From positions 3,348,001 through 3,412,000 of the forward strand of contig CAKKNE010000002.1 of assembly GCA_918797485.1 (NCBI GenBank): a DNA stretch of 64,000 bases, in the 5' to 3' direction. The position numbers and the translations under genes were made by a program. This document shows, piece by piece, positions 1-64,000 of this stretch (within the stretch, counting starts at the first letter, position 1; each line of letters starts with the position of its first letter). The notes under the pieces are model-generated. The model saw only the letters and a program-made list of their open reading frames with translations. It did not search any database and was not told where the DNA came from. This DNA comes from Pelagomonas calceolata (taxonomy: Eukaryota).

Positions 1-123
1 GCTCCGACAGAACGCCTGCGCGTAGCCATCGGGGAACAGACGGGGAGGCCCGCGGAACCTCGACTCGCTGCATCCGCACCACCGGACCTGAGTATGAATA
101 CAGATACTTATAGAAAAAGCAAG

Positions 124-855
124 CTACCAGCCAGCGCCGTTCACGTGCAGCGCGCCCCCGGCCGGCCAGGCCGGCGCGGTCGGCAGAGAAAAGCGCATGA
201 GCGCCGGGTCGACGAACTTTTTGAGGTCGTCCGATGGGTAGACCACGTCGCACGGCGCCAGCGTGGCGCAGTCGAGCTTCTCGTAGAACCCCGGCACGCC
301 CGTGCAGAACAGCGCCTCGGGCAGAGATTCACAAAGCCGGGCAGAAAACGCGCCCCGGACGACCGCGGCCCCCAGACCCCGCCCCCTTACCGAAGGCGAC
401 GTCGCGACGTGCGCGAGGCAGAGCACGCGCCGCTCTAATAACAAATCGCCCATGAAGAACGTCGCGATGACGTCGGCCTGGCCGTCCAACCGATCTAGGT
501 GAATGACCCAGTCGTCGGCCGCCGCCCGCTTCAGAATCGTGCCCGCGCGGCCCGCGTGCTGGGCGTGCCTGGCCCCTATTTTCACGCGCCGTCCCTCCCT
601 CAAGTTTTGCTTGTCCGCCACATTCACACATCGCACGAACGTCCGCGCGGCCGCGACGACCTCCTCCCCATCCTCGACGTAGTGGAGCTGCTCCTCGTCG
701 GTCGCTGCCGTCGTGGCTCGCCTTTCGATGGCCTCGGCGCAGCGGTCCCTCCCTTCCGCCGTCGGGAAGGCGGCGGTCCAGAGCGCCGCGATGCGCCCTA
801 GGGTGGCGTCGTCGAGGGCGATTGTGGGTTTCGTCTGGACGGCGACCTCGGCCAT
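124..855 (-). CDS. GNAT-family N-acetyltransferase
   Basis: Acetyl-CoA binding motif A HVATSPSVRGRGLGAAVV and downstream PGFYEKL. First plausible ATG at 855 (MAEVAVQ). Confidence 0.75.
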   Translation of the reverse strand: MAEVAVQTKPTIALDDATLGRIAALWTAAFPTAEGRDRCAEAIERRATTAATDEEQLHYVEDGEEVVAAARTFVRCVNVADKQNLREGRRVKIGARHAQHAGRAGTILKRAAADDWVIHLDRLDGQADVIATFFMGDLLLERRVLCLAHVATSPSVRGRGLGAAVVRGAFSARLCESLPEALFCTGVPGFYEKLDCATLAPCDVVYPSDDLKKFVDPALMRFSLPTAPAWPAGGALHVNGAGW

Positions 856-1283
856 CCTGGAGGCTTGGCAGCGGCTCGGCCGCAGCGATGCGAAGCTCTC
901 TTGGATAGCCCTCGCGTCCCACACCGCGCGGGGTCGAGCTACGCGATTTTTTTGGCTGACTCAAAATCGCGAAAACCCGAGGCGAAGGAGCCGTCCGCGA
1001 TGAATTCGAATCCTGCACCGATGCGGGTGCACGCGGAGGCGTCCCGGGGGGGACCGCACGAGCCTTCCTCCGGCCGCCTCTCCCGGCAGGCAGCGCACGA
1101 CGCGTCAAAAGTTCGCGTACGAGCAGTGGCCGCAGCCCCGCAGCCCCGGCAGGAGGTCGCGAGCCAACGAAGCAGCCGCTCCTCCTGCACGCCACCGACG
1201 CGACGCGGCGCTCGCTCGGGAGCCGGATGGAGGTCCCAGGGAGGAGAGGCTAGCCCAAGTCCCGAAGCGGGCACGCCGCAACG

Positions 1284-2390
1284 ATGGCGAAGAAGCCCAA
1301 GTCCCCCAAGCCCGCCGACCCGATCCTCAACAAGCGCAAGGTCGGCCCGGCGCCCACCGTCATCTCGGCGAACCTCAAGACGATGAAGCGGTCGAACAAG
1401 GAGCTGGCGGCGCAGCGCGAGGCGCGCATGCGCAACGCCGCCGAGCGCGCCGCGCCCAAGGAGAAGAAGGAGCGGTTAGCTGTGAGGGGCGAGGCGACGC
1501 GCAACGCGCAAGCCGGTAAATCCAGCAGTGATACTCCCATGAAGGACAGCGGCGCGAAGGAGAAATCCGCGCTCGCTGTGGTCCTGGCGAAGTGCTTCAA
1601 GAGCCTCGCGCGACCGACGGTCAAGCTGCAGCACCCGCAAGCCATCAAGATGACCGAAGCGTTGGGACTGGGCCAGCGACATTTGCGGATCATGAGGGAC
1701 CAGTTCGATGATATAGATGTGGACGGTTCCGGCAATATTGATGCGGTGGAGCTCTTCGAGGCCATGGGCGAGGTCAGGTCCAAGATCACGGAAGAGCTGT
1801 TCGCGATGATGGACATGGACGGGAATGCGAGGTTGGACTTTGACGAGTACGTCGCCGTGGCGCTGTCGTACTGCATGTATACCAAAGATGATATATTGAA
1901 ATTTTGTTTCGATCTCTTCGATCTGGATTCAGGAGGTACGATCGACGAGAAGGAGTTCACGGAGATGTGCGTCGCCGTTTCCGCGGGCGACCCCTTGTTC
2001 TCGGGGAATTTTCGGATGGCTCTGGAGAATTTTGATACGAACGACGATGGTCTTATTGATTTTGACGAGTTCCGGAACTTGAATGATCGGTACCCGATGA
2101 TCCTGCATCCGGCCTTTCGCATGCAGGACAAGCTCCAAAAGTATACGTTAGGAGAAGAAGAATGGGTCAAGGTCATGGAGAACATTAATTACTGGCAAAA
2201 AATAAAAGAGTACACGGACAAGGAGGGCGAGGCGCCTCCCTCATCACGGTGGGAGCGGTTCCGGGAGAAGTATCTGCGGAAGTGCTTCGGCCACCCGCCC
2301 GTGGACCTCGAGTACATCGCCTCCCAATCGAAGATGGAGCAGGCTAAACGAGCAGCGGCCGAGGAGGCGCGGCTCAAGGCCGGGGGCTAA
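1284..2390 (+). CDS. EF-hand calcium-binding protein with basic N-terminal extension
   Basis: Four EF-hand loops: DVDGSGNIDAVE, DMDGNARLDFDE, DLDSGGTIDEKE, DTNDDGLIDFDE. Confidence 0.85.
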   Translation: MAKKPKSPKPADPILNKRKVGPAPTVISANLKTMKRSNKELAAQREARMRNAAERAAPKEKKERLAVRGEATRNAQAGKSSSDTPMKDSGAKEKSALAVVLAKCFKSLARPTVKLQHPQAIKMTEALGLGQRHLRIMRDQFDDIDVDGSGNIDAVELFEAMGEVRSKITEELFAMMDMDGNARLDFDEYVAVALSYCMYTKDDILKFCFDLFDLDSGGTIDEKEFTEMCVAVSAGDPLFSGNFRMALENFDTNDDGLIDFDEFRNLNDRYPMILHPAFRMQDKLQKYTLGEEEWVKVMENINYWQKIKEYTDKEGEAPPSSRWERFREKYLRKCFGHPPVDLEYIASQSKMEQAKRAAAEEARLKAGG

Positions 2391-2641
2391 GTTAACTTTA
2401 GTAATAGAGGTACTCCGCCGAGGCGGCCGCGCGGCGGTGGCGTCTGCACGAGCCCTGCTCTTCTTGCTGGTAGGTGGAAGCGCGAGTCATCCGGCTCTGT
2501 GCGAGGCGCGGGCTGCACATCGATCAGCAGATCTCACTTGCTAGTGTCTTACAGGCCGCTTGCGCGCGATCTAAACACGATCGGCGCGGCCCTTGGTTGA
2601 CGCCCCCCACGGGCTGGAGTTAAAACACGCGCCTTAGGCCC

Positions 2642-3193
2642 TCACGACGCGGGTTTCGAAGGACAGTTCTCCTTGAGCCAGTCGAGACCCTCGTACAACC
2701 CGTCGCCCGTCGTCGCGCAGCAGGCCTGGATGTACCACTTCCGCCCTCTCAAGGAAGACAGCTGGAGCGCCTCGGCGAGTTGCGCCGCGGGCGCCGCGTT
2801 CGGCAGGTCCTGCTTGTTCGCGTACACTAGTACCACAGCGTCCCGCAGCTCGAACTGGTCGAGCAACCCATGTAATTCGTCCTTCGCTTGTGAGAGTCGA
2901 TCCCGATCATTGCTATCAACAACAAAGATCACGCCCTGCGTGTCCGAGTAGTAGTGGCGCCAGAGCGGCCTTATTTTATCTTGCCCGCCAATGTCCCACA
3001 CCGTCAGCGTCAGATTGCCGTACTCGATGGCCTCGACGTTAAACCCGATGGTCGGGATCGTCGTCACGACCTCGCCCAGTTTGAGCTTGTAGAGGATGGT
3101 CGTCTTGCCCGCGGCGTCGAGGCCGACCATGCACAGTCTGGCATCGAGCTTCGTCCAGCCGTCGAGCCCCATGAGGGAGAAGAGCGCGCCCAT
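2642..3193 (-). CDS. ARF: ADP-ribosylation factor (ARF1-like small GTPase)
   Basis: [10 protein letters not shown]-loop, [34 protein letters not shown]-terminal MG myristoylation site. Confidence 0.95.
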
Positions 3194-3617
3194 GATTCGT
3201 GGGCACCGGTTTCGACGCTTGCAAGGACGCCGGCGCCGGCTTTCCAGCCAGGAGGATTTGTAATTACGAGGGTGCTACGCGGTCTGCACGGCTCGCCGCG
3301 GCGGCGGCGCTGCGGCTGCGGGTCGGCTGGCGACGGAAGATATCGCACGATGCTGCTTGCTGCAGTATCTCGAGCAGAGGCCGTGAAAAACCCAAAGCTG
3401 ACCAAGCTTAGCGTCTGTAAGACACTAGATTTTCAAGCATAGTATGCTTGGACCAAAACGCCGTGGTTTTGGCACATACGGACCACCAAGGGTCCTCCCT
3501 GCATCGCCTCGCTGCCGGAGCATCGCTCCGATTCGCTGCGGCGCACCGCTACGAGCCGGAGAGCCTGCCGCCAAAAGCAGAGCTAGCGCGCGACGCGCGT
3601 AGACACCAGCGGGACCC

Positions 3618-6065
3618 ATGGGCAAGGCCCAGGAGAAGCGCGAGGCCGCCGAGAAGGCCGCGGCCAAGAAGGCCGAGAAGGACGCCAAGAAGGCGGCGCT
3701 GAAAGAGGCGCGCGCGGCGAAGAAGGCGTTAAAAGCGCAAGTCAAGGAGGCGGTGGAAGCGCAGAAGAAGCCGCTTCCTCCCAAACCGGAAGAATTGAAC
3801 GAAAATAATTGGAATGACGCATCCCAAAAAGCCCTAGACGACGCGTTACGTTCCCATGCCCCGCTGCCGAACCAGGTCGAGCGGTGGCGCTTGATCAGTC
3901 GAGACGTGCCGTCGTACTCGTCGCGGGCCTGCGCCCTACGCTTTTTGGAAGTGAGAAAAAATATAAAAAAACTCAAAGATTGGGAGGCCGAGTGCCGCGC
4001 CGTGACGCTCGCGAACGCCGCGCTGTCGAAGTTGGACGGGAGGGCGAAGAAGGACATCGAGGAGAAGGCGCGACGAGCCTACCAGGAAAAGGCCGGCGTC
4101 AAGACGGAAGAAGAAAAAGCGGCAGAGGAAGCGCGGCAGCTCGCGGAGGCCAAAATGGGTAGGGTGCTCAAGGCCGACGACGGTGCTGCGGCTGATTTAC
4201 TGGCCGCGCAAGGGGTAGTAGCGACCTTCGCCGCACCTCCAGCGAAAGCTCATAGGAACGTCAAAGACGTGAATGTCAGTAATCTCGGCGTCTCGTTCCA
4301 CGGCGCGCCTATATTGGATGGGACGACGTTCGTCATGAACTGGGGCAATAGATATGGCTTTGTTGGTCGCAATGGTTCGGGCAAGTCTACGGTTATGAGG
4401 TGTATCGGCGCTCGAGCGATTCCCATACCCGCGGCGATCGACATCTATCACTTGACGACCGAATACCCACCGACCGACGAAACGGCCCTGGAAGCGGTCA
4501 TGAAGGTCGACGACGAACGAAACGAGTGCGAGCGGGAAGTAGACGAACTCAACGACCTGATGGCTTCGGACGCATTGGACGAGGACGCGCACAACGACGC
4601 CGCGGACCGGTTGAACGTTTTATATGAAAGGTTGGAGGAGCTGGACGCCGCCACCGCGGAAGCTAGAGCAACTGATATCTTAACGGGATTAGGGTTCTCC
4701 GCGGACCGGCAAAAACAGAAAACCAAGGACTTTAGCGGTGGCTGGCGGATGAGGGTAGCTCTAGCGCGCGCTCTATTCATCCAGCCCGCTCTCTTGTTAT
4801 TGGATGAACCTACCAACCACCTGGACATGGAGGCCGTCGTCTGGCTCGAGGACTACCTGTCGAAGTGGCAGAAGATGCTGTTCATGGTCTGCCATTCCCA
4901 GGACTTCCTGAACAACGTGTGTACACATATCTGCCATCTGGACCAATTGCACAAACAGCTTGTGTACTACAAAGGCAACTACGATAGTTTTGTCGAAACG
5001 AAAAGGGACCTACAGACGGAACAGATGAAGCGCTGGGAGGCGGAACAGGCGGACTTAAAGCAGATGAAGGAGTACGTGGCCAAGTTCGGCCACGGGACCG
5101 CCAAATTAGCGAGACAGGGCAAGTCGAAGGAGAAATTGTTAGCGAAAAAGATGGCGTCGGGCTTGACGGAGAAGCCCGTCGAAGAATTATCGCTGAAGTT
5201 CCGGTTTCCCGACCCCGGGCACCTCAGCCCTCCCGTCCTCCAAGTGAACGAGTTGACCTTCGGATACGGAGACGGACCGAACTTGTACGAAAATGTCGAC
5301 TTCGGCTTGGATCTGGACTCGAGAATCGCGTTGGTCGGCCCGAATGGTGCTGGTAAATCGACATTAGTGAAAATCATCAATGGCGAACTTACGCCGCGAC
5401 GAGGCGCGGTGCGACCCCACGGCCACCTCAAGATGACGAAGTTCACGCAGCACTTCGAGGACGTGTTGGACTTCACGAAGACGCCCCTGCAGTGGTTCAT
5501 GGACCGGTACCCCGAAACTACAAGAGAGGACGCGCGGAAGTGGCTCGGGAGGTACGGCACGTCCGGCGTCGTGCAGCAGCAGACGATGTCGCAGCTCTCC
5601 GAAGGCCAGAAGGCCAAGGTCGTTTTTTGTCATATGGCCAAACAATCAGCACACATCCTGCTGCTGGACGAGCCGACGAATGCACTAGATATGGAAATGA
5701 TCGATTCGCTCGCGGACGCCATCAAGGCGTTCAAGGGCGGGGTCGTACTTGTAAGTCACGACATGCGATTAATTAGCCAAGTGACGGAGGAGATCTGGAT
5801 CGTCGATAAAGGTTTAAGGAAGTACGAGGGCGACATCGGGAATTTCAAGATGGACCTGCGGCGGCAGATGAAGCTCGAAAAAGAAGACAAGAAGAAGAAG
5901 AAGTCTCCCAAATTGGCCCCGAAGGCGCCTTCACCTCCTCCGTCTTTTAGGCTGGACCAGGCGCCGCCGCCCGCGCCGCCGCCGGCGCGGAACCTGGACG
6001 CGCTCCGCGGTACAGCGCCGGCCGCGTACGTGCCGCCCGGGCGGCGGGGCGACGGCGCGTGGTAG
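3618..6065 (+). CDS. ABC-F family ATPase (ABCF2-like) with N-terminal SANT/Myb domain
   Basis: Two ABC domains (GRNGSGKST/FSGGWRMR/LLLLDEPTNHLD and GPNGAGKST/LSEGQK/LLLDEPTN), no TM segments. N-terminal WNDASQKALDDAL...ERWRLISRDVP...ACALRF resembles SANT. Confidence 0.92.
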   Translation: MGKAQEKREAAEKAAAKKAEKDAKKAALKEARAAKKALKAQVKEAVEAQKKPLPPKPEELNENNWNDASQKALDDALRSHAPLPNQVERWRLISRDVPSYSSRACALRFLEVRKNIKKLKDWEAECRAVTLANAALSKLDGRAKKDIEEKARRAYQEKAGVKTEEEKAAEEARQLAEAKMGRVLKADDGAAADLLAAQGVVATFAAPPAKAHRNVKDVNVSNLGVSFHGAPILDGTTFVMNWGNRYGFVGRNGSGKSTVMRCIGARAIPIPAAIDIYHLTTEYPPTDETALEAVMKVDDERNECEREVDELNDLMASDALDEDAHNDAADRLNVLYERLEELDAATAEARATDILTGLGFSADRQKQKTKDFSGGWRMRVALARALFIQPALLLLDEPTNHLDMEAVVWLEDYLSKWQKMLFMVCHSQDFLNNVCTHICHLDQLHKQLVYYKGNYDSFVETKRDLQTEQMKRWEAEQADLKQMKEYVAKFGHGTAKLARQGKSKEKLLAKKMASGLTEKPVEELSLKFRFPDPGHLSPPVLQVNELTFGYGDGPNLYENVDFGLDLDSRIALVGPNGAGKSTLVKIINGELTPRRGAVRPHGHLKMTKFTQHFEDVLDFTKTPLQWFMDRYPETTREDARKWLGRYGTSGVVQQQTMSQLSEGQKAKVVFCHMAKQSAHILLLDEPTNALDMEMIDSLADAIKAFKGGVVLVSHDMRLISQVTEEIWIVDKGLRKYEGDIGNFKMDLRRQMKLEKEDKKKKKSPKLAPKAPSPPPSFRLDQAPPPAPPPARNLDALRGTAPAAYVPPGRRGDGAW

Positions 6066-6395
6066 CTCGCGAATTATTGTGGACGGAGTAATCTTGGCAT
6101 GCTCCCTTTCTTTTTGGACCGCGTCGTCCGATTTAGCTCTCTAATTTGGCGGCGTTGGCGGCGCATTTTGTGAGGATCATCCTGTCTTACATCGTGTGGC
6201 TTGTGAGCGTCGCGCGGCGGCGTGGAAATGATAGGTCAAGTATGGTACGGTAGTACCTTACCGCAGTAATGCGGTTGCCTATTTGTATTTCACGCACTCA
6301 TAATAGTGAGCCGCGGTAACGTCATAGCCAGAGGAGTCCTTCCCGCGGCGCGTGACGCGCCGGCTGCTGTGGCGCCCTCTGCCTAGCTAAATTTA

Positions 6396-7112
6396 ATGGC
6401 GGCGTTGATGCCGGACTGGACCACGCGCAAGGCGCAGGACGCCAGCGCTGAGACAGCGCCGGCCACCGTCGACGCGGACATCTTCGGCTGGGACAGCGAC
6501 GAGGAAGTCGACGCGGAGGTCGCCGCGCTCACGGCGAGCCCCGTCGCGTTCCGGGGCTACAAGAGCGCGAGCAAGGCGCGGCCGTCGGCGCCGCCGCCGA
6601 CGCGCTGCACGACGCCGCCCCGGACCGGCCGCCGCCGCTCGCCGCGGCCCCCGACCGATAAGGCGCCGCCGGCGGTCAAGCCGCGGGCGCTGCGGCCGGC
6701 GCCGAGCCGGGGCGCGCGGCGCGTGCTCGTCGCGTCGAGCCGGGCGAACGCGCCGCCGCCGCCGCCGCCGCCGCTCAAAAAGGACCTGCTCCGCAGCCTC
6801 GCGGCGGCCGCGGACGACGCGCCGACCCGGTCGATCGCGGACAAGCTCCATCCGCTCGCGGCGCCGCCGACGCCGCCGCGGGCGGAAGCCGACGAGGCCG
6901 CGGCCGGCCCGCCCTCGACGGTGTCGCGCTCGGACCGCGGGTCGGTCGCGTCGCCGGCCGCGCGGTTCGCCGCCGCCCGCGAGGAGCCGCCGCGCCGGCG
7001 CCGGCCGCGGCGCGTCGACCGGAGCGACCCCGTCGCGCTCTTCGCGCACCGCCAGGCCGACTGGGAGCGCCAGCGCCGCGCCGCGCGCCGCCGCCGACGT
7101 GCCGCGGCGTGA
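6396..7112 (+). CDS. Low-complexity hypothetical protein with possible HYLS1-like C-terminal box
   Basis: ATG-initiated ORF with coding-like codon usage. C-terminal RSDPVALFAHRQADWER recalls the DPV-x-Y/F...W motif of HYLS1_C. Confidence 0.5.
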   Translation: MAALMPDWTTRKAQDASAETAPATVDADIFGWDSDEEVDAEVAALTASPVAFRGYKSASKARPSAPPPTRCTTPPRTGRRRSPRPPTDKAPPAVKPRALRPAPSRGARRVLVASSRANAPPPPPPPLKKDLLRSLAAAADDAPTRSIADKLHPLAAPPTPPRAEADEAAAGPPSTVSRSDRGSVASPAARFAAAREEPPRRRRPRRVDRSDPVALFAHRQADWERQRRAARRRRRAAA

Positions 7113-7249
7113 GCCTTTCCCGGTGCTCCGTCTCCGCACCCTGGTCCGCGGAGACGGGCAAGTCGGTCGATTGTGATTAGAACAACGCTCGAACTTGAAG
7201 CGCGTGGGGAATGCCCGTAGCGAGTCACCAAGCGGAGTAATACGGGTCC

Positions 7250-8539
7250 TTAGAGGTCCTCGGGGTGGGCGACGAGGAGGTGCGGGGGGAAGTCGTCGCG
7301 GCACGTCGGGCACCGTGGCACGCGCTCGCCCCGGGAGGCGGACGCGTTGAGCAGCTCCAGCGCGCAGTCCCGGTGGAAGGCGTGCGGCACGGCGCGGTCC
7401 TCGTCCTCGAGCCACCGGCAGGGCATCTCGACGACGTCGCCGCCGAGCGCGTCCAGGCAGATCGGGCAGCACGCGGCCTCGTCCGGAGGCGCCGCCGCGA
7501 GGCGCCGCACGATCGACTCCGCGCGCCAGGGCACCGGCGGCACGCAGCCGTCCGCCGCGTCCTCGAGCGGCGGCATGGCGCCGTCGCTCTCGTCGTCCGA
7601 GTCGCTCTCCGCGTCGTCGCCGCGGCGGCGCCGCCGCGCGGCCTCGTCGCTCGACTCCGACGAGACGCTCTCCGAGCGGGCGCGCGGCATGGCGGCGATG
7701 GCCGCGTCGACGCGCTCGCGCCGCGCGCGGTCGTTCGCGGCGGCCGCCGCGTCGGCCCGCGCGGCCCAGGCCTCGTCGGCCCGCGCGGCCCAGGCCTCGT
7801 CGCCGCCTTCGGCGTCGTCGGCCCAGGCGTAGGCCAGCGTCTCCGCGGCCGAGTCGGGCGGCGAGGCCGCGCGCAGCGCGCGGACCGCCACCACGAAGCG
7901 CCGCCGCGTGAGCGCCGGCCAGTCGGCCAGCGCGAGGTGGTGCTCGAGCGCGTCCCACTCGCAGTACCTCAAATCGTCGAGGCACTCGGCCACGTCCAGG
8001 ACCGCGCGGCGCCGCGCCGGGCTGCCGACGTTCGCGCTCAGCCAGAGCCGCAGCTCGACCTCGCGCGGGCTCGCCCAGGGCCGGGACTCGCCCCAGTCCG
8101 GCGGCGCGCCCCAGGACCGCTCCTCCTCGGCCTGGACTCTTGCTTCCAATCGTTGCGCCCAGGCCGGCGGCGCGCCCTGGGCGCGCACCCAGGCCGGCGG
8201 CTCGCTCGCCGAGGGCGGCGCTTCTTCCTGGTGTACGGGTGCTTCGACGCGCCGCTCCTCCTGGCTCGCCCGCGCCTCGAGGCGCTGGCGTCGTTCTTCT
8301 TGCCGGGCCTCGAGGCGCCGCCACTGCTCGACGGCGTCGCGGTAGGCCGCACTCTGCGCGGCGGCCATGGCGGCGCGCTCCTCCTGGGCGGGCGGCGTAC
8401 GGGCGCGCTCCGCCTGGGGGCGGGCGAGGTACGGGCGGCCATTGCTCTGGGCGAGGTACGGGCGGCCATTGCTCTGCGCGCCTCCCCGGGCGCGCGCCTC
8501 CGGGGGGGCGCCCGGTCCGTCGGCGGACGGGCGCGGCAT
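7250..8539 (-). CDS. RING-H2 finger protein (putative E3 ligase) with SAM-like middle region
   Basis: CPIC...C...HAFHRDC...CPTCR RING-H2 pattern. ATG at 8539 (MPRPSADG). Confidence 0.8.
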   Translation of the reverse strand: MPRPSADGPGAPPEARARGGAQSNGRPYLAQSNGRPYLARPQAERARTPPAQEERAAMAAAQSAAYRDAVEQWRRLEARQEERRQRLEARASQEERRVEAPVHQEEAPPSASEPPAWVRAQGAPPAWAQRLEARVQAEEERSWGAPPDWGESRPWASPREVELRLWLSANVGSPARRRAVLDVAECLDDLRYCEWDALEHHLALADWPALTRRRFVVAVRALRAASPPDSAAETLAYAWADDAEGGDEAWAARADEAWAARADAAAAANDRARRERVDAAIAAMPRARSESVSSESSDEAARRRRRGDDAESDSDDESDGAMPPLEDAADGCVPPVPWRAESIVRRLAAAPPDEAACCPICLDALGGDVVEMPCRWLEDEDRAVPHAFHRDCALELLNASASRGERVPRCPTCRDDFPPHLLVAHPEDL

Positions 8540-8953
8540 CTCGGGGCTGCCTCCGCGGGCGCGCGGCGGCTCCTCCTTCCTTGTTTGTTTGTGTGAGGAG
8601 AGCTGCAAGCAAAACACGAGAGGAGCGAGGGGGCGGGCGGCGCACCGGTAGGCGTGCGCAAGACGGGTCGGGGAACCGGCTCCGAGCGTTCGTCGCGGTT
8701 TGGGTGGCCAACTCTAGAGACTCTACTCTAGAATAATGACTGGAACGCTTGCGAGAAGTGGGCAGCGTTTAACAGGTGCCGGCTCCCGTCTCGAGTCGAA
8801 GGTGCTGCGCTGCGAGAAGTCTGGGACCTCGCCGAGGACGCAGACGACGCGAAAGGGCAGCCGCAAAAGGGCAGCACAACGCAAGGGACGTCGACGACGC
8901 GTTAGGTGCCGGCTCTCAGCTGCCCGCGAGCCGGCCGCAGAGCTCCAACAAAG

Positions 8954-11440
8954 ATGGGCCCGCTCACGCCGCGCAACCCGCGCCTCCGCACGAAGTACCC
9001 GTACAACGACATGGTCTGGAAGAAGCTCGACCCGGACACGAAGGGCTTCGCGGAGATCAAGCAGGTCATAAAATATGCGGACGACGTCGAGATGTGCTGC
9101 CCGGGGTTAGTAGATAGGTTCCAAGAGGTCGCGAAGAACGGCAAGCTCACGAAGGACGCCTTCGATAATTATGGGAAGCCGACGGACCGCGCGAAGCATC
9201 GCGCCAAGCGGGCGAAGCGGCACGACCTCGGGGAGCTGCGGCAGCTCTTCGACACGATCGTGAAGGCCGGCGAGAAGGATATTAAATTGGCGGACCTCGT
9301 GCGGCACAAGCGCGAGGTGAACCGGATCTGTCCGGAGTTGATTACGGAGTTTAGTGACATCGACCAGGACAATAGTTGCAGCGTGAGCTGGGATGAATTA
9401 AGGGTCTTCGCCGGCGGCACGGACGACTGGCTCAAGTTCCAGTTGCAGAACATCATCGGGCTCGACGGGCTGAAGGACCAGATCCACCAGTTCCACCAGT
9501 CTATTAGTCTGGACAAGAAGAGGCAAGCTGCAGGCTTCGACGTGAAAGACGCGGGCGGCAAGTACCACATGATCTTCCAGGGGAACCCCGGGACGGGGAA
9601 AACGACCATGGGGCGCGTCGTGGCGGCGTTGCTCAAGCGCATAGGCATCACGCAGAGCGATCTGTTGGTGGAAGTGCAGCGGGATCAATTGGTAGCGGGA
9701 TACGTCGGCCAAACGGCCCCGAAGACGCAGGAGAAGATCGACGAGGCCTGTGCTGGGGTGCTTTTTGTGGATGAGGCGTACCGGCTGTCGCATGCTGTGT
9801 GGAAATCAAATTGTCGCGGCGCGTCTCCGCCACTGCTGAATCATGACCTTACGCCATCGACGCGACGCCACCTCAATGGCGTGGCGGTGTGGGTCTTACA
9901 CGACTCGATTCAGTCATCAGGACAGCGTCGTCGCCGAGAAATGACTTAGTGAAGAATTATGTGCACCCGACTCACTGGTTGATTTACCCACAGGTCGCAA
10001 GGTAGTAAATCGGGCAGCGACTACGGCAAGGAAGCTATTGAAACGCTCATGGGCGCGATGACCGAGCCGCCGGGCAAGGCGCCCGTCATGGTCTTCGCGG
10101 GCTATCCGAATGATATGGCTTCGTTCATGCAGGCGACTATGTGGAAATCAAATTTCGGGCGCCCCGCGCCATCGACGCAACGTGCTTTCCGTAGCTGCGT
10201 CTGCGCAATGGCGTGGCGATTCCGCGCCATCGACGCGACATTGTCCCCGTGGCCACGTCGGCTCGATGGCGTGGAGGCGCACAAAGGTCCACGCAATATT
10301 TCTCAGATAACCTAACTCACTGGTTGATTTCCACACAGGCAGGCGAATTCCGGGCTGTATCGACGCATCGCGTACACGTTCGACTTCGAGGACTACACGC
10401 CGTTAGATCTGGCGAAGATCCTGGGGAAGATGGCCCAGGGGAAGGGCTTCGGGCTGTCTGCCGACTTGACGTCAAACAATTTCGAGGTTTTGAGTAGGAT
10501 GATCGAGGAGGGCACGCTGCCCGAGGCGCGGGCCCTTATGAACGGCGGCATCTGCGAGCGCATCTTCACCTTCGCGAAACAATCATTGGATGGGCGGTGC
10601 CAGGCTTCCGGACAAGTAAGCGTGGAGATAACGGCGGAGGACATCACGATGGCAATGACACGCATCCCGCCGCCGCCGCGGCGCGACGACGGCGGCGACG
10701 ACGACGACGGCGGCGGCGGTGGTGGTGGCGGCGGCGGCGACGAGCGGCTGCGCCTCGAGCTGACGAACGTGAAGCAGCAGCTGATCCTCGTCAAACAGCA
10801 GCTGCGGACGGCGCGGGCCGACAGCAGCCGGTTGCGTGGCGAGCTGGACCGGACCAAGGCCCTCCTGGCCAGCCGTCCGGCCGCCCCGCCGCCCGCGGCC
10901 AGGGGCCCACAGGCTCCGCAGGCCCCGCAGGCCCCGCCCGCGAACCAGGCCCCTCCGGCGGGCGCGGGTCATGCCGCGGCGCGGGCGGGCGTGCCGGCCG
11001 GGGGCACGTGGCAAGTGCTCCTAGAGAGCGGCTGGGCGACGATCGACGCCGCCGGGCAGCACATCATGAACGGCGCCGTCGCGGCCGGGCAGACGAGCAT
11101 ACGGGACAAGATCGCCGGCCGCGAGTATTTTATCGACTTCGTCGCGAAGAAGCAGACGAACTGCCGGACCGGCAAGGCGCGGGACATCCGGTGCGCGCCC
11201 GCCGGCTCGGCGGTGCCGGCCTCCAAGCCGTCGGAAGCCGGCGGGATTTGGCAGGTGCTCTTGAACGACGGCTGGAAGGTCATGGACGCGCCGACGTCCG
11301 CCACGCTGAGCCAGGCGGCGAAGGCGGGGCAGACTACCGTCCAGCTCCGCCAGCGGGGCTACGACTACACCGTCGATCTCGCGGCCCTCACGCAGACGAA
11401 TCTGGCGACAAAAGCGGTACGGCAGATCAAGTTTGTCTAA
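8954..11440 (+). CDS. EF-hand + CbbX/SpoVK-like AAA+ ATPase + coiled coil + tandem WWE protein. Exons 8954-9786, 9994-10128, 10339-11440 (689 aa)
   Basis: EF-hand DQDNSCSVSWDE; HMIFQGNPGTGKTT Walker A; LVAGYVGQTAPKT; GVLFVDEAY Walker B. After removing two introners the frame reads DEAYRLSQGSKSGSDYGKEAIETL...VFAGY...FMQANSGLYRRIAYTFDFEDY. Two WWE-like repeats at the C-terminus. Confidence 0.88.
9795..9993 (+). mobile_element. Introner element 1 (non-autonomous TIR transposon forming intron 9787-9993, GT-AG)
   Basis: TIRs CTGTGTGGAAATCA (9795-9808) and TGATTTACCCACAG (9980-9993), 12/14 match. 8-bp TSD GTCGCATG / GTCGCAAG. Removal restores the AAA+ frame. Confidence 0.92.
10137..10338 (+). mobile_element. 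Introner element 2 (intron 10129-10338, GC-AG)
   Basis: TIRs CTATGTGGAAATCA (10137-10150) and TGATTTCCACACAG (10325-10338). Perfect 8-bp TSD GCAGGCGA at 10129-10136 and 10339-10346. Removal restores the frame. Confidence 0.93.
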
Positions 11441-11469
11441 GAATTGGAAAAAATAAAATAAGAACAACA

Positions 11470-12600
11470 TTACCGGAACGCGAAGCCGAACCCGGGCGAC
11501 GGCGGCGGCCGCCGCCGCGCCGTCTTCCACTCGCCCGCGGCCGCCCGGCGCGCGACGCGGTCGCCGCTGCCCGCGTTTGATGAAGACGGCGCCGACGGGG
11601 GCAGCCCCAGAATCCGCTCGAGCTCGCGCCGCCGGTCCTCGTCGAGGTCCAGCGCGTCGGGGAACTCGACCTGGACCCGCAGGAAGAGCCGCCCGCGCTT
11701 CCCCGGCGCGCCGCGCACGGGCATGCCCTCGCCCTCGACGCAGCGCAGCGCGCCGTGCTTCAATACATCGCCCTCCCGCGCCAGCTTCACGCGGAACGTC
11801 GACCCGTCGGGCCGCGCGACCTCGACCGACGGCCCCCCTCCTAATGCGTCGCCGAGGCTGATCCGCGCGTCCAGCAACAGATCGGCGCCCCGTCTTTTGT
11901 ACAAAGCGTGGGGCGCCTCGCGCAGCTCGAACTGGACGACGGCGTCGCCCGCCCTTGCTTTGACGACGTCGCCCTCGCCGACGCCCGGCGCGAGCTTGAC
12001 GCGGCACCTGACATTATTCTCGAGCGCCACGGACAGCGTCCGCCCCGTGAAGCAGTCGTCCAGCGACACGGTGATGGCGAAGCGCCGCGGCTGGGGCCGC
12101 CCGAAGCCGCCCATGCCGCCGAACGCGTCGCCGAAGGCGCTCCCGAAGCCCCCGAACATCTGCTCGAACATCTGCTGGGCCTGGGCGTTATTTCCACCTT
12201 GTGAAAATCCAGCGAAGGGGTTGCCCTGCGGCATGCCGCCCGGTGCACCGTCGACGCCGGCCTTGCCGAAGCGATCGTACTGCTTCCGCTTCGCCGGGTC
12301 GCTCAGCACCTCGCGCGCCTCGTTGAGCTTCTTGAACTCCTCGGGGTCGCCGCCCTTGTCCGGGTGGCACCGCAGCGACTTCCGCCGGTAGGCCTTGTCG
12401 ACGTCGCGCTGCGTGCACTTCGGGTCGAGACCGAGCGCGGCGTAGTAGCCGCCGTCGTCGCGCGCGCCGCCTCGTGGGATCTGCAGTGCTCGCCCTGGCC
12501 GCGTGGCGCCGCCTCGTGGGATCTGCAGTGGCCGCGTGGCCCTAGGCACGAGCGCCGCGACGCACGCGAGCAGCGCTGCGAGCCGCCGTAGCAGCAGCAT
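11470..12600 (-). CDS. Type II DnaJ/Hsp40 co-chaperone with signal peptide
   Basis: J-domain (YYAALG...HPDKGGD...AREVLSDPAKRKQYD), G/F-rich linker, C-terminal GEGMP...GRLF; hydrophobic N-terminal leader. Confidence 0.9.
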   Translation of the reverse strand: MLLLRRLAALLACVAALVPRATRPLQIPRGGATRPGRALQIPRGGARDDGGYYAALGLDPKCTQRDVDKAYRRKSLRCHPDKGGDPEEFKKLNEAREVLSDPAKRKQYDRFGKAGVDGAPGGMPQGNPFAGFSQGGNNAQAQQMFEQMFGGFGSAFGDAFGGMGGFGRPQPRRFAITVSLDDCFTGRTLSVALENNVRCRVKLAPGVGEGDVVKARAGDAVVQFELREAPHALYKRRGADLLLDARISLGDALGGGPSVEVARPDGSTFRVKLAREGDVLKHGALRCVEGEGMPVRGAPGKRGRLFLRVQVEFPDALDLDEDRRRELERILGLPPSAPSSSNAGSGDRVARRAAAGEWKTARRRPPPSPGFGFAFR

Positions 12601-12802
12601 GGTTGCTCAAGGACGGCGTGAAGCCGTCGCGACGTTTTGCAACGCGGTCTAGGGCGTGGTGTCGCACGCAGTCGCGTGTCAGTACCAGCTTTAGTTGTCC
12701 GTGCGGCCAAAGCTGCGCCGCGTGTCGTCCAATTTGCAATGGCATAATCACTAGCGACCGGTGAGACACTAGCAACGCAGCGAGTCCTAGCAAGCCCCTT
12801 AC

Positions 12803-13453
12803 TCACGCGTCGTTGACCGTGGCCTCGTCGTCGTCGGCCACGAGCAGTCGGAGGGGAGGCGGCAGCTCGACGTCCGCGTACGCGCGCGCCGCGGCGTAGA
12901 GCTTGAAGAGGCGGCAGGACGCGTGCACGCGCACCTGGACGCACGCGTAGTAGTCCGCGCCGAAGCAGCGCCGCGTCAGCTCCGCGAGCGGCACGGCGAC
13001 GTACTGCCAGCCCTCGCCGACGACGAGCGGCAGGTCGCACGTGCAGCCGTCGACCTTGACGATGGAGCGGCGGTTCGAGAGGTTGAAGGTGTAGTACTTC
13101 TCGTTCCGATCGATCACGTTCAGGCGCAGCGCGAAGAACTTTGTGGAGACCTTGACGTATAATACAATATAGGGCTGGACGCAGCTCCGGCTCCGGAAAT
13201 TTAGGGAGGCGCCGGGCCCGCTCAGTTCGACGCAGGCCTGGTCCTGGAGCTGCTCGTCCTCTATGATCACACACGCGCCCGTCGGCGCGCCGGCGCGCCG
13301 TCTTTGCTCAAGATCGTCCTGGGCCGCGATGACCTCGGCGCAGTTGTCGATGTCCTCGTAGACGCCGCGCGGGAAGAGCGGCGTCACGTCGACGGGCGCC
13401 GGGTCGGCCGGCGTCCGCGCGGGGCTGCCCTGGGGGCTCTGGGTGGCCAGCAT
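12803..13453 (-). CDS. CFAP20/BUG22-like (DUF667) cilia-associated protein
   Basis: FNLSNRRS...DLPLVVGEGWQYVAVPLAELTRRCFGADY...VQVRVHASCRLFKLY...YADVELPPPLRL matches the CFAP20 family pattern. Confidence 0.8.
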   Translation of the reverse strand: MLATQSPQGSPARTPADPAPVDVTPLFPRGVYEDIDNCAEVIAAQDDLEQRRRAGAPTGACVIIEDEQLQDQACVELSGPGASLNFRSRSCVQPYIVLYVKVSTKFFALRLNVIDRNEKYYTFNLSNRRSIVKVDGCTCDLPLVVGEGWQYVAVPLAELTRRCFGADYYACVQVRVHASCRLFKLYAAARAYADVELPPPLRLLVADDDEATVNDA

Positions 13454-13980
13454 CTGCGTTAGGGCTGCCCCGCGGGAGTTCTTGCCCGCTAACGGGCGGG
13501 AGAGGCGGAGGTCCTACGTTAACCCACAACGCTTGGGACGCTGTCGATGCCAAAAAACGCCGTCAATAGCGTGGCGCTAAGCGGCGTTGCCACGCGTTGG
13601 TCCAAGCTAGCGGCCGTAAGGCACTAGGAATCTCAGCTGAGCCGCAAAGGTGTAAGTAGCGCAAGCGTAACTGCACGCATCGCTCGCAAGCAAACGACGC
13701 TGTCGCCGCAGCGCTTGCCGGACCGTGTGGCTGAAACACTGCCTGCACCACTGCATCCTGTGCCTCGCCGTGTCCGCAGTAGTAGTCGCGCACGCGCCGT
13801 CCGGGGATTAGAAACTAGCAACTGTGTCAGGATTCGGAGCCAAGTCGGACCTAAGAGACCCGGCGCCGGCCGTGGCGAGAATTTGCTTCCGCCGTTTCTG
13901 AGGACGAGAGCCGGCGCAGCGCCGCACGAAACGCCCGCAGCAAGCGGTGCGTCACCTCTCGAAACGCGCAGGTCCGACGC

Positions 13981-14571
13981 ATGGCGGCCGCCGCGGCGCG
14001 GCTCCGCAAGGGCGCGCTCCTCGACGCCGCGCGGCGCGCGCTCCGCGAGCCCTCGCTCGTCGCCGTCGGCGCGCTGCTCAAGGCCGACGTGCCGGCCGTG
14101 CGCGCGGCGCGCGACGCCTACCGCGCGCGCGGCATCCGGGTGAAGAAGCTGCCGAACCGGCTGTGTCGGCTGGCCGTCGCGGACACGGACCGCGCCTTCC
14201 TCGCCGGGCTGTTCGCCGGCGATCTGGTCGTGCTCCACCCCACCGAGGCGTCGTCGGACGCGGGCGCCCAGGCGCGGGACCTGCTCGCGGCGACGAAGGA
14301 CGCCGGCAACGTCAAGCTCCTGGGCGGCGCGCTCGACGGCGCGGCGCTCTACGCGGCGGACTTCGAGCGGCTCCGCGACGCGCCGTCCCTGCACGAGCTG
14401 CGCGCTTCCGTCGCGCGGGCCGTCCGCGAGCCGGCGGCGCGGGCGGCGCGCGCGCTCCGGCAACCCTCCGTCTCGACGGGGCGTCTGGCCAAGGCGCAGG
14501 CGGCGAAGGTCGGGCGCGGCGTGCGGGCGCGTTTTGACGGGCTCGGCGGGGACGACGGGAGTGGTGGCTAA
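13981..14571 (+). CDS. Organellar ribosomal protein uL10-like
   Basis: VKKLPNRL...LFAGD...VKLLGGALDGAALYAADFERLRDAPSLHELRASV is typical of bacterial-type L10. Start uncertain. Confidence 0.7.
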   Translation: MAAAAARLRKGALLDAARRALREPSLVAVGALLKADVPAVRAARDAYRARGIRVKKLPNRLCRLAVADTDRAFLAGLFAGDLVVLHPTEASSDAGAQARDLLAATKDAGNVKLLGGALDGAALYAADFERLRDAPSLHELRASVARAVREPAARAARALRQPSVSTGRLAKAQAAKVGRGVRARFDGLGGDDGSGG

Positions 14572-14599
14572 TAGAGAACACATTTAACGAAGGGGATAG

Positions 14600-16077
14600 C
14601 TAGAGCGCGTCCGCCGTGAACGCGTTGATCATGCGCAGCGCGGCCGCGGGCTGGTCCATCGGCACCATGTGGCCCGCGTCGAGGACGCGCAGGAAGCTGA
14701 GCGGGCCGCTCGTGCGCAGCTCGCCGGCCTTCTTGGCCCCGGCGGGCCAGTCGGCGACGGCCGCGGCGCGGAACGCACCCTGGCCGGGCCACGGCAGGGC
14801 CAGGGTCCAGGCCTGGTTGCCGAGCCAGTTGCATATGTAGTCCTGGTCGCCCGCGTAGATCAGAATGCGCACGCCCGCGCCCAGTAGTTCCGGCAGGAGC
14901 TGCTGGTAGTTCTTGATGTAGTCGCCGGACAGCTCGAAGCGGATCGTCACGCTCTTCGAGCAGTCGGCCCAGCGGCCCTTCACGCCCAGGGCCGCGCGCA
15001 CGTCGTCGCGCTGCAGGTACTTCTTCACGTTGGAGAAGTCGTAGCAGAGCGGCGGCACCGCGCACTTGGCGCGCATGTCGTAGGGATTCATGCCCGTGAG
15101 CGTGTAGGGGATCTCGAGCGACATCTCGCAGAGCTCCAGCGCCGGTAAGCACGTGGCGGTCGTGTTCTGGCACGCGCGGATGCCGGCGATGCACGCAGGC
15201 GTCGCGGCGGCCATCACGGCGTGCTCCGCCTTGCCGACGGCGGCCTTGTGGCCGTTCGTGCTTATGATCATGTCCTTGTAGTACGCGAACCTGTGTGGAA
15301 ATCAAAATTTTACGGCGCGTTCGTGCTGAATCATCGCGTCGTCCTCCACGCCATCGACGCGACGCCTGCTCGATGGTTCCTCACCGCTCGACCGAGCCAG
15401 GACGGCCGCGTCATCGCCGAGAAATGACTTAGTGAAGAATTGTCGGGTGCACCCGACGCACTGGTTGATTTCCACACAGACGAGAACTGTATCTCAGGGT
15501 CCGTCAAGCCGTTGCCGATGGCCAGGCCCTTCAGGTTCTTTCGGAGCGTGCCGTTGCGGAAGAGACCCGAGGAAACCGCCGGCACGTAGTGGCCCGCGTA
15601 GGACTCGCCCGTGACGTAGAGGTCGTGATTGCTGAACTTGCCGTGAATCCGGAACCACTGGACGAGAAAATCGACCATGTCCCGGGCGACGCCGGCCTCG
15701 GTCGAGTCCTTGGCGCCGTAGGAGAAGCCCGTGCCGGCGGGCTGGTCCACGTAGATGAGCGTCGCGTTGCGATTCCACGAGTAGGGGTTCAGCTTCGTGG
15801 CCGTGCCGTCCGCGTTGACTTTGCACGGGCCGTTCTCTCCGAAAAGAGCCACCGCCGACGAGCAGCCCGGCCCGCCCGTCATCCACAGGATCACGGGGTC
15901 CGTGGCCGGGTCGTTGCGGGACTCGAAGGCCCAGTAAAAAAGATGTTTCGCGCCCGTCGACAGATCAATATAGCCGCTGGACTGCTTGACGCCGGGGTCG
16001 CAGAGGCCGGCGGCCTGCGGCTTGTTGAACGCGGCCGCGCCGTGCGCCAGGCAGAGGAGTGCGGCGAGGCTGCGCAT
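14600..16077 (-). CDS. Serine carboxypeptidase (peptidase S10). Exons 16077-15488 and 15290-14600 (426 aa)
   Basis: Signal peptide; WMTGGPGCSS, ENGP, DQPAGTGFSY, GESYAGHY (catalytic Ser), GDQDYICN, AGHMVPMDQP. Joined across an introner as DPEIQFAYYKDM. Confidence 0.93.
15291..15479 (+). mobile_element. Introner element 3, antisense to its host gene (intron 15487-15291 on the minus strand, GT-AG)
   Basis: Perfect 14-bp TIRs CTGTGTGGAAATCA (15291-15304) and TGATTTCCACACAG (15466-15479). TSD ACGCGAAC / ACGAGAAC. Shares GCCGAGAAATGACTTAGTGAAGAATT and CACTGGTTGATTT with element 1. Confidence 0.93.
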
Positions 16078-16393
16078 TGCTTTTATGCTTGCGGTAAACT
16101 TGCTCTGCGTCTTATACATTACAGCTTTTGCTGCCTCGTTTCACGTCTCTCTTGCTTGCTAGTGTCTTACAAACCGCTAGCTATTAAAGTCCCAACGTCT
16201 GCGGTGGACGCCGTGAGGCGCTGCTGCGCTGCTACGCGCGTTTCTACGCGCTTGCGCAGCGCCGCAGCAACCGCTGAGCACAGCTATACCAGCCTGCGCG
16301 GCCGCCGCGCGCCGCTTCGCCATAGAGCTTGAGCAAATTTATAAGCTTACTTCATCCCGCCTGGCGAGTTTAGCGCCGAGCCACCACCAAAGC

Positions 16394-16882
16394 ATGCCGA
16401 CTCAAGGCCCGTCGCCGCCGCAAGGACAGGCGACCGGGTGGTGGCCCATGCCTTTCAGTTTTGAGACGTTCGCCTGGGCCGTCTCTGCGCTTTTTCAACT
16501 CCTGACCGTCTGCGCATACCTCCTTTCGTTCCCCGACGTCGACGGCGTCGACGACCAGCTTCCGGACATGCCGGAAGTCATCCAGGACAGCGCCATCGAG
16601 ATGAAAATCACGTACAGTGGTATCATCTTCGTCTTCGGCTTCTACACGCAGGTCGTCGTCGTAAAGCAGCGTTGGAATTGGTGGAGAAAGAAGATGGAGG
16701 AGCACAAGTTCTCGAGCTGCGGATCATCATTTAATGACCACAAACCACCACACCCTTATTTCAACCGGCACCACACCCTTATTTCAACCGACCTGGACGT
16801 GCCACCGCGCAACTGGGACAAGGCATCCCCTAAGATGGCGAAGAATTTCGGCAGACCACTTCGTTCACGTGCGGCGCAATGA
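16394..16882 (+). CDS. Hypothetical protein with two hydrophobic segments
   Basis: ATG ORF ~215 bp downstream of an intergenic motif copy. No family recognised; 3' part contains a 23-bp tandem duplication. Confidence 0.35.
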   Translation: MPTQGPSPPQGQATGWWPMPFSFETFAWAVSALFQLLTVCAYLLSFPDVDGVDDQLPDMPEVIQDSAIEMKITYSGIIFVFGFYTQVVVVKQRWNWWRKKMEEHKFSSCGSSFNDHKPPHPYFNRHHTLISTDLDVPPRNWDKASPKMAKNFGRPLRSRAAQ

Positions 16883-17134
16883 CGCCATCTACGACTGGCA
16901 ATCGCTCGCGGGCGGGCTCGACATAACAGGCATCATCGACGAGTCGTTTGCTACCTTAGATGACGATACGGCTGCTTTGTGTCGCGCCGGTCGCTTCGGT
17001 GCTGCTGGCGAGACGACGTTCGTGCTAGAGAACAGTACAGTGCTGCAGTTCACAGCCCCTGATCCATGCCTCAAGGCCTTATTTGCTGCTAGCGAAAGGC
17101 GAAGGCGTGGTGGCGTCGACGCGTCGAGGCGTCG

Positions 17135-17536
17135 ATGGCGTACGCGTCGACGCCATCGACGGCGTCGTGCTGCGGGCGCGAGGGCGGCTTCGGGAGGCTC
17201 GTGATCGACCCCTGGCCGGGCCTCGGCGAGGAGCCGCACGGGAGCCCCCTGATGGCCATCAACGACTGTCGCGCGAACCCGTTCCTCAATTTGACAAGGA
17301 AATATGAGTTGGAGAACTGCGCCTTCGTCAACGCGTACGTGCGGGGCTTCGCGCACGTCTTCGTCGTCGCCACGCGCGACATCGTCGCCGGCCAGGAGCT
17401 CCTGATCGACTACAAGGAGAGCTACTGGAAAGAGCGGGCCGTCATGGAGCGCTACATGGGGCCGTTCCGCGCGGCGCACCAGCCCGTGGAGCTCGACCGG
17501 CTCCGCGCCGCGCTCGTGCAGCGGCGCGGCGAGTAA
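17135..17536 (+). pseudogene. SET-domain C-terminal fragment (5' part missing or disrupted)
   Basis: AINDCR...ENCAF...VFVVATRDIVAGQELLIDY...YW is a SET-domain C-terminal motif. No in-frame N-terminal half seen. Confidence 0.5.
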
Positions 17537-17659
17537 CCCACAGGTGTTAGGGGCGAGGGCAGGGCAAGGGGGTTCCCCGCCTCGGACGGCTGCGAGGCTC
17601 CGCGCCGCGCTCGTCCAGCGCCGGGGTAACTCACAGTAGCTTAGGCGGGAGGGGTCACC

Positions 17660-18679
17660 CTAGGCGGACGGCTGCGACGCCTTGGGCGTGACCTCGTGGT
17701 TCAGGACCGTGTGCACGTAGAGCTCGTCCTTCGGGTGGTCCTTCTCGCCCTCCTCGAAGCAGTACGACGAGGCGATGGCCAGCTTCGAGCCGTCGGTGTT
17801 GAAGGCCAGCGCCGCGACCGACGTCGGGAAGGGCTGGAGCTGCGCGAGGCGCTTCTTGTGCGCGCCGTCCCAGAGGCTGACGCCGCCGTCGCTCCCGCCC
17901 GTCGCGAACGTCCCCAAGAGCGGGTGGAAGGCGATGGCGTTGACCGGGTAGACGACCTTGCCCGCGCGATGGCACTTGAACGCGTACTTGCGCGCTTGGT
18001 CGCCGTCGGCGAAGTACTCGACGCTCACCCTGCCCTCGATGCTCGAGAGGGCGTAGCCCGTGGCGTCGGGGAAGCACTTGAGGCAGCGCGTCTGGTGCTT
18101 CAGGGAGGACTCGCGGTGCTGGAGCGGCGTGCTCAAGTTGCGCGCGTCGAAGAGGACGACGTGCCTGTCACTCGTACCGACGACGAGCTTCGTGTCCGCC
18201 GCGCCGAAGGCCAGGTCCAGCGCGAAGACCTTTCCCGGCACCTCGGCCGTCGCGACCCGACCATTCGACGCGCGCGGGTCCCAGCCCCCCACGGTCCGGT
18301 CCCACGACCCGCTGAAGACGACGTTGTGCTGCGCGTCGTACTTCAGGCAGCGGACGCCGGCGTCGTGGGCGCCCAGCGCCGCGGCCTGGCCCCCCTGGAG
18401 CGCGCCGTCGACGCGCGCGACGCGCACGCTGCCGTCGACGCAGCCGACGACGGCCGTCGCGTCGTCGCCGGCGAACGTCGCCGCGAGGCAGGCCGTCGGC
18501 TGCGTCGCCGCGGCGACGAGCGGCCGGTCCCGGTTCAAATCGTAGCGCCGGACCGTCGCGTCCCAGGACGCCGCGAGGAGCACGTCCGGGCTTGTCGGGC
18601 TGAACTCGACGCTCGAGATGCCGTCCTCGGGCGGGTCCGCGAGGTTGAGTAAGGGCTGCGGGGCTACGAGATTGGCCAT
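17660..18679 (-). CDS. BUB3: Mitotic checkpoint protein BUB3 (WD40)
   Basis: RESSLKHQTRCL, SSIEGRVSVEY, KYAFKCHR, YPVNAIAFHP, GTFATGGSDG, KKRLAQ. Confidence 0.93.
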   Translation of the reverse strand: MANLVAPQPLLNLADPPEDGISSVEFSPTSPDVLLAASWDATVRRYDLNRDRPLVAAATQPTACLAATFAGDDATAVVGCVDGSVRVARVDGALQGGQAAALGAHDAGVRCLKYDAQHNVVFSGSWDRTVGGWDPRASNGRVATAEVPGKVFALDLAFGAADTKLVVGTSDRHVVLFDARNLSTPLQHRESSLKHQTRCLKCFPDATGYALSSIEGRVSVEYFADGDQARKYAFKCHRAGKVVYPVNAIAFHPLLGTFATGGSDGGVSLWDGAHKKRLAQLQPFPTSVAALAFNTDGSKLAIASSYCFEEGEKDHPKDELYVHTVLNHEVTPKASQPSA

Positions 18680-18856
18680 GCCGATTTGTTTCTTTTTTGT
18701 GGTGACCGGCGACGGCGGCGCGCGGTCCTCGGCAGCGCCCAGCGCTTTGAGCGCCCGCTAGCGTGCGGCGGCTGGCCCTGCGAGCTGCAGATTCACGCGA
18801 GGAGAGCAGCGCTGCCAGTGGCGCAACCTGCTTGTCTCGAGATGCTTGCTTGTGCT

Positions 18857-18880
18857 TGCTAGTGTCTTACAGGCCGCTAG
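18857..18880 (+). promoter_or_regulatory. Recurrent intergenic motif TGCTAGTGTCTTACAGGCCGCTAG (consensus copy)
   Basis: Identical copy at 36202-36225. Near copies at 2539, 3408(-), 12751(-), 13607(-), 16157, 24664(-), 26144, 47295, 49366(-), 53276, 63271. Regulatory function is inferred. Confidence 0.7.
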
Positions 18881-19037
18881 CCACGCGAAGCCTAAACGCG
18901 CGGGGAGATTAACTAGCGTATCGAGTAACACACTAGCACTATTCACTCAGCCGCAAAACGCACGTAAAACCTCCGAAACCAATGATTTGGAGCCAAGCGG
19001 GCGTTAAGAAGCTAAGTGAGTTCATCGAAATGCTCAG

Positions 19038-19823
19038 TTACATGTCAAAGTTCGCGCAGAGCCCGATCGTCGGCGAGATCGGGCGGTGTTCGAGGATCTC
19101 CATCGCGTGAACCTGGAGTTCGCGCTTGCGGTCGTCGCGGTACAATATTATACCGCGAGCGCGGTCGTTCAGCCACACCTCGTCGTCGAAGTCGATGCCG
19201 AGCCAGCTGTGGGGGTGGACTCGGTGATGCGCGAGCGCGTCGCGGCGGGTCAGGAACCGCTCGGCGCAGCACGGGTTCGCGCAGAGCCGCGGCGCGAAGA
19301 GCCGGCGCGGCAGCACGCCGGCGCGGACGTCGCGGCGGAGCGCGCGCTCGGCGCTCAACCGGTGGCGGTAGACGTCGCGCCACGACGCCACCGCCCCCGC
19401 GACCTCGTATGGCCAGCGCGCCGCCACCCGGCGCCGCCAGTCGCCGTCGTGCCGGGCGGCGTTCTTCCAGGCCGCCGCCACGCCGGCGGCGCGCAGCGCG
19501 CGCTTGGCGCTGAGGAAGCCGGCGACGTGGCGCACGCAGTCCTCGGGCAGCGCGACCGTCTGGTCCGGCCGGCGCACGACCGCGCAGCGCGCGTCGTAGC
19601 CTGCCGGGACGTCGGCCTCGGAGCCGTTGTCGAACAGGAGCCGGACGGAGTCGCCGTCGTGGGACCGCACCGTCGCGTCCACGCCCTTGCGCCCGTCGCG
19701 GCGCCGGAGGACGCGCACCGCCTCGCCGGCTGCCCAGGCGCGCGGCGCGAAGGTGGTGGGGGGCGGCGGCGGCGGGCGGCGTGGTTGCTTTGTTTTTTTA
19801 TTCGAAGCTGTGGGGCGGCTCAT
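19038..19823 (-). CDS. F-box protein with N-terminal Tudor/SH3-like region and C2H2 zinc finger
   Basis: LPEDCVRHVAGFLSAKRALRAAGVAAAW (F-box); CANPCCAERF...LAHHRVH (C2H2). ATG at 19823. Confidence 0.7.
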   Translation of the reverse strand: MSRPTASNKKTKQPRRPPPPPPTTFAPRAWAAGEAVRVLRRRDGRKGVDATVRSHDGDSVRLLFDNGSEADVPAGYDARCAVVRRPDQTVALPEDCVRHVAGFLSAKRALRAAGVAAAWKNAARHDGDWRRRVAARWPYEVAGAVASWRDVYRHRLSAERALRRDVRAGVLPRRLFAPRLCANPCCAERFLTRRDALAHHRVHPHSWLGIDFDDEVWLNDRARGIILYRDDRKRELQVHAMEILEHRPISPTIGLCANFDM

Positions 19824-20270
19824 TGGTGGTCGTAATGCTCTCCTTGGGTTCAAGCTCTTCTCTTTATTGGTTTCTTTAGCTGATGAGTGTGTTCAGGGCC
19901 TTGACCGGCGTCGAGGGGCCGCGGCGCCGCGCGGCTGCAACCGGTAAAAGGTATCGTAAGTACCTTATTGTACCTTATACCTACACGGTAGCCCGGCGCT
20001 TGCAGCCAGCTGCGACGAAACCCGGGCGGAAGCCTCGCACCGGCTCGCGGAAGTCCACTAGCGCGTATATATATGCGTTTGGCAAATTGCGGGTTTGCGC
20101 ATTGCACCACGATTTTTGCGAGCATAGAGTTCACAAAGCGCAGCCCTCGGCAGCCCGGTCTGCCCCGTTTTACCTTTCGTCACTTCTCCAAGCGCCAGCG
20201 CGTGCGCAGCCGCGAGAACCAGCGCAAGCTGCGGCAGCAGAGGCAAAAAGCCAAAGTCTAGCACAGACAC

Positions 20271-20786
20271 ATGTTTCGCGGACGCGGAAACATCCCCCAC
20301 GGCCCCGGACGCGGAAACGCTGTTGGCGGCCGCGGCCGCGGCGGCCGCGGCCGCGGCCGCGGGCACGGGCAGAGGCGGCGGCTGCGGGTAAAGTGCGAGA
20401 TCTGCTGGCGCTGCGGCGGCGCGAAGGAGCGCCTGCCGGGCTGCGGCGGCGAGTACTGCCGGAGCTGCGGCGACCGCGCGAACGCCGTCATCGCGTCGGA
20501 CCTGCGCCGGCGGCAGCGGCGGCGGCGCGAGCTGACGGAGCTCCTGCCCGAGGTCTTCCGGGCCTACCGCGCGCCGCCCGACGTCGTGGGCGTCGTGCTG
20601 CGCTTCGTGGGCTACGACCTGCCCGGGACGGCGCGGCCGCCGGACCGCGACAACCGCCTCGAGCCCTTCCTCCAGGTCGAACGCATTTACTCAGACACGC
20701 CCTATGGAAGCGACAACCCGCCGGCGCCAGTACTACTGCCGGCGCCGCCGGCGCCGCCGGGCCCCGCCCCCCCGCATAACACATAG
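20271..20786 (+). CDS. Hypothetical protein with RGG-rich N-terminus and Cys cluster
   Basis: GRGRGGRGRGRG; CEIC..C...C....CRSC; ATG start, coding-like composition. Confidence 0.55.
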   Translation: MFRGRGNIPHGPGRGNAVGGRGRGGRGRGRGHGQRRRLRVKCEICWRCGGAKERLPGCGGEYCRSCGDRANAVIASDLRRRQRRRRELTELLPEVFRAYRAPPDVVGVVLRFVGYDLPGTARPPDRDNRLEPFLQVERIYSDTPYGSDNPPAPVLLPAPPAPPGPAPPHNT

Positions 20787-20791
20787 ACAAC

Positions 20792-22459
20792 CTACTCTTT
20801 CCTGGCCGATAACAGGGCATCCACGATATGCGCCTTCTCCAGCGCCGTGGAAACGTCCACGCCTCTTTCGCGGGCGAGCTTCTTGAGCTGGCCCACGGAG
20901 AGTTCCAACAACTCTTCCCTCGACGCGGGCTCCGGCGCAGCGGGGGCGGGAGCGGCCGACGGGGCCGCTGCCCCGCCAATGGTGTCCCGGAGCGCCTGCA
21001 CGGCGTTCCCGGAGTACCCGGACGCGGCGGCTGCCGCGCGGAAGGCGCGGCCGACGATCGCGAGGCCCCGCGCGCGCGCCAGCCGCGTCTCCCGCGGGGC
21101 GCCGTGGTCGTTGAGGACCTTGTGGCACGCGACGCGCAGCGTCGTCTCCACGTCCACGACGGTGAGCCGCCACATGACCTCGAGCATCGAGAGCGTCAGT
21201 TCGGACTCGCGTTTCTGCTTGGACGCCGCGGCGGCCGCCGCGTCGAGCGTCGCCTCGCGCTTTTCCGCGCACCGCGCCGCGAGCGACCGGCCGCCCGCTT
21301 TGCCGAGCGACCGCGCCGTCGCGAGGCGCGTGCCGAGCGCGTGCGCGCGCCGCCGCAGCGCGAAGGCGCCGCGGGCCCCGGCGCCGCGCGCGGCCCGGGC
21401 CCCGCCCGCCATCTCGTAGGCGTAGCCGACGACGTCCAGCAGCGCCGCGCCGAACGCGTTCGAGGCCAGGTCCTGCGCGAGCGGCTTCAACGAAACCTCG
21501 AACGCCGCCTCGTCCAAGCGCCCGGACGCGTAGGGATCCAGGAGGTCGACGACTTTCGCCGCGCAGCCGACCTCGCGCTTCCGCTGGAGGTAGGCGCGCT
21601 CCTCGTCCGGCACGTCCGTGTCGTCCTGCTCCTCCTGCGCGAGCTGGGCCAGCTGCAGCTCGCCGACGAAGTCCTCGAACTTCGCCGACCCGAAGACGAC
21701 GGCGAAGAGCGTCGTCGAGTCGAGCGCCGGGACGTCGCCCGCGTCGCCGGACGCGTCGTAGCGAGCCCGCGCCTGCGGGTTCGACAGGACCTGGTAGGCC
21801 GCGCCTATTTTTTGAAACTTCGCGGCCGCGTCGGCGTCGCCGGGGTGCTTGTCCGGGTGGCACTGGAGCGCCTTCTTGTAGTAGCTCTTCTTGATCCGGG
21901 CCGCGGACGCGTCCGGCGGCACGTCCAGGACGTCGTAGAACTCCGTCGAGGCGACGTTTGTGGAAGGGGCGAAGAGGCCGCTCCCCTTCTTGAAGGCGGC
22001 CTTCTCCTCCCTCTGTCGCTTGCGCGCGGCGGCGAACGCGGCGTCGGGGTCGATCGCGTCGACCGCGTCCCTCTCCCGCCCGAGGTCGTAGAACTGCCAC
22101 GACGTGCCGTCCCACTCCTTGCCCACGACCGTGGCTTGGATCGCGACCGGCGTCGCTCCAATCCCCCTGCCTAGGTCGTAGACGCCCTGCGCGACGCCGA
22201 TCAGGGGCAGCGCCACGAGCCCGACGACGCCCTGCGCGCAGCCGCCCGCGAACCCTTTGATGCCGCTCTCGCGCGCCCCCATCACCGGCGCCGCCAGCGT
22301 CATGGCCACGCCGCCGACCGCCCCCACCAACACGCTCCGGATGCACCGATACAGGCCGTCGCCCGCGTGCCGCGGCGGCGTCTTCGAGCCGATGCCCACG
22401 GCCGTGAGGTCGAACGTCTCCTCGTCCTCCTTTTTCTCCTCTTCAGCCCTCATTTCCAT
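20792..22459 (-). CDS. J-domain + DnaJ-X domain protein (Caj1/Djp1-like); true start probably 22563 across a 1-bp frameshift
   Basis: FYDVLDV...IKKSYYKKALQCHPDK...AYQVLSNPQARARYD; FGSAKFEDFVGEL; DVETTLRVACHKVL...RARGL (DnaJ-X). Confidence 0.88.
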   Translation of the reverse strand: MEMRAEEEKKEDEETFDLTAVGIGSKTPPRHAGDGLYRCIRSVLVGAVGGVAMTLAAPVMGARESGIKGFAGGCAQGVVGLVALPLIGVAQGVYDLGRGIGATPVAIQATVVGKEWDGTSWQFYDLGRERDAVDAIDPDAAFAAARKRQREEKAAFKKGSGLFAPSTNVASTEFYDVLDVPPDASAARIKKSYYKKALQCHPDKHPGDADAAAKFQKIGAAYQVLSNPQARARYDASGDAGDVPALDSTTLFAVVFGSAKFEDFVGELQLAQLAQEEQDDTDVPDEERAYLQRKREVGCAAKVVDLLDPYASGRLDEAAFEVSLKPLAQDLASNAFGAALLDVVGYAYEMAGGARAARGAGARGAFALRRRAHALGTRLATARSLGKAGGRSLAARCAEKREATLDAAAAAASKQKRESELTLSMLEVMWRLTVVDVETTLRVACHKVLNDHGAPRETRLARARGLAIVGRAFRAAAAASGYSGNAVQALRDTIGGAAAPSAAPAPAAPEPASREELLELSVGQLKKLARERGVDVSTALEKAHIVDALLSARKE

Positions 22460-22897
22460 TGATGTTTGGAGGCGCTGGGCCTCGGCCAGGCCGCCTGGAG
22501 CTCCCTGAGTTGCTCCTGCTGCTCGCGCACTTGTCGCGCCAGGTCCTCGTCGTCGTCGGCCATGGCTGAGGCTGCCCTGAGGCTGCCAATTTTATGCTGG
22601 CTCGGCTGCGAAGGCCAGCGCCGGAGGGGGTGTGTACTACAGGCTGATGTGTGTGGTCGCCTGGATCAGGCCTACGGCGAACCGGTCCGGGGCCCGAGCG
22701 AGACCTGCAGCGCGTTCGCCGCAATGAGCAGTGCCGCCGTCGCGACTCGCGACCAGGGCCTATAAACGTAATCGTAACCTTAGTAGTCGGAGGGGAGGGG
22801 TCGCGCGGGGAAAGGGATGGGGGAGGGAAGGGGTAAGGGCGGGGTAGGACGGGGGAAGGGGAGGGGGTCGACTCGGTTACTGGGGGTGCTGCCCGCG

Positions 22898-23342
22898 GCG
22901 CGGCCCCGGGGCCGGCACCGTCGACCGCGGTCGGGTACCACCCACGTGCAAGACCCTCCCTTCTACCGACTACAAGAGCTCCGGGTGGTCTGAGATAGTG
23001 GTCGAAATCCGGGGTCCGACTACTTCCCGACTACTTCAGCCAGGGGGCCGGGGCCTTCCCACGCTGCCCAGTTCATCCTGGGGCCGTTACCAGGCCATGT
23101 CTAGGTCAAAGGACCAGTAAATGGAGCCTCGGATACATTTCCGGGCGTGGTATCGCCGAAAGTACCAAAATTTTGCGGGTATGGATAATTCCTAGGAACT
23201 CGGGGGATTGATCCAGCTCGGAGAGATACGTCGAAAACCGGTCTAAAACTAGACCGACTAGAAGACGACTACGAAGGCCTCTGAGGCGTCGCACGTGGGT
23301 GGTACCCCCACGCGGTCGACCGTGCCGGCCCCGGGGGCGCGG
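22898..23342. repeat. Foldback/MITE-like element with ~52-bp imperfect inverted arms
   Basis: 22898-22949 is the reverse complement of 23291-23342 (about 46/52 by hand). The ~340-bp interior is non-coding and less GC-rich. Confidence 0.75.
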
Positions 23343-23865
23343 CGGCGTCAGGTACTAGGTGTCCATCGGACCATCGCGTGGCCCGCACGTGCGCTCGAAG
23401 AAGTCCGGAGACTCCGACACGCGGCGGCGCACGCGGGACCGCTCCTGGGCCGCGGCTTCGGCCGCGGCTGCGGCGCCGCGGCCGTCGTGGCCGAAGAGGC
23501 CGCGGAAGATGCCGTCGGGCGCCGCGGCGCGGGGCCACCGACCGGCGCGAGGAGAGACATTCGATCGTGGATGGCGCAGGCGCCGTCGACAGTGGTGCGT
23601 TCACCAGCTCTTTGCGGGGCGCTTCCAAGGCAACGACCGAGCCTATCAAAAGCGGAGAGTCGGTGTGAAAACCACGCCGTCGCGACGTTGTATGAACGGA
23701 GCGAAAGGTGAGTGGGTAGGCGGCGCTCGAGGTCAGCGCATGAGATCGAAAAACGCAAACGGATCCGCAACCAGACGCGCAGCGAACGCAGTGCTCGAAA
23801 GCGCCAGCGCGAACGTTGTTCGTAAGGAGTAACTATACATAAATAAAATTTCTATCAGTCTTTAC

Positions 23866-24543
23866 CTAACGAGGTGCCGCAGCGGCAGCAAGCAGCGCCC
23901 CAAGCGCGTCGATGCAGTCCGACAGGGCAACGACGACGTCGAGCCCCGGGTCGGCGCTCGTCTGGCGGCGCTCGGCGGCGTTGTTCGCCATCGACGGCCC
24001 GCCCGGCACGACAAAGATCAAACCAGTCGCCGTCAGGGCGCCGACGGCAGCGGTGGAAAGCTCGGACGGCCGGTCGGCGGCGGTCTGGGCGCGGGCGAAT
24101 GCGCGGCTCGCCCGCGAGAGCGCCTCCTGCGCGACGAAGGCGTCCGGCGCGGAGTCAACCAGCACGGTGCCCGAAAGCCGCAGCGTCCGCTCGGTCACGG
24201 TCTCGCGCAGCCGCGAAAAGACGGCGTCGCCGGGGTCGCCTTGCTCCGCCGCCCGCCGCGCGTCGCGCAGCGCGTCCACAGCCTCCGCGACGGCGCTACG
24301 CGCCGCGGCCACGTCGCCCGGCAGCGCGTCGGGGTCGCGCGTCGGCTTCACGTACACCATGTTTCCCGTCTCCCAGAACTGGCCCTTGAGATTGAGCGGG
24401 TTGAACGGCTTCTCGGCGCACGCCGGCAACGCGGCGGCCGCGGTCGCGGCAGCGGCGGCCTCGCAGAGCGTGCGCCGCGCCATCGGTGCGAGAGCTGTCG
24501 TCGTCTGGAGTGCCACGAGGAATAAACTCGTGCGGAGCAGCAT
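23866..24543 (-). CDS. Hypothetical protein, probably plastid/thylakoid-lumen targeted
   Basis: Signal peptide MLLRTSLFLVALQTTTA-LAP followed by RR + Ala-rich stretch + ACA cleavage-like motif (Tat-like). Confidence 0.6.
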   Translation of the reverse strand: MLLRTSLFLVALQTTTALAPMARRTLCEAAAAATAAAALPACAEKPFNPLNLKGQFWETGNMVYVKPTRDPDALPGDVAAARSAVAEAVDALRDARRAAEQGDPGDAVFSRLRETVTERTLRLSGTVLVDSAPDAFVAQEALSRASRAFARAQTAADRPSELSTAAVGALTATGLIFVVPGGPSMANNAAERRQTSADPGLDVVVALSDCIDALGALLAAAAAPR

Positions 24544-24765
24544 GGCTGCAGGCTGGTGCAGCTGGGCTGGTGCTGCACGCAAAAGCACAGCCAACAAGAG
24601 TCGCTAATTGAACTATCGCTGCTGCAGCTCGGATTGGAGCACCCAGGCTGCTAAAATCATGGGCTAGCGGCCTGTAAAGACACTAGCAAACAGGCACGGG
24701 TTTCTCGCGCCGCCAGCCCAAAAAAGGCAGCCCCCACGCACGCCACCGCAGCAAGAGCAAGCACA

Positions 24766-25635
24766 ATGTGCTGGAACCAGCAGACCTCGGCGGCCTTCAC
24801 GGCCCTGGGCCTCGCCGCCGCCTGGGCCGTCCACCGGGCGACGGGAAACACAAAGATGACGGCCGCCATCCTCTTCTTCTGCCTCATGGAGCTCCTGCAG
24901 TCGGTGCAGTACTTTTTTATTGCGGACCGGCTGGGGGACCCGGCATGCTTCAATAAAATAAACCAAATCTTAACGCTCGTCGGGTACTTGCACATCCAGC
25001 TCCAGCCCTACTTCACGAACCTCTACCTGCAGGCCTTCCGGCCGAGCACGGGCAAGGCCAAGAAGAACGAGCACGTCGCCTGGGCCCTCGTGCAGAAGCT
25101 GTGCCTGGCGCAGTGCGCGCTCGGCCTTTCGAGGGTTCTACTCTCGCCGTCGCTCTGGGACCGGTCCCGGCTCTCCGCCCAAGAGGAATCCTACTACGCG
25201 GCGACGCGGGACTGGCTCGAGGGCCCGGAGCTCTGCACGTACCGGGGCGCCGTCCACCTCGCGTGGTCGATCCCGCTCCAGCGGCCGGGCTACTTCGTGC
25301 CCGCGATGGGCCTCCACGCGTTCCTGATGTTCGTGCCGGTCCTGTGCATCGGGGGCCTCGCGGAATTAGATTCCGTGGCCTTCCTCATGGGCACGGGACC
25401 CATATTATCGATGTACCTCACGCGCAACGCGCACGAGCAGGCCTCGATCTGGTGCTTTTTTAGCACGATGCAGTGCGCCATCGGCGCGGCGTCGGCCGTG
25501 CTCCAGCACCGCTCCGCCTCGTCAAAAACGCCTCAAAACCCCTACGAGACGCGGCCCCGTTTGAAGAACACGGCGACGCCGTCGAAGCAGCCCGCGCGCC
25601 GCGCGCGGAAAGCTGTCGACTACAGCGAGGACTAA
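24766..25635 (+). CDS. Multi-pass membrane protein, DUF5765-like
   Basis: N-terminal MCWN..S, MELLQ, HIQLQP, HLAW, E.ASIWC motifs; several hydrophobic helices. Confidence 0.7.
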   Translation: MCWNQQTSAAFTALGLAAAWAVHRATGNTKMTAAILFFCLMELLQSVQYFFIADRLGDPACFNKINQILTLVGYLHIQLQPYFTNLYLQAFRPSTGKAKKNEHVAWALVQKLCLAQCALGLSRVLLSPSLWDRSRLSAQEESYYAATRDWLEGPELCTYRGAVHLAWSIPLQRPGYFVPAMGLHAFLMFVPVLCIGGLAELDSVAFLMGTGPILSMYLTRNAHEQASIWCFFSTMQCAIGAASAVLQHRSASSKTPQNPYETRPRLKNTATPSKQPARRARKAVDYSED

Positions 25636-25637
25636 CT

Positions 25638-25943
25638 TTAATCTGAGGGCTTATACACGACGGCCCCCCGCTCGAAGGTCACGACGGCGCGCTTGTAGTT
25701 CGGCCGGCTCACGTGGAACATGGCGCGCTTGCCCTGGATGCGCCGGTACCCGCCATAAAAGTTGTCGGTCATGACCTTCTTCACGGGCAACCCATAAATG
25801 GTTTGGAGGTACTCCTTCACCTCGAGCTTGTTCATCCGCGGCGCTATCCTAAAGACGGCCTGCACCGGCCGCGTCTTGTGGCCGAGGAAGCGCACATTAA
25901 TCAAGGTCATGAAGAGGTTCGGGAAGAACTCGAAGCGCGGCAT
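25638..25943 (-). CDS. Mitochondrial-type ribosomal protein uL23
   Basis: FFPN...VFRIAPRMNKLEVKEYLQTIYGLPVKKVMT...YKRAVVT. Confidence 0.85.
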   Translation of the reverse strand: MPRFEFFPNLFMTLINVRFLGHKTRPVQAVFRIAPRMNKLEVKEYLQTIYGLPVKKVMTDNFYGGYRRIQGKRAMFHVSRPNYKRAVVTFERGAVVYKPSD

Positions 25944-26294
25944 CGCTGCGTCGGCGTCCCGCGCGCTCGACGCTGCCGCAGGGCCGGTGTTGCGCCTCAG
26001 CGCTTGCACAGCGATCGCGAAAACGTCGCTACGAGTTATGCGTATACTGTAGTCTCCTTGGTCCTGGGTGCAGCGGTGAGTTCTGCACTGCTGCGCTGCT
26101 TACAGTAAGCTGAGCTGAGCAGACGGGTTTGCTTGCTAGGTGCCTAGTGTCTTACAGGCCGCTAGCTGCAGGGCGCGGCGCGGGGGCTCATTTTAGCGTG
26201 CCAGGGGCGAAAAGGTGACAGGGACAACGCTGTTTGGGCTTAGTGGTACGCTGAGGCATAACCGAACAAGCGGTGCGGGCTAGCACGACACCTA

Positions 26295-27281
26295 ATGGGC
26301 GCCAAGCGCGAGCCGCAGCGGCGCTGGCACCGCAAGCTCGCCGCCGCCGCGTGCGCACTAGCGCTGGCCACGCTCGCGCTGCGCTTGGCCGCGTCGCGGC
26401 CGGGCGCCGCGCAGCACTGGCTCGCGTCGGTCAACATCGAACAACGAGCGGGCGTGCCCCGGAGGTGCGGCTCCGACGGGCGAGCCACTTATGCGTGGAT
26501 GAACCCGGTCCAATTCAACCGGACGTTCACGCGCGCGCGGGGCACGGCGCTGTTTCTGGTGGGCTGCGGCCACTCGGGGACGACGCCGCTGACCGCGCTG
26601 CTGCAGCGCCACCCCGGCGTCTTCGTCTACGCGCCGTCCGCGGACCTGGAGTACGCGATCAAGCCGGACAGCTTCTCCCCACTACTGGGGTCGTCTCAAA
26701 ACGACCGGGCGACCTTGGACCGCCTCGCACGCGGCAACGCGTGGCTCGTGAAGAGTCCCTCGAACGTCTGCCGGCTGGGCTACATCCTGATGCACGTGCC
26801 GTCGGCGCGCGTCGTCGCGTTGGTGAGAGACGGGCGCGACGTCATGTTGAGTTTGATGGAGCGGTACCCGGACGCGGACCCCGCGGGCGACTTGTGTCTC
26901 GGGCGGTGGGTCCACGACAACACTGCATTATTACTGTACGAGCGGGACCCGCGGCTCCTGATCGAGCGGTACGAGGACCTCTTCGAGGGCGCGCCGCGGT
27001 ACCCGTCCCTCCGGCGGATTTTGGGGCACTACGGCGTCACCTATGATAACGTCGCGGACCTGATGGCGCGCCCCGCGAGCGACGCGCATGGGTCCACGTC
27101 CGCCAAGGCGTCCGCGGCGCACACGCGCCTGCGCGCGCAACAGGTGTCGAAGCCGCTCCGCACGGCCGCGCCGCGCTGGCCCGCGGAGCTGAGCCCCGCC
27201 CTGAAGCGGACCTTCAAGCGGGACAAGGCGGCCGTGAGGCTGCTCGTGCGGTTCGGCTACGCGAACGATAGTAATTGGTAA
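26295..27281 (+). CDS. Sulfotransferase-family protein (type II membrane anchor)
   Basis: 5'-PSB loop GCGHSGTT, KSP, 3'-PB motif VRDGRDVMLS, RYEDL. Confidence 0.8.
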   Translation: MGAKREPQRRWHRKLAAAACALALATLALRLAASRPGAAQHWLASVNIEQRAGVPRRCGSDGRATYAWMNPVQFNRTFTRARGTALFLVGCGHSGTTPLTALLQRHPGVFVYAPSADLEYAIKPDSFSPLLGSSQNDRATLDRLARGNAWLVKSPSNVCRLGYILMHVPSARVVALVRDGRDVMLSLMERYPDADPAGDLCLGRWVHDNTALLLYERDPRLLIERYEDLFEGAPRYPSLRRILGHYGVTYDNVADLMARPASDAHGSTSAKASAAHTRLRAQQVSKPLRTAAPRWPAELSPALKRTFKRDKAAVRLLVRFGYANDSNW

Positions 27282-27284
27282 TTG

Positions 27285-28202
27285 TTAGTTGAGCTCGTCC
27301 TCGATGTGGCTGCGGACCATGGCGTCGATGGAACACGCGTCCGGAAAGCCCATGGCCGCGGCCTTGGACGTGTCGAAGCGCGCCGGCCACGTGCCGACGA
27401 TGGCCGCCACGGCCGGGTCGGGCACGAAGTCCACGAGCCCCCGGTCGCCGCCGTGCCGCGCGAGCGCCGCCAGCATCTCCTCGACGGACACCGTGACGCC
27501 GGGCGCGTTCACGCAGCGGTAGTCGCCAAAGGCCGCGCCGTCCACGTCCAGCGCGTGCTCCAGCGACCGCAGCGCGCTCCGCGGCGACGCGAGCCAGAGG
27601 TCCGTGTCGAGGTCCATGGGGCACACGGCCCTCTGGCCCGCCAGCGGCTCGCGGAGGATCGACGACGCGAAGCCGGAGGCGGCCGCGTTCGGCGCGCCGG
27701 GCCGGATCGAAATCGTGGGCAGGCGGACGGACCGCCCGTCGACGAAGCCCTTCCGCGAGTAGTCGTTGACCAGCAGCTCGCCGATGGCCTTCTGCGCGCC
27801 GTACGAGTTGAGCGGCGTCGTCGGCGTCGCGTCGTCGGCCGCGTCCGTGGCCCCGAAGACCGCCAGCGAGCTCGCGAAGACGAACTTGGGCGGCTGCGCG
27901 CACCTGGCGCGGCAGGCCTCGAGCGTCCCCCTCAAACCGTCGACGTTCACGCGGTAGCCCAAATCAAAATCCCGCTCGGCGCCGCTGCTCACGACGGCCG
28001 CCAAATGAACGACGGCCCGCGTGTCGCTCGCGATCGCGGCTCCCAACGTCTCCTCGAGCGGGCCGACGAGGGCGCGGCCGCCGGCCGGCACGACGGGCGG
28101 TTCTATTTGGTCGCAGAGTACGACTTGCGCCCCGCGCTTCGCCAGGTTTTGCGCCAGCCGGTTGCCTAAAAATCCCGCCGCGCCCGTCACGACGACGGAC
28201 AT
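27285..28202 (-). CDS. Extended SDR / NAD-dependent epimerase-dehydratase, D-erythronate dehydrogenase (DenD)-like
   Basis: VTGAAGFLG, HLAAVVS..AE.DFDLG, SYGAQKAIGELL, RLPTISIRPGAPNAAASGFASSILREPL. Confidence 0.85.
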   Translation of the reverse strand: MSVVVTGAAGFLGNRLAQNLAKRGAQVVLCDQIEPPVVPAGGRALVGPLEETLGAAIASDTRAVVHLAAVVSSGAERDFDLGYRVNVDGLRGTLEACRARCAQPPKFVFASSLAVFGATDAADDATPTTPLNSYGAQKAIGELLVNDYSRKGFVDGRSVRLPTISIRPGAPNAAASGFASSILREPLAGQRAVCPMDLDTDLWLASPRSALRSLEHALDVDGAAFGDYRCVNAPGVTVSVEEMLAALARHGGDRGLVDFVPDPAVAAIVGTWPARFDTSKAAAMGFPDACSIDAMVRSHIEDELN

Positions 28203-28377
28203 GACTTGCAGCTAGGGGTCGGTCAGCAATGCTGCAGGATAGCAACCGCTGCTGCCTCTTGCAAGGCTGGTTGCTGCGACTCAGGAGATCGCACAGCCTC
28301 TTGCAACGCCTCCAGGTTGACTGCCCAGGCGAGTCGTCGCAATAACCTGGGCTAGCGGAGTGAGGCACTAGCGAGCT

Positions 28378-28586
28378 CAGCCGGACGGGTGGGCCCGGGG
28401 GGAGCGGGAGGGGTACGGGGGACCCCGCGACGTAACTAGCCTGAGCCTGAGCTCAGCCCTTGCGTCCTAGTCCACTAGTCCTAGCACCGTAACATCGACT
28501 GCGTCCTAGTCCAGCCGGACGGGTGGGCCCGGGGGGAGCGGGAGGGGTACGGGGAACCCTGCGACGTAACTAGCCTCAGCCTTAGC
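28378..28586 (+). repeat. G-rich dispersed repeat, two tandem units
   Basis: Unit CAGCCGGACGGGTGGGCCCGGGGGGAGCGGGAGGGGTACGGGGGACCCCGCGACGTAACTAGCCT at 28378 and 28512. Reverse-complement copies at 47019-47241. Confidence 0.9.
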
Positions 28587-28648
28587 CCTTAGCTGTTTTC
28601 CCGACACGTTCGGACCCTCTCCTTACTGATATATAGGGCGGGGAGCGC

Positions 28649-30493
28649 TCAGTCGTCCTCCGCCTCCGCGGCGGCCTCGGCCTCGTCGGCGGCCTGCTTC
28701 TGCGCCTTGACGAGGTCCCAGAGCGCGGCGAGGGCCGCGGCCCAGGCGCTGAGCTTGGCCAGCGCGTCGGCGGCGTAGAAGCCGTCGTCGCCCGGCGCCG
28801 CCTCGGCCGCCGCCTTGGCCGCCTCGACGTCGACGCCCTCGAGCGGCGCGGAGCCGTCGGCGTCGGCCGCTATTAATGAGACGAAGTCCTTCTTGCCCTC
28901 GCCCGACAGCGTGGGCAGCGCCTCGGCCAGGGCGGCCGCGGCCTTGGCCCAGTCCGGCGCGCCCGTGAACGACGCGCAGCTTTCGGACGACACGCCGCAG
29001 ACCAGCAGCGACGCCTGCAGCGACGCGACGGCCGCCTCGCTCGGCGGGATCTTGTCGCGGGCGAGCTCGGAAAGGGCGTCCGCGTAGGTCGCCAGCACGG
29101 CCTCGGCGGACGCGACGGCGGCCTCGGCCGCCGCGCGGTCCTCGGCGCCGTCGGGCGCGCCGTCCTCGCCGTAGCCCTCGGTCCGCTCGGCCGCGGCGGC
29201 CTCGGCCGCCGTCGCGGCCTCGGCTTCCGCCGTGGAAGCGGCCTCGCGGCGCGCCTCGGCGGCCTCGGCCGCGTCCTCGCGGAGCATCGCCGACGCGGCC
29301 CAGCGCTTCGCGTCCGCGCGCGCGTGCGCCTCGCCCAGTTTCTTCGCCCACGCCTCGACGAGCAGCTGCTTGTCCTCGGCGAGGTCCTTGGCCTGGCCCA
29401 TGGCGTGCACGCAGAGCACGCGCTCGACCGGCACGATGACGGGCTGGTTCTTCGGCGCGCGCGCCGGCGGCGCCGGCTCCTCGGCCGGCTCCGCGCCCTC
29501 CTCCGGCGCCTCGGGCGCCTCCTCCGCCGGCTCCTCGGGCACGGGCTCGCCGATGCCCTCGGCGTGCAGCGCGCTGTCGTACTTCACCGCCGCCGCGCAG
29601 TACGAGCCGCAGCGCGGGATGCCGAAGAACTTGATGCGGTCTTCGCGGACGACGTTCGCCACGAAAGCTCGGGACGGGTACTGCAGGACCGCGTCCTTGG
29701 CCGCTTCCGCTTCCGTTAGAGTCTTCTGGGCCTCATCTAATGTTTTCTGGGCCTCGGCTAACGTTGCTTGCGCCCCTTCCAGCGCCTTCTCGGCCTCGGC
29801 CAGGCCTTCGGGGTCCGCGTCGTCGCCCTCGAGGGCCTTCTTCTCGTCGACGGCCGCCTGCGCGCCGTCGACGGCGGCCTGGGCCTCGGCCACGGGCGCC
29901 TCGGCTTCCGTCGCCGGCCCCGTGGCCTCCTCGACGGCGGCCGTCGCCGCCGCGAGCTCCTCCTCGTACTCCTCGCGCTGCTGGAACAGGTCGAACGTCA
30001 CGCCCTCGGCGGGCTCGTCTTCACCAATACCGCCCTTGAGCACGTTCCCCGCCATGTCGCAGCCCTCGGACGCGCCGCAAAAACCTATCAAAGGCACGCC
30101 CTCCTTCTCGCCCTTCACACCGACGTAGGCCGCCGTGCAGCCCGTCTGGCGCCGGACCGCGTCCATGAGCTGGGGGTACAAACTCTCGACGTCGTCCGTC
30201 TCCTCTAACTCCTTATCCAGCTCGGCCTCGGCCTCGGTCGGGTCCGACGCCGTCCGCCGCGCCTCCGCGGCCGCCGCGACCTCGGCGGCCGCCGCGTCGC
30301 TGACGGCGATGGACTCCGCGAGGGACGCGTACTTCTTGGCGCGCGCCTCCTCGCGCTCGTGCTTCGTGGCGTGGTTCACGAGGTAGGTCCCGATGAACTC
30401 GACGGCGTCGTCCGGCTGGTCGACGACCATGGCCGCCAGCGCCATCTTTAAGGCTTCGCCCACGTTCTCCTGGAGGTAGGCCGTCTCCGCCAT
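28649..30493 (-). CDS. Dpy-30 motif acidic coiled-coil protein (possibly axonemal)
   Basis: N-terminal AYLQENVGEALKMALAAMVVDQPDDAVEFIGTYL is a Dpy-30/RIIa-type docking motif. ATG at 30493. Confidence 0.75.
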   Translation of the reverse strand: MAETAYLQENVGEALKMALAAMVVDQPDDAVEFIGTYLVNHATKHEREEARAKKYASLAESIAVSDAAAAEVAAAAEARRTASDPTEAEAELDKELEETDDVESLYPQLMDAVRRQTGCTAAYVGVKGEKEGVPLIGFCGASEGCDMAGNVLKGGIGEDEPAEGVTFDLFQQREEYEEELAAATAAVEEATGPATEAEAPVAEAQAAVDGAQAAVDEKKALEGDDADPEGLAEAEKALEGAQATLAEAQKTLDEAQKTLTEAEAAKDAVLQYPSRAFVANVVREDRIKFFGIPRCGSYCAAAVKYDSALHAEGIGEPVPEEPAEEAPEAPEEGAEPAEEPAPPARAPKNQPVIVPVERVLCVHAMGQAKDLAEDKQLLVEAWAKKLGEAHARADAKRWAASAMLREDAAEAAEARREAASTAEAEAATAAEAAAAERTEGYGEDGAPDGAEDRAAAEAAVASAEAVLATYADALSELARDKIPPSEAAVASLQASLLVCGVSSESCASFTGAPDWAKAAAALAEALPTLSGEGKKDFVSLIAADADGSAPLEGVDVEAAKAAAEAAPGDDGFYAADALAKLSAWAAALAALWDLVKAQKQAADEAEAAAEAEDD

Positions 30494-30929
30494 GCTGCCT
30501 GTTTTTTTCTCGATTGGCTCGAAGACGGGAGGCAGCCTTTCGTGCGCCTGGGGCCGCAAAACGGAGCCCCGCGCGAGGGCAGCGCCTGGTGTTAATGTTG
30601 AACGCTAGTGCGCCCCCCCCTAGTGTCGAAAGGCGCCCGCGGGACGTCTATCCATCAAACGCGAGGCCTCCGCCGGCTGCCCGAGTCCCTGGTTGGGTTC
30701 TCATCTTCTCATCTCACCTTTTAGTGTGGCAGCCCATTTTAATTTTGAGATATTGGGCCGACGCGGCGCGCGGCACCGTCGCAGACGTCGACGTATTACA
30801 ACGTTGGTTCGACGGATTACAACCTCGTTTGGTTCGTGGATCAACGTTGTTCGACGGATTACGACCTCGCTTGGCTCGTGGATCGACCGGGGCAGCCGTT
30901 CGGCCCATCTCATAACACTGCCAGAAACA

Positions 30930-32030
30930 ATGCCCGGCCGCCGCGAGACGGCCGAGCTCGTCGGCGCGCTGCAGAGCTCGAAGAAGGACGCGCTGATCGA
31001 CACGCTGCGCACGACGCTGGACCAGGCCCGCGTCGAGCTCGAGCGGTCGCGGGCGCGCGCGGAGGCGGCGCGCGCGACGGAGGCGGCGCTGCGCGACCTC
31101 AAGTCCCAGATGCGCGCGGCGCGGCGCGAGCGCGACGAGGAGCGGCGGGCCTTCGCGGCGCGCGAGGAGGCCTGGGCCGCGCGGTGCGAGGCCCTCGAGA
31201 AGGCGGCGACCGAGGGCGACGACCGGAACGGCGAGCACCGCCGTGCGCGGCGGGGCCTCGAGGCGCGGCTCGAGGCGCTCGGCGAGGAGCTCCGGCGGGC
31301 CCTGGATGGACGCGCGGACGCGGAGGCCCTGCTGAGTTCGGAGCGGAGCGCGCGGCGCGACGAGGCCGCGGCGCTGCGGGCCGAGGCGGCCGAGGCGCTG
31401 CGGGGGCGCGGCGAGGTCGACGAGCGGCTCGGCGGCGTCGCTCTGGTCGCGGAGCAACAACGCGAGCTGCTCGCGGCGCAGGAGCGGCGCCTGCGCGAGG
31501 CCGAGGCCGCGCGCGTCGCCGAGAGGCGGGACCGCGAGCGGCGCGAGGCCGAGGCCGCGGCGCTGGAGGACGCGCTCGCCGCGGCGAAGCGCGAGGGCGC
31601 GGCGAGCGGCGCCCGGACGGAGGCGCTCGAGGAGGACGTGGGCCGGGCGCGCGAGGCCCAGCGCGCGGCCGAGGCGCGCGCGGATCAGGGCGACGCGCGC
31701 CTGCGGCGGCTCTCGCGCGAGGCCGAGGACGTCCGAGCCGAGGTCGGCGAGCTCAAGGCGCGGCTCCGCGACAGCGACGAGCGGGCGCGGGACGCGCGGC
31801 GGCTCGCGCAGGACAACCGCGCGCTCGCGGACCGCGTCCACCACCTCGCGGCGGCGCTCGAACGGGAGCGGGCCGAGCGCGCGCAGTGGGCGCGCGCGCG
31901 CATCGAGCTGCTCTCGCAGTTCTGCGCCGCCGGCGACGGCGCGCCGCCCGCCGGCCAGGGCCTGCTCCGGGCCGCGGAGGCGTCGCCGCCGCCGCCCGTT
32001 CCACCGCCGCCGCCGCCAGCACTCGAGTAA
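30930..32030 (+). CDS. Coiled-coil hypothetical protein
   Basis: Long heptad-rich E/R/A ORF starting at ATG 30930. Confidence 0.65.
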   Translation: MPGRRETAELVGALQSSKKDALIDTLRTTLDQARVELERSRARAEAARATEAALRDLKSQMRAARRERDEERRAFAAREEAWAARCEALEKAATEGDDRNGEHRRARRGLEARLEALGEELRRALDGRADAEALLSSERSARRDEAAALRAEAAEALRGRGEVDERLGGVALVAEQQRELLAAQERRLREAEAARVAERRDRERREAEAAALEDALAAAKREGAASGARTEALEEDVGRAREAQRAAEARADQGDARLRRLSREAEDVRAEVGELKARLRDSDERARDARRLAQDNRALADRVHHLAAALERERAERAQWARARIELLSQFCAAGDGAPPAGQGLLRAAEASPPPPVPPPPPPALE

Positions 32031-32233
32031 GTCCTAGAAGTAAGTCCGTGCTTTTGCTGTCTTTCAGGGAGGGAAATCTTACCCGTACCTCAGCCCAGGC
32101 AACGTCCGGCGCGTCGGCTCAAGCGTTGACTCGAGCATTCGCGAGGACGTCCGTCCGCTCGGGTGGTGGTTCAGGTGTGGCTCTAGCTCTTCGCGCGGCG
32201 CGACCGGCGCGGGGCCCTCGTGGGAACGGCGGC

Positions 32234-32716
<483 letters not shown>

Positions 32717-33409
32717 TCAAGCTAGCTAGCTTGCAAGCCTTTGCTAAGCCTTTGCCAAAAGAAGAATGTTCCTGGGCACGGGTTTCGAGGGGCTAGGGTA
32801 AGAGCTTGGAGGGGTCCATCCCCCCGGGACTAGGCTAGCGTCCCCAAAACCGAGTAACTAGTATATATATGGGTAAGAGCTTGGAGGGGGGGTTTCTAAT
32901 CGCGGCCCCTTCCCGCGGACGGATATGGGGGCAACTCCGGCTTTCGAGGGTTGGGGGGAACCTTCACGGATCCTAGGGGCGATGGGTTCTACGGGGATCG
33001 GGATTAGGGCGCAAATGCGCCTCGGCAAAAACCCGTGAAGCTCAATTATTAAAGCGTTTTTTTTCCTGTACTGCCGAGCTAGCTGCTGCCTTCGAGCGCA
33101 TGCAGCAGGCAGGCGCGAGCGGCTACTGTGCATAGTTGACTTGTTCGCACACTTAGCACTCATCGCGGCAGCACTAGCAAGGTACAACTCAACCCATTAC
33201 ACCTGCCAGCAATCTTAGCAGCGTCCGCATCGATGTTCAAAAGCCCGGGGAGGAAAAAAACACTTGATCTTATAAGACTCGCCGCGCGCCGTCGCGGCTC
33301 CCGCGGGCGCCGCGGCTGTTTGACGAAAACGAAAGGTTTGCCGAGGGCCCGCTAACGCATTAGAGAGAGAGCAACACCCCAAGCACGGCTCACGCCAAAA
33401 CACGCAGGC

Positions 33410-33973
33410 ATGGCGGCCCAGGTCGACAGCGCGCCGCGCACCGGCGCGCCGCACCTCAGGACCGACTCCAGTAGGCGGGAGATCGGCGAGGAGGCCGTCT
33501 GGTCGCTCTCGACGGCGAAGCCGGGCAACGGCGTCGACCAGCTGCGCGACGGCTCGCCGGACACGTACTGGCAGTCCGACGGCGGGCAGCCCCACCTCAT
33601 CAACGTCCAGTTCCAGCGGAAGGCGAGCATCTGCGAGGTGGCCTTCTACCTGGACTTTGGGCTCGACGAGTCGTACACCCCCAAGAAAATCTCGATAAGG
33701 GCGGGCACGACGTTCCACGATTTGGTGGAGGTCAGGGTCGTGGACCTGCACGAGCCGGTCGGCTGGGTGCAGGTGCCGCTCGGCGTCCAAAAGGCGCCGC
33801 TGCGGGCCTTCTTCTTGCAAGTGTGCGTGGCGTCGATGCACCAGAACGGGCGCGACACGCACGTGCGCCAGTGCCGGGTCTTCGGGCCGCGCGCGCGCAT
33901 CGACGTGTGCCTGGGCGAGTTCGGCGAGGACTTTGCGTCGAACAAACTCTCGCGCTACGCCGTTCTAAGGTAG
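33410..33973 (+). CDS. APC10: Anaphase-promoting complex subunit 10 (DOC1)
   Basis: WSLSTAKPGNGVDQLRD...TYWQSDG.QPHLINVQF, DESYTP, HQNGRDTHVRQ, C-terminal LR tail. Confidence 0.95.
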   Translation: MAAQVDSAPRTGAPHLRTDSSRREIGEEAVWSLSTAKPGNGVDQLRDGSPDTYWQSDGGQPHLINVQFQRKASICEVAFYLDFGLDESYTPKKISIRAGTTFHDLVEVRVVDLHEPVGWVQVPLGVQKAPLRAFFLQVCVASMHQNGRDTHVRQCRVFGPRARIDVCLGEFGEDFASNKLSRYAVLR

Positions 33974-35104
33974 TTTACACGCCCGTTTCTGGCGGCGGAA
34001 GTCGCGCTCGACGGCGGCGTAGAGCGCGTATTCCCACTTCAGGACGTCGGTCCGGAGGAAGTCGAGCGCGTCCGGCGGGACGACTTCCGTCTCCACGTGG
34101 TGCGTCGTCCGCGCGTGGATCGTCGCGCGCGCGTATGTTCCGGCGATGCCCGCGAAGTACCCCGGCAGGACCCGCTCCAGCACCTCCAAGAACCCCTTCA
34201 GGTCCTCGACGACGCCGACCGCGGCGAAGGCGGACCGCGCGTGCGCGAGCGCGCGCCGCAGCGACGCCTCGGACCCCTCCCGACAGCTACGATGGACGCC
34301 GCAGAAGTACTGGAGCTGCGCGTTCGCCCAGTAGAGGCAGCCGCCCCTGCTTTCTTCTCGTTTCCCACTCTGCCTCCGCCGCTCGACGCAGTCCCAGAAC
34401 GGGGGCGCGCCCGCGTCCTGGCCCTTCCAGAACCGCGCCCAGGGCGACCGCGGGCCCCAGTGCAGGTAGTCGTAGTGCGACCGCAGCCGCTTCGTCGGCT
34501 CGCGTACTAATCCAAAATAGCACGGCGGCGTCCGCCGCAGCGCGCCGGGGCCCAGCAGCCGCGCAAAGTCCAGGTAGACGCCGTGCGCGCTCCGGACCGT
34601 CCGGGGCTTTAGCGCGAGGAAGTAGCGCGCGTAGGCCCGGGCGGACCGCGTCTCGTGCTTGGCGTCGAGGTACTGCGGCCGGTTGTTCACGCGGTACTTG
34701 TTTTTCGGGGCGAGGGTCCCGATCAGATCGAAGACGGTCGTCGAGGCGGCCTTGGGCACCTTGAGGTGCAGCACGAGCTCGGGCGCCTGCGGCTCGCACG
34801 CGTGCCGCGCCGCCGTGCCGTTGAAGTGGTAGTGCTTGTGGCGCGGGACCGACGCGGCCTCGGCGGCGGCGGCCCGCGCGGCCCAGTAGGCGTCGCCGAG
34901 CCACTGGCGCGCCGTCAGGTGCGCGGCGTCCAGTTTGAGGTCCACCGTACGCCGCGGCATGACGATGACGGCGACGCCGAGCGCGGCGAGCGCGACGCAG
35001 GCCGCGCACCGCCGCTTGAAGGTCTGCTTCCGGCGCGGCGGCGCCCGCGGCGACGCGGTGTCCGCGCTCGAAAGGCCGCTCGCGCCGCAGCCGGCGCGCC
35101 GCAT
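33965..35104 (-). CDS. Golgi-type sulfotransferase (heparan/uronyl 2-O-sulfotransferase-like)
   Basis: TM anchor, KVPKAASTT, VREPTKRLRSHYDY, QLQYFCG, VGVVEDL...LERVLP.YF. Confidence 0.85.
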   Translation of the reverse strand: MRRAGCGASGLSSADTASPRAPPRRKQTFKRRCAACVALAALGVAVIVMPRRTVDLKLDAAHLTARQWLGDAYWAARAAAAEAASVPRHKHYHFNGTAARHACEPQAPELVLHLKVPKAASTTVFDLIGTLAPKNKYRVNNRPQYLDAKHETRSARAYARYFLALKPRTVRSAHGVYLDFARLLGPGALRRTPPCYFGLVREPTKRLRSHYDYLHWGPRSPWARFWKGQDAGAPPFWDCVERRRQSGKREESRGGCLYWANAQLQYFCGVHRSCREGSEASLRRALAHARSAFAAVGVVEDLKGFLEVLERVLPGYFAGIAGTYARATIHARTTHHVETEVVPPDALDFLRTDVLKWEYALYAAVERDFRRQKRACKLP

Positions 35105-35325
35105 GAGAGAGCGGATGGTCGCCGCCAGCGCTGCTATTCGTACGTGTTTCGCACAATCAATGCACGAATCGACAAATGAAAGTGAGTACACGCGGCCGCC
35201 CGCCGCGCGTTGAGCCTGAGCCACCTGAGCCTGAGCCTTACGCGGCTCTGGATGCTCCGCATACTCCCATCAAAACCAAAAAGCGGGTTTTCGAAATTAA
35301 GGCAAAAGCGGCCCGTTCGCGCCCC

Positions 35326-36054
35326 TTAGGTCTCCCCAGGAGTCCTCGTACCGAATGGGAGGTGTCTCGGCGCCCCCCGGCCAAGATGAGGCAAAGTGGG
35401 TGACCAGGCCCTAGATGCCTCCCTGGAGGGACCCTCCCCCCGGTCGCTGTTGTTATGTGTCACTCGCAAGTAAGTTTTCCTTCTCGTGTTACTCGAAAGG
35501 TCCTCTGCGCGAGCTCCCGGGCGCCCTATAAAACGACACCGCGCGGGCGCGCGCTCGATCGGGTCGCGGGCGGGGCAGGCACCCTCGGGCACGGCCGCGA
35601 CATCCTCGAGGGCAGACCAGTCGATAGACGCGTCGCGTCCGGTCTCCTCTTTGTAACGACGCCTGGAGGCGCTGATGTGGCGCTTGCGCCGTCTGGAACG
35701 CGGGCGCGGGATTTCCAGTAGGCTCTCGAGCGGGGGGTTCCAGTAGGGAGCACCGTCCTTCGTGGTCTTGGCCATAAGGTAAGCCTTGCCCGCCTCGACT
35801 GAAGGATACGAATACTTGCCTGGCCCTGCTGGGAAACTCAGGCGGACGAACGCGTCGGCGTCGTTGTGGGATTTCTTTGCCACGACCGCGCGCCACTTCT
35901 TCCCGTAAATCGCCTTCATTTGGTCCTTGATCACGTCGCCGAAGACGTAGCAGGCCTTCTGCGACTTCGACGACTTGATGTTGCTCTGGATCACCGCGAG
36001 AATCGCGTCGTCGGACCCACCGTTGTCGTTACTGTTGGTGTTGTTTTCAGCCAT
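35326..36054 (-). CDS. Hypothetical protein
   Basis: ATG ORF ~150 bp from an intergenic motif copy. N-terminal half looks coding; no family recognised. Confidence 0.45.
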   Translation of the reverse strand: MAENNTNSNDNGGSDDAILAVIQSNIKSSKSQKACYVFGDVIKDQMKAIYGKKWRAVVAKKSHNDADAFVRLSFPAGPGKYSYPSVEAGKAYLMAKTTKDGAPYWNPPLESLLEIPRPRSRRRKRHISASRRRYKEETGRDASIDWSALEDVAAVPEGACPARDPIERAPARCRFIGRPGARAEDLSSNTRRKTYLRVTHNNSDRGEGPSREASRAWSPTLPHLGRGAPRHLPFGTRTPGET

Positions 36055-36394
36055 TTCTGGGGCGATTTCACTGCGGATTTCCGCTGTATGGCCGCCGCTA
36101 TGGGGCAGCTTGAGTTTGACGGGGCTGCGGGCAGCCCGGGTGCGTTTGGCGACGCGAAACGGTCGCTAGTGATAGTACCATCGTGCGGGGCACCCCCTGC
36201 TTGCTAGTGTCTTACAGGCCGCTAGCCAATCGCGCGTGGAAGCCGCGCCCCTGCAGACTAACCGCAGACAGGACAACTACGCGGACAACTACACGAGTAG
36301 ACCGCCGGGCCGACGCGGGCGAGTTCGAGGGCGAAGCGGCGCCGCGCGCGCGGCGGGGAGGAGGCCTTGTCATGTATGTTTAAGTTGAATTAAT

Positions 36395-37996
36395 TTAACT
36401 AGGGTTGCACGTTTCGCCCGTGCGGTCCCGGCGTCCCGTGACGACGTCGTCGTAGGAGAGGGCCTGGTCCGGCGGTTCCGCTTCCGGTGCCTTTTCCTCG
36501 TTCTGCCGCTTCTGGCGCTGGGCCTTCTTCAATTTTTTGTATTCGAGGAGGAGCTGGTGTTCGACCGACTTCGGCGGCGTCCGCGGCGACCCGTTCTGGT
36601 CGGCGTCGCCCGCGTCGGCGAGGCCGGCTTCCATCGCGCCCGGGGTCATCTTGCCGTGGTAATCCGGCCAGGAGGGTCGCGTGATGTCCTCCCGGCGCAC
36701 GTCGGAGCCGGCCTTGGAGGAGGCGGTCCCCGCGTCCGACCCCGACCCGGAACTCAAACTCGACGCGTCGAACTCGAGCGCGAGGTCCGCGAGGCCGCCC
36801 GTGTCCGTGTTCGTGCCCACGTCCAGGAACTCGACGCCCTCCGGGGCCGTCGCCCTCTCCAGCTGATCGTTCAGCCGCTGGATCGTCGCCTGGAGGGCCT
36901 CGTTCTCGCGCGTCAAGTCGTCCGTCGACGCCTCGGTCCGCGCGCCGGCCTCCAGGGCGACGACGACGCCCCCGACGCCCGCCGTGGCCTTCGCGAGGTC
37001 GTCGTGCAGGCGTTGGATCGTCTCCCTCAGAGCGTCGTTCTCGCGCTGCAGGTCGTGCGTCGGCTCCGCTTTGCCCGCTTCGGGGTCCGCGGCCCTGGGC
37101 GGCTCGGGCTTCCGGAGCCGCCGCCGCTGCGAGGCGCAGAAGGCGAGGAGCACCAGCCCCAGGACGACGCCGGCGGTGATGGCTGTCGCGTGGTCGTCGT
37201 CGGCGTCCTTCCTGCCCTCGCTCTTCTCCGGCGGCGCCGGGCAGACGACGCGCAGCGCCTCGGGCGCGGCGTGGACCACGCCGGGCTCGTAGCAGCAGTC
37301 GTCGGCGAGGTCCCAGTGGGCGCCGCTCTCAGACGGGTCCCAGTCCGCGCCGCCCCGGAAGTCGCCACAATTACCAATACCGCAGCGCAGGTCGCCCGCG
37401 CACTGCCAGTCGCCGCCACAATGGCCGTCGCCGACCAGCAAATCGCCGCCGCAGCCGTCGTCGCCGCCGCCGCAGTCCTTGGCGTAGAGCCGCGTGCCCT
37501 TCGATGTCCCGCACGCCGCCGCCGCGCACGCGCTCGCGGCGAAGGCGCCGTCCTGGGCCGCGTCGCCGGCCACGCACCACCCCAAATCCTGGTCGAAGGC
37601 CGCGGCGCCGTCGAACATGCCGCGCAGGTCCGTGACCCTATCGACCGACCAGGCGCCGAGGTCCTGGTTGAAATTCGGGCTCCCGGCGAACATGTAGCTC
37701 ACGTCCGTGACGCTCGAGGTGTCCCACGCGCCAATGTCATCATTAAAAGCCTCGGCGGCCGGGCTGCAGGCGCCGAAGCGCTCGTGCGCGGCGCAAAACA
37801 GGTACGACATGTCCGTCACGGCCCCGGTCTCCCACGTCGAGACGTGGCCGTACGTCGCCATGGCGGCGGCGCGGTTCGAGAGCCAGAGGTCGACGGCCGT
37901 CCGGATGGTGGCGTCGTCCATGGGCTCGCCGAGGCGGCGGCGGCCCGCGTCCGCCGCGGCGGACGCGACGGTGAGGCACAAGACCTTCGTTTTCAT
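36395..37996 (-). CDS. DUF285/BspA-like repeat surface protein with TM helix and cytoplasmic coiled-coil repeats
   Basis: Signal peptide; WETGAVTDMSYLF, FNDDIGAWDTSSVTDVSYMF, FNQDLGAW repeats; Cys-rich region; TM AITAGVVLGLVLLAFC. Confidence 0.8.
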   Translation of the reverse strand: MKTKVLCLTVASAAADAGRRRLGEPMDDATIRTAVDLWLSNRAAAMATYGHVSTWETGAVTDMSYLFCAAHERFGACSPAAEAFNDDIGAWDTSSVTDVSYMFAGSPNFNQDLGAWSVDRVTDLRGMFDGAAAFDQDLGWCVAGDAAQDGAFAASACAAAACGTSKGTRLYAKDCGGGDDGCGGDLLVGDGHCGGDWQCAGDLRCGIGNCGDFRGGADWDPSESGAHWDLADDCCYEPGVVHAAPEALRVVCPAPPEKSEGRKDADDDHATAITAGVVLGLVLLAFCASQRRRLRKPEPPRAADPEAGKAEPTHDLQRENDALRETIQRLHDDLAKATAGVGGVVVALEAGARTEASTDDLTRENEALQATIQRLNDQLERATAPEGVEFLDVGTNTDTGGLADLALEFDASSLSSGSGSDAGTASSKAGSDVRREDITRPSWPDYHGKMTPGAMEAGLADAGDADQNGSPRTPPKSVEHQLLLEYKKLKKAQRQKRQNEEKAPEAEPPDQALSYDDVVTGRRDRTGETCNPS

Positions 37997-38589
37997 ACCG
38001 CGCCGCGGCCGCCGGGGCTCCTCTGTATTTTTGAACCGGAGCCGGGCGCCCGCGGCCCTTCGGTGGGTGGGCCTCGCCCCCCGCCGCGAGCGTTGTTGGC
38101 CGGGGCGGGCAGCCCCCCGGCGCGCGCTCCTGAGTGGCCGCGCGGGAATCTAGCCCAAGGCGCCCGACGGGGCGCGCGTGGTGCGGGCGCGCAGACGGCG
38201 CTGTACCGCCGACTCCGCTATCGTCGCGCGAGGAGAATTAAGAGCAAGTGGTGCGGGGTGGCAAAAAGGGGGGGGTGATTATGTACCTTACCTTATACCT
38301 TACCTTATCTAGTTGGGACAAAAAGGCAAGGCCAAAGAACAGTCAATGGGCGCAGGGGCCCGGCCTCTGGAGCTCACGGGTTTCGAAGACAGCTTCAGAC
38401 AAAAGCACCACCTTCGCCGACGCAAGAGGAGACTGAGGAGTGGCTCGGCGGTCGGAGGCCGTACGCGTGGCTCTGCGGTGACTTTCAACTATGAACTAAT
38501 TACGTCGGCACGGTCACAATGTGTGCACTATGGTCAGAACTTGGGGCCCAGACCAAGGGTGAGTCGGCGATGGGGGTCGAAGTTGGGGC

Positions 38590-41500
38590 TCAAAAGCCGG
38601 GCGCCTCGCCGCCGCCCAGGAAGAGCGGCTCGCACGCGAGGAGGAAGCGCGGGAAGTCGAGCGCGTCGGCGTCGTCGCCGTCGTCGACGTCGACGCCGCC
38701 GAGGCCGCGGCCGGCGGCGCGCGCGCGAGCCGCGCGCGCGTGCGCCTCGAGCGCCGCGCCCGCGTCGCGCTCGTCGGCGCCGACGCAGCGGTCGACGCCG
38801 AGCGCCGCGCGCACGTCGTCGCCGCTGACGGCGCTGGCGCCGTCTGCGTCGAGCACGTCGAAGGCGTCTTCTAATGACCTCTCCGAGGGCGCGAGCGTGC
38901 CGCCGCCCACGTGCAGCGCCGCAAAGGCCCGGAACGAGAGCGGGCGGCCCACGCCGCTCGCGTCGGCCGCGTCGAAGAGGGCCGCCGCCTCCTCGACGCC
39001 GCAGCCGCCCGCCTCGCCGCCCAGCGCGAGGAAGAACTCCGAGAGGCCCAGCGCGCCGTCGCCGTCCCGGTCGAGCGCGGCGAAGCCCCGCCGGCAGTCC
39101 TCGAGCCGGTCGGCCGGCGCGCGCGCGGCGACGACGTGCGCGACGAGCTTGCCCAGGCCGTCCAGCTTGGCGAAGGCGCGCGCGGCGTGGCGCGTCTCCG
39201 AGCAGAGCCGCGCCGAGGGCCGCGCGTGCTCGACGCGCAGCCAGGGCTCGCGCAGGGCCTGCTCCGCCGTCAGCCGCTTCTCGACGTCGCGCTCGAGCAG
39301 CCGCGCGACGAAGAGCCGGGCCTCGTGCGACGCGCCCCGCCAGAGCCGCGCCGGGAACTGCAGCGGCGCGCGCGCGACGCGGCTCAGGATCTCGCGGTCC
39401 GTGCGGCCCGCGAACGGCGGGCAGCCGCTCAGGAGCACGTAGACGATGACGCCCATCGACCAGAGGTCGCAGCGCGCGTCGTGGCCCCCCCGGAGCACCT
39501 CGGGCGCCACGAAGTAGAAGCTGCCGACGCGGTCGCTGAGCCCGCCGGTCCGTCCGCGGTCGCGGCGGGCGTGGCCGTTCTCCGGCCGATCGGACATGAC
39601 GACCGTCGCCGGCGACCGCGGCCGCGTGGCCAGGCTCGCGTCGTCCTCGGCGTCGTCCATGTCGAGGTCCGCGAGGTCAGAGCCACTGCGGCGCTTCGTG
39701 ACCGCGTCCGAGAGCGTGCGCGGGGCCTTGCGGCCCGGCGACGGCGGCCCGTTCGCGACGATGCGCGGCGGCGGCGCGAGCGGCGACGCCGGCGCCGTCC
39801 GCGGCGTCGCGGGCGTCGGCGTCGAGGCCCGCGCCGGCGTCGGCGTCGCCGCGCGCGGGTCCGGCGTCGGCGGCGTCGCCCGCGCCGGCGCCGCCGCCCG
39901 CGCGGCGGCCTCGAGCTGCTCGTCGCGCGAGTTCGCCGCCCGCACGACGGCCTCGAGCTGCTCCTCGAGCGCCTCGCGCGACGAACATGACGAGGAGTCG
40001 TCGAGCGACCGCGACAGCCCCTCGGGCACGCGGCGGCTCAGGCCGAAGTCGACGAGCTTGAGGGGCGCGCCGGGCGCGGCCGACGCCAGGAGCCAGTTCT
40101 GGGGCTTCAAGTCGCGGTGGCAGACGCCGCGCGCGTGCATGTAGCTCACCGCCGACAGCATCTCGCGCGCGAAGCGCTGCGCCGTCGCCTCGTCGAGCGG
40201 CCGCGGGCGCCGGCCGTGCGGCGAGCCGGCCGTCAAAAAGGCCCAGAGCTCGCCGCCCGTGCAGAGGTCGAAGATCAGGTGGACCCGCTGCTTCTCGTAG
40301 AAGACCTCGTGCAGCCGGCAGATGTGCGGGTGGTCCAGCTTGCGCGCCGCCGAGATCTCGGCGTGCAGCCGGTCCCAGCACGCGCCGCCCCGCAACCTGA
40401 TGGTCTTGCACGCGAACTGGCCGCCGTCGCTCTTCCGCGTGCAGCGCCGGACGACGCCGTACGAGCCCCTCCCCAGTAACTCGTCGTCCACGACGTACTT
40501 GTCGCCCACGGCGCACGGCGCGCCCGACGACGCCGCGGCCCCGTGCCGCAGGCGCTCGTCCGCCGCGTCGACGGCCGCGAACGGCAGTTCCACGCCGACG
40601 TCGAGCGCGCACAGCACGTCGAGGCAGCCCTGGGCGCGGTTCCGGCCGCTCGCGTCGAGCTCGGCCAGGGAGTCGACGCGCCGGAACAGCGCCTGCGGCG
40701 GCCGGTCGCTCGCGGCCGACGCCTGCCGCGAGATGGTCCGCAGGTCGGCGTCGCGCGCGTCGTAGAGCGCGCGCTCGACGACGCAGTTCTCGAGGAGCGG
40801 CGCGTGCGTCTTCGCCGCGCGCCGCGCGTAGGCGAGCTCCGACGCCGCCGTGCGTTTTAAAGGAGCCGGCAGGTGCTGCGCGGCGCACCGCACGCCCTCG
40901 AGCCGCACGCAGGCCGCGTGGAACTTTAGAGCAGCGGCCTCGCCGCAGGGCGCGTTCTCGACCATGGCGCCGCCCTCGAGGAGGTCGTCGCCCTCCGTGA
41001 TCTCGGCCTCGGCCGTGGCCACGAGCCGCGCGGCGGCCGCCGCGTCCATGTCCGTACTTTGCTCCGCGAGGTCCAGCCGCTGCACGTCCGTGGTCACCTC
41101 CTCCAGGCGGCGCTTCCGCTTCTTCTCCGCGCCGGGCGGCGTCTCCACTTTGTGCGGCTCGGCGCGGTACGCGGCGAAGAACGTGTCTTGGACGCCGCAC
41201 CCGCTGATGGCGCCGCAGGCGTCGGCCTCGATGGACGACGCGCGCCGGGCGAAGGGCGGCGGCTGCGGCGGCGCCGCGCGCGGCCAGTGCTCGAGGAGCT
41301 GGGCCGTCGCGGCCGCGAGGCGCTCGCGCTGGCGCGCCTCGTCGCCCGGCCCGAAGACGGACCGCAGCCGGTCGCCGAAGCCGGAGAAGCTCGAGGCCGC
41401 GGCGGCCGGCGCCGGCGCCGCGGCCTCGTCCTCGACCCGGGCCAGCTCCTTCTGCGCCTCGCGCACCGACACCTCGGCGAAGAGGACCGTCTCGGCCCAC

Positions 41501-41694
41501 GTCCGCGCGACGCCGGGCGCGGCCTCCGTGCCCCGTAGCAGGCCGTCGGCGTGGCGCAGGAAGGCCAGGGCCGCCGGGGGGCACGTCCGCAGCCGCGACG
41601 CGAACTGCACGAGGCCCGCGAGCGCCGCGAGCACGTCGACGGGCTGGTCGGCGCGGCGGCCCGCCGTCATGGCGTCGTAGGTCTGGAACGACAT
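38590..41694 (-). CDS. Calcium-dependent protein kinase-like (CAMK group) with EF-hands and long N-terminal extension
   Basis: LGRGSYGVV, FACK, HRDLKPQN, DFG, APE, CDLWSMGV; EF-hands DRDGDGALGLSE and DADGASAVSGDD. Confidence 0.88.
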   Translation of the reverse strand: MSFQTYDAMTAGRRADQPVDVLAALAGLVQFASRLRTCPPAALAFLRHADGLLRGTEAAPGVARTWAETVLFAEVSVREAQKELARVEDEAAAPAPAAAASSFSGFGDRLRSVFGPGDEARQRERLAAATAQLLEHWPRAAPPQPPPFARRASSIEADACGAISGCGVQDTFFAAYRAEPHKVETPPGAEKKRKRRLEEVTTDVQRLDLAEQSTDMDAAAAARLVATAEAEITEGDDLLEGGAMVENAPCGEAAALKFHAACVRLEGVRCAAQHLPAPLKRTAASELAYARRAAKTHAPLLENCVVERALYDARDADLRTISRQASAASDRPPQALFRRVDSLAELDASGRNRAQGCLDVLCALDVGVELPFAAVDAADERLRHGAAASSGAPCAVGDKYVVDDELLGRGSYGVVRRCTRKSDGGQFACKTIRLRGGACWDRLHAEISAARKLDHPHICRLHEVFYEKQRVHLIFDLCTGGELWAFLTAGSPHGRRPRPLDEATAQRFAREMLSAVSYMHARGVCHRDLKPQNWLLASAAPGAPLKLVDFGLSRRVPEGLSRSLDDSSSCSSREALEEQLEAVVRAANSRDEQLEAAARAAAPARATPPTPDPRAATPTPARASTPTPATPRTAPASPLAPPPRIVANGPPSPGRKAPRTLSDAVTKRRSGSDLADLDMDDAEDDASLATRPRSPATVVMSDRPENGHARRDRGRTGGLSDRVGSFYFVAPEVLRGGHDARCDLWSMGVIVYVLLSGCPPFAGRTDREILSRVARAPLQFPARLWRGASHEARLFVARLLERDVEKRLTAEQALREPWLRVEHARPSARLCSETRHAARAFAKLDGLGKLVAHVVAARAPADRLEDCRRGFAALDRDGDGALGLSEFFLALGGEAGGCGVEEAAALFDAADASGVGRPLSFRAFAALHVGGGTLAPSERSLEDAFDVLDADGASAVSGDDVRAALGVDRCVGADERDAGAALEAHARAARARAAGRGLGGVDVDDGDDADALDFPRFLLACEPLFLGGGEAPGF

Positions 41695-43221
41695 GGCGGG
41701 GGGCGGGTGGGATCACCGGTTACTCCCGCCCCTCCGGCCGCACCGTGGAGAGGATGCGTGCGGCCTCTGGAGGTGCGGGAGGGCTCGGTGGGCGCAGCCG
41801 CGGGCGCTGGGGCCCCCTGCTTACGCGATGGCTGCCCTGCGCGCCGACCGGGGCAGCTCCGCTCGGCCTTTCGAGCTCACGAGCTTTATTGGCTTCGGAC
41901 ACACGAAGCCATCGATGGAGAAATGCGGCAGTTGAAGCGGCGTTGAGGATGGGTTCGGGCGATTGGTGGGCGTGCGGGAGAGTCCTCGGAAGCGTCTGGG
42001 GGCAGGCCCGCTTTTCGTGCGGGTTTTGCCAAAACCCGGCGGATCGAAAATTATATGCACCAAAATCGGTCAGGGGGCGTTTCTAGGTCTCTTCTAGATT
42101 CTAGCAAAATTACATACAAATGGAAAAATATGGACATGAGTTTGGACTCACTGGGTCCCGCGCGGCCCTTGGCTTCGCAAGGAGTACCGCTGGGCCTTCT
42201 GAGGGGCGGCCGGCGCAGGCCCGGTGCTCGGGCGAGGCCGGCTGGGGGCGCTCTGAGTCACGGGGACCGCGGGACCGCGCTGGGGCCGCGGCGTGGGCGC
42301 GCCGCGGCCCGGGACGTCGCCCGCGGGCAACCCGTCGCCGTCGTCGCCAGTTTCGGGCTCCTCGCCGGCGCCGTCGTCATCGTCGCCAGCGATTGGGTCT
42401 AGTCCGTCGCTGCCCTCGTCCAGGGCTTCGCACAGGTCATTTGCGACGTCGTTCGAGTCCTCGGCGTCCACGTCCTCGCCCACCAAATTATCTCCAAAAG
42501 CCTGCTAATCAATGTGGTACCAGCTTTGGTGTGCTCGCCAGGGTTTACCTGGTCGTCCGGGTCAATCACCCATCTAACGATTGGGGAGACAAGGTCGAAA
42601 ACTGCAAGCTATCCTTTCGTGGGCTCGTCAAATTATTGAAACACCCCGACGTTAAAGCCGACGTCGCGAAAGTTCGAGGTGCAAGAGGTCGAGAATTCGT
42701 CTACAAGGCTGAATCGTTAGCGGTCGAGTTGTCTGGCTCTTCGGACGACGACAACTAAGACGTGCTTCTCTCGGATCTCTGGTAGGCGTCGACGGCGCTG
42801 CTTTACTTCATCCGCCTCTGCCCGCGCGGGGCTTTCGTGCCGGGGAAACCTTACCATGGCGACGTCTGTGTGAACGAGTGTCCTAACTATGGTTTTATGT
42901 TATCAGTCTTCTCGTGGCCGGGAGAGCGCGTCAAGGGCCCTTCGACAGCCGGTCCCCGAGGCCGGCGTCGCGGCGTTCCTGCCGCTCTGGCGGGCGGATC
43001 GTGGCGCCCTGCTGCGCCGCATGCTCGCGGAGGGCCTCGAGATCGTCTTCTGTGCTTAAGGCGCCGTGCGGGTTTTGACATGAGATCGATACCCGTTTTG
43101 AAGCGCTGTGGCACCTTGGGGCGACGCTGTCGCTCTAGGGTTATTGCAGGCGCTGTCGCAGGCGTTTTGCTCATCAATTCGTAACCCATAGAGCGAGTGC
43201 GGTTTCGGGAGCAGCAGCGCG

Positions 43222-46200
43222 ATGTTCGCCCCCGCGCGCTTCCCGGCGCTGGCGCTCCCCGAGGACGTCGGCGGCATGCTCCTCGACGACGGCGGCGTCG
43301 AGGTCGCGTGCACGCCGCTCCACGCCGTGGCGTCGGTCGCGCGGCACGACGTCGTCGGCGCGCCGCCGCGCGAGCTCTGCGTCTTCGGCGTCGTCGACGC
43401 GGTCAAGATTTTTGACGGCGGCGGCGACGACGAGAGCAGGGCGCGGCTCGTCGTCGACCTGCGGAGCGGCCCGGCGCCGACGGACCGGTGCGAGGCGTGG
43501 TTCTTCGGCGGCGCGGCGCTCGGCTGCCGCGGCCTCGCGGCGCCCGGCGTCGCGCTCGTCGCGGCGAAGGCGCGGCTGGGCTGGGCCGACGGCGGCTACG
43601 GCGTGGTCAAGTGCTGGGCGCGGGCCGTCGTCGCGGCGGTCGACGACGCGACGCTCGCGGCGGCCGAGGCCGCGGGCCTGGGCCGCAAGCGGCCCGACTG
43701 GACGGCGGAGCAGTGCGTCCGCGCGGCGGCGTCGAAGCTCCGGGCCCTGCGCGCGCAGCGCGAGCGGCGCGGCGCGTGGGCGGCCGCGAGCGACGTCGGC
43801 GACGACGTGCGCGCGAAGCGCTGCTGGCTCTGCGGCGACGCCTGGGCGCCGACGCGGGGCGGCGGCGACGCGCTCTGCGCGTCGTTCCCGCTCTGCGGCG
43901 GGCGGCGCCCGCACGGCGCGCGGAACCCGCGCGCGGGCGCGCGCGCCTTCGGCGTCGAGCTCGTGCCGGGGCTCGAGCGGTTCCGGTTGCGGTGTTTGCC
44001 GCGGCCGCGCGGCGAGCCGCGCGATGCTATTGAGACGCTGCGCGGCCAGGCGCGGGAGCTGGGCCGGGCGACGGCGATGGACTGCGGCGGCGACTGGCCG
44101 ACGTTCCCCGTTCAACGCTTGGTCGAAGTGGAGCGGTTCCTAGACGCGGCGTGGCGGCGGGGCGAGGTGCGGGGCGTGCGCAAGGCGCCGCCGGCCGCGG
44201 TCGCCGCGGTCAGGAGCAAGCCTTTACCAATTACGGACGCCGACGTCGCCGACGCGTTACGGGATGTGCCCCCGGCGTTACTAGAAACGCTGGCGCCCTT
44301 CCAGCGCTACGGCGCGGCCGTCGCGCTGCGCCGGAAGCGCGTTCTACTGGCGGACGAGATGGGCGCGGGCAAGACGATGCAGGCGCTCGCGGCGCTGGCC
44401 GTCGTGTTGCACCGAGGCGCCTCTGCATTAATCGTCTGCCCCGCGGGCTGCCGCGCCATGTGGGCCCACGAGATCGAGCGTTGGCTGCCGAGGCTCACGC
44501 CGCGCGATATCACAATCGTGCGGTCGTCGCTCGACGCGCCGGCGCCGCCGCCGGCGAAACCGCCCCGGGTCGTGGTCATCTCGTTCCAGATGCTCGAACG
44601 ATTACGGGAGCTGGACGTGGACGGGCCTTTTACCTTCGACGCGGTCGTCGTCGACGAGGCCCACGCGATGGGCGTCTCCGTGGGCCGGCCCGAGGTCGAG
44701 GCCGAGGCCCCGCGGACGAAGCGCATCCTGGCGCTGGTGAAGCGGGCGCGGGCCCTCGCTTTATTATTATCAGGGACGCCGACGTTCTCGAAGCCGCTGT
44801 CGCTGTTCCCGCTCGTGGACGCGCTGGCGCGGGGCGGCGAGGACGACGGATTGAATTGGCTGCCCGCGCGGCGCGTCGCGGAGCGGCGCCTCCAGTTCTG
44901 CCGCCACTTCTGCGGCGCGCGGCGCTACTACGGCGGGCGGCGCGGCGCGGCGGCGTACGACGCCACGGCCTTCACGGCGGAGCTGCACGCGATCCTGGGC
45001 GGGCTCTGGATGCTGCGGCGGCTGAAGCGGGACGTGCTCACGCAGCTGCCGCCGCTGCGCCGCGTCGTTCATAGATTAGACGACGCGGCGACGGAGGCGC
45101 GCGTCGACGAGGCCCAGGCGATGACGGCCTTCCACGCGGCGGGGCGCGCGAAAGTGAGGAGCGCCGCCGCCTACGTCGTGCGGCGCCTCGCGCGGGACGA
45201 CGCGTCCAAGCTCGTCGTCTTCGGCCACCACGTCGACGTGCTGGACGAGCTGTTCCAGGGCATCGAGGCGGCGCGGGACGCGCCGGGCGCCGACGAGGCC
45301 GAGGGCCGGTGGCGGGGCGGCGACGCGGGGCGCATCGACGGCGCGGCGTCGGGCGAGGACCGCGCGAGGAGCATCCGGCGGTTCCGCGACGATAAGGCGG
45401 CGCGGGTGCTGGTCGTGTCGGTGACGGCGGGCGGCGTGGGCGTGGACCTGAGTGCGGCGTCGGAGGCGGTCTTCGTCGAGGCCGTCGGGCTCGAGGCGAC
45501 GTGGCTGCGCCAGGCCGAAGATAGGCTCCATCGCCGGGGGCAGACGCGGCGCGTCGTGTGCACGTACCTATTGGCCGCGCCGGGGTCGTGGGAGGACGCG
45601 CGGTGGCCGCGCGTGCACGCGTCGTTACGGGCGACGTCGTCGCTCGTCAACGGCGAGGCGCGGGCGGAGCGCTTCGCCGTGTGCCGCCGGTCGGTGGTGT
45701 CGCGGGAGAGCGTGGCGTCGGCGCCCGTCGCGCCGTCGCCACTAAGGACGCCGCCGCCCACGACGCCCACGACGCTGGACGCGTGGCGCTGGACGCTCGA
45801 CGACGACTCGGACGACGACGACGACGACGACGATGATGAAGAGGACGCGATCTTCTTCGAGGTGTCGCCGCACTCGGGCCGCGTCCACGTCCACGCGGCG
45901 GCGGACGGCGCCCGGCCGCTCGCGGCGAACTGCGCGCTCGACGACCTCGAGGTGCCGCGCGCCGTCGCGCGGCGGAGCGGCGTCGCCGCGGCCGCCGCGG
46001 CCGCGCTGCGCGCGCTGCCGCGCTGCCTGAACCAGGACGGCGCCCGCTGCCGCGCGGCCTGGCGCTTCGCGCGCGACTGGGCGCGGCTCACGACGCAGCA
46101 GCGCGGCTGCCTGCTGGGCGTCTGCGCGCGGTCGCCGCTCGCGGACGCGTGCGCGGCCGTGCACGTGGCGCGCGCGCGCGCGGCGACGGCGCGGGCCGCG

Positions 46201-46965
46201 CCGTCGACGCGGCGCCACGTGCCCTGGCAGGAGGTCGTGGCCCTCGCCTCGAGCCAGCACCGGTGCCAGACGATCCTGGTGCGCGTCGAGAACCGGGAGC
46301 GGCTGGGCCTGGCGCCGATCCGCCAGGCCTACGACCCGCAGACGCACCAGGCCAAGTGCCTCGCGTGCCCGACCTTTTACGCGTGCGCGCCGCGGCGGCG
46401 GTCGCTCTTCGCGGGGTCGCTGCAGGAGCTGTTCTGCGGCAGGGCGTGCCGCGAGGCCTACGCGTGCCAGACGTCGGCCCAGGGGCTGCGGCGCGTCGTC
46501 TTCGCGCGGGACGGCGGCGTCTGCGCGCTGTGCGGCGCCGACGGCCACGCGCTCGTCGAGCGGCTGCGGGCGCTCGCGGCGGCGCCGCACGGGCGGCGCG
46601 TCGCGGCGGCGCTGCGGGCGAACGCGGCGTGGGCCGACTTCCCGAGATGTCTGGACCGCCTGCTGGAGAAGCCGAGCGACGGCCGCGCGTGGGAGGCGGA
46701 CCACGCGGTCCGCGTCGCCGACGGCGGCGGCGAGGCCCTGGCGGACCGCGTGCAGACGCTCTGCGTGCCGTGCCACAAGGCCAAGACGAAGCAGGAGGCG
46801 AAGCGCGCCGCGGCCGAGCGGCGCGCGGCCAAGAAGAAGCCCCGCGTCGCCGCCGGCGACGACGACGACGGCGACTGCCGCCTCGAGTGCGTCCCCGTGA
46901 AGACGGCGAAGGAGTTCCTCGCCGCCGTCGCGGAGGAGGAGGACGACGACGACTCCTGGCTCTGA
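43222..46965 (+). CDS. ZRANB3: ZRANB3/SMARCAL1-like SNF2 annealing helicase with C-terminal HNH endonuclease
   Basis: LADEMGAGKTMQA, VDEAH, LSGTP, RRLKRDVLTQLPP, GGVGVDL, QAEDRLHRRGQ; C-terminal RDGGVCALC...WEADH...GGGE...QTLCVPCHKAKT. Confidence 0.88.
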   Translation: MFAPARFPALALPEDVGGMLLDDGGVEVACTPLHAVASVARHDVVGAPPRELCVFGVVDAVKIFDGGGDDESRARLVVDLRSGPAPTDRCEAWFFGGAALGCRGLAAPGVALVAAKARLGWADGGYGVVKCWARAVVAAVDDATLAAAEAAGLGRKRPDWTAEQCVRAAASKLRALRAQRERRGAWAAASDVGDDVRAKRCWLCGDAWAPTRGGGDALCASFPLCGGRRPHGARNPRAGARAFGVELVPGLERFRLRCLPRPRGEPRDAIETLRGQARELGRATAMDCGGDWPTFPVQRLVEVERFLDAAWRRGEVRGVRKAPPAAVAAVRSKPLPITDADVADALRDVPPALLETLAPFQRYGAAVALRRKRVLLADEMGAGKTMQALAALAVVLHRGASALIVCPAGCRAMWAHEIERWLPRLTPRDITIVRSSLDAPAPPPAKPPRVVVISFQMLERLRELDVDGPFTFDAVVVDEAHAMGVSVGRPEVEAEAPRTKRILALVKRARALALLLSGTPTFSKPLSLFPLVDALARGGEDDGLNWLPARRVAERRLQFCRHFCGARRYYGGRRGAAAYDATAFTAELHAILGGLWMLRRLKRDVLTQLPPLRRVVHRLDDAATEARVDEAQAMTAFHAAGRAKVRSAAAYVVRRLARDDASKLVVFGHHVDVLDELFQGIEAARDAPGADEAEGRWRGGDAGRIDGAASGEDRARSIRRFRDDKAARVLVVSVTAGGVGVDLSAASEAVFVEAVGLEATWLRQAEDRLHRRGQTRRVVCTYLLAAPGSWEDARWPRVHASLRATSSLVNGEARAERFAVCRRSVVSRESVASAPVAPSPLRTPPPTTPTTLDAWRWTLDDDSDDDDDDDDDEEDAIFFEVSPHSGRVHVHAAADGARPLAANCALDDLEVPRAVARRSGVAAAAAAALRALPRCLNQDGARCRAAWRFARDWARLTTQQRGCLLGVCARSPLADACAAVHVARARAATARAAPSTRRHVPWQEVVALASSQHRCQTILVRVENRERLGLAPIRQAYDPQTHQAKCLACPTFYACAPRRRSLFAGSLQELFCGRACREAYACQTSAQGLRRVVFARDGGVCALCGADGHALVERLRALAAAPHGRRVAAALRANAAWADFPRCLDRLLEKPSDGRAWEADHAVRVADGGGEALADRVQTLCVPCHKAKTKQEAKRAAAERRAAKKKPRVAAGDDDDGDCRLECVPVKTAKEFLAAVAEEEDDDDSWL

Positions 46966-47018
46966 CGAGTGTTTGTGTGACTCCCCAAGTATAAGTACGA
47001 TCACTGTGCTCGTGTCGT

Positions 47019-47241
47019 CTCAGGCTCCGGCTAGTTACGTCGCGGGGTCCCCGGTACCCCTCCCGCGTCTCAGGCTCAGGCTAGTTACGTCGCTGGGTCC
47101 CCCGTACCCCTCCCGCTCCCCCCGGGCCCACCCGTCCGGCTGGACGCTGTGGCTGTGGCTAGTTACGTCGCGGGGTCCCCCGTACCCCTCCCGCTCCCCC
47201 CGGGCCCATCCGTCTGGCTGGACTAGGACGCAAGGGCTGAG
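47019..47241 (-). repeat. G-rich dispersed repeat, three tandem units (one truncated); same family as 28378-28586
   Basis: GGCTAGTTACGTCGCGGGGTCCCCCGTACCCCTCCCG units at about 47029, 47079 and 47157, ending GGACTAGGACGCAAGGGCTGAG. Confidence 0.9.
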
Positions 47242-47461
47242 TCGCAGGGACTCGCACGCCCCCCCTCTTTTTTGGGACGACCCCCCGTCAGCTTTGCTAG
47301 TGTCTTACCCGCTAGCTGCCGTGGCCGCTCACAAGCTAAGCTAGCACTTGGCACTGCCGCAGACCTCTCGCAATTGCAAAAGGCAGCCGTGCCGGTCTGC
47401 GCACCTCGTCCCGAGGCTGCCCGCGACGAGTGGTTGCGCCAGGAACGCGCGCGTAGCAAAA

Positions 47462-47794
47462 ATGAGCACCAAACCCAAAAAGCGAACTAAGCCGGTGCAG
47501 GCTCCCCCCGCGGCCCAGCCGCAGCCGCAGCGAACGCGACAAAAAAAGAAGAAGCCGCCGATGATGGCGATCCGCATCGTGCTTTATGGTATTGTGGCGT
47601 TCGTCGTCGCGCGGCGCAATCGCAACAAAACCGGCGGCGCCACCGCAGGGCCGCTGACCGCGCTCGCGAACCGCCTCTTGGGCCAAACCGGCGACGCCGC
47701 CACCGGCGCGCCGGCGGCCGAAGCCGGGGCCGCGTCGCCGCAGACGGCGCGGCGGCCCGCGGACGAGTCGGAGGGGGACGAGTTCGACGACTAA
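47462..47794 (+). CDS. Small single-TM hypothetical protein
   Basis: ATG at 47462, basic N-terminus, hydrophobic IVLYGIVAFVVA segment. Confidence 0.5.
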   Translation: MSTKPKKRTKPVQAPPAAQPQPQRTRQKKKKPPMMAIRIVLYGIVAFVVARRNRNKTGGATAGPLTALANRLLGQTGDAATGAPAAEAGAASPQTARRPADESEGDEFDD

Positions 47795-47907
47795 TGTGAA
47801 CCCGTGTTTCTCCCGTGCCAGGGCGGCCAAGCAGGCCTAGCTCAAGCAAAGCAGAGGTATTCGGAGCAAGTAAAGAGTTATGTGCAAAGCGCGGTGCGCA
47901 GGGGCGG

Positions 47908-49287
47908 CTACCCGTCCTCGTTGAACACCGTCGAGAAGTCCACGTCGGCGGGCTCCGGCGGCGCGGGCGCGGGCGGCGCGAAGTCGCCGAAGCGCGCGGG
48001 CGGCGGCGGGTCGAGCAGCGGTTCGAGCCGCGGCTCCGGCGCCGGCCCCGGCGCGGGCTGCGGTCTCAATAAATTCGCGCGGAACGCGCCCGCGCGCGCG
48101 ACGGCCGCCGTCTCCACGGACCCCGCCGTCGATAATAATGCAGGCCGCCGCGCGAGGGGCCGCGCGTCGAGCCAGGGCGCCGGCGGCAGCACGTCCGGGG
48201 CATAAGGCGCCGGCGCGCCCGCCGCCGCGGCACCATCCAAGTCGCGCGCGAGCGTATTCTCTATAGACGCGAGCCGGTCCGGGTCCACGATGGGCTGGGC
48301 GTCGTCCCGGTCGACGACTTCAAAGCGCGTCTCGGCCGTGACGGCGTCGTCGTCCTGGACCATGGCCACGCGCGCGCCAACAACAGAAAGTTTGAGGTTC
48401 TCGAAGCTCGCGGCGATGTCCTTGAGCAGGCCCGGTCTATCGGGGGCCGCCACTCTCAAAGTCGTGCACGGCTCGAGCTCCTCGGTCACGCAATCATAGA
48501 CCGCCTGCTGGAGCGCGTCCGTATCTTCCAATGCTCGGTTGGTGGCGACCGCGACCAACTCGAACTCGTCGCGACACACGCCATTCCCAAAAGACTCGGC
48601 CCGACATTTCACTACGTTTAAACCGCGCCGGTTGAAGACGTCGCTGATGTCGCCCAACAAACCCGGCCGATCTAAAGCCACAACCCTACAAAGGTTCGTG
48701 CCGCGGCCCGACGCCTTGAGGGTGACGGAGGGTTCGAGCGGCGCCTGATTTGCAGACCCCAGGTCCAGCCAGCTTCTATCTCTTTTATCGAGGTCTTCGT
48801 CGACCCACGACGAGCCCTGGAGGCTTTCGAGCCACGGGTCGTCGGGCGCGAGCCCCCGCGGTTTTTTTACGGAGGGCCCGAGGGGCCCGTGCACGAAGCC
48901 CGCATCTAGCGATCGCAGGAACGCCGCGCGCGCGCTCTCCAAAGCAACGCGCTCGCGCGCCGACAGCTCGCCCCGCTTCTTGAAGCACTGCTTGCCGTGC
49001 GCGCGCGTCGACGAGAGCTTTTTGGTGATGCGCATCGGCGCGCAGCCCAACAACTCGGCGAGGGTGGCTCTCAATGACTCGCCGCCACTTAACCCCGGCA
49101 GCCGCCCGTTCGCGAAGTGCTCTATCACCACCGCGGCGTAGTCGCACTCGGGGGCCGTCCACTTGCCCCTTCTTGTGGTATTTTGGGCGGGGGGCGCGGC
49201 GATGGGGTCCCAGGTGGCCGAGAGCTGGCCGAGCTGGGCGTCCAGCGAGCTCAGGCTCTCGCCCTCGTCCGGGGGGGTGGTTTCCAT
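47908..49287 (-). CDS. Myb-like (RRGKWT...PMRITKK) domain + two ACT domains
   Basis: RRGKWTAPECDY...F..G.L...LR..L..LL.C.PMRITKK; ACT repeats VVALDRPGLLGDISDVF...LNV and VAAPDRPGLLKDIAASF...LSV. Confidence 0.78.
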   Translation of the reverse strand: METTPPDEGESLSSLDAQLGQLSATWDPIAAPPAQNTTRRGKWTAPECDYAAVVIEHFANGRLPGLSGGESLRATLAELLGCAPMRITKKLSSTRAHGKQCFKKRGELSARERVALESARAAFLRSLDAGFVHGPLGPSVKKPRGLAPDDPWLESLQGSSWVDEDLDKRDRSWLDLGSANQAPLEPSVTLKASGRGTNLCRVVALDRPGLLGDISDVFNRRGLNVVKCRAESFGNGVCRDEFELVAVATNRALEDTDALQQAVYDCVTEELEPCTTLRVAAPDRPGLLKDIAASFENLKLSVVGARVAMVQDDDAVTAETRFEVVDRDDAQPIVDPDRLASIENTLARDLDGAAAAGAPAPYAPDVLPPAPWLDARPLARRPALLSTAGSVETAAVARAGAFRANLLRPQPAPGPAPEPRLEPLLDPPPPARFGDFAPPAPAPPEPADVDFSTVFNEDG

Positions 49288-49534
49288 GCCGCGCCGGTGC
49301 TGAAAACCCTCGCAGGATAAGACTGTGATTGACGGCTGGGCAGGGCCGATTGCAGCTCGGTGTCGCTAGCGTCCTGTAAGACACTAGCACAGCCCTAGTT
49401 GCAAAACATCAATAAGCTAGACACACTTTCGACATCACCACTGCTGCTGCGTCGTTGCAGCAGCAGCAGTAAAATGTATCTTTTCGCACTATTCGTCGCC
49501 ACCGTGAACGCCCTCAAAACCTATTACTACTAAA

Positions 49535-51580
49535 ATGGGCTCCGCTGTCTCTGTCAGCCCTAAGGTGCCGGCTGCCGACGACGCCGCCCTCGCGGCCCTG
49601 ACAAAGACGGAACTGCAGCGGGTCATGGCGGCGCGCGGCGTCGGCCGGCCCGACGTACCCTTAATACACGAGCGGGTCTTCCGCGTGGCTCCCCTGGCTC
49701 GCAGCGTCTGGTCCTACCTCGGGCACGACAACATGCCGAAGGAGCGAGACAAGTACGTCCGGGTGACGACGATGCCCGGCGCGCCGACGTCGGACTACCC
49801 TCTCCTGGAATGCTGCTCGGACGGCCTCTCCGACCTGTCGTCTCTATTTGCTGCGGTGTCGGGCTCGAGCACGTGTTCCACGCCGCGGTTCGCGAGTGCC
49901 CCGTTGCACGGTGGTTCGCATGGAAACGGAACCCCGCTGAGCCGAGCCACCGGCAACGGCATCTCCTACCCCTGGCGTGTACGCCCCGAGCCGGAGTTCC
50001 CGGACGGCATCGGTGGGCGCAAGGCGGAAACGGCCTGGCGGGAGGCCACCCCCGGTGATCGCCCTTTCTGGACGGTAGTTTCGTACTCGGGCTACTCGCC
50101 CGATTCTTGGCGCACAGCCTACGGCCCTCTGCATCTTTACTCGCCGACGACGGACCTGCCCATCTTCGACGGCGAGGGCAACTACGGCGGCAAGCCGAAC
50201 GTCCTCGGCACGCTCTCGGGCGGGCCGAAGACGTCCCAGCTCCAGACCGCAACGTCTACTGTCCGGGCCTGCGAGGCCCACGTCCTCGATGCCGAAAATG
50301 TCGGCGTGCGTTCGCTGGCGGACGTGCCGCAGTGCGTGCAAGCCATCGTCGAGAAGCTGCCGCCGGCCTCCGTCGGGCGCAAGCTCATGGTGCACGCCCT
50401 CTCCTTGGAGCCCGGCACGGCGGACAACATGGCCGTCTGCGTGTGCCTGATGGGCCACGAGGTGGCGAAGCTGCGCGCCATCGTCAAGTTCGGCTCCGTC
50501 AAGGTCGCCACGGCCTGCGCGTGGCTCGAGCGCAAGTGCGGCGTGGCCGAGAACCACGTCGGGGACTGCTACCACCCCACCAAGGCCATGGGTCTCTACT
50601 TGATGCGCCGCGAGCTGCTGCAGCGCAACACGTTCTTCTACGACGAGGCGTGCCAGGAGCCGGTTGTATTTAAAACCGGTTTCACGGGCAACCTCGTCCA
50701 GGTGGGTCAGACGATCTACCGCGAGGCGGCCAATGCCAACGGGCCCGCGCTCGCCTACGAGGCAGTGACGCTCATTAGGAACGAAAGATCGGCCAAGTAC
50801 GCGACGCTCATCGCCATCAACCCGCCGGAGGGCGTCGACGGGCCGGGGCTCGTCGGGAGGTCGAGCAAGGTCGAGGCGCCGATGGTCGGCGCCTTCGGCG
50901 AGGACATCGACCACGTCTCGGGGTGGCACCACTCGACCATCTTGGACCAGATCAAGAAACGCCGCTGGTTCAAGCGCGAGGCCGACGAGGCCGTCGTCAT
51001 GGTCCCCTACCGCCACTCCGTCGGCGGCGACGGCGGCAACATTCTCTGTTTCGCGACGAACGGCGAGAAGGTCGTCTCGTTGGCGACGCACCTCACGGAG
51101 GACCTGCTCCGGGTCGGCGGCGAGTACCCGTCGTACCTCATGGACCCCAAGTTCTTCGAGAAGGTCGTCATCGGGCGCTCGTGGGCCAACACGAACCCCC
51201 CGGAGGAGCGCAAGGACCGTCTCCACAATACGGTCCTGACGCGCCGCGAGGTCTCGAACCACGAGAAGATGCTCGCGGTCGCGCTCGTGGCGTCGGGCGC
51301 CATATCGCAGGCGGACCTCGACACGTCCGACTGGCTGCAGCTCAAGGAGGACTCGCCCATCAGCGCGGCGTCCTTCCACGGCGTCGCCTACTGCACGTTG
51401 CATGGTCTCGTTAGGACGTCGGAGATCGGCACGGACGTCGGCGGCGTCGGCCGCGCGGGCAAAGACGTCGCGTGGCACGCCGAGCTGCGCGCGGCCTCGG
51501 CGCGGCTGTCGGCCGCGAAGGCGTTGGTGCAGCTGTCCGGGACCGAGTCGGCCCCGAAGGCTTTCTACGCCGACGTGTGA
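49535..51580 (+). CDS. Hypothetical protein (681 aa)
   Basis: Long ATG ORF with strong GC3 bias and globular-like composition; no family recognised. Confidence 0.65.
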   Translation: MGSAVSVSPKVPAADDAALAALTKTELQRVMAARGVGRPDVPLIHERVFRVAPLARSVWSYLGHDNMPKERDKYVRVTTMPGAPTSDYPLLECCSDGLSDLSSLFAAVSGSSTCSTPRFASAPLHGGSHGNGTPLSRATGNGISYPWRVRPEPEFPDGIGGRKAETAWREATPGDRPFWTVVSYSGYSPDSWRTAYGPLHLYSPTTDLPIFDGEGNYGGKPNVLGTLSGGPKTSQLQTATSTVRACEAHVLDAENVGVRSLADVPQCVQAIVEKLPPASVGRKLMVHALSLEPGTADNMAVCVCLMGHEVAKLRAIVKFGSVKVATACAWLERKCGVAENHVGDCYHPTKAMGLYLMRRELLQRNTFFYDEACQEPVVFKTGFTGNLVQVGQTIYREAANANGPALAYEAVTLIRNERSAKYATLIAINPPEGVDGPGLVGRSSKVEAPMVGAFGEDIDHVSGWHHSTILDQIKKRRWFKREADEAVVMVPYRHSVGGDGGNILCFATNGEKVVSLATHLTEDLLRVGGEYPSYLMDPKFFEKVVIGRSWANTNPPEERKDRLHNTVLTRREVSNHEKMLAVALVASGAISQADLDTSDWLQLKEDSPISAASFHGVAYCTLHGLVRTSEIGTDVGGVGRAGKDVAWHAELRAASARLSAAKALVQLSGTESAPKAFYADV

Positions 51581-51846
51581 CCGCGCACGCATCTCTATCG
51601 GCACGAAGGCCGCTTCTTCCCTCTCCCCCACGCTTCTTCAACAACTGACACCATCTCTGCCCTCCCCTAATTGGTTAAGGCACATGTGTACTTATTTTGG
51701 CCTCTTGGCTGCGTCCTAGTGCGTCTCTGAAGCTAGGTAAGCGCGATCAGGCGAAGCATAGGCGCACACCGCTAATTGGCAGCACATCTTCGGCTTTTGC
51801 GATCGCCAGGCACCGCAGCCGCCGCCGCAAGGCCAAAAGCAAAGCC

Positions 51847-52617
51847 ATGCTCCGCTCGCTCTTCGGCCGCGCGGCCGAGGACGACGCCGACGCCGAGCAC
51901 TTCGACCACTGGCAGACGACGGACCTCTGCTGGAGCGCCGGGGCCGAGCGGCGCGCGCTCGCCCGGTGGCGGCTCTGGGGCCGGCGCATGGGCGGCGAGC
52001 GCAAGCAGGTGCGCAAGTCGCCGCGCCGGCTGCCGGCCGCCTACCTGCCCGAGATGGGCGCGACGCGCCGGGCCGGGGGCGAGGCGCCGCCGCCGCCGCC
52101 GTCGCGGCGCGCCGTCGTCCTCGAGGACCTGCGGAGCAAGGGCCACGTCGTGGCGAACGGCGGGCGCTACGGCGGCGACTACGTCTGCTACGAGGGCCAC
52201 CCGGACAGCTGCCACTCGTCCGAGACGGTGCGCGTCGTCGGCGAGCACGAGCGGCTCGAGGCGGCCGACGTGGCGGCCTACTGCCGCGTGCAGGGCAACG
52301 TGTCCAAGCGCGCGGTCTTCGCGGCCGTCGACCCGGCGTCGCACGACGTGCTCTACGTGGGCTGGGCCTTCGACGCGCAGCTCTCGCGCGACCCCCTGAA
52401 GCGGCTCGAGCGGCGCTTCGCGCGAAAAATCCAGGACGATTCTAAATTAAGCGTCGAGGCCGCGGCCGGCGACGGCCTCGGCCCGGAGGACTGCGCGCGC
52501 CTGACCGTGGCGCAGCTCCGCGAGGCGCTCGAGGCGCGGGGGCTCGACGCGACGGGCCTCAAGGCCGCGCTCCAGGTGCGGCTCTACGACGCGCTGACGG
52601 CGATGGAGACGTCCTAA
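51847..52617 (+). CDS. tRNA-splicing endonuclease catalytic subunit (SEN34-like) with C-terminal SAP domain
   Basis: DLRSKGHVVANGGRYGGDYVCYEGHPDSCHS...RVQGNVSK (Tyr/His/Lys triad); LTVAQLREALEARGLDATGLKAALQVRL (SAP). Confidence 0.8.
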   Translation: MLRSLFGRAAEDDADAEHFDHWQTTDLCWSAGAERRALARWRLWGRRMGGERKQVRKSPRRLPAAYLPEMGATRRAGGEAPPPPPSRRAVVLEDLRSKGHVVANGGRYGGDYVCYEGHPDSCHSSETVRVVGEHERLEAADVAAYCRVQGNVSKRAVFAAVDPASHDVLYVGWAFDAQLSRDPLKRLERRFARKIQDDSKLSVEAAAGDGLGPEDCARLTVAQLREALEARGLDATGLKAALQVRLYDALTAMETS

Positions 52618-52706
52618 GTACACCTAGCGTCTCGTTACACGGCGCCTCGGCCCCTTGTGGGCCGGTCAATGTTCGCCGCGCACAGCTCGATCAGCCTCGA
52701 TGGCCT

Positions 52707-53180
52707 CTAGTTGGCCGCGCACAGCTCGACGGCCTCGGCGTACTCGCGGCGGTCGACCAGCCGCTTCAAGCTCCGTCGCAGCTCCTCGTCGCCGCCCTCG
52801 AGCATGCCGGCCAGGTAGGCGTTCGCGACGCGCTCCTCGTGGCAGATCCCGCTCTTCGGTCCGTACTTGTGCTGGGCCTCGAAGTCCCGCGGCACGACGC
52901 ACACGCGCCGCGCGAGATCGAAGATCGCGGCCGCGTGCGGCGCCGGCTCCGTCTCGCCCTCGCGCTTGTAGCCGACGAGCTTGTGCGTGGCGACGGGCAC
53001 GAAGATGTCGTCGTCGTCCGAGGCGGAGCCGTCGTCGACGAAGTTCAGCGCGCGCCGCGGCGCCGCGTCGGCGCCGGCGTAGGCGAAGCCGCCGAATTTT
53101 TTGCCGCTCTTCTTCGACGAGTCGGTGACGCGCGCCGAGGCGGGCGTGGCGCGCTTCTTCGTGGGCGTGCGGCTGGCCAT
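52707..53180 (-). CDS. Hypothetical protein, weak resemblance to the DNA polymerase delta p12 (POLD4) motif
   Basis: ATG ORF; DFEAQHKYGPKSGICHEERVANAYLAG loosely resembles the F-x(3-4)-YGP-x2-G-x4-R motif. Confidence 0.55.
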   Translation of the reverse strand: MASRTPTKKRATPASARVTDSSKKSGKKFGGFAYAGADAAPRRALNFVDDGSASDDDDIFVPVATHKLVGYKREGETEPAPHAAAIFDLARRVCVVPRDFEAQHKYGPKSGICHEERVANAYLAGMLEGGDEELRRSLKRLVDRREYAEAVELCAAN

Positions 53181-53320
53181 TTTTTTTACGCGCGGGCGGG
53201 CGCGTCGTTGGTGGAGCGGTACTGCGCTGCGCGGTGGCAGTAGCGACGGAGAGCGGTAACAGGCTTGGAGAGCTGGCTAGAGTCTTACAACCGCTAGATA
53301 ATCACGCTAGCGGCCTGTAA

Positions 53321-54489
53321 GCTTGTCATACTAGCCCGCACTGCCTACTAGCTCCGGCGCCGGCACGCCGGGTGCCTGGCCACCCAGCGTGCCGGCGTGG
53401 GCGGTGCGGCTGCCTGGGTGCCCCGTAAGGGCCGCGCCGCCGTCCGTGCCCCAAGGGCTGATGGGGGCAGGCTTTTTTCCCCCGGGCGATGCGACGGCGG
53501 TGCCGTGCGGCACTGCCCCATAAGCACGCAACCTCCGTACGTCGCCGCACGACGTCGTTGCTCAGCGCTTTTGCGATATGACGTTCGCCCAGAACCCACG
53601 AACGACTGACAAACAGGGTTTTTAAAAGTGATGAGGTTTGATTGTAAACGCGGGCGTCAAACGAGGCGCGCTCGACAAGGCGTAGACGAATAGCGAAACG
53701 GGCTCCACGACCAAAACCTGTTGGCACGGTCCTCCGCGGGGTTCGTGGGAACTGCGCGGACCGCTTGGTTGCTCGGGGAAACCCTCTATCTGTCACTTTT
53801 TCCCCTAAAAATGTTAATTCCTATTATTACTAAACGGGTACTCTTGGGGACAGACTTCGGCGAGCCATTTGTTACCCTTAGCCTACGAAGGCACAAAACC
53901 CCGTCTATGGGCCATCGACGCGAACCAGAGGAGTGCCCTGAGGCCGTGGGAGCGGCCGAAGAGTCGGGGTTTCTGCTCCCGGCGCGGCACCGCGCGCTGC
54001 GACGTTTTAAGTGCAAAAGCACACTTTTCTATTACCATGGAGCCTAATTGACGAGTCGAGGCAGCCTGGTGGTAAGTGCCGAGGCCGCACTTCATCCGTA
54101 GGTACGCCAATTGCCGCCCATTCACCGTCGCGTACGACACCGTGTCGTCGGCGACGTACCGCAGACGGTCGGCATGAGGTGTTGGGGCCTCAACGAAGGT
54201 TGGCGCCTCGGGGCACATCCATGAGACGGCCTCGGAGCGCGGGCATGCGCCGCGGACGGCCCATCTCGCGAAACGGGAGAGTATCGCTTCTGAGAGCCTG
54301 TGGTTTCAGGGTGCTCATGCTCGTCAATGCGGCCGCGGACTGCAACGCGGCAGCCCGCGCCATGGTCGGGACCACGGACGGGCCCGCACCGCCAATCCGC
54401 GCTCCAATCGACCGAATAGAGGCCGAGTATGCCCCCTGAGAGCACCCCGGCGTCATGAGAGCCAGCTAGTGCGGGCTAGTATGACAAGC
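53321..54489. mobile_element. Non-autonomous TIR element (~1.17 kb) inserted into the intergenic motif
   Basis: Perfect 22-bp TIRs GCTTGTCATACTAGCCCGCACT (53321-53342) and AGTGCGGGCTAGTATGACAAGC (54468-54489). Flanking direct repeat TGTAA. No transposase motif recognised inside. Confidence 0.88.
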
Positions 54490-54685
54490 TGTAAGACACT
54501 AGCAAGCATCACGCTGCCGCTTTACTTAGAACTCAGTTAAGGGCACAGGTACGCGCTATTCTCACCGGAGAGGTTCAAGATCTGTCCTCGCTGCCGCTGA
54601 TATACAACCGGGGCGCTTGGCTGGAAGAGCACAGCTAGGCGACCGCAGAGCGCTAGCACACGCACAGCGAGCAGAGCGACCAACC

Positions 54686-55570
54686 ATGGTGAAGATGAAG
54701 AAGGGCGACCGGGGGCGCCAGGCGTGGCACGACACGGTGTCGCAGCTGGCGCGCGAGACGGGCGCGGCCGTGCCGGGCAACTCGCCGCAGAAGCGCCGCG
54801 AGACGCGGAAGCGCGTCGCGAAGCAGACCAAGGCCGCGAGCCGCTGGATCGACGACGCGGGCCTCGACGCCCGAGACCTGACGGCCTGGGCGCGCGTCGA
54901 CGCCATGCTCGACGCGCCGAAGACGTCGCACCTCATCGCGCTCGACGCGGACGACAGCGACGGCGGCGAGTACCGCGAGGACTCGCACTCCGACGTCGAC
55001 ATGGACGAGGACGAGCGGCGGGCCGCGCGGCGCGCCAAGAAGAAGGACGCGCCGAAGAAGAGCCGCGAGCGCAAGGCCCCCACGAAACGCAAGAAGAAGC
55101 GGAACCCCGAGGAGGAGCGGCGGCGCCAGCGGCACCGCCAGCGCGTCCTGAGCCAGGTGCTGCTCGACGACTTCGCGCCGAGCCGCGGCGCGCCGGCGCC
55201 GCGGGGCGCGGACTACGTCGGCGCGGCGGCGCGCGCGCCGCGGCCCGCGCGCGCGCCGCACCGCGTCTGCGTCGTGACGGGCAAGGCCGCGAAGTATCGC
55301 GACGCGGCGACGAACCAGTTCTTCGCCAACGCCGACGCCGGCGCGCTGTTGCGGGAGAACCCGCCGCCCTGGCTGCGCCTCGGCAAGCACGGCAGCGCGT
55401 ACCACGAGGCCATGCTCCAGATCCGGAGCGAGCGCGAGGACGCGGGGGAATCGGCGAAGGCGACGGCGGCCGCGCCGCGCCTTAACACCGACGGATCGCC
55501 GCTCGCGCCGGGCCAGAAACCGGGGGACCCGGATCCTCCCGGATACTTCAGGGGGCGGAAGTTCGACTAG
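54686..55570 (+). CDS. SWR1/INO80-type chromatin-remodelling subunit-like protein (YL1 C-terminal domain)
   Basis: DYVGAAARAP...HRVCVVTGKAAKYRDAATNQFFAN is YL1_C-like; acidic/basic nuclear-type N-terminus. Confidence 0.7.
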   Translation: MVKMKKGDRGRQAWHDTVSQLARETGAAVPGNSPQKRRETRKRVAKQTKAASRWIDDAGLDARDLTAWARVDAMLDAPKTSHLIALDADDSDGGEYREDSHSDVDMDEDERRAARRAKKKDAPKKSRERKAPTKRKKKRNPEEERRRQRHRQRVLSQVLLDDFAPSRGAPAPRGADYVGAAARAPRPARAPHRVCVVTGKAAKYRDAATNQFFANADAGALLRENPPPWLRLGKHGSAYHEAMLQIRSEREDAGESAKATAAAPRLNTDGSPLAPGQKPGDPDPPGYFRGRKFD

Positions 55571-55597
55571 GGAGTAAGATTAGGACGTACAAAGATA

Positions 55598-58339
55598 TTA
55601 GATGCCGAGCATGAGCTCGGGCGGCGGCGGCGGGAAGCCCGGGTCGCCGACGAGGTCGTCCTCGAACCGGTCGTCGCCCGGCGCGTCGGCGCGGCACGAG
55701 TCGTAGGCCGCGCGCGCCGCGCGCGTGACCTCCGACAGCGAGCCGCGGTAGCCCCGCAGGGCGTCGTCGCGCGCCGCGAGCTCGGCGGCCAGGTCCCGCG
55801 CGCGGCGCGCGGCGTCGTCGCGCGCGGCCTCGGCGCGGCCCAGCGCGGCCGCGGCCTCGCGGGCCTGCGCCTCGAGCGCGCGGCGCAGCGCGGTCTCGTG
55901 CGCGGCGTCGGACGCGGCCAGGCCCCGCCGCAGCTGCGCCTCGACCTCGGGCCGGAGCGCCGCGCGCGCGGCCGCGGCGGCGCGGCGGGCCGCCGCCTCG
56001 CCGCGGGCGCGCTCGTCGTCGAGCCGCTGCCGGAGGCGCTCGACCTCGCCGCGCGCCGTCGTCACGGCGACGGCGTCGCCGCACCGCTTCTGGAAAAACG
56101 CGGCGGCGCCGGCGGCGCAGCGCGCCCGCGCCCGCGCGTTCGCCGCCGCCGCGAAGGCGTCGTCGACGCGGCGCGAGCGCCGCGCCGCCGCGCGCACGGC
56201 CGCGACCTCGGCCTTGCGCGCGTCGTCGCGCTTCCGGGCCACGCGCACCGCGCCCCGGAGCCGCTCGAGCTCCGCGGTCCCCGTCGCGGCCGTCTCGCGC
56301 CGCGCGGCCTCCGCCGCGTCGCGCGCGGCCGCCGCCGCGCCGTCGCGCGCGGCGGCGAGGTCGGCGCCGAGCCGCGCCGTCGCCGCCGCCGCTTCCTGGC
56401 GCGCCGCCACGACGTCGCCGCGGAGCCGCTCCAGCGCCGCGGTCGCGTCCCCGGTCGCCGCTTGCGACCGGGAGAGGGCGTGCTCGAGCTCGGCCTTGGC
56501 CGCCCGGAGGTCGAAGACCTGCTGTTCCGCCGCCGCGGCGCTCTCCCGGGCGCCCCGCGCGGCGCGGCGCGCCTCGTCCGCGTCCGAGCGGCCGCGCGCC
56601 GCCTCGGCGTCGCCCGCGCGCAGGCGGCGCGCGAGGTCGTCGCGCGCGGCCGTGACGGCGGTCAGGTCCTCCTCGGCGCGCCGCAGGGCCGCGCGCGACG
56701 CCTCGACGACCGCCGCGGCGGCCCGCCGGTCCTTGGCCTGGCGCGCGGCGTGCGCGTCCTCGGCCGCCGCCGCGCGGGCCCCGGCCGCCGCGCCCCGCGC
56801 CTCCGCGGCCGCTCGCATCGCGTCCGCCGCCGCCGCGCGGCCGTCCGCCTCGACGGCGCGCGCCTCCGCCGCCGCGGCGCGCGCCTCCGCCGCCGCGGCG
56901 GCCCGCTTCCCCGCCAGGAACTCGCCGTCCTCGCGGCGCGCGACCTCGCGCTGCCGCTCCATCGTGGCCTCGGCGGCGCGCTCGGCGGCGCGCGCGGCGT
57001 CGAGCGCCCGCTCCAAATCCTCGAGCCGCCCCCGGAGCGCTCCCCGGTCGCGGTCCGCCTCCGCGAGCCGCTCCCGCAGACTCACAGAGTCGCGCGCGGC
57101 GGCGTCCCGCTCGTTCTCGAGCAGCGCGTAGTCGGCCGCCGACTGGTCGAGCGCCTGCTGCGCCTCGGCCAGCTGCGCCTCGTGGAGCGCGTCGTGGTCC
57201 GCCCACCGCTGCGCGAGCTGCCGGTCCTTGTCGTCGTGCGCCGCGTCCCGCGCGCGCAGCTGGCGCTGGATCTGCTCCATGCGCCGCTGGACCGAGCGCT
57301 CGGCGTCGCGGTCGCGCGCCTTGACGAGCTCGGCGACGGCCTCCGTCCAGGTCCGCCGGTGCGCGCGCGCGCGGCGCTCGGCCTCGTCCAGGATCTCGCG
57401 CACCGCCAGGCCGTGCGCGCGGTCCCGCGCCGCGAGGAACGCCTCGAGCGCGGCGCCGTCGAGGCGGTACGCGGCCGAGAACGCCGCGCCGGCGGCCGCC
57501 ACGGCGTTGCGCCCCCGGACGGCGAGCCGGGCCGTCGCCTCGTCAGTCAAGCGCGGGGCCCGCCGCCGCCGCGCCTTGCGCGGCGACGCGCGCCAGGCGA
57601 GGCGCGGCTGGTCCTCCGTGAACGACGTCCGCGTCCGGATCACCTCGTCGGCCACGCCCTTCAGGGCCCGCTCGACGCACCGGAGGGCGGCGACCTCGGC
57701 CCGCGCCGCCGCCCGTCGGGACCTCCGGTCGCGGCGCTGCGCCTCGAGCCCCGCGTCGGCCGCCGCGCGGCGGAGGCGCTCGTTGTCGAGGTCCGCGCGC
57801 GCCGCGTGCGCCGCCGCGTCGCTCTTCAGGTCTTCGACGCGGCGCTGCAGGTCGTCCGCGCGCCGTCGGTGCTCGTCGCGCTCCCGCTCGAGGGCCTCCT
57901 CGCGCACGCGCCGCCCGTCCTCGTCGATGCTAAACTGGCGGTCGCGCGCGTCCGCGACGGCGCGCCGCACGGCCTCGAGCGTGCCGCGCGCGACGGGCGT
58001 GTCCGGCTCCATCGCCGCGAGCGCGCCGCCGCCGTCCCGGAAGTCGATCGGGCCGGGGGCCGCGGGCGTCGCCGTCGCCGCGTCGTGCGTGAACGCGGGC
58101 GTCGCCGTCGCCGCGTCGCGCCGCCCGCCAGGCGTCGAGGGCGTCGCCGGCGCCGCGTCGCGCCGCCCGCCCGTCGCGGTGGAGGGCGTCGCCGGTGCGG
58201 CGGCGTCGAACGGCCGCGCCGCGCGCGCCGACGTCGGCGTGGTCACCGCCTCGGTCGTCTCCCCCAGCCCGCCGGGCAGGAACTTGCGCAGGACGGCCGA
58301 GAAGGCGTCCACCTCGTCGCCGTCGCTGTCGCTGCTCAT
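55598..58339 (-). CDS. Long coiled-coil hypothetical protein
   Basis: A/R/E heptad-rich ORF from ATG 58339 (MSSDSDGDE); short internal DAAPATPST repeats. Confidence 0.7.
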   Translation of the reverse strand: MSSDSDGDEVDAFSAVLRKFLPGGLGETTEAVTTPTSARAARPFDAAAPATPSTATGGRRDAAPATPSTPGGRRDAATATPAFTHDAATATPAAPGPIDFRDGGGALAAMEPDTPVARGTLEAVRRAVADARDRQFSIDEDGRRVREEALERERDEHRRRADDLQRRVEDLKSDAAAHAARADLDNERLRRAAADAGLEAQRRDRRSRRAAARAEVAALRCVERALKGVADEVIRTRTSFTEDQPRLAWRASPRKARRRRAPRLTDEATARLAVRGRNAVAAAGAAFSAAYRLDGAALEAFLAARDRAHGLAVREILDEAERRARAHRRTWTEAVAELVKARDRDAERSVQRRMEQIQRQLRARDAAHDDKDRQLAQRWADHDALHEAQLAEAQQALDQSAADYALLENERDAAARDSVSLRERLAEADRDRGALRGRLEDLERALDAARAAERAAEATMERQREVARREDGEFLAGKRAAAAAEARAAAAEARAVEADGRAAAADAMRAAAEARGAAAGARAAAAEDAHAARQAKDRRAAAAVVEASRAALRRAEEDLTAVTAARDDLARRLRAGDAEAARGRSDADEARRAARGARESAAAAEQQVFDLRAAKAELEHALSRSQAATGDATAALERLRGDVVAARQEAAAATARLGADLAAARDGAAAAARDAAEAARRETAATGTAELERLRGAVRVARKRDDARKAEVAAVRAAARRSRRVDDAFAAAANARARARCAAGAAAFFQKRCGDAVAVTTARGEVERLRQRLDDERARGEAAARRAAAAARAALRPEVEAQLRRGLAASDAAHETALRRALEAQAREAAAALGRAEAARDDAARRARDLAAELAARDDALRGYRGSLSEVTRAARAAYDSCRADAPGDDRFEDDLVGDPGFPPPPPELMLGI

Positions 58340-58994
58340 GGCTTGGTGTGAGTGGTGCCTTGACTGGTGCCTGAGCCGTGCGGTCGTGCGCAGCGGCGGC
58401 GCAGTGCGACGCGGACACTTCGATAGCTGCGGTACGCGGCCGCGGCGCGTCGTAGCGGTCGGCTGCCTTTTGCGGGCTGCCTCTCGACAATACGCTGCAT
58501 GCATGGGAACAGGCGAGGCGGCGGCGTCAAGCGTCCGGTCGCTGTGACGCGACGTAGGGGTGCTCTTGCATCGGATGCTTCCCGGGACGTGTCATGAGTC
58601 ATGAGTCTAGTGTCTATCACCTTAAGGCTTTATATTGGCCTCACACGCGAGTCTTTGCTCTACCGTGCGTACATCCGTCGCGCCGGCCGCCAGTGCATCG
58701 CCCTAACCAAACGAAAAGCGTGTCGTGCGTCGTTGCTGTGGGCGAAACGCCGACGAGGTGGCGCTGTTTGGAGCAACCTGACGAGCACTAAGGCTGTAGA
58801 GTCTAAGACAAAGCTAAAGCTAAATCACTAGCGATCGAGCCCCGGGCCTCCTGAGCTCGCGGGTTTCTACGTCGACAGCCATTACGGCGCCCACTGCCTG
58901 AAAATTCGCCCATTCCTGCAAAAGCAAGGAATTGAGAACTTCGCTAAAGTGTGCACAGCACCCGTCCTCAAGCGCGCGCGAGCGCTGCACAATC

Positions 58995-60311
58995 ATGTCC
59001 TACGATGCCATCCAAGGCAGCCTCGACGTGTCCCTGCCGCGCCACCAAAAGCCGAGCTTCCTCGCGGTCGGCTACATGGTCTTACTGGGAGACACGGTCC
59101 GCGGCATCTTCTTCCCGACGCTCTGGCCCCTGGTCTCGAGCTTCGGCGGCACGCGCGCGGCGCAGGGCGTGGTGGTGGCCGCCTTCTCCATGGGCCGCGT
59201 GCTCGTGAGCCCGTCCTACGGCGCCTACTCGACGAAGCACGGCTACCGCAAAATACTCGTTTTTGCGCACTGCCTCATCGTGCTCGGCGCGCTGCTGTAC
59301 ACGCGCGTCTGGAACGTGCCCTCGCTCGTGTGCGCGCAGCTGATCCTGGGCTTCGGCTGCGGCACGCTGGGCGTGACGCGCGCGTACTTCGCCGAGAGCG
59401 TGCCGCGGGACCAGCGCACGGTCTGGCTCGGGCGCGTGACGGCGGCGCAGTACTGCGGCCTCACGTGCACGTCGTTCCTCGGCAGCCTGCTGGCACGGAC
59501 GGGCGAGCGGCTCGAAAAAGACGCGTCCCTCGCGTGGCTCAACATCTCTCCTTTGACGTGCTCCGCCTACGCGGTGCTGCTCATGGCCCTCGTCGCCCTG
59601 CTCTTGCTCCAGGCCCCGAGCTTTTACGACTTCGTGCCGGCGGACCGCCAGGCGGGTGCGACCGTGGCGCGCGAGGACGGCGTCCAGACGGACGACGATC
59701 GAGCGCACTTTAGGCTGGTCGTCGTCGGCCTCGTGCTGAATATCATTACGAAGGGCAGCATCGGCTGCTACGAGACGCTCGGCGTGAGCTACGCGCAGGC
59801 CAACCTGAAGATGGACGGCCCGACGGTGGGTTATTATGTTGCGGCGTGCGGCGTGCTGGGCGTCGCGTTCTTGCTGTCGTTCAAGCAATTGGGGAGGCTC
59901 TTTGATGATGTGGAACTCATTCTGTACGGCATCGGGGTCATGGTCCTGAGCTGTTTATTGATGGTGCGGAAGTTTAGTGAAGATATCATCGGCGACGACG
60001 ACCATGATGTGGACGCGTTCGCGGCCTGGCTGACGGCCATCGTGGGCATGTACGGCATTGGGTATCCCATCGGACACACGGCGGTCATCGGCTGGTTCTC
60101 AAAGGCCATGAAGCACCGGCCGCAGGGCATGCTCATGGGCCTCTTCGCGTCGGCGGGGTCGGTCGCGCGCATCGTCTTCCCGATCTGCTCGGGCGTCGCG
60201 TCGGACCTCTGGGGGCCGGACGTGGTCTTCGCGTGCCTGGCGGCGCTGCTCGGCGCGACGCTCGTCATTTTGGTGGTGAAGCGCCGCGCGTTCCGGGAGG
60301 CGATAGCCTAA
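58995..60311 (+). CDS. MFS transporter (MFSD8-like)
   Basis: About 12 hydrophobic segments; FPTLWPLV, AAFSMGR, GTLGVTRAY, QGMLMGLFASAGSVARIVFPI. Confidence 0.85.
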   Translation: MSYDAIQGSLDVSLPRHQKPSFLAVGYMVLLGDTVRGIFFPTLWPLVSSFGGTRAAQGVVVAAFSMGRVLVSPSYGAYSTKHGYRKILVFAHCLIVLGALLYTRVWNVPSLVCAQLILGFGCGTLGVTRAYFAESVPRDQRTVWLGRVTAAQYCGLTCTSFLGSLLARTGERLEKDASLAWLNISPLTCSAYAVLLMALVALLLLQAPSFYDFVPADRQAGATVAREDGVQTDDDRAHFRLVVVGLVLNIITKGSIGCYETLGVSYAQANLKMDGPTVGYYVAACGVLGVAFLLSFKQLGRLFDDVELILYGIGVMVLSCLLMVRKFSEDIIGDDDHDVDAFAAWLTAIVGMYGIGYPIGHTAVIGWFSKAMKHRPQGMLMGLFASAGSVARIVFPICSGVASDLWGPDVVFACLAALLGATLVILVVKRRAFREAIA

Positions 60312-60328
60312 TCTTATTTTGGTAAGTA

Positions 60329-60889
60329 CTACTTGGCGAGGGCGAAGGTCATCTGGCCGACCTCGACGGCCAAATTGCCGTCGACGTAGGCCCGGCCCGT
60401 CGCCTTGGCGATGCCGAACTTGGCCTTCCAGTTCGTGATCTCGACCTCCATAACTAACGTGTCGCCGGGCACGACGGGCCTCTTCCACTTGACGCCGTCG
60501 ACGCCCGCGAAGAAGAAGACGGCGCCCGGCTCGGCGCCCTCCATCTGCAAACACACGACGCCCGCGAGCTGCGCCAACGCCTCGATCTGCATGACGCCCG
60601 GCATGATCGGGCGGTCCGGGAAGTGGCCCGTGAACTGGGGCTCGTTGAAGGTCACGCACTTGACGCCCACGGCGCTCTTGCCCGCCTCGTATTCGATAAC
60701 CTTGTCCACGAGCGCGAAGGGGTAGCGGTGCGGCAGGATCTTCTGCACCTCCTCGAGCGAGAAGATCGTCTCCGTGCCCTCCGTCTTCGCCGAGATCTCC
60801 TGGGCCGTGGCCTGGAGCCGTGGTGGGGCGCTGCGGTGGGGCCCTACGAAGGCATGGGCCGCGCAGCAGAGCGCGAGGACGAGGCGCAT
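60329..60889 (-). CDS. fabZ: Plastid 3-hydroxyacyl-ACP dehydratase
   Basis: LPHRYPFALVDKV, NEPQFTGHFP..PIMPGVMQIEALAQ, PVVPGD; bipartite leader with AHA-F cleavage motif. Confidence 0.95.
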   Translation of the reverse strand: MRLVLALCCAAHAFVGPHRSAPPRLQATAQEISAKTEGTETIFSLEEVQKILPHRYPFALVDKVIEYEAGKSAVGVKCVTFNEPQFTGHFPDRPIMPGVMQIEALAQLAGVVCLQMEGAEPGAVFFFAGVDGVKWKRPVVPGDTLVMEVEITNWKAKFGIAKATGRAYVDGNLAVEVGQMTFALAK

Positions 60890-61190
60890 GATCCGCTGCA
60901 GTTGCACGTTATGGTGCAATCAGTGATTGCACGAGGACTAAGCACACAGCCCTAGTTCAGCCAGTGATTGCACGCTCGGCTAAGCTCCTGAGAGACAGCC
61001 TTAGTGTACAGCCATCACACATCGCCGCAAGGTATCGGTATGGTACCTTATACCTCGGTGGTAGGGGGTCGGGAGCCTGCAAACATCAAGCGCCCTAGCG
61101 TGCTTTGACACACTAGTTTTTCAGGGCCGAGACAGCTCCCTACAATTCGCGACCAGAAAAACAACGCCGCGAGCAACCGGGACATATTAC

Positions 61191-61649
61191 TTAGGCGGCT
61201 ATCCTCTTGGGCGGCGCGCCCTTCGCCTGGCCCATGAGCCGCGACGTCTCGCCGAGGCGCTCGTGCGCGGCCTTGGCGACGTGCGTGTGCGCCGTGTCGT
61301 ACTCGACGCAGGCCTTGAAGCACCGCGCCGCCCGCGGCAGCAGGCCGTCCTCGAGGCACAGCAGGCCGCAGTCCAGCGCGACCGCGGCGCGGTCGACGCC
61401 GCCCTCCCGGATGCCGATGGCCTCGGTCCAGGCCCGCCGCGCGTCGGCGCGCCGCTGGGCGCGCGAGAGCTCGTCGATGTTTGCCAGTGTGAGGAAGATG
61501 CGCCCTTGGTTGCGCAGCACCACGAACCGCGTGCGGCTGTCGAGCTCCATGCACAGCGCCTCCTCGTAGAGCGGCAGGGCCTCCGTAAAGCGCCCCTTGG
61601 CGTACTCGCGGTTCGCTTCCAAGATGAGGCCGCCGGCGCGCACCGCCAT
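61191..61649 (-). CDS. TPR-like repeat protein
   Basis: ANREYAKGRFTEALPLYEEAL and similar helical repeats. Confidence 0.65.
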   Translation of the reverse strand: MAVRAGGLILEANREYAKGRFTEALPLYEEALCMELDSRTRFVVLRNQGRIFLTLANIDELSRAQRRADARRAWTEAIGIREGGVDRAAVALDCGLLCLEDGLLPRAARCFKACVEYDTAHTHVAKAAHERLGETSRLMGQAKGAPPKRIAA

Positions 61650-61878
61650 CAAGGGTGCTAGGGCTGCCTGAGCCAAAGCCTAGGGGCACTGGGGCTCCTG
61701 GAGACGCTCTGGGAGCTGCCCGGGCTGCCACTGGCGTGAGAGTGGCTTTGCTCGTAGCGCTCACACAAGCGCGAGAGCAGGCTAGTAGCTTGGAGCCGCG
61801 GGGCAAATCGGCGAGTAGGTATCTCCGAGACAGATTAAGTTTAGAGGTTCGGGACCGGGGGAGGGGAGGAATGCCTCT

Positions 61879-63147
61879 TCACGCGTCGAGCGCGACGAGG
61901 ATGACGGACACGGTAGCCCGCGCGCGGGCGCCGTGGTCTTCGAGCGTCGCGCGGTCGCGCTCCGTCAGGCAGATCGCGCGGCGCCGGTGGGCCATGTCCG
62001 TCGCGAAGAGCGCCGCGTCCGCGCGCGCGTCGAGCTCGAAGGCCTGGCGCGCCAGAATGACCTGCGCGGAGATCCGGTCGTTTCCCCGTGGCTGCGTCTG
62101 TTCGATGGCGTGGACCTGGACACAGAGACAGACGGCGAGGCGCGCCTCGGTGGACAGCGGCAGCACGATGTCGCGGCGGTCGTAGGCGCGCTCGAGGTCG
62201 ACGCGGACCGTCGCCGCGCCCGCCGCGGCGGCGACGGCGACGCGCTCCGCGTAGGCCTCGGGCGTCCAGCAGGCGCGGCCGTCGACGGCCCGGAGCACCC
62301 AGCAGCCGTCGGCGCGGAGCGGCGAGCGCGCGAGCGCCGGGATGACATTGCGGACGACGGCCTCGCCGCGCGCGATCTCGGCGTCGAACGCGCGGCTCGC
62401 GAGCCGAAGGCGCGCGGCGTCGCGCGGCGCGAGGTCGAAGCCGTGCGCGTCGCCGGCGGCCGCGGCCGCGGCCGCGAACGCGCCGATGAAGACGCCGTCC
62501 GTCACGACGACGCCGGCCCGCGCCGCGTCGGCCTCGGTCGCGAGCGCGTGGAGCTCGGTCCGCCGCGGCTCGACGAAACGCGAACCGACGGCCAGCGTCG
62601 CGGCGCGCCGCGCGACGGTCGCCGCGCCGCGGACGGCGGCGAGGTCGACCGGCGCCGCCTGCGGCGCGTCGGCGAGGCGCGTTCCGCGCCGCTTGAGCAC
62701 GACGAGCGTGCAGCGCTCCGTGTCCGCGTGGAGCAGCCGGAGCGCCGCGCCCGGGGCGACCGCGGCCCGCCGCCGCGGCTCCGCGAGGCGCCGCCAGGCC
62801 ACGTAGTCGCAGAGGCCGCGGCCGTTGAGCGCGCGGTCGGCGCGCGTCGCGGCCGGCGCCGTCGCCTCGAAGCGGCCGAGGTCGGCCGCGCTGAGCAGCG
62901 GGAGCACCTTGTGCGTGAAGAGCGACGTGGCGCCGGCGGCGTGGATGCGGCCCAGCGCGCCGGCGCGGAACGCCGGCGCCGCGCCGACGCGGCGCGGTCG
63001 TCGTTTGCGCTGCGGTGGTCCGCGCGGCGTCGGCAGGGCCGCGACCAGTGCGGAGAATGGCCGGGCCGCGTCCCAGGCGGCCTCGTCGCGATTGCTCGTG
63101 GCATTGCTTCCGCCGTCTTCTATGACATTTGCGCCGCGCGTCGACAT
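61879..63147 (-). CDS. Hypothetical protein (F-box-like segment) with a probable 54-bp intron at 62062-62115
   Basis: ATG 63147; LFTHKVLPLLSAADLGRFEAT is F-box-like; Ala/Arg-rich coding bias. Confidence 0.55.
   Translation of the reverse strand: MSTRGANVIEDGGSNATSNRDEAAWDAARPFSALVAALPTPRGPPQRKRRPRRVGAAPAFRAGALGRIHAAGATSLFTHKVLPLLSAADLGRFEATAPAATRADRALNGRGLCDYVAWRRLAEPRRRAAVAPGAALRLLHADTERCTLVVLKRRGTRLADAPQAAPVDLAAVRGAATVARRAATLAVGSRFVEPRRTELHALATEADAARAGVVVTDGVFIGAFAAAAAAAGDAHGFDLAPRDAARLRLASRAFDAEIARGEAVVRNVIPALARSPLRADGCWVLRAVDGRACWTPEAYAERVAVAAAAGAATVRVDLERAYDRRDIVLPLSTEARLAVCLCVQVHAIEQTQPRGNDRISAQVILARQAFELDARADAALFATDMAHRRRAICLTERDRATLEDHGARARATVSVILVALDA
62062..62115 (-). mobile_element. 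Probable eroded introner-derived mini-intron
   Basis: Minus strand CAG|GTCCACGCCATCGAAC...GGATCTCCGCGCAG|GTC. End resembles the introner TIR (10/13); 62086-62113 matches 10189-10216 at 24/28. Confidence 0.6.
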
Positions 63148-63590
63148 ACTGTTCGCTGGTGCAGCTATGAGCAACTGGTAGCGGATTAGTGCTCTTCCTT
63201 TTTTTTTACCCCTCACTTCCTTCTTCTTTACCTAGAGCTACCCTTCACCTCCTTCTTCGCATTAGACACTTGCTAGTGTCTTACAAGCGCTAGAGATAAG
63301 TTTTGTAGTTAGTTTCCGCCGCGAGGCTACGCGCGCGGGCACAAATCGACGCCACACGTTCGACAGCGCTCGCCGCCGCGTCTGCCCCGTTAACGGTACG
63401 AGTTTTGCGCCACTAGCATTTAAGCTGTTTTACGCCGCTCGTCAGAACGCTGTTCTTCGCCGCTCGTCCTCTACGCCCCCGTAAAAACGTTTCTCTCGCT
63501 CCCCGCGTTCCGATGAGCACCTTTTCAAAACCATCCGAGCCCACCTTGCCGCGAAACTGCCGCCGACACTAGGACCGTTTCGGACCCGCT

Positions 63591-63676
63591 CTAACCCGAC
63601 TCTCGCCCAACCCTAACCCTAACCCTAGTCTCATCCTAATCCTAACCCTTACTCGGACCGAATCCTAACCTCAACC
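63591..63676 (+). repeat. Degenerate telomere-like (CCCTAA)n tract
   Basis: CCCAACCCTAACCCTAACCCTAG...CCTAATCCTAACCCTT...CCTAACC. Confidence 0.6.
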
Positions 63677-64000
63677 TCGCGACAGATAAAAAAAAGTCGA
63701 GGCAGTCATTCCGATTCTGACTGCTCGACCACGTACCAAGGAGCGTGGAGCGCGTGGTTAAAGGAGGTTGCTTCATCAAACATTTCTCGCATATGCGTCA
63801 CATTGAGGCGGCCGTACCGCGACGCGCACGCGACGGGAGCAACCATGGAACCGTGGTACATGAGCCTGGGGCATGGGCTTGGCCACTTCGTGCCCTATTC
63901 CAAAACGCGTCTGCCGCGTACGCTCCGCGCCAGCCCCCACAGCACCTTCCCCCCTAGTAGCCAACTTCAAGTTGAACCTACATCCAACCTACGTAGCCTG

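Follow-up and report, generated by a model that had tools for sequence, protein, structure and literature searches.

The question raised by this locus is why one long sequence should recur beside genes of unrelated function: as a promoter element, as a boundary between transcription units, as the target of a single regulator, or as debris of a mobile element. The window, i.e., the whole stretch of 64 kb that was analysed, is a compact, GC-rich portion of the Pelagomonas calceolata genome, across which a 24-base motif recurs with the consensus TGCTAGTGTCTTACAGGCCGCTAG. The motif is bipartite and consists of box 1 (CTAGTGTCTTAC), a spacer of about 1–7 nt and box 2 (CGCTAG); the flanking consensus extends the boxes (GCTTG...CT) to roughly 22–27 informative positions in all, and the termini form a short inverted repeat, GCTAG...CTAGC. 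The CTAG-N(11–15)-CTAG layout that had been predicted was borne out, with a slightly wider range of N(11–16).

The abundance of the motif was far above chance. Seventeen copies were found in 64 kb at up to 6 edits from the consensus, a density of approximately 1 copy per 4 kb. Matches to the 24-mer with no more than 3 mismatches numbered 7 in the window and 0 in any of 100 dinucleotide shuffles, and 7-mers derived from the motif were in the top 40 by frequency within the intergenic portion of the window (15.7 kb). No third conserved box was present in the flanks, where conservation did not extend past positions −5 and +2 relative to the boxes; the sole further flank signal was a diffuse enrichment of TTTT runs within 30 nt after box 2. 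The search at up to 6 edits recovered the sites of the original prediction, with the start of one corrected from 26144 to 26142 and the halves of the split copy at 53307 and 54485, and the degenerate copy at 61095 was recovered by eye. The two copies described as degenerate, 28352(−) and 61095(−), were both present, the latter at unchanged length. One copy beyond the earlier list was also found (18913–18938, −). The copies were as follows.

2539..2562, + strand: motif copy with 1 mismatch and box 2 CGCTTG; the sole copy in a convergent (3'-3') spacer.
3408..3431, − strand: motif copy with a spacer one base shorter and box 2 CGCTAA; divergent, between Arf GTPase and ABC-F genes.
12751..12774, − strand: motif copy in a tandem spacer upstream of a DnaJ gene; end of an X3 contig at 12730, 21 bp from box 2.
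13607..13629, − strand: motif copy in the middle of a divergent promoter; a contig terminates at 13590 (17 bp beyond box 2), and RNA reads of the + strand have their 5' ends at 13655 (26 bp beyond box 1).
16157..16180, + strand: motif copy, divergent, upstream of a serine carboxypeptidase gene; X3 contig end at 16109, 48 bp away.
18857..18880, + strand: motif copy with perfect consensus upstream of a WD40 gene; RNA 5' ends at 18831 and 18840 (17–26 bp).
18913..18938, − strand: second, diverged motif copy with a 6-nt spacer, pointing towards the copy at 18857.
24664..24688, − strand: motif copy with a T inserted in box 1; divergent; RNA 5' ends of the + strand at 24726/24727 (38 bp).
26142..26165, + strand: motif copy in the middle of a divergent promoter between genes for an L23-domain protein and a sulfotransferase-family protein; − strand RNA 5' ends at 26093/26104, 38–49 bp from box 1, and a + strand contig that begins at 26181 (16 bp beyond box 2).
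28352..28374, − strand: degenerate motif copy with a 2-nt spacer upstream of an epimerase gene; RNA 5' ends at 28315/28321 (31–37 bp); bordered directly on the 5' side by a 78-nt repeat array.
36202..36225, + strand: motif copy with perfect consensus in a tandem spacer; ATG at 36054, 148 bp away.
47295..47315, + strand: motif copy with a 1-nt spacer, tandem; RNA 5' ends of the + strand at 47347 (32 bp beyond box 2); 78-nt repeat array on its 5' side.
49366..49389, − strand: motif copy with 1 mismatch, divergent, upstream of an ACT-domain gene; contig ends at 49345 (X3) and 49360 (X4), 6–21 bp from box 2.
53276..53297, + strand: motif copy with a 3-nt spacer, pointed at a now-split copy 9 bp away.
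53307..53321, − strand: box-2 half of the split copy, a consensus copy interrupted by an inserted element.
54489..54507, − strand: box-1 half of the split copy, still 37 bp from the RNA 5' end of a gene; + strand RNA 5' ends at 54542 and X3 contig start at 54544.
61095..61116, − strand: degenerate motif copy with differences at approximately 5 of 22 positions; the contig of a FabA gene ends 116 bp downstream.
63271..63293, + strand: motif copy with a 3-nt spacer; the ATG at 63147 follows after 124 bp; no RNA 5' end among the clusters listed.

Placement was analysed against a gene map of our own construction, based on open reading frames and GC3. All box-1 matches with up to 2 mismatches (17/17) lay outside coding ORFs, though ORF-genes fill 75% of the window, in agreement with the earlier statement that coding sequences contain no copies. 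Divergent spacers were occupied in 7 of 14 cases, tandem spacers in 5 of 14 and convergent spacers in 1 of 14, so that the motif was present in 12 of the 28 promoter-bearing spacers (about 43%) and absent from the other 16. Spacers in general measured approximately 200–500 bp; convergent genes nearly abut, and most convergent spacers are too short for a copy. The copy at 2539 had been singled out as an exception between convergent genes, and its spacer was indeed convergent. A distance of about 80–215 bp to the start codon, taken as the first ATG in frame, held for most copies (78–215 bp) and failed for two, namely 16157 (38 bp) and the step from 13629 to the ATG at 13981 (352 bp); the ATG 38 bp from 16157 lies beyond the reach of the RNA contig. 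Pfam domains of the neighbouring genes (Arf, ABC-F, DnaJ, CFA20, carboxypeptidase, WD40, L23, sulfotransferase, epimerase, ACT and YL1) were without a common function, as had been noted from the sequence. Two closely spaced convergent pairs of motifs were observed, 18857/18913 and 53276/53307. The window also carries an introner-like intron; this feature, like its GC content and gene density, matches P. calceolata.

A scan of marine metagenomes yielded 125 further distinct instances with unrelated flanks. They came from 124 loci that look like further loci from this organism or from very close ones, and these showed no overlap with the window beyond small repeats. Adjacent coding-like ORFs turned a 5' end towards the motif on 78 sides and a 3' end on 36; the 30 instances called on both sides comprised 11 divergent, 17 tandem and 2 convergent arrangements, and just 2 of the 125 instances fell inside a coding-like ORF. 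The gene lay on the box-1 side in 38 cases and on the box-2 side in 40, with a median distance to the ATG of approximately 150 bp. This even split (38 vs. 40), together with the 7 of 14 divergent spacers of the window, is in line with copies in either orientation and often in divergent promoters. At two homologous promoters (L016 and L114, both chosen for exact boxes), the motif formed a conserved island amid diverged non-coding DNA, which may weakly support its conservation; the pair may be paralogues or strains. A conserved block that contains CACGTG and is distinct from the motif adjoins it in both. Viral contigs gave 0 matches to the pattern, thus showing no sign of a virus-borne element, and an Rfam scan of the window returned no family at gathering score, indicating that the motif corresponds to neither an RNA gene nor an RNA element of a known kind.

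RNA 5' ends were derived from ordinary stranded poly(A) RNA-seq reads and from the ends of transcriptome contigs rather than from cap-selected RNA. Rows marked as ends in the table of RNA reads were taken as RNA 5' ends because 10 of 11 clusters outside the inserted element precede an ATG and because the rows marked as begins match 3' ends. Among the 13 clusters listed, which are the best-supported rows of a longer list, 7 lay 17–38 bp from a copy, compared to an expected 16% for starts placed anywhere within promoter-bearing spacers (binomial p = 0.002). The first stretch contributed 5 of its 6 listed clusters (18840, 26104, 28321, 13655 and 24726) and the second 2 of 7 (47347 and 54542); the second stretch alone was not significant (p = 0.27). 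Contig ends agreed with this picture, falling 6–54 bp outside the motif at 12730, 13590, 16109, 18810, 26181, 28298, 49345/49360 and 54544. Assembly breaks induced by a repeat would instead have placed such ends inside the motif. Overall, approximately 18–60 bp (median about 37) separated the centre of the motif from the RNA 5' ends and contig ends mapped downstream of it, and the true starts may be nearer to the motif by some bases than the mapped ends. Two promoters had 5' ends on both sides of the motif (13590/13655 and 26104/26181). In 12 promoters inspected, no TATA-like run was found between the motif and the 5' end.

Some promoters without the motif were well expressed (20129, 58843/58854 and 61746), and the motif is therefore not required for initiation. 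The gene at 23866–24543(−) beside copy 24664 was nearly silent, with a depth of about 0.2–1.3, and presence of the motif is no guarantee of expression. Genes with and without the motif showed no obvious difference in expression in depth bins, the sample being small and the bins coarse. Deeper contigs from X5, a run labelled as RNA by guess, crossed motif copies (11562–13012 and 23855–27882), which reflects either RNA read-through of some kind or DNA within that run.

Taken together, these observations make it probable that the motif is a promoter element close to the transcription start site and independent of orientation, serving as the site of a putative sequence-specific factor that sets the start of RNA polymerase II. 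The general promoter element proposed originally gained support from the RNA 5' ends at 17–38 bp, from the occupancy of 12 of 28 promoter-bearing vs. 1 of 14 convergent spacers and from the unrelated functions of the genes nearby. The motif would act as DNA and not as RNA, and would be bound by a protein; this putative factor would open the promoter and fix the start of RNA polymerase II on one or both sides, so that the motif would nucleate initiation at a TATA-like distance rather than merely mark a boundary. The variable spacer might, as a guess, reflect two DNA-binding modules with a flexible connection between them, an arrangement present in Myb-repeat or zinc-finger proteins. A bolder version, which we regard as possible but rather doubtful, would make the motif the main core-promoter determinant of a pelagophyte that is abundant worldwide, at which a lineage-specific factor directs bidirectional Pol II initiation at a TATA-like distance for about 40% of genes; its copies, numbering in the thousands, would have been seeded by a mobile element, of which the 78-nt repeat beside four of them is perhaps a trace, and then exapted. 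If this were true, a long sequence-specific "address" would replace the logic of TATA and Inr.

The main competitor assigns the motif to the borders of transcription units: as a boundary, insulator or roadblock, its bound factor would separate units, stop read-through and fix a nucleosome-free gap, with initiation specified elsewhere. Such a role could coexist with that of a promoter element. It would suit a motif that is independent of orientation and sits between units in tandem and divergent spacers alike, in a genome region where spacers span just 200–500 bp or so and convergent genes almost touch; the copy at 2539 and 2 of the 30 metagenome copies between 3' ends, the silent gene beside copy 24664 and the close convergent pairs (18857/18913 and 53276/53307) point the same way. 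The tight spacing of 17–38 bp to listed 5' ends on either side is, however, what positioning of initiation predicts, and only 1 of 14 convergent spacers holds a copy, though most are too short to hold one. We therefore consider a boundary function by itself unlikely. An ordinary transcription factor that targets a large set of genes, e.g., for light, cell cycle or nutrient responses, would account for the presence of the motif in just 43% or so of promoter spacers and for a length and specificity that resemble the site of a dedicated factor, and the CACGTG block beside the motif in L016 and L114 could suggest combinatorial control. A regulon of this kind seems improbable, since the neighbouring genes lack a common function, one copy in about 4 kb is very frequent for a specific regulon, and a distal regulator would not usually keep so short and constant a spacing from 5' ends. 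Two further candidates were set aside: a replication-origin consensus, because a copy every 4 kb would be far too dense, and tRNA-type A and B boxes (extra TFIIIC sites), whose consensus does not appear to fit the motif.

The remaining explanation is that the copies are functionless, either footprints or termini of a tiny transposon or debris of a longer element that targets open promoter DNA. Spread of a motif of approximately 27 positions to possibly thousands of copies genome-wide, a figure extrapolated from 17 per 64 kb, would be hard to achieve via point mutation and hints at copy-and-paste. The inverted ends GCTAG...CTAGC fit a relic of this type, and members of a 78-nt repeat family directly adjoin the motif, on its 5' side, at four independent loci (28378–28586 and 47023–47232 in the window, and L008 and L078). 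A transposon with terminal inverted repeats is in fact inserted within one motif copy: the split copy predicted at 53307/54490 proved real, with an otherwise perfect consensus across the insertion. The inserted element (53322–54488, 1167 bp) ends in inverted repeats of 21 bp that match perfectly and is accompanied by a duplication of 7 bp, CTGTAAG; no second copy was present in the DNA examined. Against a relic, 113 instances showed no excess of target-site duplications for k = 3–8 at any of 64 boundary offsets, the best excess of direct repeats being at k = 2 (18 vs. 10.2 of 113), and shared flank sequence was limited to 9 pairs among 226 flanks. The spacer varies in length and sequence while the boxes are exact, the pattern of selection on two contact sites, and a relic would not keep so regular a spacing from RNA 5' ends. 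At 24 bp, the motif is also smaller than any mobile element known to us, which counts against such an origin. The suggested remnant of a tiny mobile element therefore found no favour, lacking target-site duplications and almost all common flanks and having a variable internal spacer, and we judge functionless debris very improbable; copies of mobile origin that were exapted later are conceivable. Miniature inverted-repeat elements (MITEs) resemble the motif in having very many short copies near genes and short inverted ends; the motif differs from them in its 24-bp size and variable internal length and in having no target-site duplications, common body or common flanks.

If the motif positions initiation, it would provide a simple rule by which promoters and start sites can be annotated from sequence in one of the ocean's most numerous eukaryotes, a compact and possibly bidirectional promoter part for pelagophyte genetic tools, and a handle for fishing out its binding factor. 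It also poses an evolutionary question, namely how a motif with more than 20 informative positions spread to about four in ten promoter spacers.

The impression that this is not a described element agreed with our literature searches. No description of the motif was found, including in the main texts of work on P. calceolata; term look-ups in the main texts of PMC9481584, PMC13284251, PMC12054182 and bioRxiv 10.1101/2025.04.21.649811 gave none, and the words motif, promoter and intergenic were absent from the main text of the P. calceolata genome paper. Searches on motif strings returned unrelated primer coincidences alone among the matches listed. With regard to known core-promoter elements, the motif occupies a position comparable to that of a TATA box, and no TATA-like run towards the start was seen in the motif promoters inspected; it is unlike a TATA box in containing GC, in its length of 24 bp and in having starts on both sides, and TBP binding is not expected from its sequence. 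Identity with a TATA box was rejected because the consensus lacks a stretch like TATAWAWR, the usual form of that element. The oomycete core promoter elements INR (YCAYTYY), FPR and DPEP (SAASMMS) are reported to lie at or after the start site with an orientation bias, each in a minority of genes (13%, 18%, 7% and 8%) (PMC3599244). They would share with the motif the character of a lineage-specific core-promoter motif in a TATA-less stramenopile setting; identity with them was rejected on the basis of the description given there, as the motif differs in sequence, is long, lies upstream of 5' ends and has an orientation ratio of 38:40.

The downstream genes encode proteins and the window holds no Rfam family, so the motif was not taken for the proximal sequence element (PSE) of snRNA genes or for another non-coding-RNA promoter. 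The PSE is an upstream element of approximately 17–21 bp that selects the start at a fixed distance in TATA-less Pol II promoters, and its reader, SNAPc, contains multiple Myb repeats; by analogy, SNAPc offers a plausible precedent for the reading of a bipartite site of 24 bp. Long promoter motifs common to unrelated genes are known in animals and yeasts, in far smaller fractions of promoters, and none of them is known to combine two boxes with a flexible spacer. General factors with promoter-proximal sites at housekeeping-type and bidirectional promoters include ZNF143/Staf in vertebrates, Motif 1, DRE and BEAF-32 in Drosophila, and Reb1, Abf1 and Rap1 in yeast. The CGCG element, TCTCGCGAGA, is of this type and is reported to drive divergent start sites (PMC6192621). 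The motif resembles all of these in being specific, in being common to many unrelated genes at tens of bases upstream of the start, and in occurring at TATA-less promoters in either orientation and frequently at divergent gene pairs, whereas it differs in its unrelated sequence, its greater length and its bipartite structure with a variable spacer. It also sits nearer to the start site than the general-factor sites of yeast, and its share of about four in ten promoter spacers is far above the shares known for general-factor elements.

The 24-mer TGCTAGTGTCTTACAGGCCGCTAG matched the 64-kb window seven times at ≤3 mismatches, and not once in any of 100 dinucleotide-preserving shuffles. At ≤6 edits, 17 sites were obtained, which included every site of the original prediction and one absent from it; a degenerate copy was also seen by eye:

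18913–18938, − strand, additional motif copy (≤6-edit search)
61095–61116, − strand, degenerate motif copy

Alignment of the window copies revealed a bipartite motif consisting of box 1 (CTAGTGTCTTAC), a spacer of 1–6 nt (canonically AGGC), and box 2 (CGCTAG), with no relation among the flanks of 60 nt on each side. Earlier, no copy had been noticed inside a coding sequence, and this held in our ORF/GC3-based gene map: 17 of 17 box-1 matches (≤2 mismatches) avoided the ORF-genes and lay in the remaining 25% of the window. Motif-derived 7-mers ranked among the 40 commonest of the window's intergenic DNA. The occurrence of the motif by spacer type was as follows:

Divergent spacers: motif in 7 of 14
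Tandem spacers: motif in 5 of 14
Convergent spacers: motif in 1 of 14

Most convergent spacers were too short for a copy; the one at 2539, previously singled out as an exception, indeed occupied the longest of them and had a mutated box 2. Pfam domains of the adjoining genes in the window were unrelated (Arf, ABC-F, DnaJ, CFA20, serine carboxypeptidase, WD40, ribosomal L23, sulfotransferase, epimerase, ACT, and YL1).

The window (GC content 62–74%) was occupied for 75% by 43 gene-like ORFs with a strong GC3 > GC1 > GC2 pattern, and RNA showed two introns, including the following:

15287–15483, 197-nt intron of the serine carboxypeptidase gene, joint backed by reads and contigs

Read depth over it was extreme, as for a multi-copy sequence, and numerous variant letters and loose ends were seen, as in a repeated intron of the introner type. 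GC content, gene density, and this introner-like intron agreed with the Pelagomonas calceolata genome as described in PMC9481584 (63% GC, 16,667 genes, 0.45 introns per gene, introner-like introns of ~210 bp), suggesting an origin of the window in this species or a close relative. Convergent gene pairs lay 2–17 bp apart or overlapped by 9 bp, so close that the 3′ untranslated regions of the two genes, on opposite strands, must overlap. Near-abutting convergent junctions were:

20786–20792
25635–25638
27281–27285
33965–33973
60311–60329

Raw reads of two public stranded poly(A) runs, together with transcriptome contigs, were mapped over 10001–30000 and 44001–64000. The strand columns showed the first mate to be antisense to the RNA. 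The 'end' rows of the read-end table were taken as RNA 5′ ends, since all but one cluster outside an inserted 1167-bp element lay upstream of an ATG and several 'begin' rows lay just past stop codons. In 10001–30000, five of the six listed 5′-end clusters were situated 17–38 bp from a motif copy:

18831/18840, RNA 5′ end; motif copy 18857–18880
26093/26104, RNA 5′ end; motif copy 26142–26165
28315/28321, RNA 5′ end; motif copy 28352–28374
13655, RNA 5′ end; motif copy 13607–13629
24726/24727, RNA 5′ end; motif copy 24664–24688

The sixth (20129) was without a motif and had a TATATATAT run upstream. In 44001–64000, two of the seven listed clusters (the first two below) were near a copy:

47347, RNA 5′ end, 32 bp from motif copy 47295–47315
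54542, RNA 5′ end, 37 bp from the box-1 half of a split copy
Two clusters within the inserted element, at distances of 56 and 62 bp from the halves of the split motif
58843, 61746, and 49855, RNA 5′-end clusters far from every motif copy

For both stretches together, 7 of 13 listed clusters were ≤50 bp from the motif vs. 16% expected for starts placed anywhere within promoter-bearing spacers (binomial p = 0.002); for 44001–64000 alone the association was not significant (p = 0.27). Transcriptome contigs stopped 6–54 bp outside motif copies (at 12730, 13590, 16109, 18810, 26181, 28298, 49345/49360, and 54544). Contigs broken in assembly by a repeat would be expected to stop within the motif instead. 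At two promoters, 5′ ends flanked one copy on both sides (13590/13655 and 26104/26181), the divergent starts being ~65–77 bp apart, and the distance from motif centre to 5′ ends or contig ends was ~18–60 bp (median ~37). No TATA-like run was found between motif and 5′ end in the 12 promoters inspected. Contigs of X5, a deeper sequencing run labelled RNA by guess only, crossed motif copies (11562–13012 and 23855–27882), which may reflect read-through RNA or DNA in X5 and weakens the strict form of the statement that the motif is never transcribed.

The split copy reported earlier proved to be real, being a consensus motif interrupted at its exact middle, and excision in silico restored a perfect motif:

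53322–54488, inserted 1167-bp element with perfect 21-bp terminal inverted repeats and 7-bp target duplication CTGTAAG

The element looks like a non-autonomous DNA transposon; it contained no long ORF and was transcribed both ways (+ RNA 53377–53803, depth ~330; − RNA 54427–54069). Many variant letters in its reads indicated a multi-copy family, and no further copies were found within the DNA examined. The motif core (e.g., window 18866–18874) resembles splice signals, acceptor-like as TTACAG/G and donor-like on the opposite strand as CT/GTAAGA, which may be coincidental; the target duplication is the same string as the donor-like CTGTAAG.

Scanning of marine-metagenome contigs with the pattern box 1–N(1–7)–box 2 yielded at least 124 loci with 125 distinct instances, and scanning of viral contigs yielded none. 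The listed loci did not overlap the window apart from small repeats. The 125 listed instances comprised 64 different spacers of 2–6 nt, most commonly AGGC (26) and ATGC (10), and beyond the boxes conservation extended only over GCTTG, preceding box 1, and CT, following box 2. By a simple GC-by-codon-position rule, which gave no call on either side in 40 of the 125, the motif was faced by the 5′ end of an adjoining coding-like ORF on 78 sides and by a 3′ end on 36; the 30 listed instances with both sides called were 11 divergent, 17 tandem, and 2 convergent. The motif lay inside a coding-like ORF in 2 of 125. Orientation bias was absent (genes on the box-1 side 38, box-2 side 40), with the first ATG at a median of ~150 bp on either side. 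TTTT runs were enriched on the motif strand over the first 30 nt past box 2 (a total of 58 starts across three 10-nt bins vs. 0–9 per bin further out), at no fixed position. L016 and L114, two metagenome loci forming one homologous promoter pair (coding parts ~93% alike, estimated from alignment), carried the motif as a conserved island amid diverged non-coding DNA, its spacer differing by a one-base indel; as both were selected for exact boxes, this conservation is weak support. Roughly 60 bp away from the motif, the two loci had another stretch of conserved non-coding DNA in common, CGTTTGCGCTTGACAATTGTCT...CCACGTGGG, whose core is CACGTG (L016:1400–1460, L114:200–260).

A promoter element is the probable reading of the motif, given its placement at 5′ ends in both orientations, in divergent and tandem spacers and beside unrelated genes: it directly precedes RNA 5′ ends and is not part of the mature RNA. 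A putative sequence-specific factor would bind it, open the promoter, and fix where transcription starts, to one side or to both, at a TATA-box-like distance; exact boxes around a free spacer suggest two contact sites, possibly read by flexibly linked DNA-binding modules. The motif is not necessary, as 16 of 28 promoter spacers lacked a copy and the strong promoters 58843/58854 and 61746 work without it, nor sufficient, as the ORF-gene 23866–24543 (−), with copy 24664 on its 5′ side, was nearly silent. Poly(A) RNA depth was ~0.2–1.3 over this gene and ~40 over its divergent neighbour. In the motif-less divergent promoter 58640–58890, 5′ ends (58843/58844, −) and a contig start (58854, +) were ~10 bp apart; many variant letters and loose ends indicate that this region is probably another repeat, and a box-1-like string occurred at 58607–58618.

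Most data are also compatible with an insulator or roadblock element in a very compact genome, which we consider rather unlikely and which may coexist with a promoter role. The site of a specific regulon is improbable in view of the functions of the motif genes and the copy density. The earlier suggestion of a tiny mobile element remnant was not borne out as a pure relic: the listed metagenome instances showed no target-site duplication for k ≥ 3 at any boundary offset, and sequence was shared in just 9 flank pairs among 226 flanks, making a pure transposon relic very improbable. Four independent loci had, directly 5′ of the motif, a repeat unit of ~78 nt (start GGCTCAGGCTAGTTACGTCGC, C-rich middle, 2–3 tandem copies), at distances varying from 3 to 80 bp:

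Window 28378–28586
Window 47023–47232
L008:1230–1320, metagenome locus
L078, − strand, metagenome locus, just 5′ of the motif

This repeat may be what is left of a vehicle by which the motif was carried, or it could be an element targeting motif-bound DNA.

Regarding the proposed promoter element, no description came up in the papers searched for the motif strings and for pelagophyte promoter motifs. Among known elements, it comes nearest to general-factor sites, which are promoter-proximal and serve TATA-less promoters, many of them bidirectional; ZNF143, Drosophila Motif 1/DRE/BEAF-32, and yeast Reb1/Abf1 sites are examples. The vertebrate CGCG element (PMC6192621) is a further site of this kind to which the motif can be likened. 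The motif resembles the TATA box and the snRNA proximal element in lying at a fixed distance upstream; its sequence does not fit any of these known classes. The oomycete INR/FPR/DPEP elements, as described in PMC3599244, are unlike it in sequence, position, and orientation bias. We rate the motif as a putative lineage-specific promoter element, unusual in its length, bipartite form, and share of promoters.

What the first reader, a model, noticed from the sequence alone, without database searches (positions are those of the whole stretch)
9787..15487. All clear introns in the window are self-splicing-site-creating DNA transposons (introners)
Seen: three 189-202-bp elements (9795-9993, 10137-10338, 15291-15479) share 14-bp TIRs CTGTGTGGAAATCA/TGATTTCCACACAG, are flanked by 8-bp direct repeats and interrupt conserved protein domains. 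Removing the element plus one TSD copy restores the frames exactly. The TIR end gives the AG acceptor and the first bases of the TSD give the GT/GC donor, so the insertion is invisible in the mRNA. Established: introner elements with TIRs and 8-bp TSDs are described from the pelagophyte Aureococcus anophagefferens, so the mechanism class is known. Inference: this is a recently active family and the main source of introns in this otherwise intron-free stretch; the 8-bp TSD suggests mobilisation by a hAT-like transposase encoded elsewhere.
Basis: partly seen in the sequence, partly recalled or inferred. Interest (0 to 1): 0.85.

Follow-up and report, generated by a model that had tools for sequence, protein, structure and literature searches.

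The report
Known transposon-made introns, confirmed by RNA
Three ~200-base mobile DNA elements sit inside two algal genes and are cut out of the RNA exactly as introns; this kind of intron-making transposon is already published for this group of algae (very likely this species), so it is a clean example rather than a discovery.

Summary
Elements at 9795-9993, 10137-10338 and 15291-15479 carry the 14-15-bp inverted ends and 8-bp flanking repeats (7/8, 8/8, 7/8). They interrupt an AAA+ CbbX-like ATPase gene (+) and a serine carboxypeptidase S10 gene (-).

Stranded poly(A) RNA reads, plus contigs from three other studies, show exactly the predicted junctions: 9786/9994 (GT..AG), 10128/10339 (GC..AG) and 15488/15290 (GT..AG on the minus strand). 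Each intron is one repeat copy plus the element. The flanking repeat supplies the donor and the inverted end supplies the AG. E1 and E3 lie in opposite orientations relative to their genes.

A capped metagenome scan returned 121 loci, and 67 of them held 71 further TIR-bounded copies. Of these, 46 had 7-8/8 flanking repeats, and all 46 offered a GY donor on at least one strand. In 21 of 21 testable copies, removing the element plus 8 bp put the coding periodicity back in register.

These features match the Aureococcus introners in print: about 200 bp, TIRs, 8-bp TSD, 5' site co-opted, either orientation. The hAT link, recent activity and "all introns in the window" remain unproven. No transposase-bearing copy was found, and no whole genome was available.

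The parts
9787..9993 (+). Intron 1 of the CbbX-like ATPase gene: TSD copy 1 (9787-9794, GTCGCATG, supplies the GT donor) plus element E1 (9795-9993, 199 bp, ends ...CCCACAG and supplies the AG). 207 nt, phase 2.
   Evidence: Joint 9786>9994, GT..AG, in 34 and 31 stranded reads plus 2 contigs. Sequence.
9994..10001 (+). TSD copy 2 of E1 (GTCGCAAG), kept in the exon.
   Evidence: matches the upstream copy at 7 of 8 positions.
10129..10338 (+). Intron 2 of the same gene: TSD copy 1 (10129-10136, GCAGGCGA, GC donor) plus element E2 (10137-10338, 202 bp). 210 nt, phase 2. Because the TSD reads GCAG..., shifting the cut by 4 nt (10133-10342) is also GC..AG and gives the same mRNA.
   Evidence: Joint 10128>10339, GC..AG, in 36 and 29 reads plus 2 contigs, with 'both' = 8. 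Sequence.
10339..10346 (+). TSD copy 2 of E2 (GCAGGCGA), exonic.
   Evidence: 8 of 8.
15291..15487 (-). Intron of the serine carboxypeptidase gene, on the minus strand: TSD copy (15480-15487, GTTCTCGT on the minus strand, GT donor) plus element E3 (15291-15479, 189 bp). 197 nt, phase 2. E3 lies in the same + strand orientation as E1, so it is opposite relative to its host gene.
   Evidence: Joint 15286>15484 'cut +4' = 15290/15488, in 21 and 16 reads on the opposite mate strand to gene 1, plus 2 contigs. Also seen in contigs X1 and X5. Orientation.
15283..15290 (-). Second TSD copy of E3 (GTTCGCGT on the minus strand), exonic.
   Evidence: 7 of 8.
8954..11440 (+). Host gene 1: an AAA+ CbbX-like ATPase with two C-terminal WWE domains. 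Exons 8954-9786, 9994-10128 and 10339-11440.
   Evidence: RNA contigs span the gene.
14600..16077 (-). Host gene 2: a serine carboxypeptidase (Peptidase_S10) with a signal-peptide-like N-terminus. Exons 16077 (or 16119)-15488 and 15290-14600.

Best explanation
The three segments are non-autonomous DNA transposons (introner elements) that the cell removes from the mRNA as ordinary GT/GC-AG introns. Their insertion is inferred to have created these introns, rather than the elements having landed in older ones.

Each intron is exactly one copy of the 8-bp target-site duplication plus the element. The first two bases of the duplicated target (GT or GC) act as the 5' splice site. The last bases of the terminal inverted repeat (...CACAG) act as the 3' splice site. 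The second TSD copy stays in the exon, so the mRNA is restored letter for letter.

Because both ends carry the same repeat, the element ends in ...TTGATTTCCACACAG on either strand. It therefore works as an intron in both orientations.

Shown: the anatomy, exact splicing in RNA, use in both orientations, and many further copies elsewhere with the same rule.

Inferred: that insertion created the introns, that the elements are mobilised in trans by a transposase making 8-bp staggered cuts, and that the window comes from Aureococcus anophagefferens or a very close relative.
For: Anatomy. TIRs occur 6 times against 0.11 expected. The 8-bp TSDs match at 7/8, 8/8 and 7/8.

RNA. In two stranded poly(A) runs the junction reads are 34/31 at 9786>9994 (GT..AG), 36/29 at 10128>10339 (GC..AG) and 21/16 at 15290/15488. 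The mate strand flips between the + gene and the - gene. One contig each from a metatranscriptome (X6) and an older culture run (X9) shows all three junctions. X1 and X5 contigs also carry the E3 junction. The pieces of X1 record 1 leave 549 nt, which equals 135+414, the spliced exons 2 and 3.

Frames and homology are restored.

Orientation. E1 and E3 align in the same + strand sense at 72% identity, yet serve genes on opposite strands.

Generality.
- 71 TIR pairs in 67 of 121 metagenome loci. The TSD is 8/8 in 32 and 7/8 in 14 of the 71. In the control, 2 of 1972 shuffled pairings reach >=7/8, and no repeat length other than 8 works.
- All 46 of 46 good-TSD copies have a GY donor on at least one strand, against 33.7% of background 8-mers.
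- In the 21 of 46 copies with clear GC3 periodicity on both flanks, removing the element plus 8 bp puts the flanks in register in 21 of 21. Shifting the cut by +1 or +2 gives 0 of 21, and keeping the element gives 2 of 21.
- Among 21 E3-like copies, element orientation against donor strand is 9 same, 9 opposite and 3 with donors on both strands.

Negative control. 0 of 53 viral-contig hits to the same 15-mer have a partner end.

Literature.
[quoted passage not shown] The dinoflagellate classes with 8-nt TSDs that work in either orientation are called similar to that pattern.
- Passage of PMC9481584: about 210 bp is the characteristic introner length.
- PMC9860276 supplementary Table 6: family 4 of GCA_000186865.1 has TSDs and TIRs, averages 200 bp at 55.9% GC, and 942 of its 1744 copies are in genes. 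The window elements are 54-58% GC.
Against: No whole genome was available, so the copy number in this genome was not measured directly. Multi-copy status rests on metagenome copies and on hundreds of RNA reads that match the elements but run on into other flanks (table 7).

The founding paper (Huff et al. 2016) is not held. Neither TIR 14-mer occurs in any held paper, and the two shorter TIR strings tried were absent from the Gozashti spreadsheet. Identity with the published family is therefore judged from features, not sequence.

RNA cannot place the cut within the repeated TSD ('both' = 6, 8 and 4). E2 has a second canonical reading 4 nt along.

Some reads cover the intron interiors (for example depth 12-19 at 9875). 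Splicing is therefore not shown to be complete, and cross-mapping from other copies prevents a percentage.

Two of the three window TSDs and 25 of the 71 metagenome pairs are imperfect (<=6/8 in those 25).
Confidence: 0.93

Rival explanations
1. The universal GY at the start of the TSD is not only a survivor effect, in which only spliceable insertions persist in genes. It would reflect an intrinsic, roughly palindromic target preference (G-T/C-N4-A/G-C) of the mobilising transposase, of the hAT type (nTnnnnAn). On this view the enzyme itself hands the element a 5' splice site on either strand.
For: The TSD is 8 bp. In the 46 good TSDs, position 1 is G in 27, position 2 is T in 20, position 7 is A in 26 and position 8 is C in 35. 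Donors on both strands occur in 12 of 46, against 11.3% expected if one donor were simply required (p = 0.004).
Against: The T2/A7 bias is exactly what selection for GT donors on one strand or the other would also give. Nearly all sampled copies lie in coding sequence, so there is no neutral set to compare against.

The element ends in CTGTG. That does not fit the hAT terminal motif YARNG, though this motif is recalled and not from a call.

No transposase domain was found in 37 ORFs from 9 loci with an unpaired end. The 2025 dataset lists the superfamily as Unknown for the Aureococcus TIR families.
Confidence: 0.35
2. The elements are ordinary MITEs that happened to insert into pre-existing spliceosomal introns. 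The introns would then be older than the elements.
For: MITEs often sit in introns. No element-free orthologue was examined here.
Against: In all three cases the intron is exactly TSD plus element, with no other intronic base. The same exactness holds in 21 of 21 testable metagenome copies. The donor lies inside the duplicated target, which only exists after insertion.
Confidence: 0.02
3. The window is from a pelagophyte other than the published Aureococcus anophagefferens strain, and the family is a related but undescribed introner family. That would make it a new member rather than the known one.
For: The published consensus could not be compared. Related copies are spread over many marine metagenome contigs at only 82-92% identity. 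TARA 'Aureococcus sp.' MAGs carry similar families of 200-201 bp with TSDs and TIRs.
Against: Window GC is about 0.57-0.82 per 2 kb, mostly 0.65-0.75, against 67.4% listed for A. anophagefferens. Element length and GC fit family 4 of that genome. Culture RNA runs under one organism label, from five studies, hold 59-89% of the sampled words of the stretch.
Confidence: 0.1

Closest known systems
Introner elements of Aureococcus anophagefferens. Sources: Huff, Zilberman & Roy 2016, not readable here. Described in passages of 10.1101/2020.10.14.339549 and PMC9481584. Family 4 in PMC9860276 supplementary Table 6.
   Same: About 200 bp, with TIRs and TSDs. 8 bp is the TSD length measured here. The held passage likens 8-nt-TSD dinoflagellate classes to the A. 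anophagefferens pattern, and Table 6 records only that TSDs are present. The 3' splice site is carried by the element and the 5' site co-opted from the TSD. The elements work in either orientation, leave the mRNA unchanged, are mostly GT with a minority of GC donors, are about 56% GC, and are multi-copy.
   Different: Nothing found that differs. Sequence identity to the published consensus could not be checked. One of three window copies uses a GC donor, against 2.8% in the published family, which means little at n = 3.
Introner-like element classes 6, 8 and 10 of the dinoflagellate Polarella glacialis (10.1101/2020.10.14.339549, passages read)
   Same: [quoted passage not shown]
   Different: A different lineage with different element sequences. 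GA donors are also used in dinoflagellates. No homology is implied.
hAT-superfamily MITEs
   Same: 8-bp TSD, short TIRs, non-coding, small. The TSD composition leans towards T at position 2 and A at position 7.
   Different: The terminal bases CTGTG do not fit the usual hAT end (recalled motif). No hAT transposase partner was found, and the TSD bias is confounded by the splice-donor requirement.
Micromonas pusilla introner elements (as described in PMC9860276)
   Same: A transposon insertion makes a precisely spliced intron in a compact algal genome.
   Different: Different families and rules. [quoted passage not shown]

Membership tests
Aureococcus-type introner element (TIR + TSD family) | Terminal inverted repeats | tested here: met
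   All six ends are found, against 0.11 expected. Mismatches per end: 0, 2, 1, 0, 0, 0.
Aureococcus-type introner element (TIR + TSD family) | 8-bp target-site duplication | tested here: met
   7/8, 8/8 and 7/8 in the window. Among 71 metagenome pairs, 46 are >=7/8, against 2 of 1972 in the control, and only length 8 gives matches.
Aureococcus-type introner element (TIR + TSD family) | Length about 200 bp (intron about 210 nt) | tested here: met
   Elements of 199, 202 and 189 bp; introns of 207, 210 and 197 nt. The metagenome mode is 203 bp, in 17 of 71.
Aureococcus-type introner element (TIR + TSD family) | Removed exactly from the mRNA, leaving the coding sequence as before insertion | tested here: met
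   Junction reads and contigs. Frames and homology restored.
Aureococcus-type introner element (TIR + TSD family) | One splice site carried by the element (3' AG), the other co-opted from the TSD (5' GY) | tested here: met
   Skipped segments begin at TSD base 1 (GT, GC, GT) and end at the last element base (AG). For E2 a 4-nt shifted reading is equally canonical.
Aureococcus-type introner element (TIR + TSD family) | Makes introns in either orientation | tested here: met
   E1 and E3 have the same strand sense but their host genes are on opposite strands. Metagenome copies split 9 same to 9 opposite.
Aureococcus-type introner element (TIR + TSD family) | Many copies in the same genome | not testable with these tools
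   No genome is held. Proxies: 71 copies in metagenome loci, and 597-1971 RNA reads per run at four places that run from E3 into other flanks (table 7).
Aureococcus-type introner element (TIR + TSD family) | Sequence similarity to the published family consensus | not testable with these tools
   Huff 2016 is not held. Neither TIR 14-mer is in any held paper, and the two shorter TIR strings tried were not in the Gozashti spreadsheet.
Aureococcus-type introner element (TIR + TSD family) | Insertion bias towards nucleosome linker DNA | not testable with these tools
   This needs nucleosome maps. It is reported in PMC9860276 (passage read).
hAT superfamily (non-autonomous member) | 8-bp TSD | tested here: met
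hAT superfamily (non-autonomous member) | Target consensus nTnnnnAn (recalled) | tested here: inconclusive
   T at position 2 in 20 of 46 and A at position 7 in 26 of 46. The same bias is expected from selection for GT donors.
hAT superfamily (non-autonomous member) | Element ends of the form YARNG (recalled) | tested here: not met
   The ends read CTGTG. The motif itself comes from memory, not from a call.
hAT superfamily (non-autonomous member) | A long copy with the same ends encoding a hAT transposase | tested here: inconclusive
   0 transposase hits in 37 ORFs of 9 unpaired-end loci. The contigs behind the loci could not be searched, and there is no genome.
U2-type spliceosomal intron | GT/GC...AG boundaries and removal from poly(A) RNA on the gene's strand | tested here: met
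   ends GT..AG, GC..AG and CT..AC (= GT..AG on the minus strand), with strand-consistent mates.

The most novel reading that the evidence does not exclude
The transposase that moves this family makes 8-bp staggered cuts at a near-palindromic G-T-N4-A-C target, a hAT-like rule. The enzyme's own target choice would therefore hand every insertion a 5' splice site on whichever strand is transcribed, while the inverted repeat has become a two-way 3' splice-site cassette. A 2025 dataset still lists the superfamily of the Aureococcus TIR introners as Unknown, so naming the enzyme would be new.
Probability: 0.3. Interest if true: 0.5.

Novelty: already known. Interest (0 to 1): 0.25.

Why it matters
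Introners are the clearest known way for a genome to gain introns in bulk. This window gives three textbook cases with direct RNA proof: a GC donor, use in both orientations, and two insertions 135 bp apart in one gene. That is useful as validation and as a teaching example, but the mechanism and the family type are in print.

What remains open is which transposase moves the 8-bp-TSD family, and whether its target preference supplies the splice donor. That needs the whole genome.

Tried and rejected
- Whole genome: none is held. The contigs behind the metagenome loci could not be searched for hAT domains.
- Huff et al. 2016 could not be read by DOI or PMC id. Neither TIR 14-mer is in any held paper.
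- Earlier scan notes: none for this genome or sequence.
- Empty-site or strain polymorphism test: runs X19 and X20 gave only 245-639-nt pieces that do not bridge any of the three sites. No verdict.
- Autonomous partner: 54 ends in loci without a partner end. About half are low-GC chance hits of the 15-mer, and most of the rest are copies cut by contig ends. 37 ORFs from 9 candidate loci gave no transposase family.
- Viral contigs as carriers: 53 hits, 0 with a partner end and none resembling the element beyond 20 nt.
- A generic TIR+TSD scan of the window was swamped by GC-rich noise. The stricter version recovered only E2 among non-GC-rich hits.
- Weak internal-motif hits at 1180-1206, 46196-46218 and 62083-62114 have no ends and look like chance or GC-rich motifs.

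Other possible introns were examined and dropped:
- The 199-bp gap at 12607-12805 is intergenic, with an ATG at 12600 and a stop at 12803-12805.
- The partial CFA20 domain has a continuous ORF from an ATG at 13453.
- The frame changes at 16.8-17.2 kb belong to a 3' gene fragment, not a split gene.

Also without result: exon 3 of gene 1 alone has no PDB match, and one Pfam call failed on stop codons.
Full report
WHAT IS THERE

The window is GC-rich, mostly 0.65-0.75 per 2 kb. The 14-mer CTGTGTGGAAATCA occurs six times with <=2 mismatches, as three inverted pairs at 9795/9993, 10137/10338 and 15291/15479. Shuffles expect 0.11. Allowing 3 mismatches adds only two unpaired hits, against 1.27 expected.

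The elements are 199, 202 and 189 bp. Their flanking 8-mers are GTCGCATG/GTCGCAAG, GCAGGCGA/GCAGGCGA and ACGCGAAC/ACGAGAAC.

E1 and E3 are 72% identical end to end in the same + strand sense. E2 shares only about 25 bp at each end and an internal GCCATCGACG-type motif, and it contains an internal 53-bp duplication. The elements are 54-58% GC, below their surroundings.

HOST GENES

Removing one TSD copy plus the element gives one open frame in each gene. Leaving the elements in gives in-frame stops (E1, E2; 207 and 210 nt) or a frameshift (E3; 197 nt).

Gene 1 (+, 8954-11440) is an AAA+ ATPase of the CbbX type with WWE domains.
- Pfam AAA positions 1-67 of 131 end at the last residues of exon 1.
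- Exon 1 aligns to CbbX (3zuh) up to residue 133.
- The 44-residue exon 2 aligns to residues 142-177, which leaves a one-residue loop difference across E1.
- The first residues of exon 3 continue CbbX 179-183. I matched this by eye against the 174-183 stretch printed; exon 3 alone gave no PDB hit.

Gene 2 (-, 16077-14600) is a serine carboxypeptidase. Peptidase_S10 positions 7-184 and 210-419 of 420 lie on the two exons. Carboxypeptidase Y residues 181 and 186 align to the third-from-last residue of exon 1 and the second residue of exon 2, so the junction has no gap. All three introns are phase 2.

RNA

One search found 24 runs. Two stranded poly(A) raw-read runs, a metatranscriptome and an older culture run were laid on 1-20000.

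| Joint | Ends | Reads (X21 / X22) | First mate on |
|---|---|---|---|
| 9786>9994 | GT..AG | 34 / 31 | - |
| 10128>10339 | GC..AG | 36 / 29 | - |
| 15286>15484, cut +4 = 15290/15488 | GT..AG on the minus strand | 21 / 16 | + |

Each joint is also carried by one contig in X6 and one in X9. The mate strand flips with the gene strand, as expected for real transcripts. Contigs from two more studies (X1, X5) carry the E3 junction. The X1 contig pieces leave exactly the 549 nt of spliced exons 2 and 3.

Limits on the RNA evidence:
- The TSD makes the cut position ambiguous by 6, 8 and 4 nt. Only E2 has a second canonical reading, 4 nt along.
- Reads also cover the intron interiors, so complete splicing is not shown.
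- Cross-mapping from other copies is heavy. 597-1971 reads per run run from E3 into other flanks at four places (table 7), and many chimeric E3/E1 joints appear. That itself indicates a transcribed multi-copy family.

ELSEWHERE

No genome is held for this window.
- 67 loci hold 71 inverted pairs 61-349 bp apart, with a mode of 203 bp in 17 of them.
- The flanking 8-mers match 8/8 in 32 pairs, 7/8 in 14 and <=6/8 in 25. Mismatched pairings reach >=7/8 in 2 of 1972. No repeat length from 4 to 12 other than 8 gives matches, apart from 1 at length 5.
- Each window copy has relatives. E3 falls in a 25-member cluster of 203-bp elements at 90-92% identity, which makes E3 a copy with a 14-bp deletion. 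E1 clusters with two copies at 82-84%, and so does E2.
- All 46 copies with good TSDs offer GT or GC at the start of the TSD on at least one strand, against 33.7% of 24,732 background 8-mers. 12 offer it on both strands, against 11.3% expected (p = 0.004).
- In the 21 of 46 copies whose flanks both show clear GC3 periodicity, deleting the element plus 8 bp puts the flanks in register in 21 of 21. Moving the cut by +1 or +2 gives 0 of 21. Moving it by -1 or -2 gives 3 and 0 of 29. Keeping the element gives 2 of 21.
- Element orientation against donor strand is 9 same, 9 opposite and 3 both.
- As a control, the same 15-mer hits 53 viral contigs, none with a partner end.

HOW IT WORKS

In the pre-mRNA the two inverted ends pair into a closing stem. 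That leaves the 8-nt TSD with its GY donor just outside the stem and the AG at the stem's 3' end. MFE z-scores are -1.1, -4.4 and -2.7.

The end sequence reads ...TTGATTTCCACACAG on both strands: a pyrimidine-rich run followed by AG. That would explain why either orientation splices.

That insertion created the introns, rather than landing in older ones, is inferred. The grounds are that intron and TSD-plus-element coincide exactly in 3 of 3 window copies and 21 of 21 metagenome copies.

COMPARISON WITH PRINT

I could not read Huff et al. 2016. What I did read:
- Passages of preprint 10.1101/2020.10.14.339549 state that in A. anophagefferens one splice site is carried by the element and the other recruited from the TSD. 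They add that classes with 8-nt GHN6 TSDs working in either orientation resemble the A. anophagefferens pattern.
- A passage of PMC9481584 gives about 210 bp as the characteristic introner length there.
- In the supplementary spreadsheet of PMC9860276 (rows read), GCA_000186865.1 has 3099 introner copies in all. Its family 4 has TSDs and TIRs, averages 200 bp at 55.9% GC, uses GT 95.9% and GC 2.8%, and has 942 of 1744 copies in genes.
- The spreadsheet sd07 of PMC12130899 (rows read) lists the large A. anophagefferens families as 'TIR DNA' with superfamily Unknown, plus some doubtful LTR calls and one Academ call in one strain.

The phenomenon and the family type are therefore known, while the transposase is not.

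'hAT-like'. The 8-bp TSD and the leaning towards T2/A7 fit. The bias is confounded with donor selection, the CTGTG ends do not fit the hAT end motif as I recall it, and no transposase-bearing copy turned up.

'Recently active'. This is not shown. Copies are 72-92% alike and two window TSDs have one change. The runs that might have shown empty sites were too fragmentary.

'All clear introns'. GC3-supported ORFs are long and unbroken, with whole Pfam domains, across the window. No other canonical joint is among those listed over 1-28000. However, 153 and 172 joints were not shown, and 28001-64000 had no RNA laid.

Three apparent breaks were examined and explained otherwise.

VERDICT

This is a correct and well-read observation of a published mechanism. 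It is now backed by direct RNA evidence and a wider sample of copies. Interest is low to moderate.

Noticed in passing
window 22889-23351: A 463-bp element with 61-nt inverted arms (85% complementary) around a lower-GC interior. It lies between genes. RNA contigs show several variant versions, so it is probably another repeated MITE-like family unrelated to the introners.
   Followed up: partly
window 17174-17533 (+): Only the last 120 residues of a SET-domain protein are encoded here. They are 99% identical to residues 997-1116 of an 1116-aa metagenome protein (P0002), and the other 996 residues are nowhere in the window. The break abuts a GC-rich palindrome (17100-17165) whose GCCATCGACG motif also occurs inside the introners. 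Possible readings are a gene fragment, a rearrangement or an assembly join.
   Followed up: partly
window 7634-7877: One contig of run X9 skips 242 nt here, with non-canonical CG..AG ends and 7 nt of microhomology. The site is inside a very GC-rich, low-complexity ORF. Raw-read cover was too thin to test it. It may be an allele, a collapsed repeat or an odd splice.
   Followed up: partly
window 2541-2554 and 3415-3428; 2795-2829: A perfect 14-bp inverted repeat (CTAGTGTCTTACAG / CTGTAAGACACTAG) brackets the Arf GTPase gene. Separately, 828-1694 RNA reads per run match only a 35-nt piece of that gene and run on into other sequence on both sides, which suggests a highly expressed paralogue elsewhere.
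   Followed up: no
window 9988, 16711, 16798, 7177: Fixed differences between the assembly and the RNA of the cultured sample. For example, 9988 C>G in 92 of 95 and 86 of 86 reads lies inside E1's right inverted end, and 16711 C>T appears in 203 of 203 reads. These look like strain differences rather than editing, but no DNA run of that strain was laid.
   Followed up: no
loci L002, L021, L080, L103, L120 and others (metagenome): Short derivatives of 61-141 bp carry the same inverted ends and 8-bp TSDs, including a 5-member cluster of 88-102 bp. The family therefore also exists as mini-elements that would make very short introns.
   Followed up: partly
window 9787-10338: Two independent insertions from different subfamilies lie only 135 bp apart in one gene, leaving a 45-codon exon. 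Both introns are multiples of 3 (207 and 210 nt) but carry in-frame stops, so retention would truncate the protein.
   Followed up: yes

Follow-up and report, generated by a model that had tools for sequence, protein, structure and literature searches.

A non-autonomous inverted-repeat transposon at a fixed base of a promoter-proximal motif in Pelagomonas calceolata, with predicted target specificity

Introduction

Among retrotransposons and bacterial IS elements, insertion into strictly defined sequences is a common trait. Ty3 integrates at RNA polymerase III start sites, and Ty1 and Tf1 insert upstream of genes; these elements are guided by their integrases and by host tethers to promoter-bound factors, with no single sequence motif known to serve as the target. 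Elements of the PIF/Harbinger group, which rely on a DDE transposase and a Myb-like protein, prefer an extended palindromic target and generate a 3-bp duplication, usually TWA, and the target of the element Pokey is TTAA. The maize element MuDR produces convergent transcripts from its terminal inverted repeats (TIRs); it is autonomous, has TIRs of ~200 bp, generates 9-bp duplications, and is not known to have a sequence-specific target.

Dada elements were presented by their authors in 2013 as the first target-specific superfamily among eukaryotic DNA transposons (Kojima and Jurka 2013, PMC3706591). They are described there as devoid of TIRs, with short sub-terminal inverted repeats only, as generating duplications of 6–7 bp, and as targeting snRNA or tRNA genes (U6, U1, tRNA); the sub-terminal repeats are reported to occur in the targets, too (PMC3706591).

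Here, we analyze a TIR element found in a 64-kb stretch of Pelagomonas calceolata DNA, hereafter the window, and compare it with copies recovered from public sequencing runs. We propose, with a probability of about 0.8, that it is a non-autonomous TIR transposon residing at a fixed base of a promoter-proximal motif of ~24 bp and that its family is guided by recognition of this motif.

Results

Structure and genomic setting of the element

The window has a G+C content of 68.6% and is gene-dense, with genes of high third-position G+C that include those for ARF, ABC-F, SNF2, DnaJ, WD40, ribosomal L23, and YL1_C proteins. Spacers between genes measure ~200–300 nt, and the intergenic region that houses the element is ~330 nt long without it. 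The stretch is present in public runs labelled as one cultured organism, in runs under a second organism label, and in seawater and other marine metagenomes. The element, its flanking genes, and the associated transcripts are listed in Table 1.

Table 1. Coordinates of the element, the split motif, and the neighboring genes and transcripts in the window.
Feature	Position	Strand	Remarks
Left flanking gene	52707..53180	-	157 aa; no Pfam match at cut-off; transcribed away from the element
Degenerate motif copy	53275..53297	-	Serves the left-hand gene; transcript 5' end at ~53254
Left half of the split host motif, GCTAGCGGCCTGTA	53306..53319	+	Holds the GCTAGC box
Left copy of the possible target-site duplication	53315..53321	.	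Direct reading of the sequence
Non-autonomous TIR element	53320..54490	.	No Pfam match at cut-off, no Rfam match, no second copy in the window
Left TIR (End A), AGCTTGTCATACTAGCCCGCACT	53320..53342	+	
Two ACTAGC boxes of End A	53330-53335, 53347-53352	+	CTAG positions
Strong stem-loop near End A	53351..53405	+	Apex varies between copies, self-complementarity kept
Abundant RNA running inward from End A	53367..53803	+	End pile-ups at 53367/53377 and 53795/53803
Second RNA, running inward from End B	54038..54427	-	5' pile-up at 54427, 3' pile-ups at 54038/54069; depth 20–100
Two ACTAGC boxes of End B	54465-54470, 54475-54480	-	Read as reverse complement; CTAG positions
Right TIR (End B)	54468..54490	-	Perfect complement of the left TIR
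Right half of the split host motif, GTAAGACACTAGCA	54491..54504	+	Site of the ACTAGC box; the half opens with the 3 nt of the right GTA
Transcript 5' end of the right-hand gene	54542	+	38 nt past the surviving half; 22/56, 9/30, and 5/17 molecules in three runs
Right flanking gene	54686..55570	+	YL1_C domain (PF08265, E 4e-6); transcribed away from the element

Direct reading and a repeat search agree on a TIR element of 1171 bp, which confirms the original prediction of a TIR element of ~1.17 kb lying inside a conserved motif. According to the repeat search, the TIR arms are 23 nt long, 100% complementary to each other, and enclose 1125 nt. The arms are thus perfect, as predicted, but the longest reading is 23 nt rather than 22. 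The ends of the element carry AGCTTGTCATACTAGCCC. A search of the window with the 23-mer TIR, allowing up to 3 mismatches, returned 2 matches, both of them the arms themselves, and none of 100 shuffled sequences produced a match. BLAST comparison of the element with the 64-kb window revealed no second copy. A TIR-like stretch of 19 nt at 26270-26290 has an E value of 2.6 and lies directly before an ATG; the resemblance is probably due to chance.

None of the 5 ORFs of the element has a Pfam match at cut-off, and the element has no Rfam match, whether at the gathering score or at E values of up to 1. The element has no detectable coding capacity and is non-autonomous. In the runs of cultured isolates, contigs from the element interior contain variant letters and reach ~2–3 times the depth of the flanks, and we therefore estimate ~2–3 element copies per isolate genome. 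One variant copy in these runs has positions 53495-53630 swapped for 24 other letters. MITEs are under roughly 0.8 kb in length and reach high copy numbers; with 1171 bp and ~2–3 copies per isolate genome, the element has neither property.

The insertion site

The flanks of the element read GCTAGCGGCCTGTA/element/GTAAGACACTAGCA, corresponding to the two halves of a host motif split by the insertion. The same short sequence is found on both sides, and the target-site duplication (TSD) can be read in three ways, exactly as the original prediction had described: as 3, 5, or 7 bp, combined with TIRs of 23, 22, or 21 nt, respectively. On the left side, GTA occupies 53317-53319, and the longer readings, TGTAA and CTGTAAG, extend 1 and 2 nt further in each direction, reaching into the first bases of the TIR. 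Deletion of the element together with one copy of GTA, TGTAA, or CTGTAAG restores CTAGCGGCCTGTAAGACACTAGCA, which is identical to the perfect motif copies at 18857-18880 and 36202-36225; the claim that such a removal regenerates the exact consensus is accordingly borne out by two intact copies in the same window. A further claim, that a second intact motif lies 10 bp to the left, did not hold, the copy found there being on the opposite strand, one base shorter, and different at several positions, i.e., degenerate. The palindromic AGCT was also considered as a TSD and was rejected; it requires targets of the form CCTGTA-AGCT-GTAAGAC, none of which is present in the window.

The insertion in the window is genuine. 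Both junctions are bridged by contigs assembled from three isolate runs, for example, by a contig of 2155 nt that covers 52600-53413 with 0 differences and by a contig of 4679 nt that covers 54029-55200 with 3 differences, and the left junction is also bridged in a fourth run, which carries the label of a second organism. An empty allele, which would join ~53319 to ~54491, was not found at this locus in 4 DNA runs. Apparent skips over the element (e.g., from 53297 to 54488), in which the shorter side measures 20–21 letters, derive from other motif copies; the window contains 14 uninterrupted paralogous copies.

Abundance and promoter-proximal position of the host motif

The motif CTAGCGGCCTGTAAGACACTAGCA is 24 bp long and has the near-palindromic architecture GCTAGC-N13-ACTAGC. 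It occurs in 15 copies in the 64-kb window, or ~1 per 4 kb, when the count includes the split copy, copies containing a one-base indel, and those whose left half is weak; at a threshold of up to 3 mismatches, 7 other matches were found in the window against 0.00 expected. The motif corresponds to repeat family D18 of this analysis. In 10 of the 15 copies, the ATG of a credible ORF follows on the same strand, 38–352 nt downstream, and the genes in this position are functionally unrelated. Another 4 copies face the 3' end of a gene on the opposite strand, and for the remaining copy the nearest 1 kb is free of ORFs. The motif is therefore not simply a promoter of protein-coding genes.

Transcription around the element was assessed using stranded poly(A) RNA reads from the cultured organism over 49000-55200, with the read orientation calibrated on four flanking genes. 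Start sites are given as pile-ups of fragment ends in ordinary, not cap-selected, RNA-seq data. Transcript 5' ends fall ~20–40 nt downstream of the motif. For the left-hand gene, 5 of 9 molecules in one run pile up ~21 nt past the degenerate motif copy. On the other side of the element, plus-strand reads are absent over 53968-54381, and for this reason we conclude that the right-hand gene starts afresh past the surviving half of the split motif (Table 1). Position and ordinary RNA-seq together suggest a role for the motif as a common and oriented element close to promoters, and the use of poly(A)-selected libraries suggests RNA polymerase II as the source of the transcripts downstream of it. 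The original view of the motif as a safe haven for insertions may hold in part: the neighboring gene is still transcribed, starting 38 nt past the surviving half, but the site is promoter-proximal and not an inert spacer.

No Rfam family was detected in the window or at the insertion site. A literature search with 13-mers of the motif returned nothing related, and no published account of the 24-bp motif or of the element was found in the articles searched on transposons and promoter motifs of Micromonas and prasinophytes.

Target specificity across metagenomic copies

To sample further insertions, metagenome contigs were scanned with the TIR alone, no flanking sequence being part of the pattern; the pattern was the exact 23-mer with 3 degenerate positions taken from a variant copy. 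The scan reaches copies with near-identical TIRs, diverged copies falling outside the sample wherever they are located. It yielded 6 contigs with 9 element ends, 7 of which fit the pattern, whereas the TIRs of the other 2 (in L004 and L005) deviate from it slightly. Each of the 9 ends abuts a motif half at one identical base; together with the window copy, this amounts to 11 of 11 ends, a small sample drawn from one window and from 6 metagenome contigs that are short and of low coverage. Left halves, in the form GCTAGCGGCCTGTA/AGCTTG, are found at 3 ends (that of L003 and both of L004), and right halves, in the form CTAGTGTCTTAC/AGCTTG, at 6 ends (both of L001, that of L002, both of L005, and that of L006, which is degenerate).

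Apart from the ~28 nt closest to the motif, the distal flanks have no stretch in common with each other or with the window. Their G+C content is 46–65%, or 53–65% when the 13-nt flank of L005 is set aside. On the basis of this G+C content, the flanks are attributed to other strains or species. Where they align, the copies themselves share 95.3–98.6% identity with the window copy. As expected of a class II element, inverted repeats are present at all 9 metagenome ends, with 1–3 changes, and multiple genomic contexts are represented, amounting, apart from the window, to 8 distinct distal flanks on the 6 contigs. The prediction that the family targets the motif is thus supported by a scan that was blind to the flanks, and the outcome that would have spoken against it, copies inserted in unrelated sequence, was encountered at 0 of the 9 further ends. 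Given ~15 sites per 64 kb, random insertion would be expected to strike the target base with a probability of ~2e-4 per event.

End B, identified by its inner sequence, adjoins the left half in 2 loci (L003 and L004) and the right half in 5 (the window, L001, L002, L005, and L006). Since the same element end occurs beside either half, insertion takes place in both orientations. Each of the 3 complete metagenome copies is bordered by two halves of one kind, left–left in L004 and right–right in L001 and L005. These copies lack the direct repeat seen as GTA, TGTAA, or CTGTAAG in the window, so that the TSD is documented by the window copy only; these copies are possibly chimeric assemblies. Such chimeras may have formed over the 1.17-kb repeat at a coverage of 2.5–6.5x. 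The like-half copies may also stem from recombination or inversion between copies, or may represent two insertions into a divergent motif pair collapsed into one. A filled/empty pair was sought among the metagenome contigs; their flanks match the window nowhere outside the motif. The only longer match, of 78% between L002 206-324 and 15308-15424, falls in a serine carboxypeptidase homologue, at its 3' end, and is not a motif site.

With respect to an autonomous partner, the metagenome TIR scan returned none, only noncoding copies of ~1.17 kb, and when the TIR was searched for among viral contigs and prokaryote genome contigs, there were 0 matches.

CTAGC boxes and element transcripts

CTAG occurs at only 4 sites in the element, all of them within ACTAGC boxes no more than 33 nt from the ends. 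Both junctions in consequence of their sequence read as box-spacer-box, with a spacer of N17-18 versus N13 in the intact motif. The transcript start lies 40 nt from the box in the case of the host gene (54502 to 54542) and 38 nt from it in that of End B (54465 to 54427). A single DNA-binding activity may read the boxes at both element ends and in the target.

The element gives rise to two convergent RNAs that begin 47–63 nt inside its ends, neither of which contains a convincing ORF. The plus-strand RNA, which originates from at least 2 copies, reaches a depth of ~450–570, compared with 6–60 for the neighboring genes. Variant letters are present in 36–64% of the element RNA reads, and the depths are therefore sums over several copies; it follows that several copies are expressed alike, which points to promoters owned by the element and not to read-through. 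The pile-up at 53367/53377 falls inside the copy-variable hairpin, so that it may be artefactual. The abundant RNA seems unlikely to be a product of RNA polymerase III, as runs of T5-T6 lie inside it and leave the depth undiminished.

Discussion

The reading that we favor is that of a transposon predicted to capture its target sequence-specifically, with the transposase encoded elsewhere. A DDE-type cut-and-paste reaction with a staggered cut in the central CTGTAAG would give rise to the 3–7 bp duplication. By analogy with Dada, the CTAGC boxes common to the target and the element ends could be read by the transposase or by an accessory DNA-binding protein. At the junctions, the rebuilt box-spacer-box arrangement would allow the host start to survive and the element ends to act as inward promoters, and the abundant motif would offer a low-cost landing site where spacer DNA is scarce. 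A bolder version, which we put forward tentatively and consider somewhat doubtful, is that of a promoter-homing and promoter-mimicking transposon, the CTAGC boxes in its inverted ends being those of the core-promoter motif most common in the host, in which one activity, either a host promoter factor or a related transposase, both fires the convergent transcripts and steers integration to the promoter center; each junction would then rebuild a working promoter, and insertion would be nearly harmless.

Single-base precision at 11 of 11 ends would also be the outcome of site-specific recombination by a tyrosine or serine recombinase, as in Crypton-like elements, with CTGTAAG being the crossover core and not a duplication. 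Direct reading indeed identifies 21-nt perfect arms around a 7-nt sequence that is central in the target as well, and CTAG boxes lie beside this core in both the target and the element ends; a circular form would read TATGACAAG-CTGTAAG-CTTGTCATA, with perfect inverted arms around a 7-bp core, similar to lox or FRT sites. However, the asymmetry of CTGTAAG predicts a fixed orientation, which is not what is seen, End B being located at the left half in 2 contigs and at the right half in 5 loci, and no recombinase gene was found, the element being without detectable coding. We regard a recombinase as an unlikely agent. More improbable still is that the motif halves belong to the element as longer, variable termini, the intact motifs being collapsed ends or excision products and targeting being absent. 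The motif itself is near-palindromic (GCTAGC-N13-ACTAGC), and the like halves of the complete metagenome copies (3 of 3) lengthen the inverted repeat by 12–14 nt, as this explanation would have it. Yet there are 14 intact motifs per 64 kb against ~2–3 element copies per genome, and the motif keeps a fixed orientation relative to host genes, 38–352 nt before an ATG in 10 of 15 copies and ~20–40 nt before transcript 5' ends. Furthermore, the window copy is flanked by one left and one right half, and the same element end occurs beside either half.

The least credible of the explanations, to which we give very little weight, dispenses with targeting by invoking near-random or open-chromatin insertion followed by purifying selection that spares only the tolerated spot. 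In a compact genome with spacers of ~200–300 nt, most insertions would be harmful, and the low copy number fits such a regime; nonetheless, selection does not account for the identical base at 11 of 11 ends, given that intergenic regions offer many other noncoding positions, and the site splits a promoter-proximal element, which is not an obviously neutral place to insert.

If the targeted transposon proposed here is accepted, targeting of a motif at single-base resolution represents a rare precision for a eukaryotic DNA transposon, exercised by a TIR family specific for a motif that lies close to the promoters of protein-coding genes. The family illustrates how a mobile element can persist in a genome with almost no spacer DNA, and it may constitute a compact natural system of targeted integration. 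Should targeting and transcription both be explained by the CTAGC boxes that target and element share, the target choice of a transposase would be linked to promoter recognition, and should the more tentative promoter-homing version be true, the element would be the first case of a eukaryotic DNA transposon that singles out an RNA polymerase II promoter element to the exact base. The host motif, being 24 bp long, oriented, and very abundant, is worth attention in its own right.

Comparison with known systems

With Ty3, Ty1, and Tf1, the element shares integration directed to promoter regions. A 3-bp duplication, as in PIF/Harbinger, is one of the three TSD readings available here, but the sequence would be GTA and not the usual TWA. 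Like MuDR, the element contains two convergent transcription units that start near its inverted ends; in contrast to MuDR, its TIRs are 23 bp long and its RNAs are devoid of a convincing ORF. Pokey, a piggyBac-type element of Daphnia 28S rDNA, resembles it as a eukaryotic TIR transposon that prefers one site within a multicopy sequence, but is noted in the source consulted to insert elsewhere in the genome as well (PMC3706591), whereas 0 of the 11 ends analyzed here are off-target. Among prokaryotes, IS1397 and ISPpu9 likewise use an abundant, short, intergenic near-palindrome as a specific landing site (PMC1525189, PMC12288879). Those elements are autonomous, belong to other transposase families, and insert into REPs, which are not promoter elements; here, the host is eukaryotic and the target lies upstream of transcripts represented in poly(A) libraries.

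The Dada superfamily is among the closest known systems with strict insertion at one position of a conserved multicopy sequence, seen here at 11 of 11 ends. In both cases, non-autonomous forms occupy one site and short repeats close to the element ends recur in the target, and Dada-tL copies, like the metagenome copies described here, are reported to have flanks whose two sides are not from a single target copy (PMC3706591). The element differs from Dada, as described there, in its perfect 23-bp TIRs, its ambiguous TSD of 3–7 bp, and its intergenic target upstream of protein-coding genes. The absence of TIRs, a defining feature of Dada, was checked for and is not observed, and the element is for this reason not filed under Dada; its target is likewise no small-RNA gene, the motif having no Rfam match and lying upstream of protein-coding genes.

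Stem-loop and variant copy of the element

The 1171-bp TIR transposon carries a stem-loop near End A, its left 23-nt TIR, and the same region is occupied by a stem-loop in the complete copies found on the metagenome contigs L001, L004, and L005, which were compared with the window copy in alignment A1. Nowhere does the element vary more than at the apex of this stem-loop: the 50-nt bin containing it holds 35 differences, against 0 to 15 in most other bins, and the terminal bin at End A holds 24. Despite this variability, self-complementarity is kept in all 4 copies, with folding energies ranging from −40 to −56 kcal/mol. Because the apex is variable but self-complementary throughout, the alignment points either to a structure that would be under selection or to hairpin-templated repair. 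In addition, 4 DNA runs contained a variant copy of the element in which a 136-nt stretch is replaced by 24 other letters; in RNA, this variant was represented chiefly by opposite-strand reads (41, 55, and 54 across 3 runs).

Positions of the features discussed (window coordinates)
Feature	Position	Location or context
Host motif sites (n = 15)	2539, 3417, 12761, 13616, 16157, 18857, 18925, 24675, 26142, 36202, 47295, 49376, 53275, 54491, 63271	
Motif copies facing into an opposite-strand gene from its 3′ side (n = 4)	2539–2562, 12751–12774, 18915–18938, 47295–47318	29–330 nt past the stop codon of that gene
Motif copies in tandem gene pairs	18857–18880, 36202–36225	158–170 nt past the stop codon of the upstream gene
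Stem-loop (~50 nt)	53351–53405	30–85 nt inward of End A
Stretch replaced in the variant copy (136 nt)	53495–53630	
TIR-like stretch (19 nt)	26270–26290	Immediately 5′ of the ATG at 26295; the copy of the motif at 26142 lies ~100 nt away
Tandem units (~2.5, 78 nt each)	47023–47223	Downstream of an SNF2-family gene
Short G+C-rich stretches	52102, 53061	
EF-hand, ARF-type GTPase, and ABC-F genes	1284–6065	

Distribution and orientation of the host motif

The host motif, (G)CTAGCGGCCTGTAAGACACTAGCA(AGCA), of which a literature search returned no description, occurs approximately once per 4 kb in the window and faces a gene start in 10 of its 15 copies. The 4 copies facing the ends of opposite-strand genes could drive antisense or noncoding RNAs or, alternatively, act at gene ends. 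Both copies located in tandem gene pairs have TGTAA at their center and might serve at once as an end signal and as a promoter.

Other features of the window

The TIR-like stretch matches the TIR at 15 of 19 positions, and with a BLAST E-value of 2.6 this resemblance is probably due to chance. The tandem units adjoin the motif copy at 47295 and are unrelated to the element. The 2 short G+C-rich stretches are matched by hundreds of RNA reads (518 to 807 loose read ends per run) that then continue into other sequence; the probable source of these reads is another, highly expressed locus with which the window has a short stretch in common. Finally, the EF-hand, ARF-type GTPase, and ABC-F genes have a third-position G+C content clearly below that of the rest of the window, and local G+C content in this region is 57% to 63%, compared to 68.6% for the whole window.
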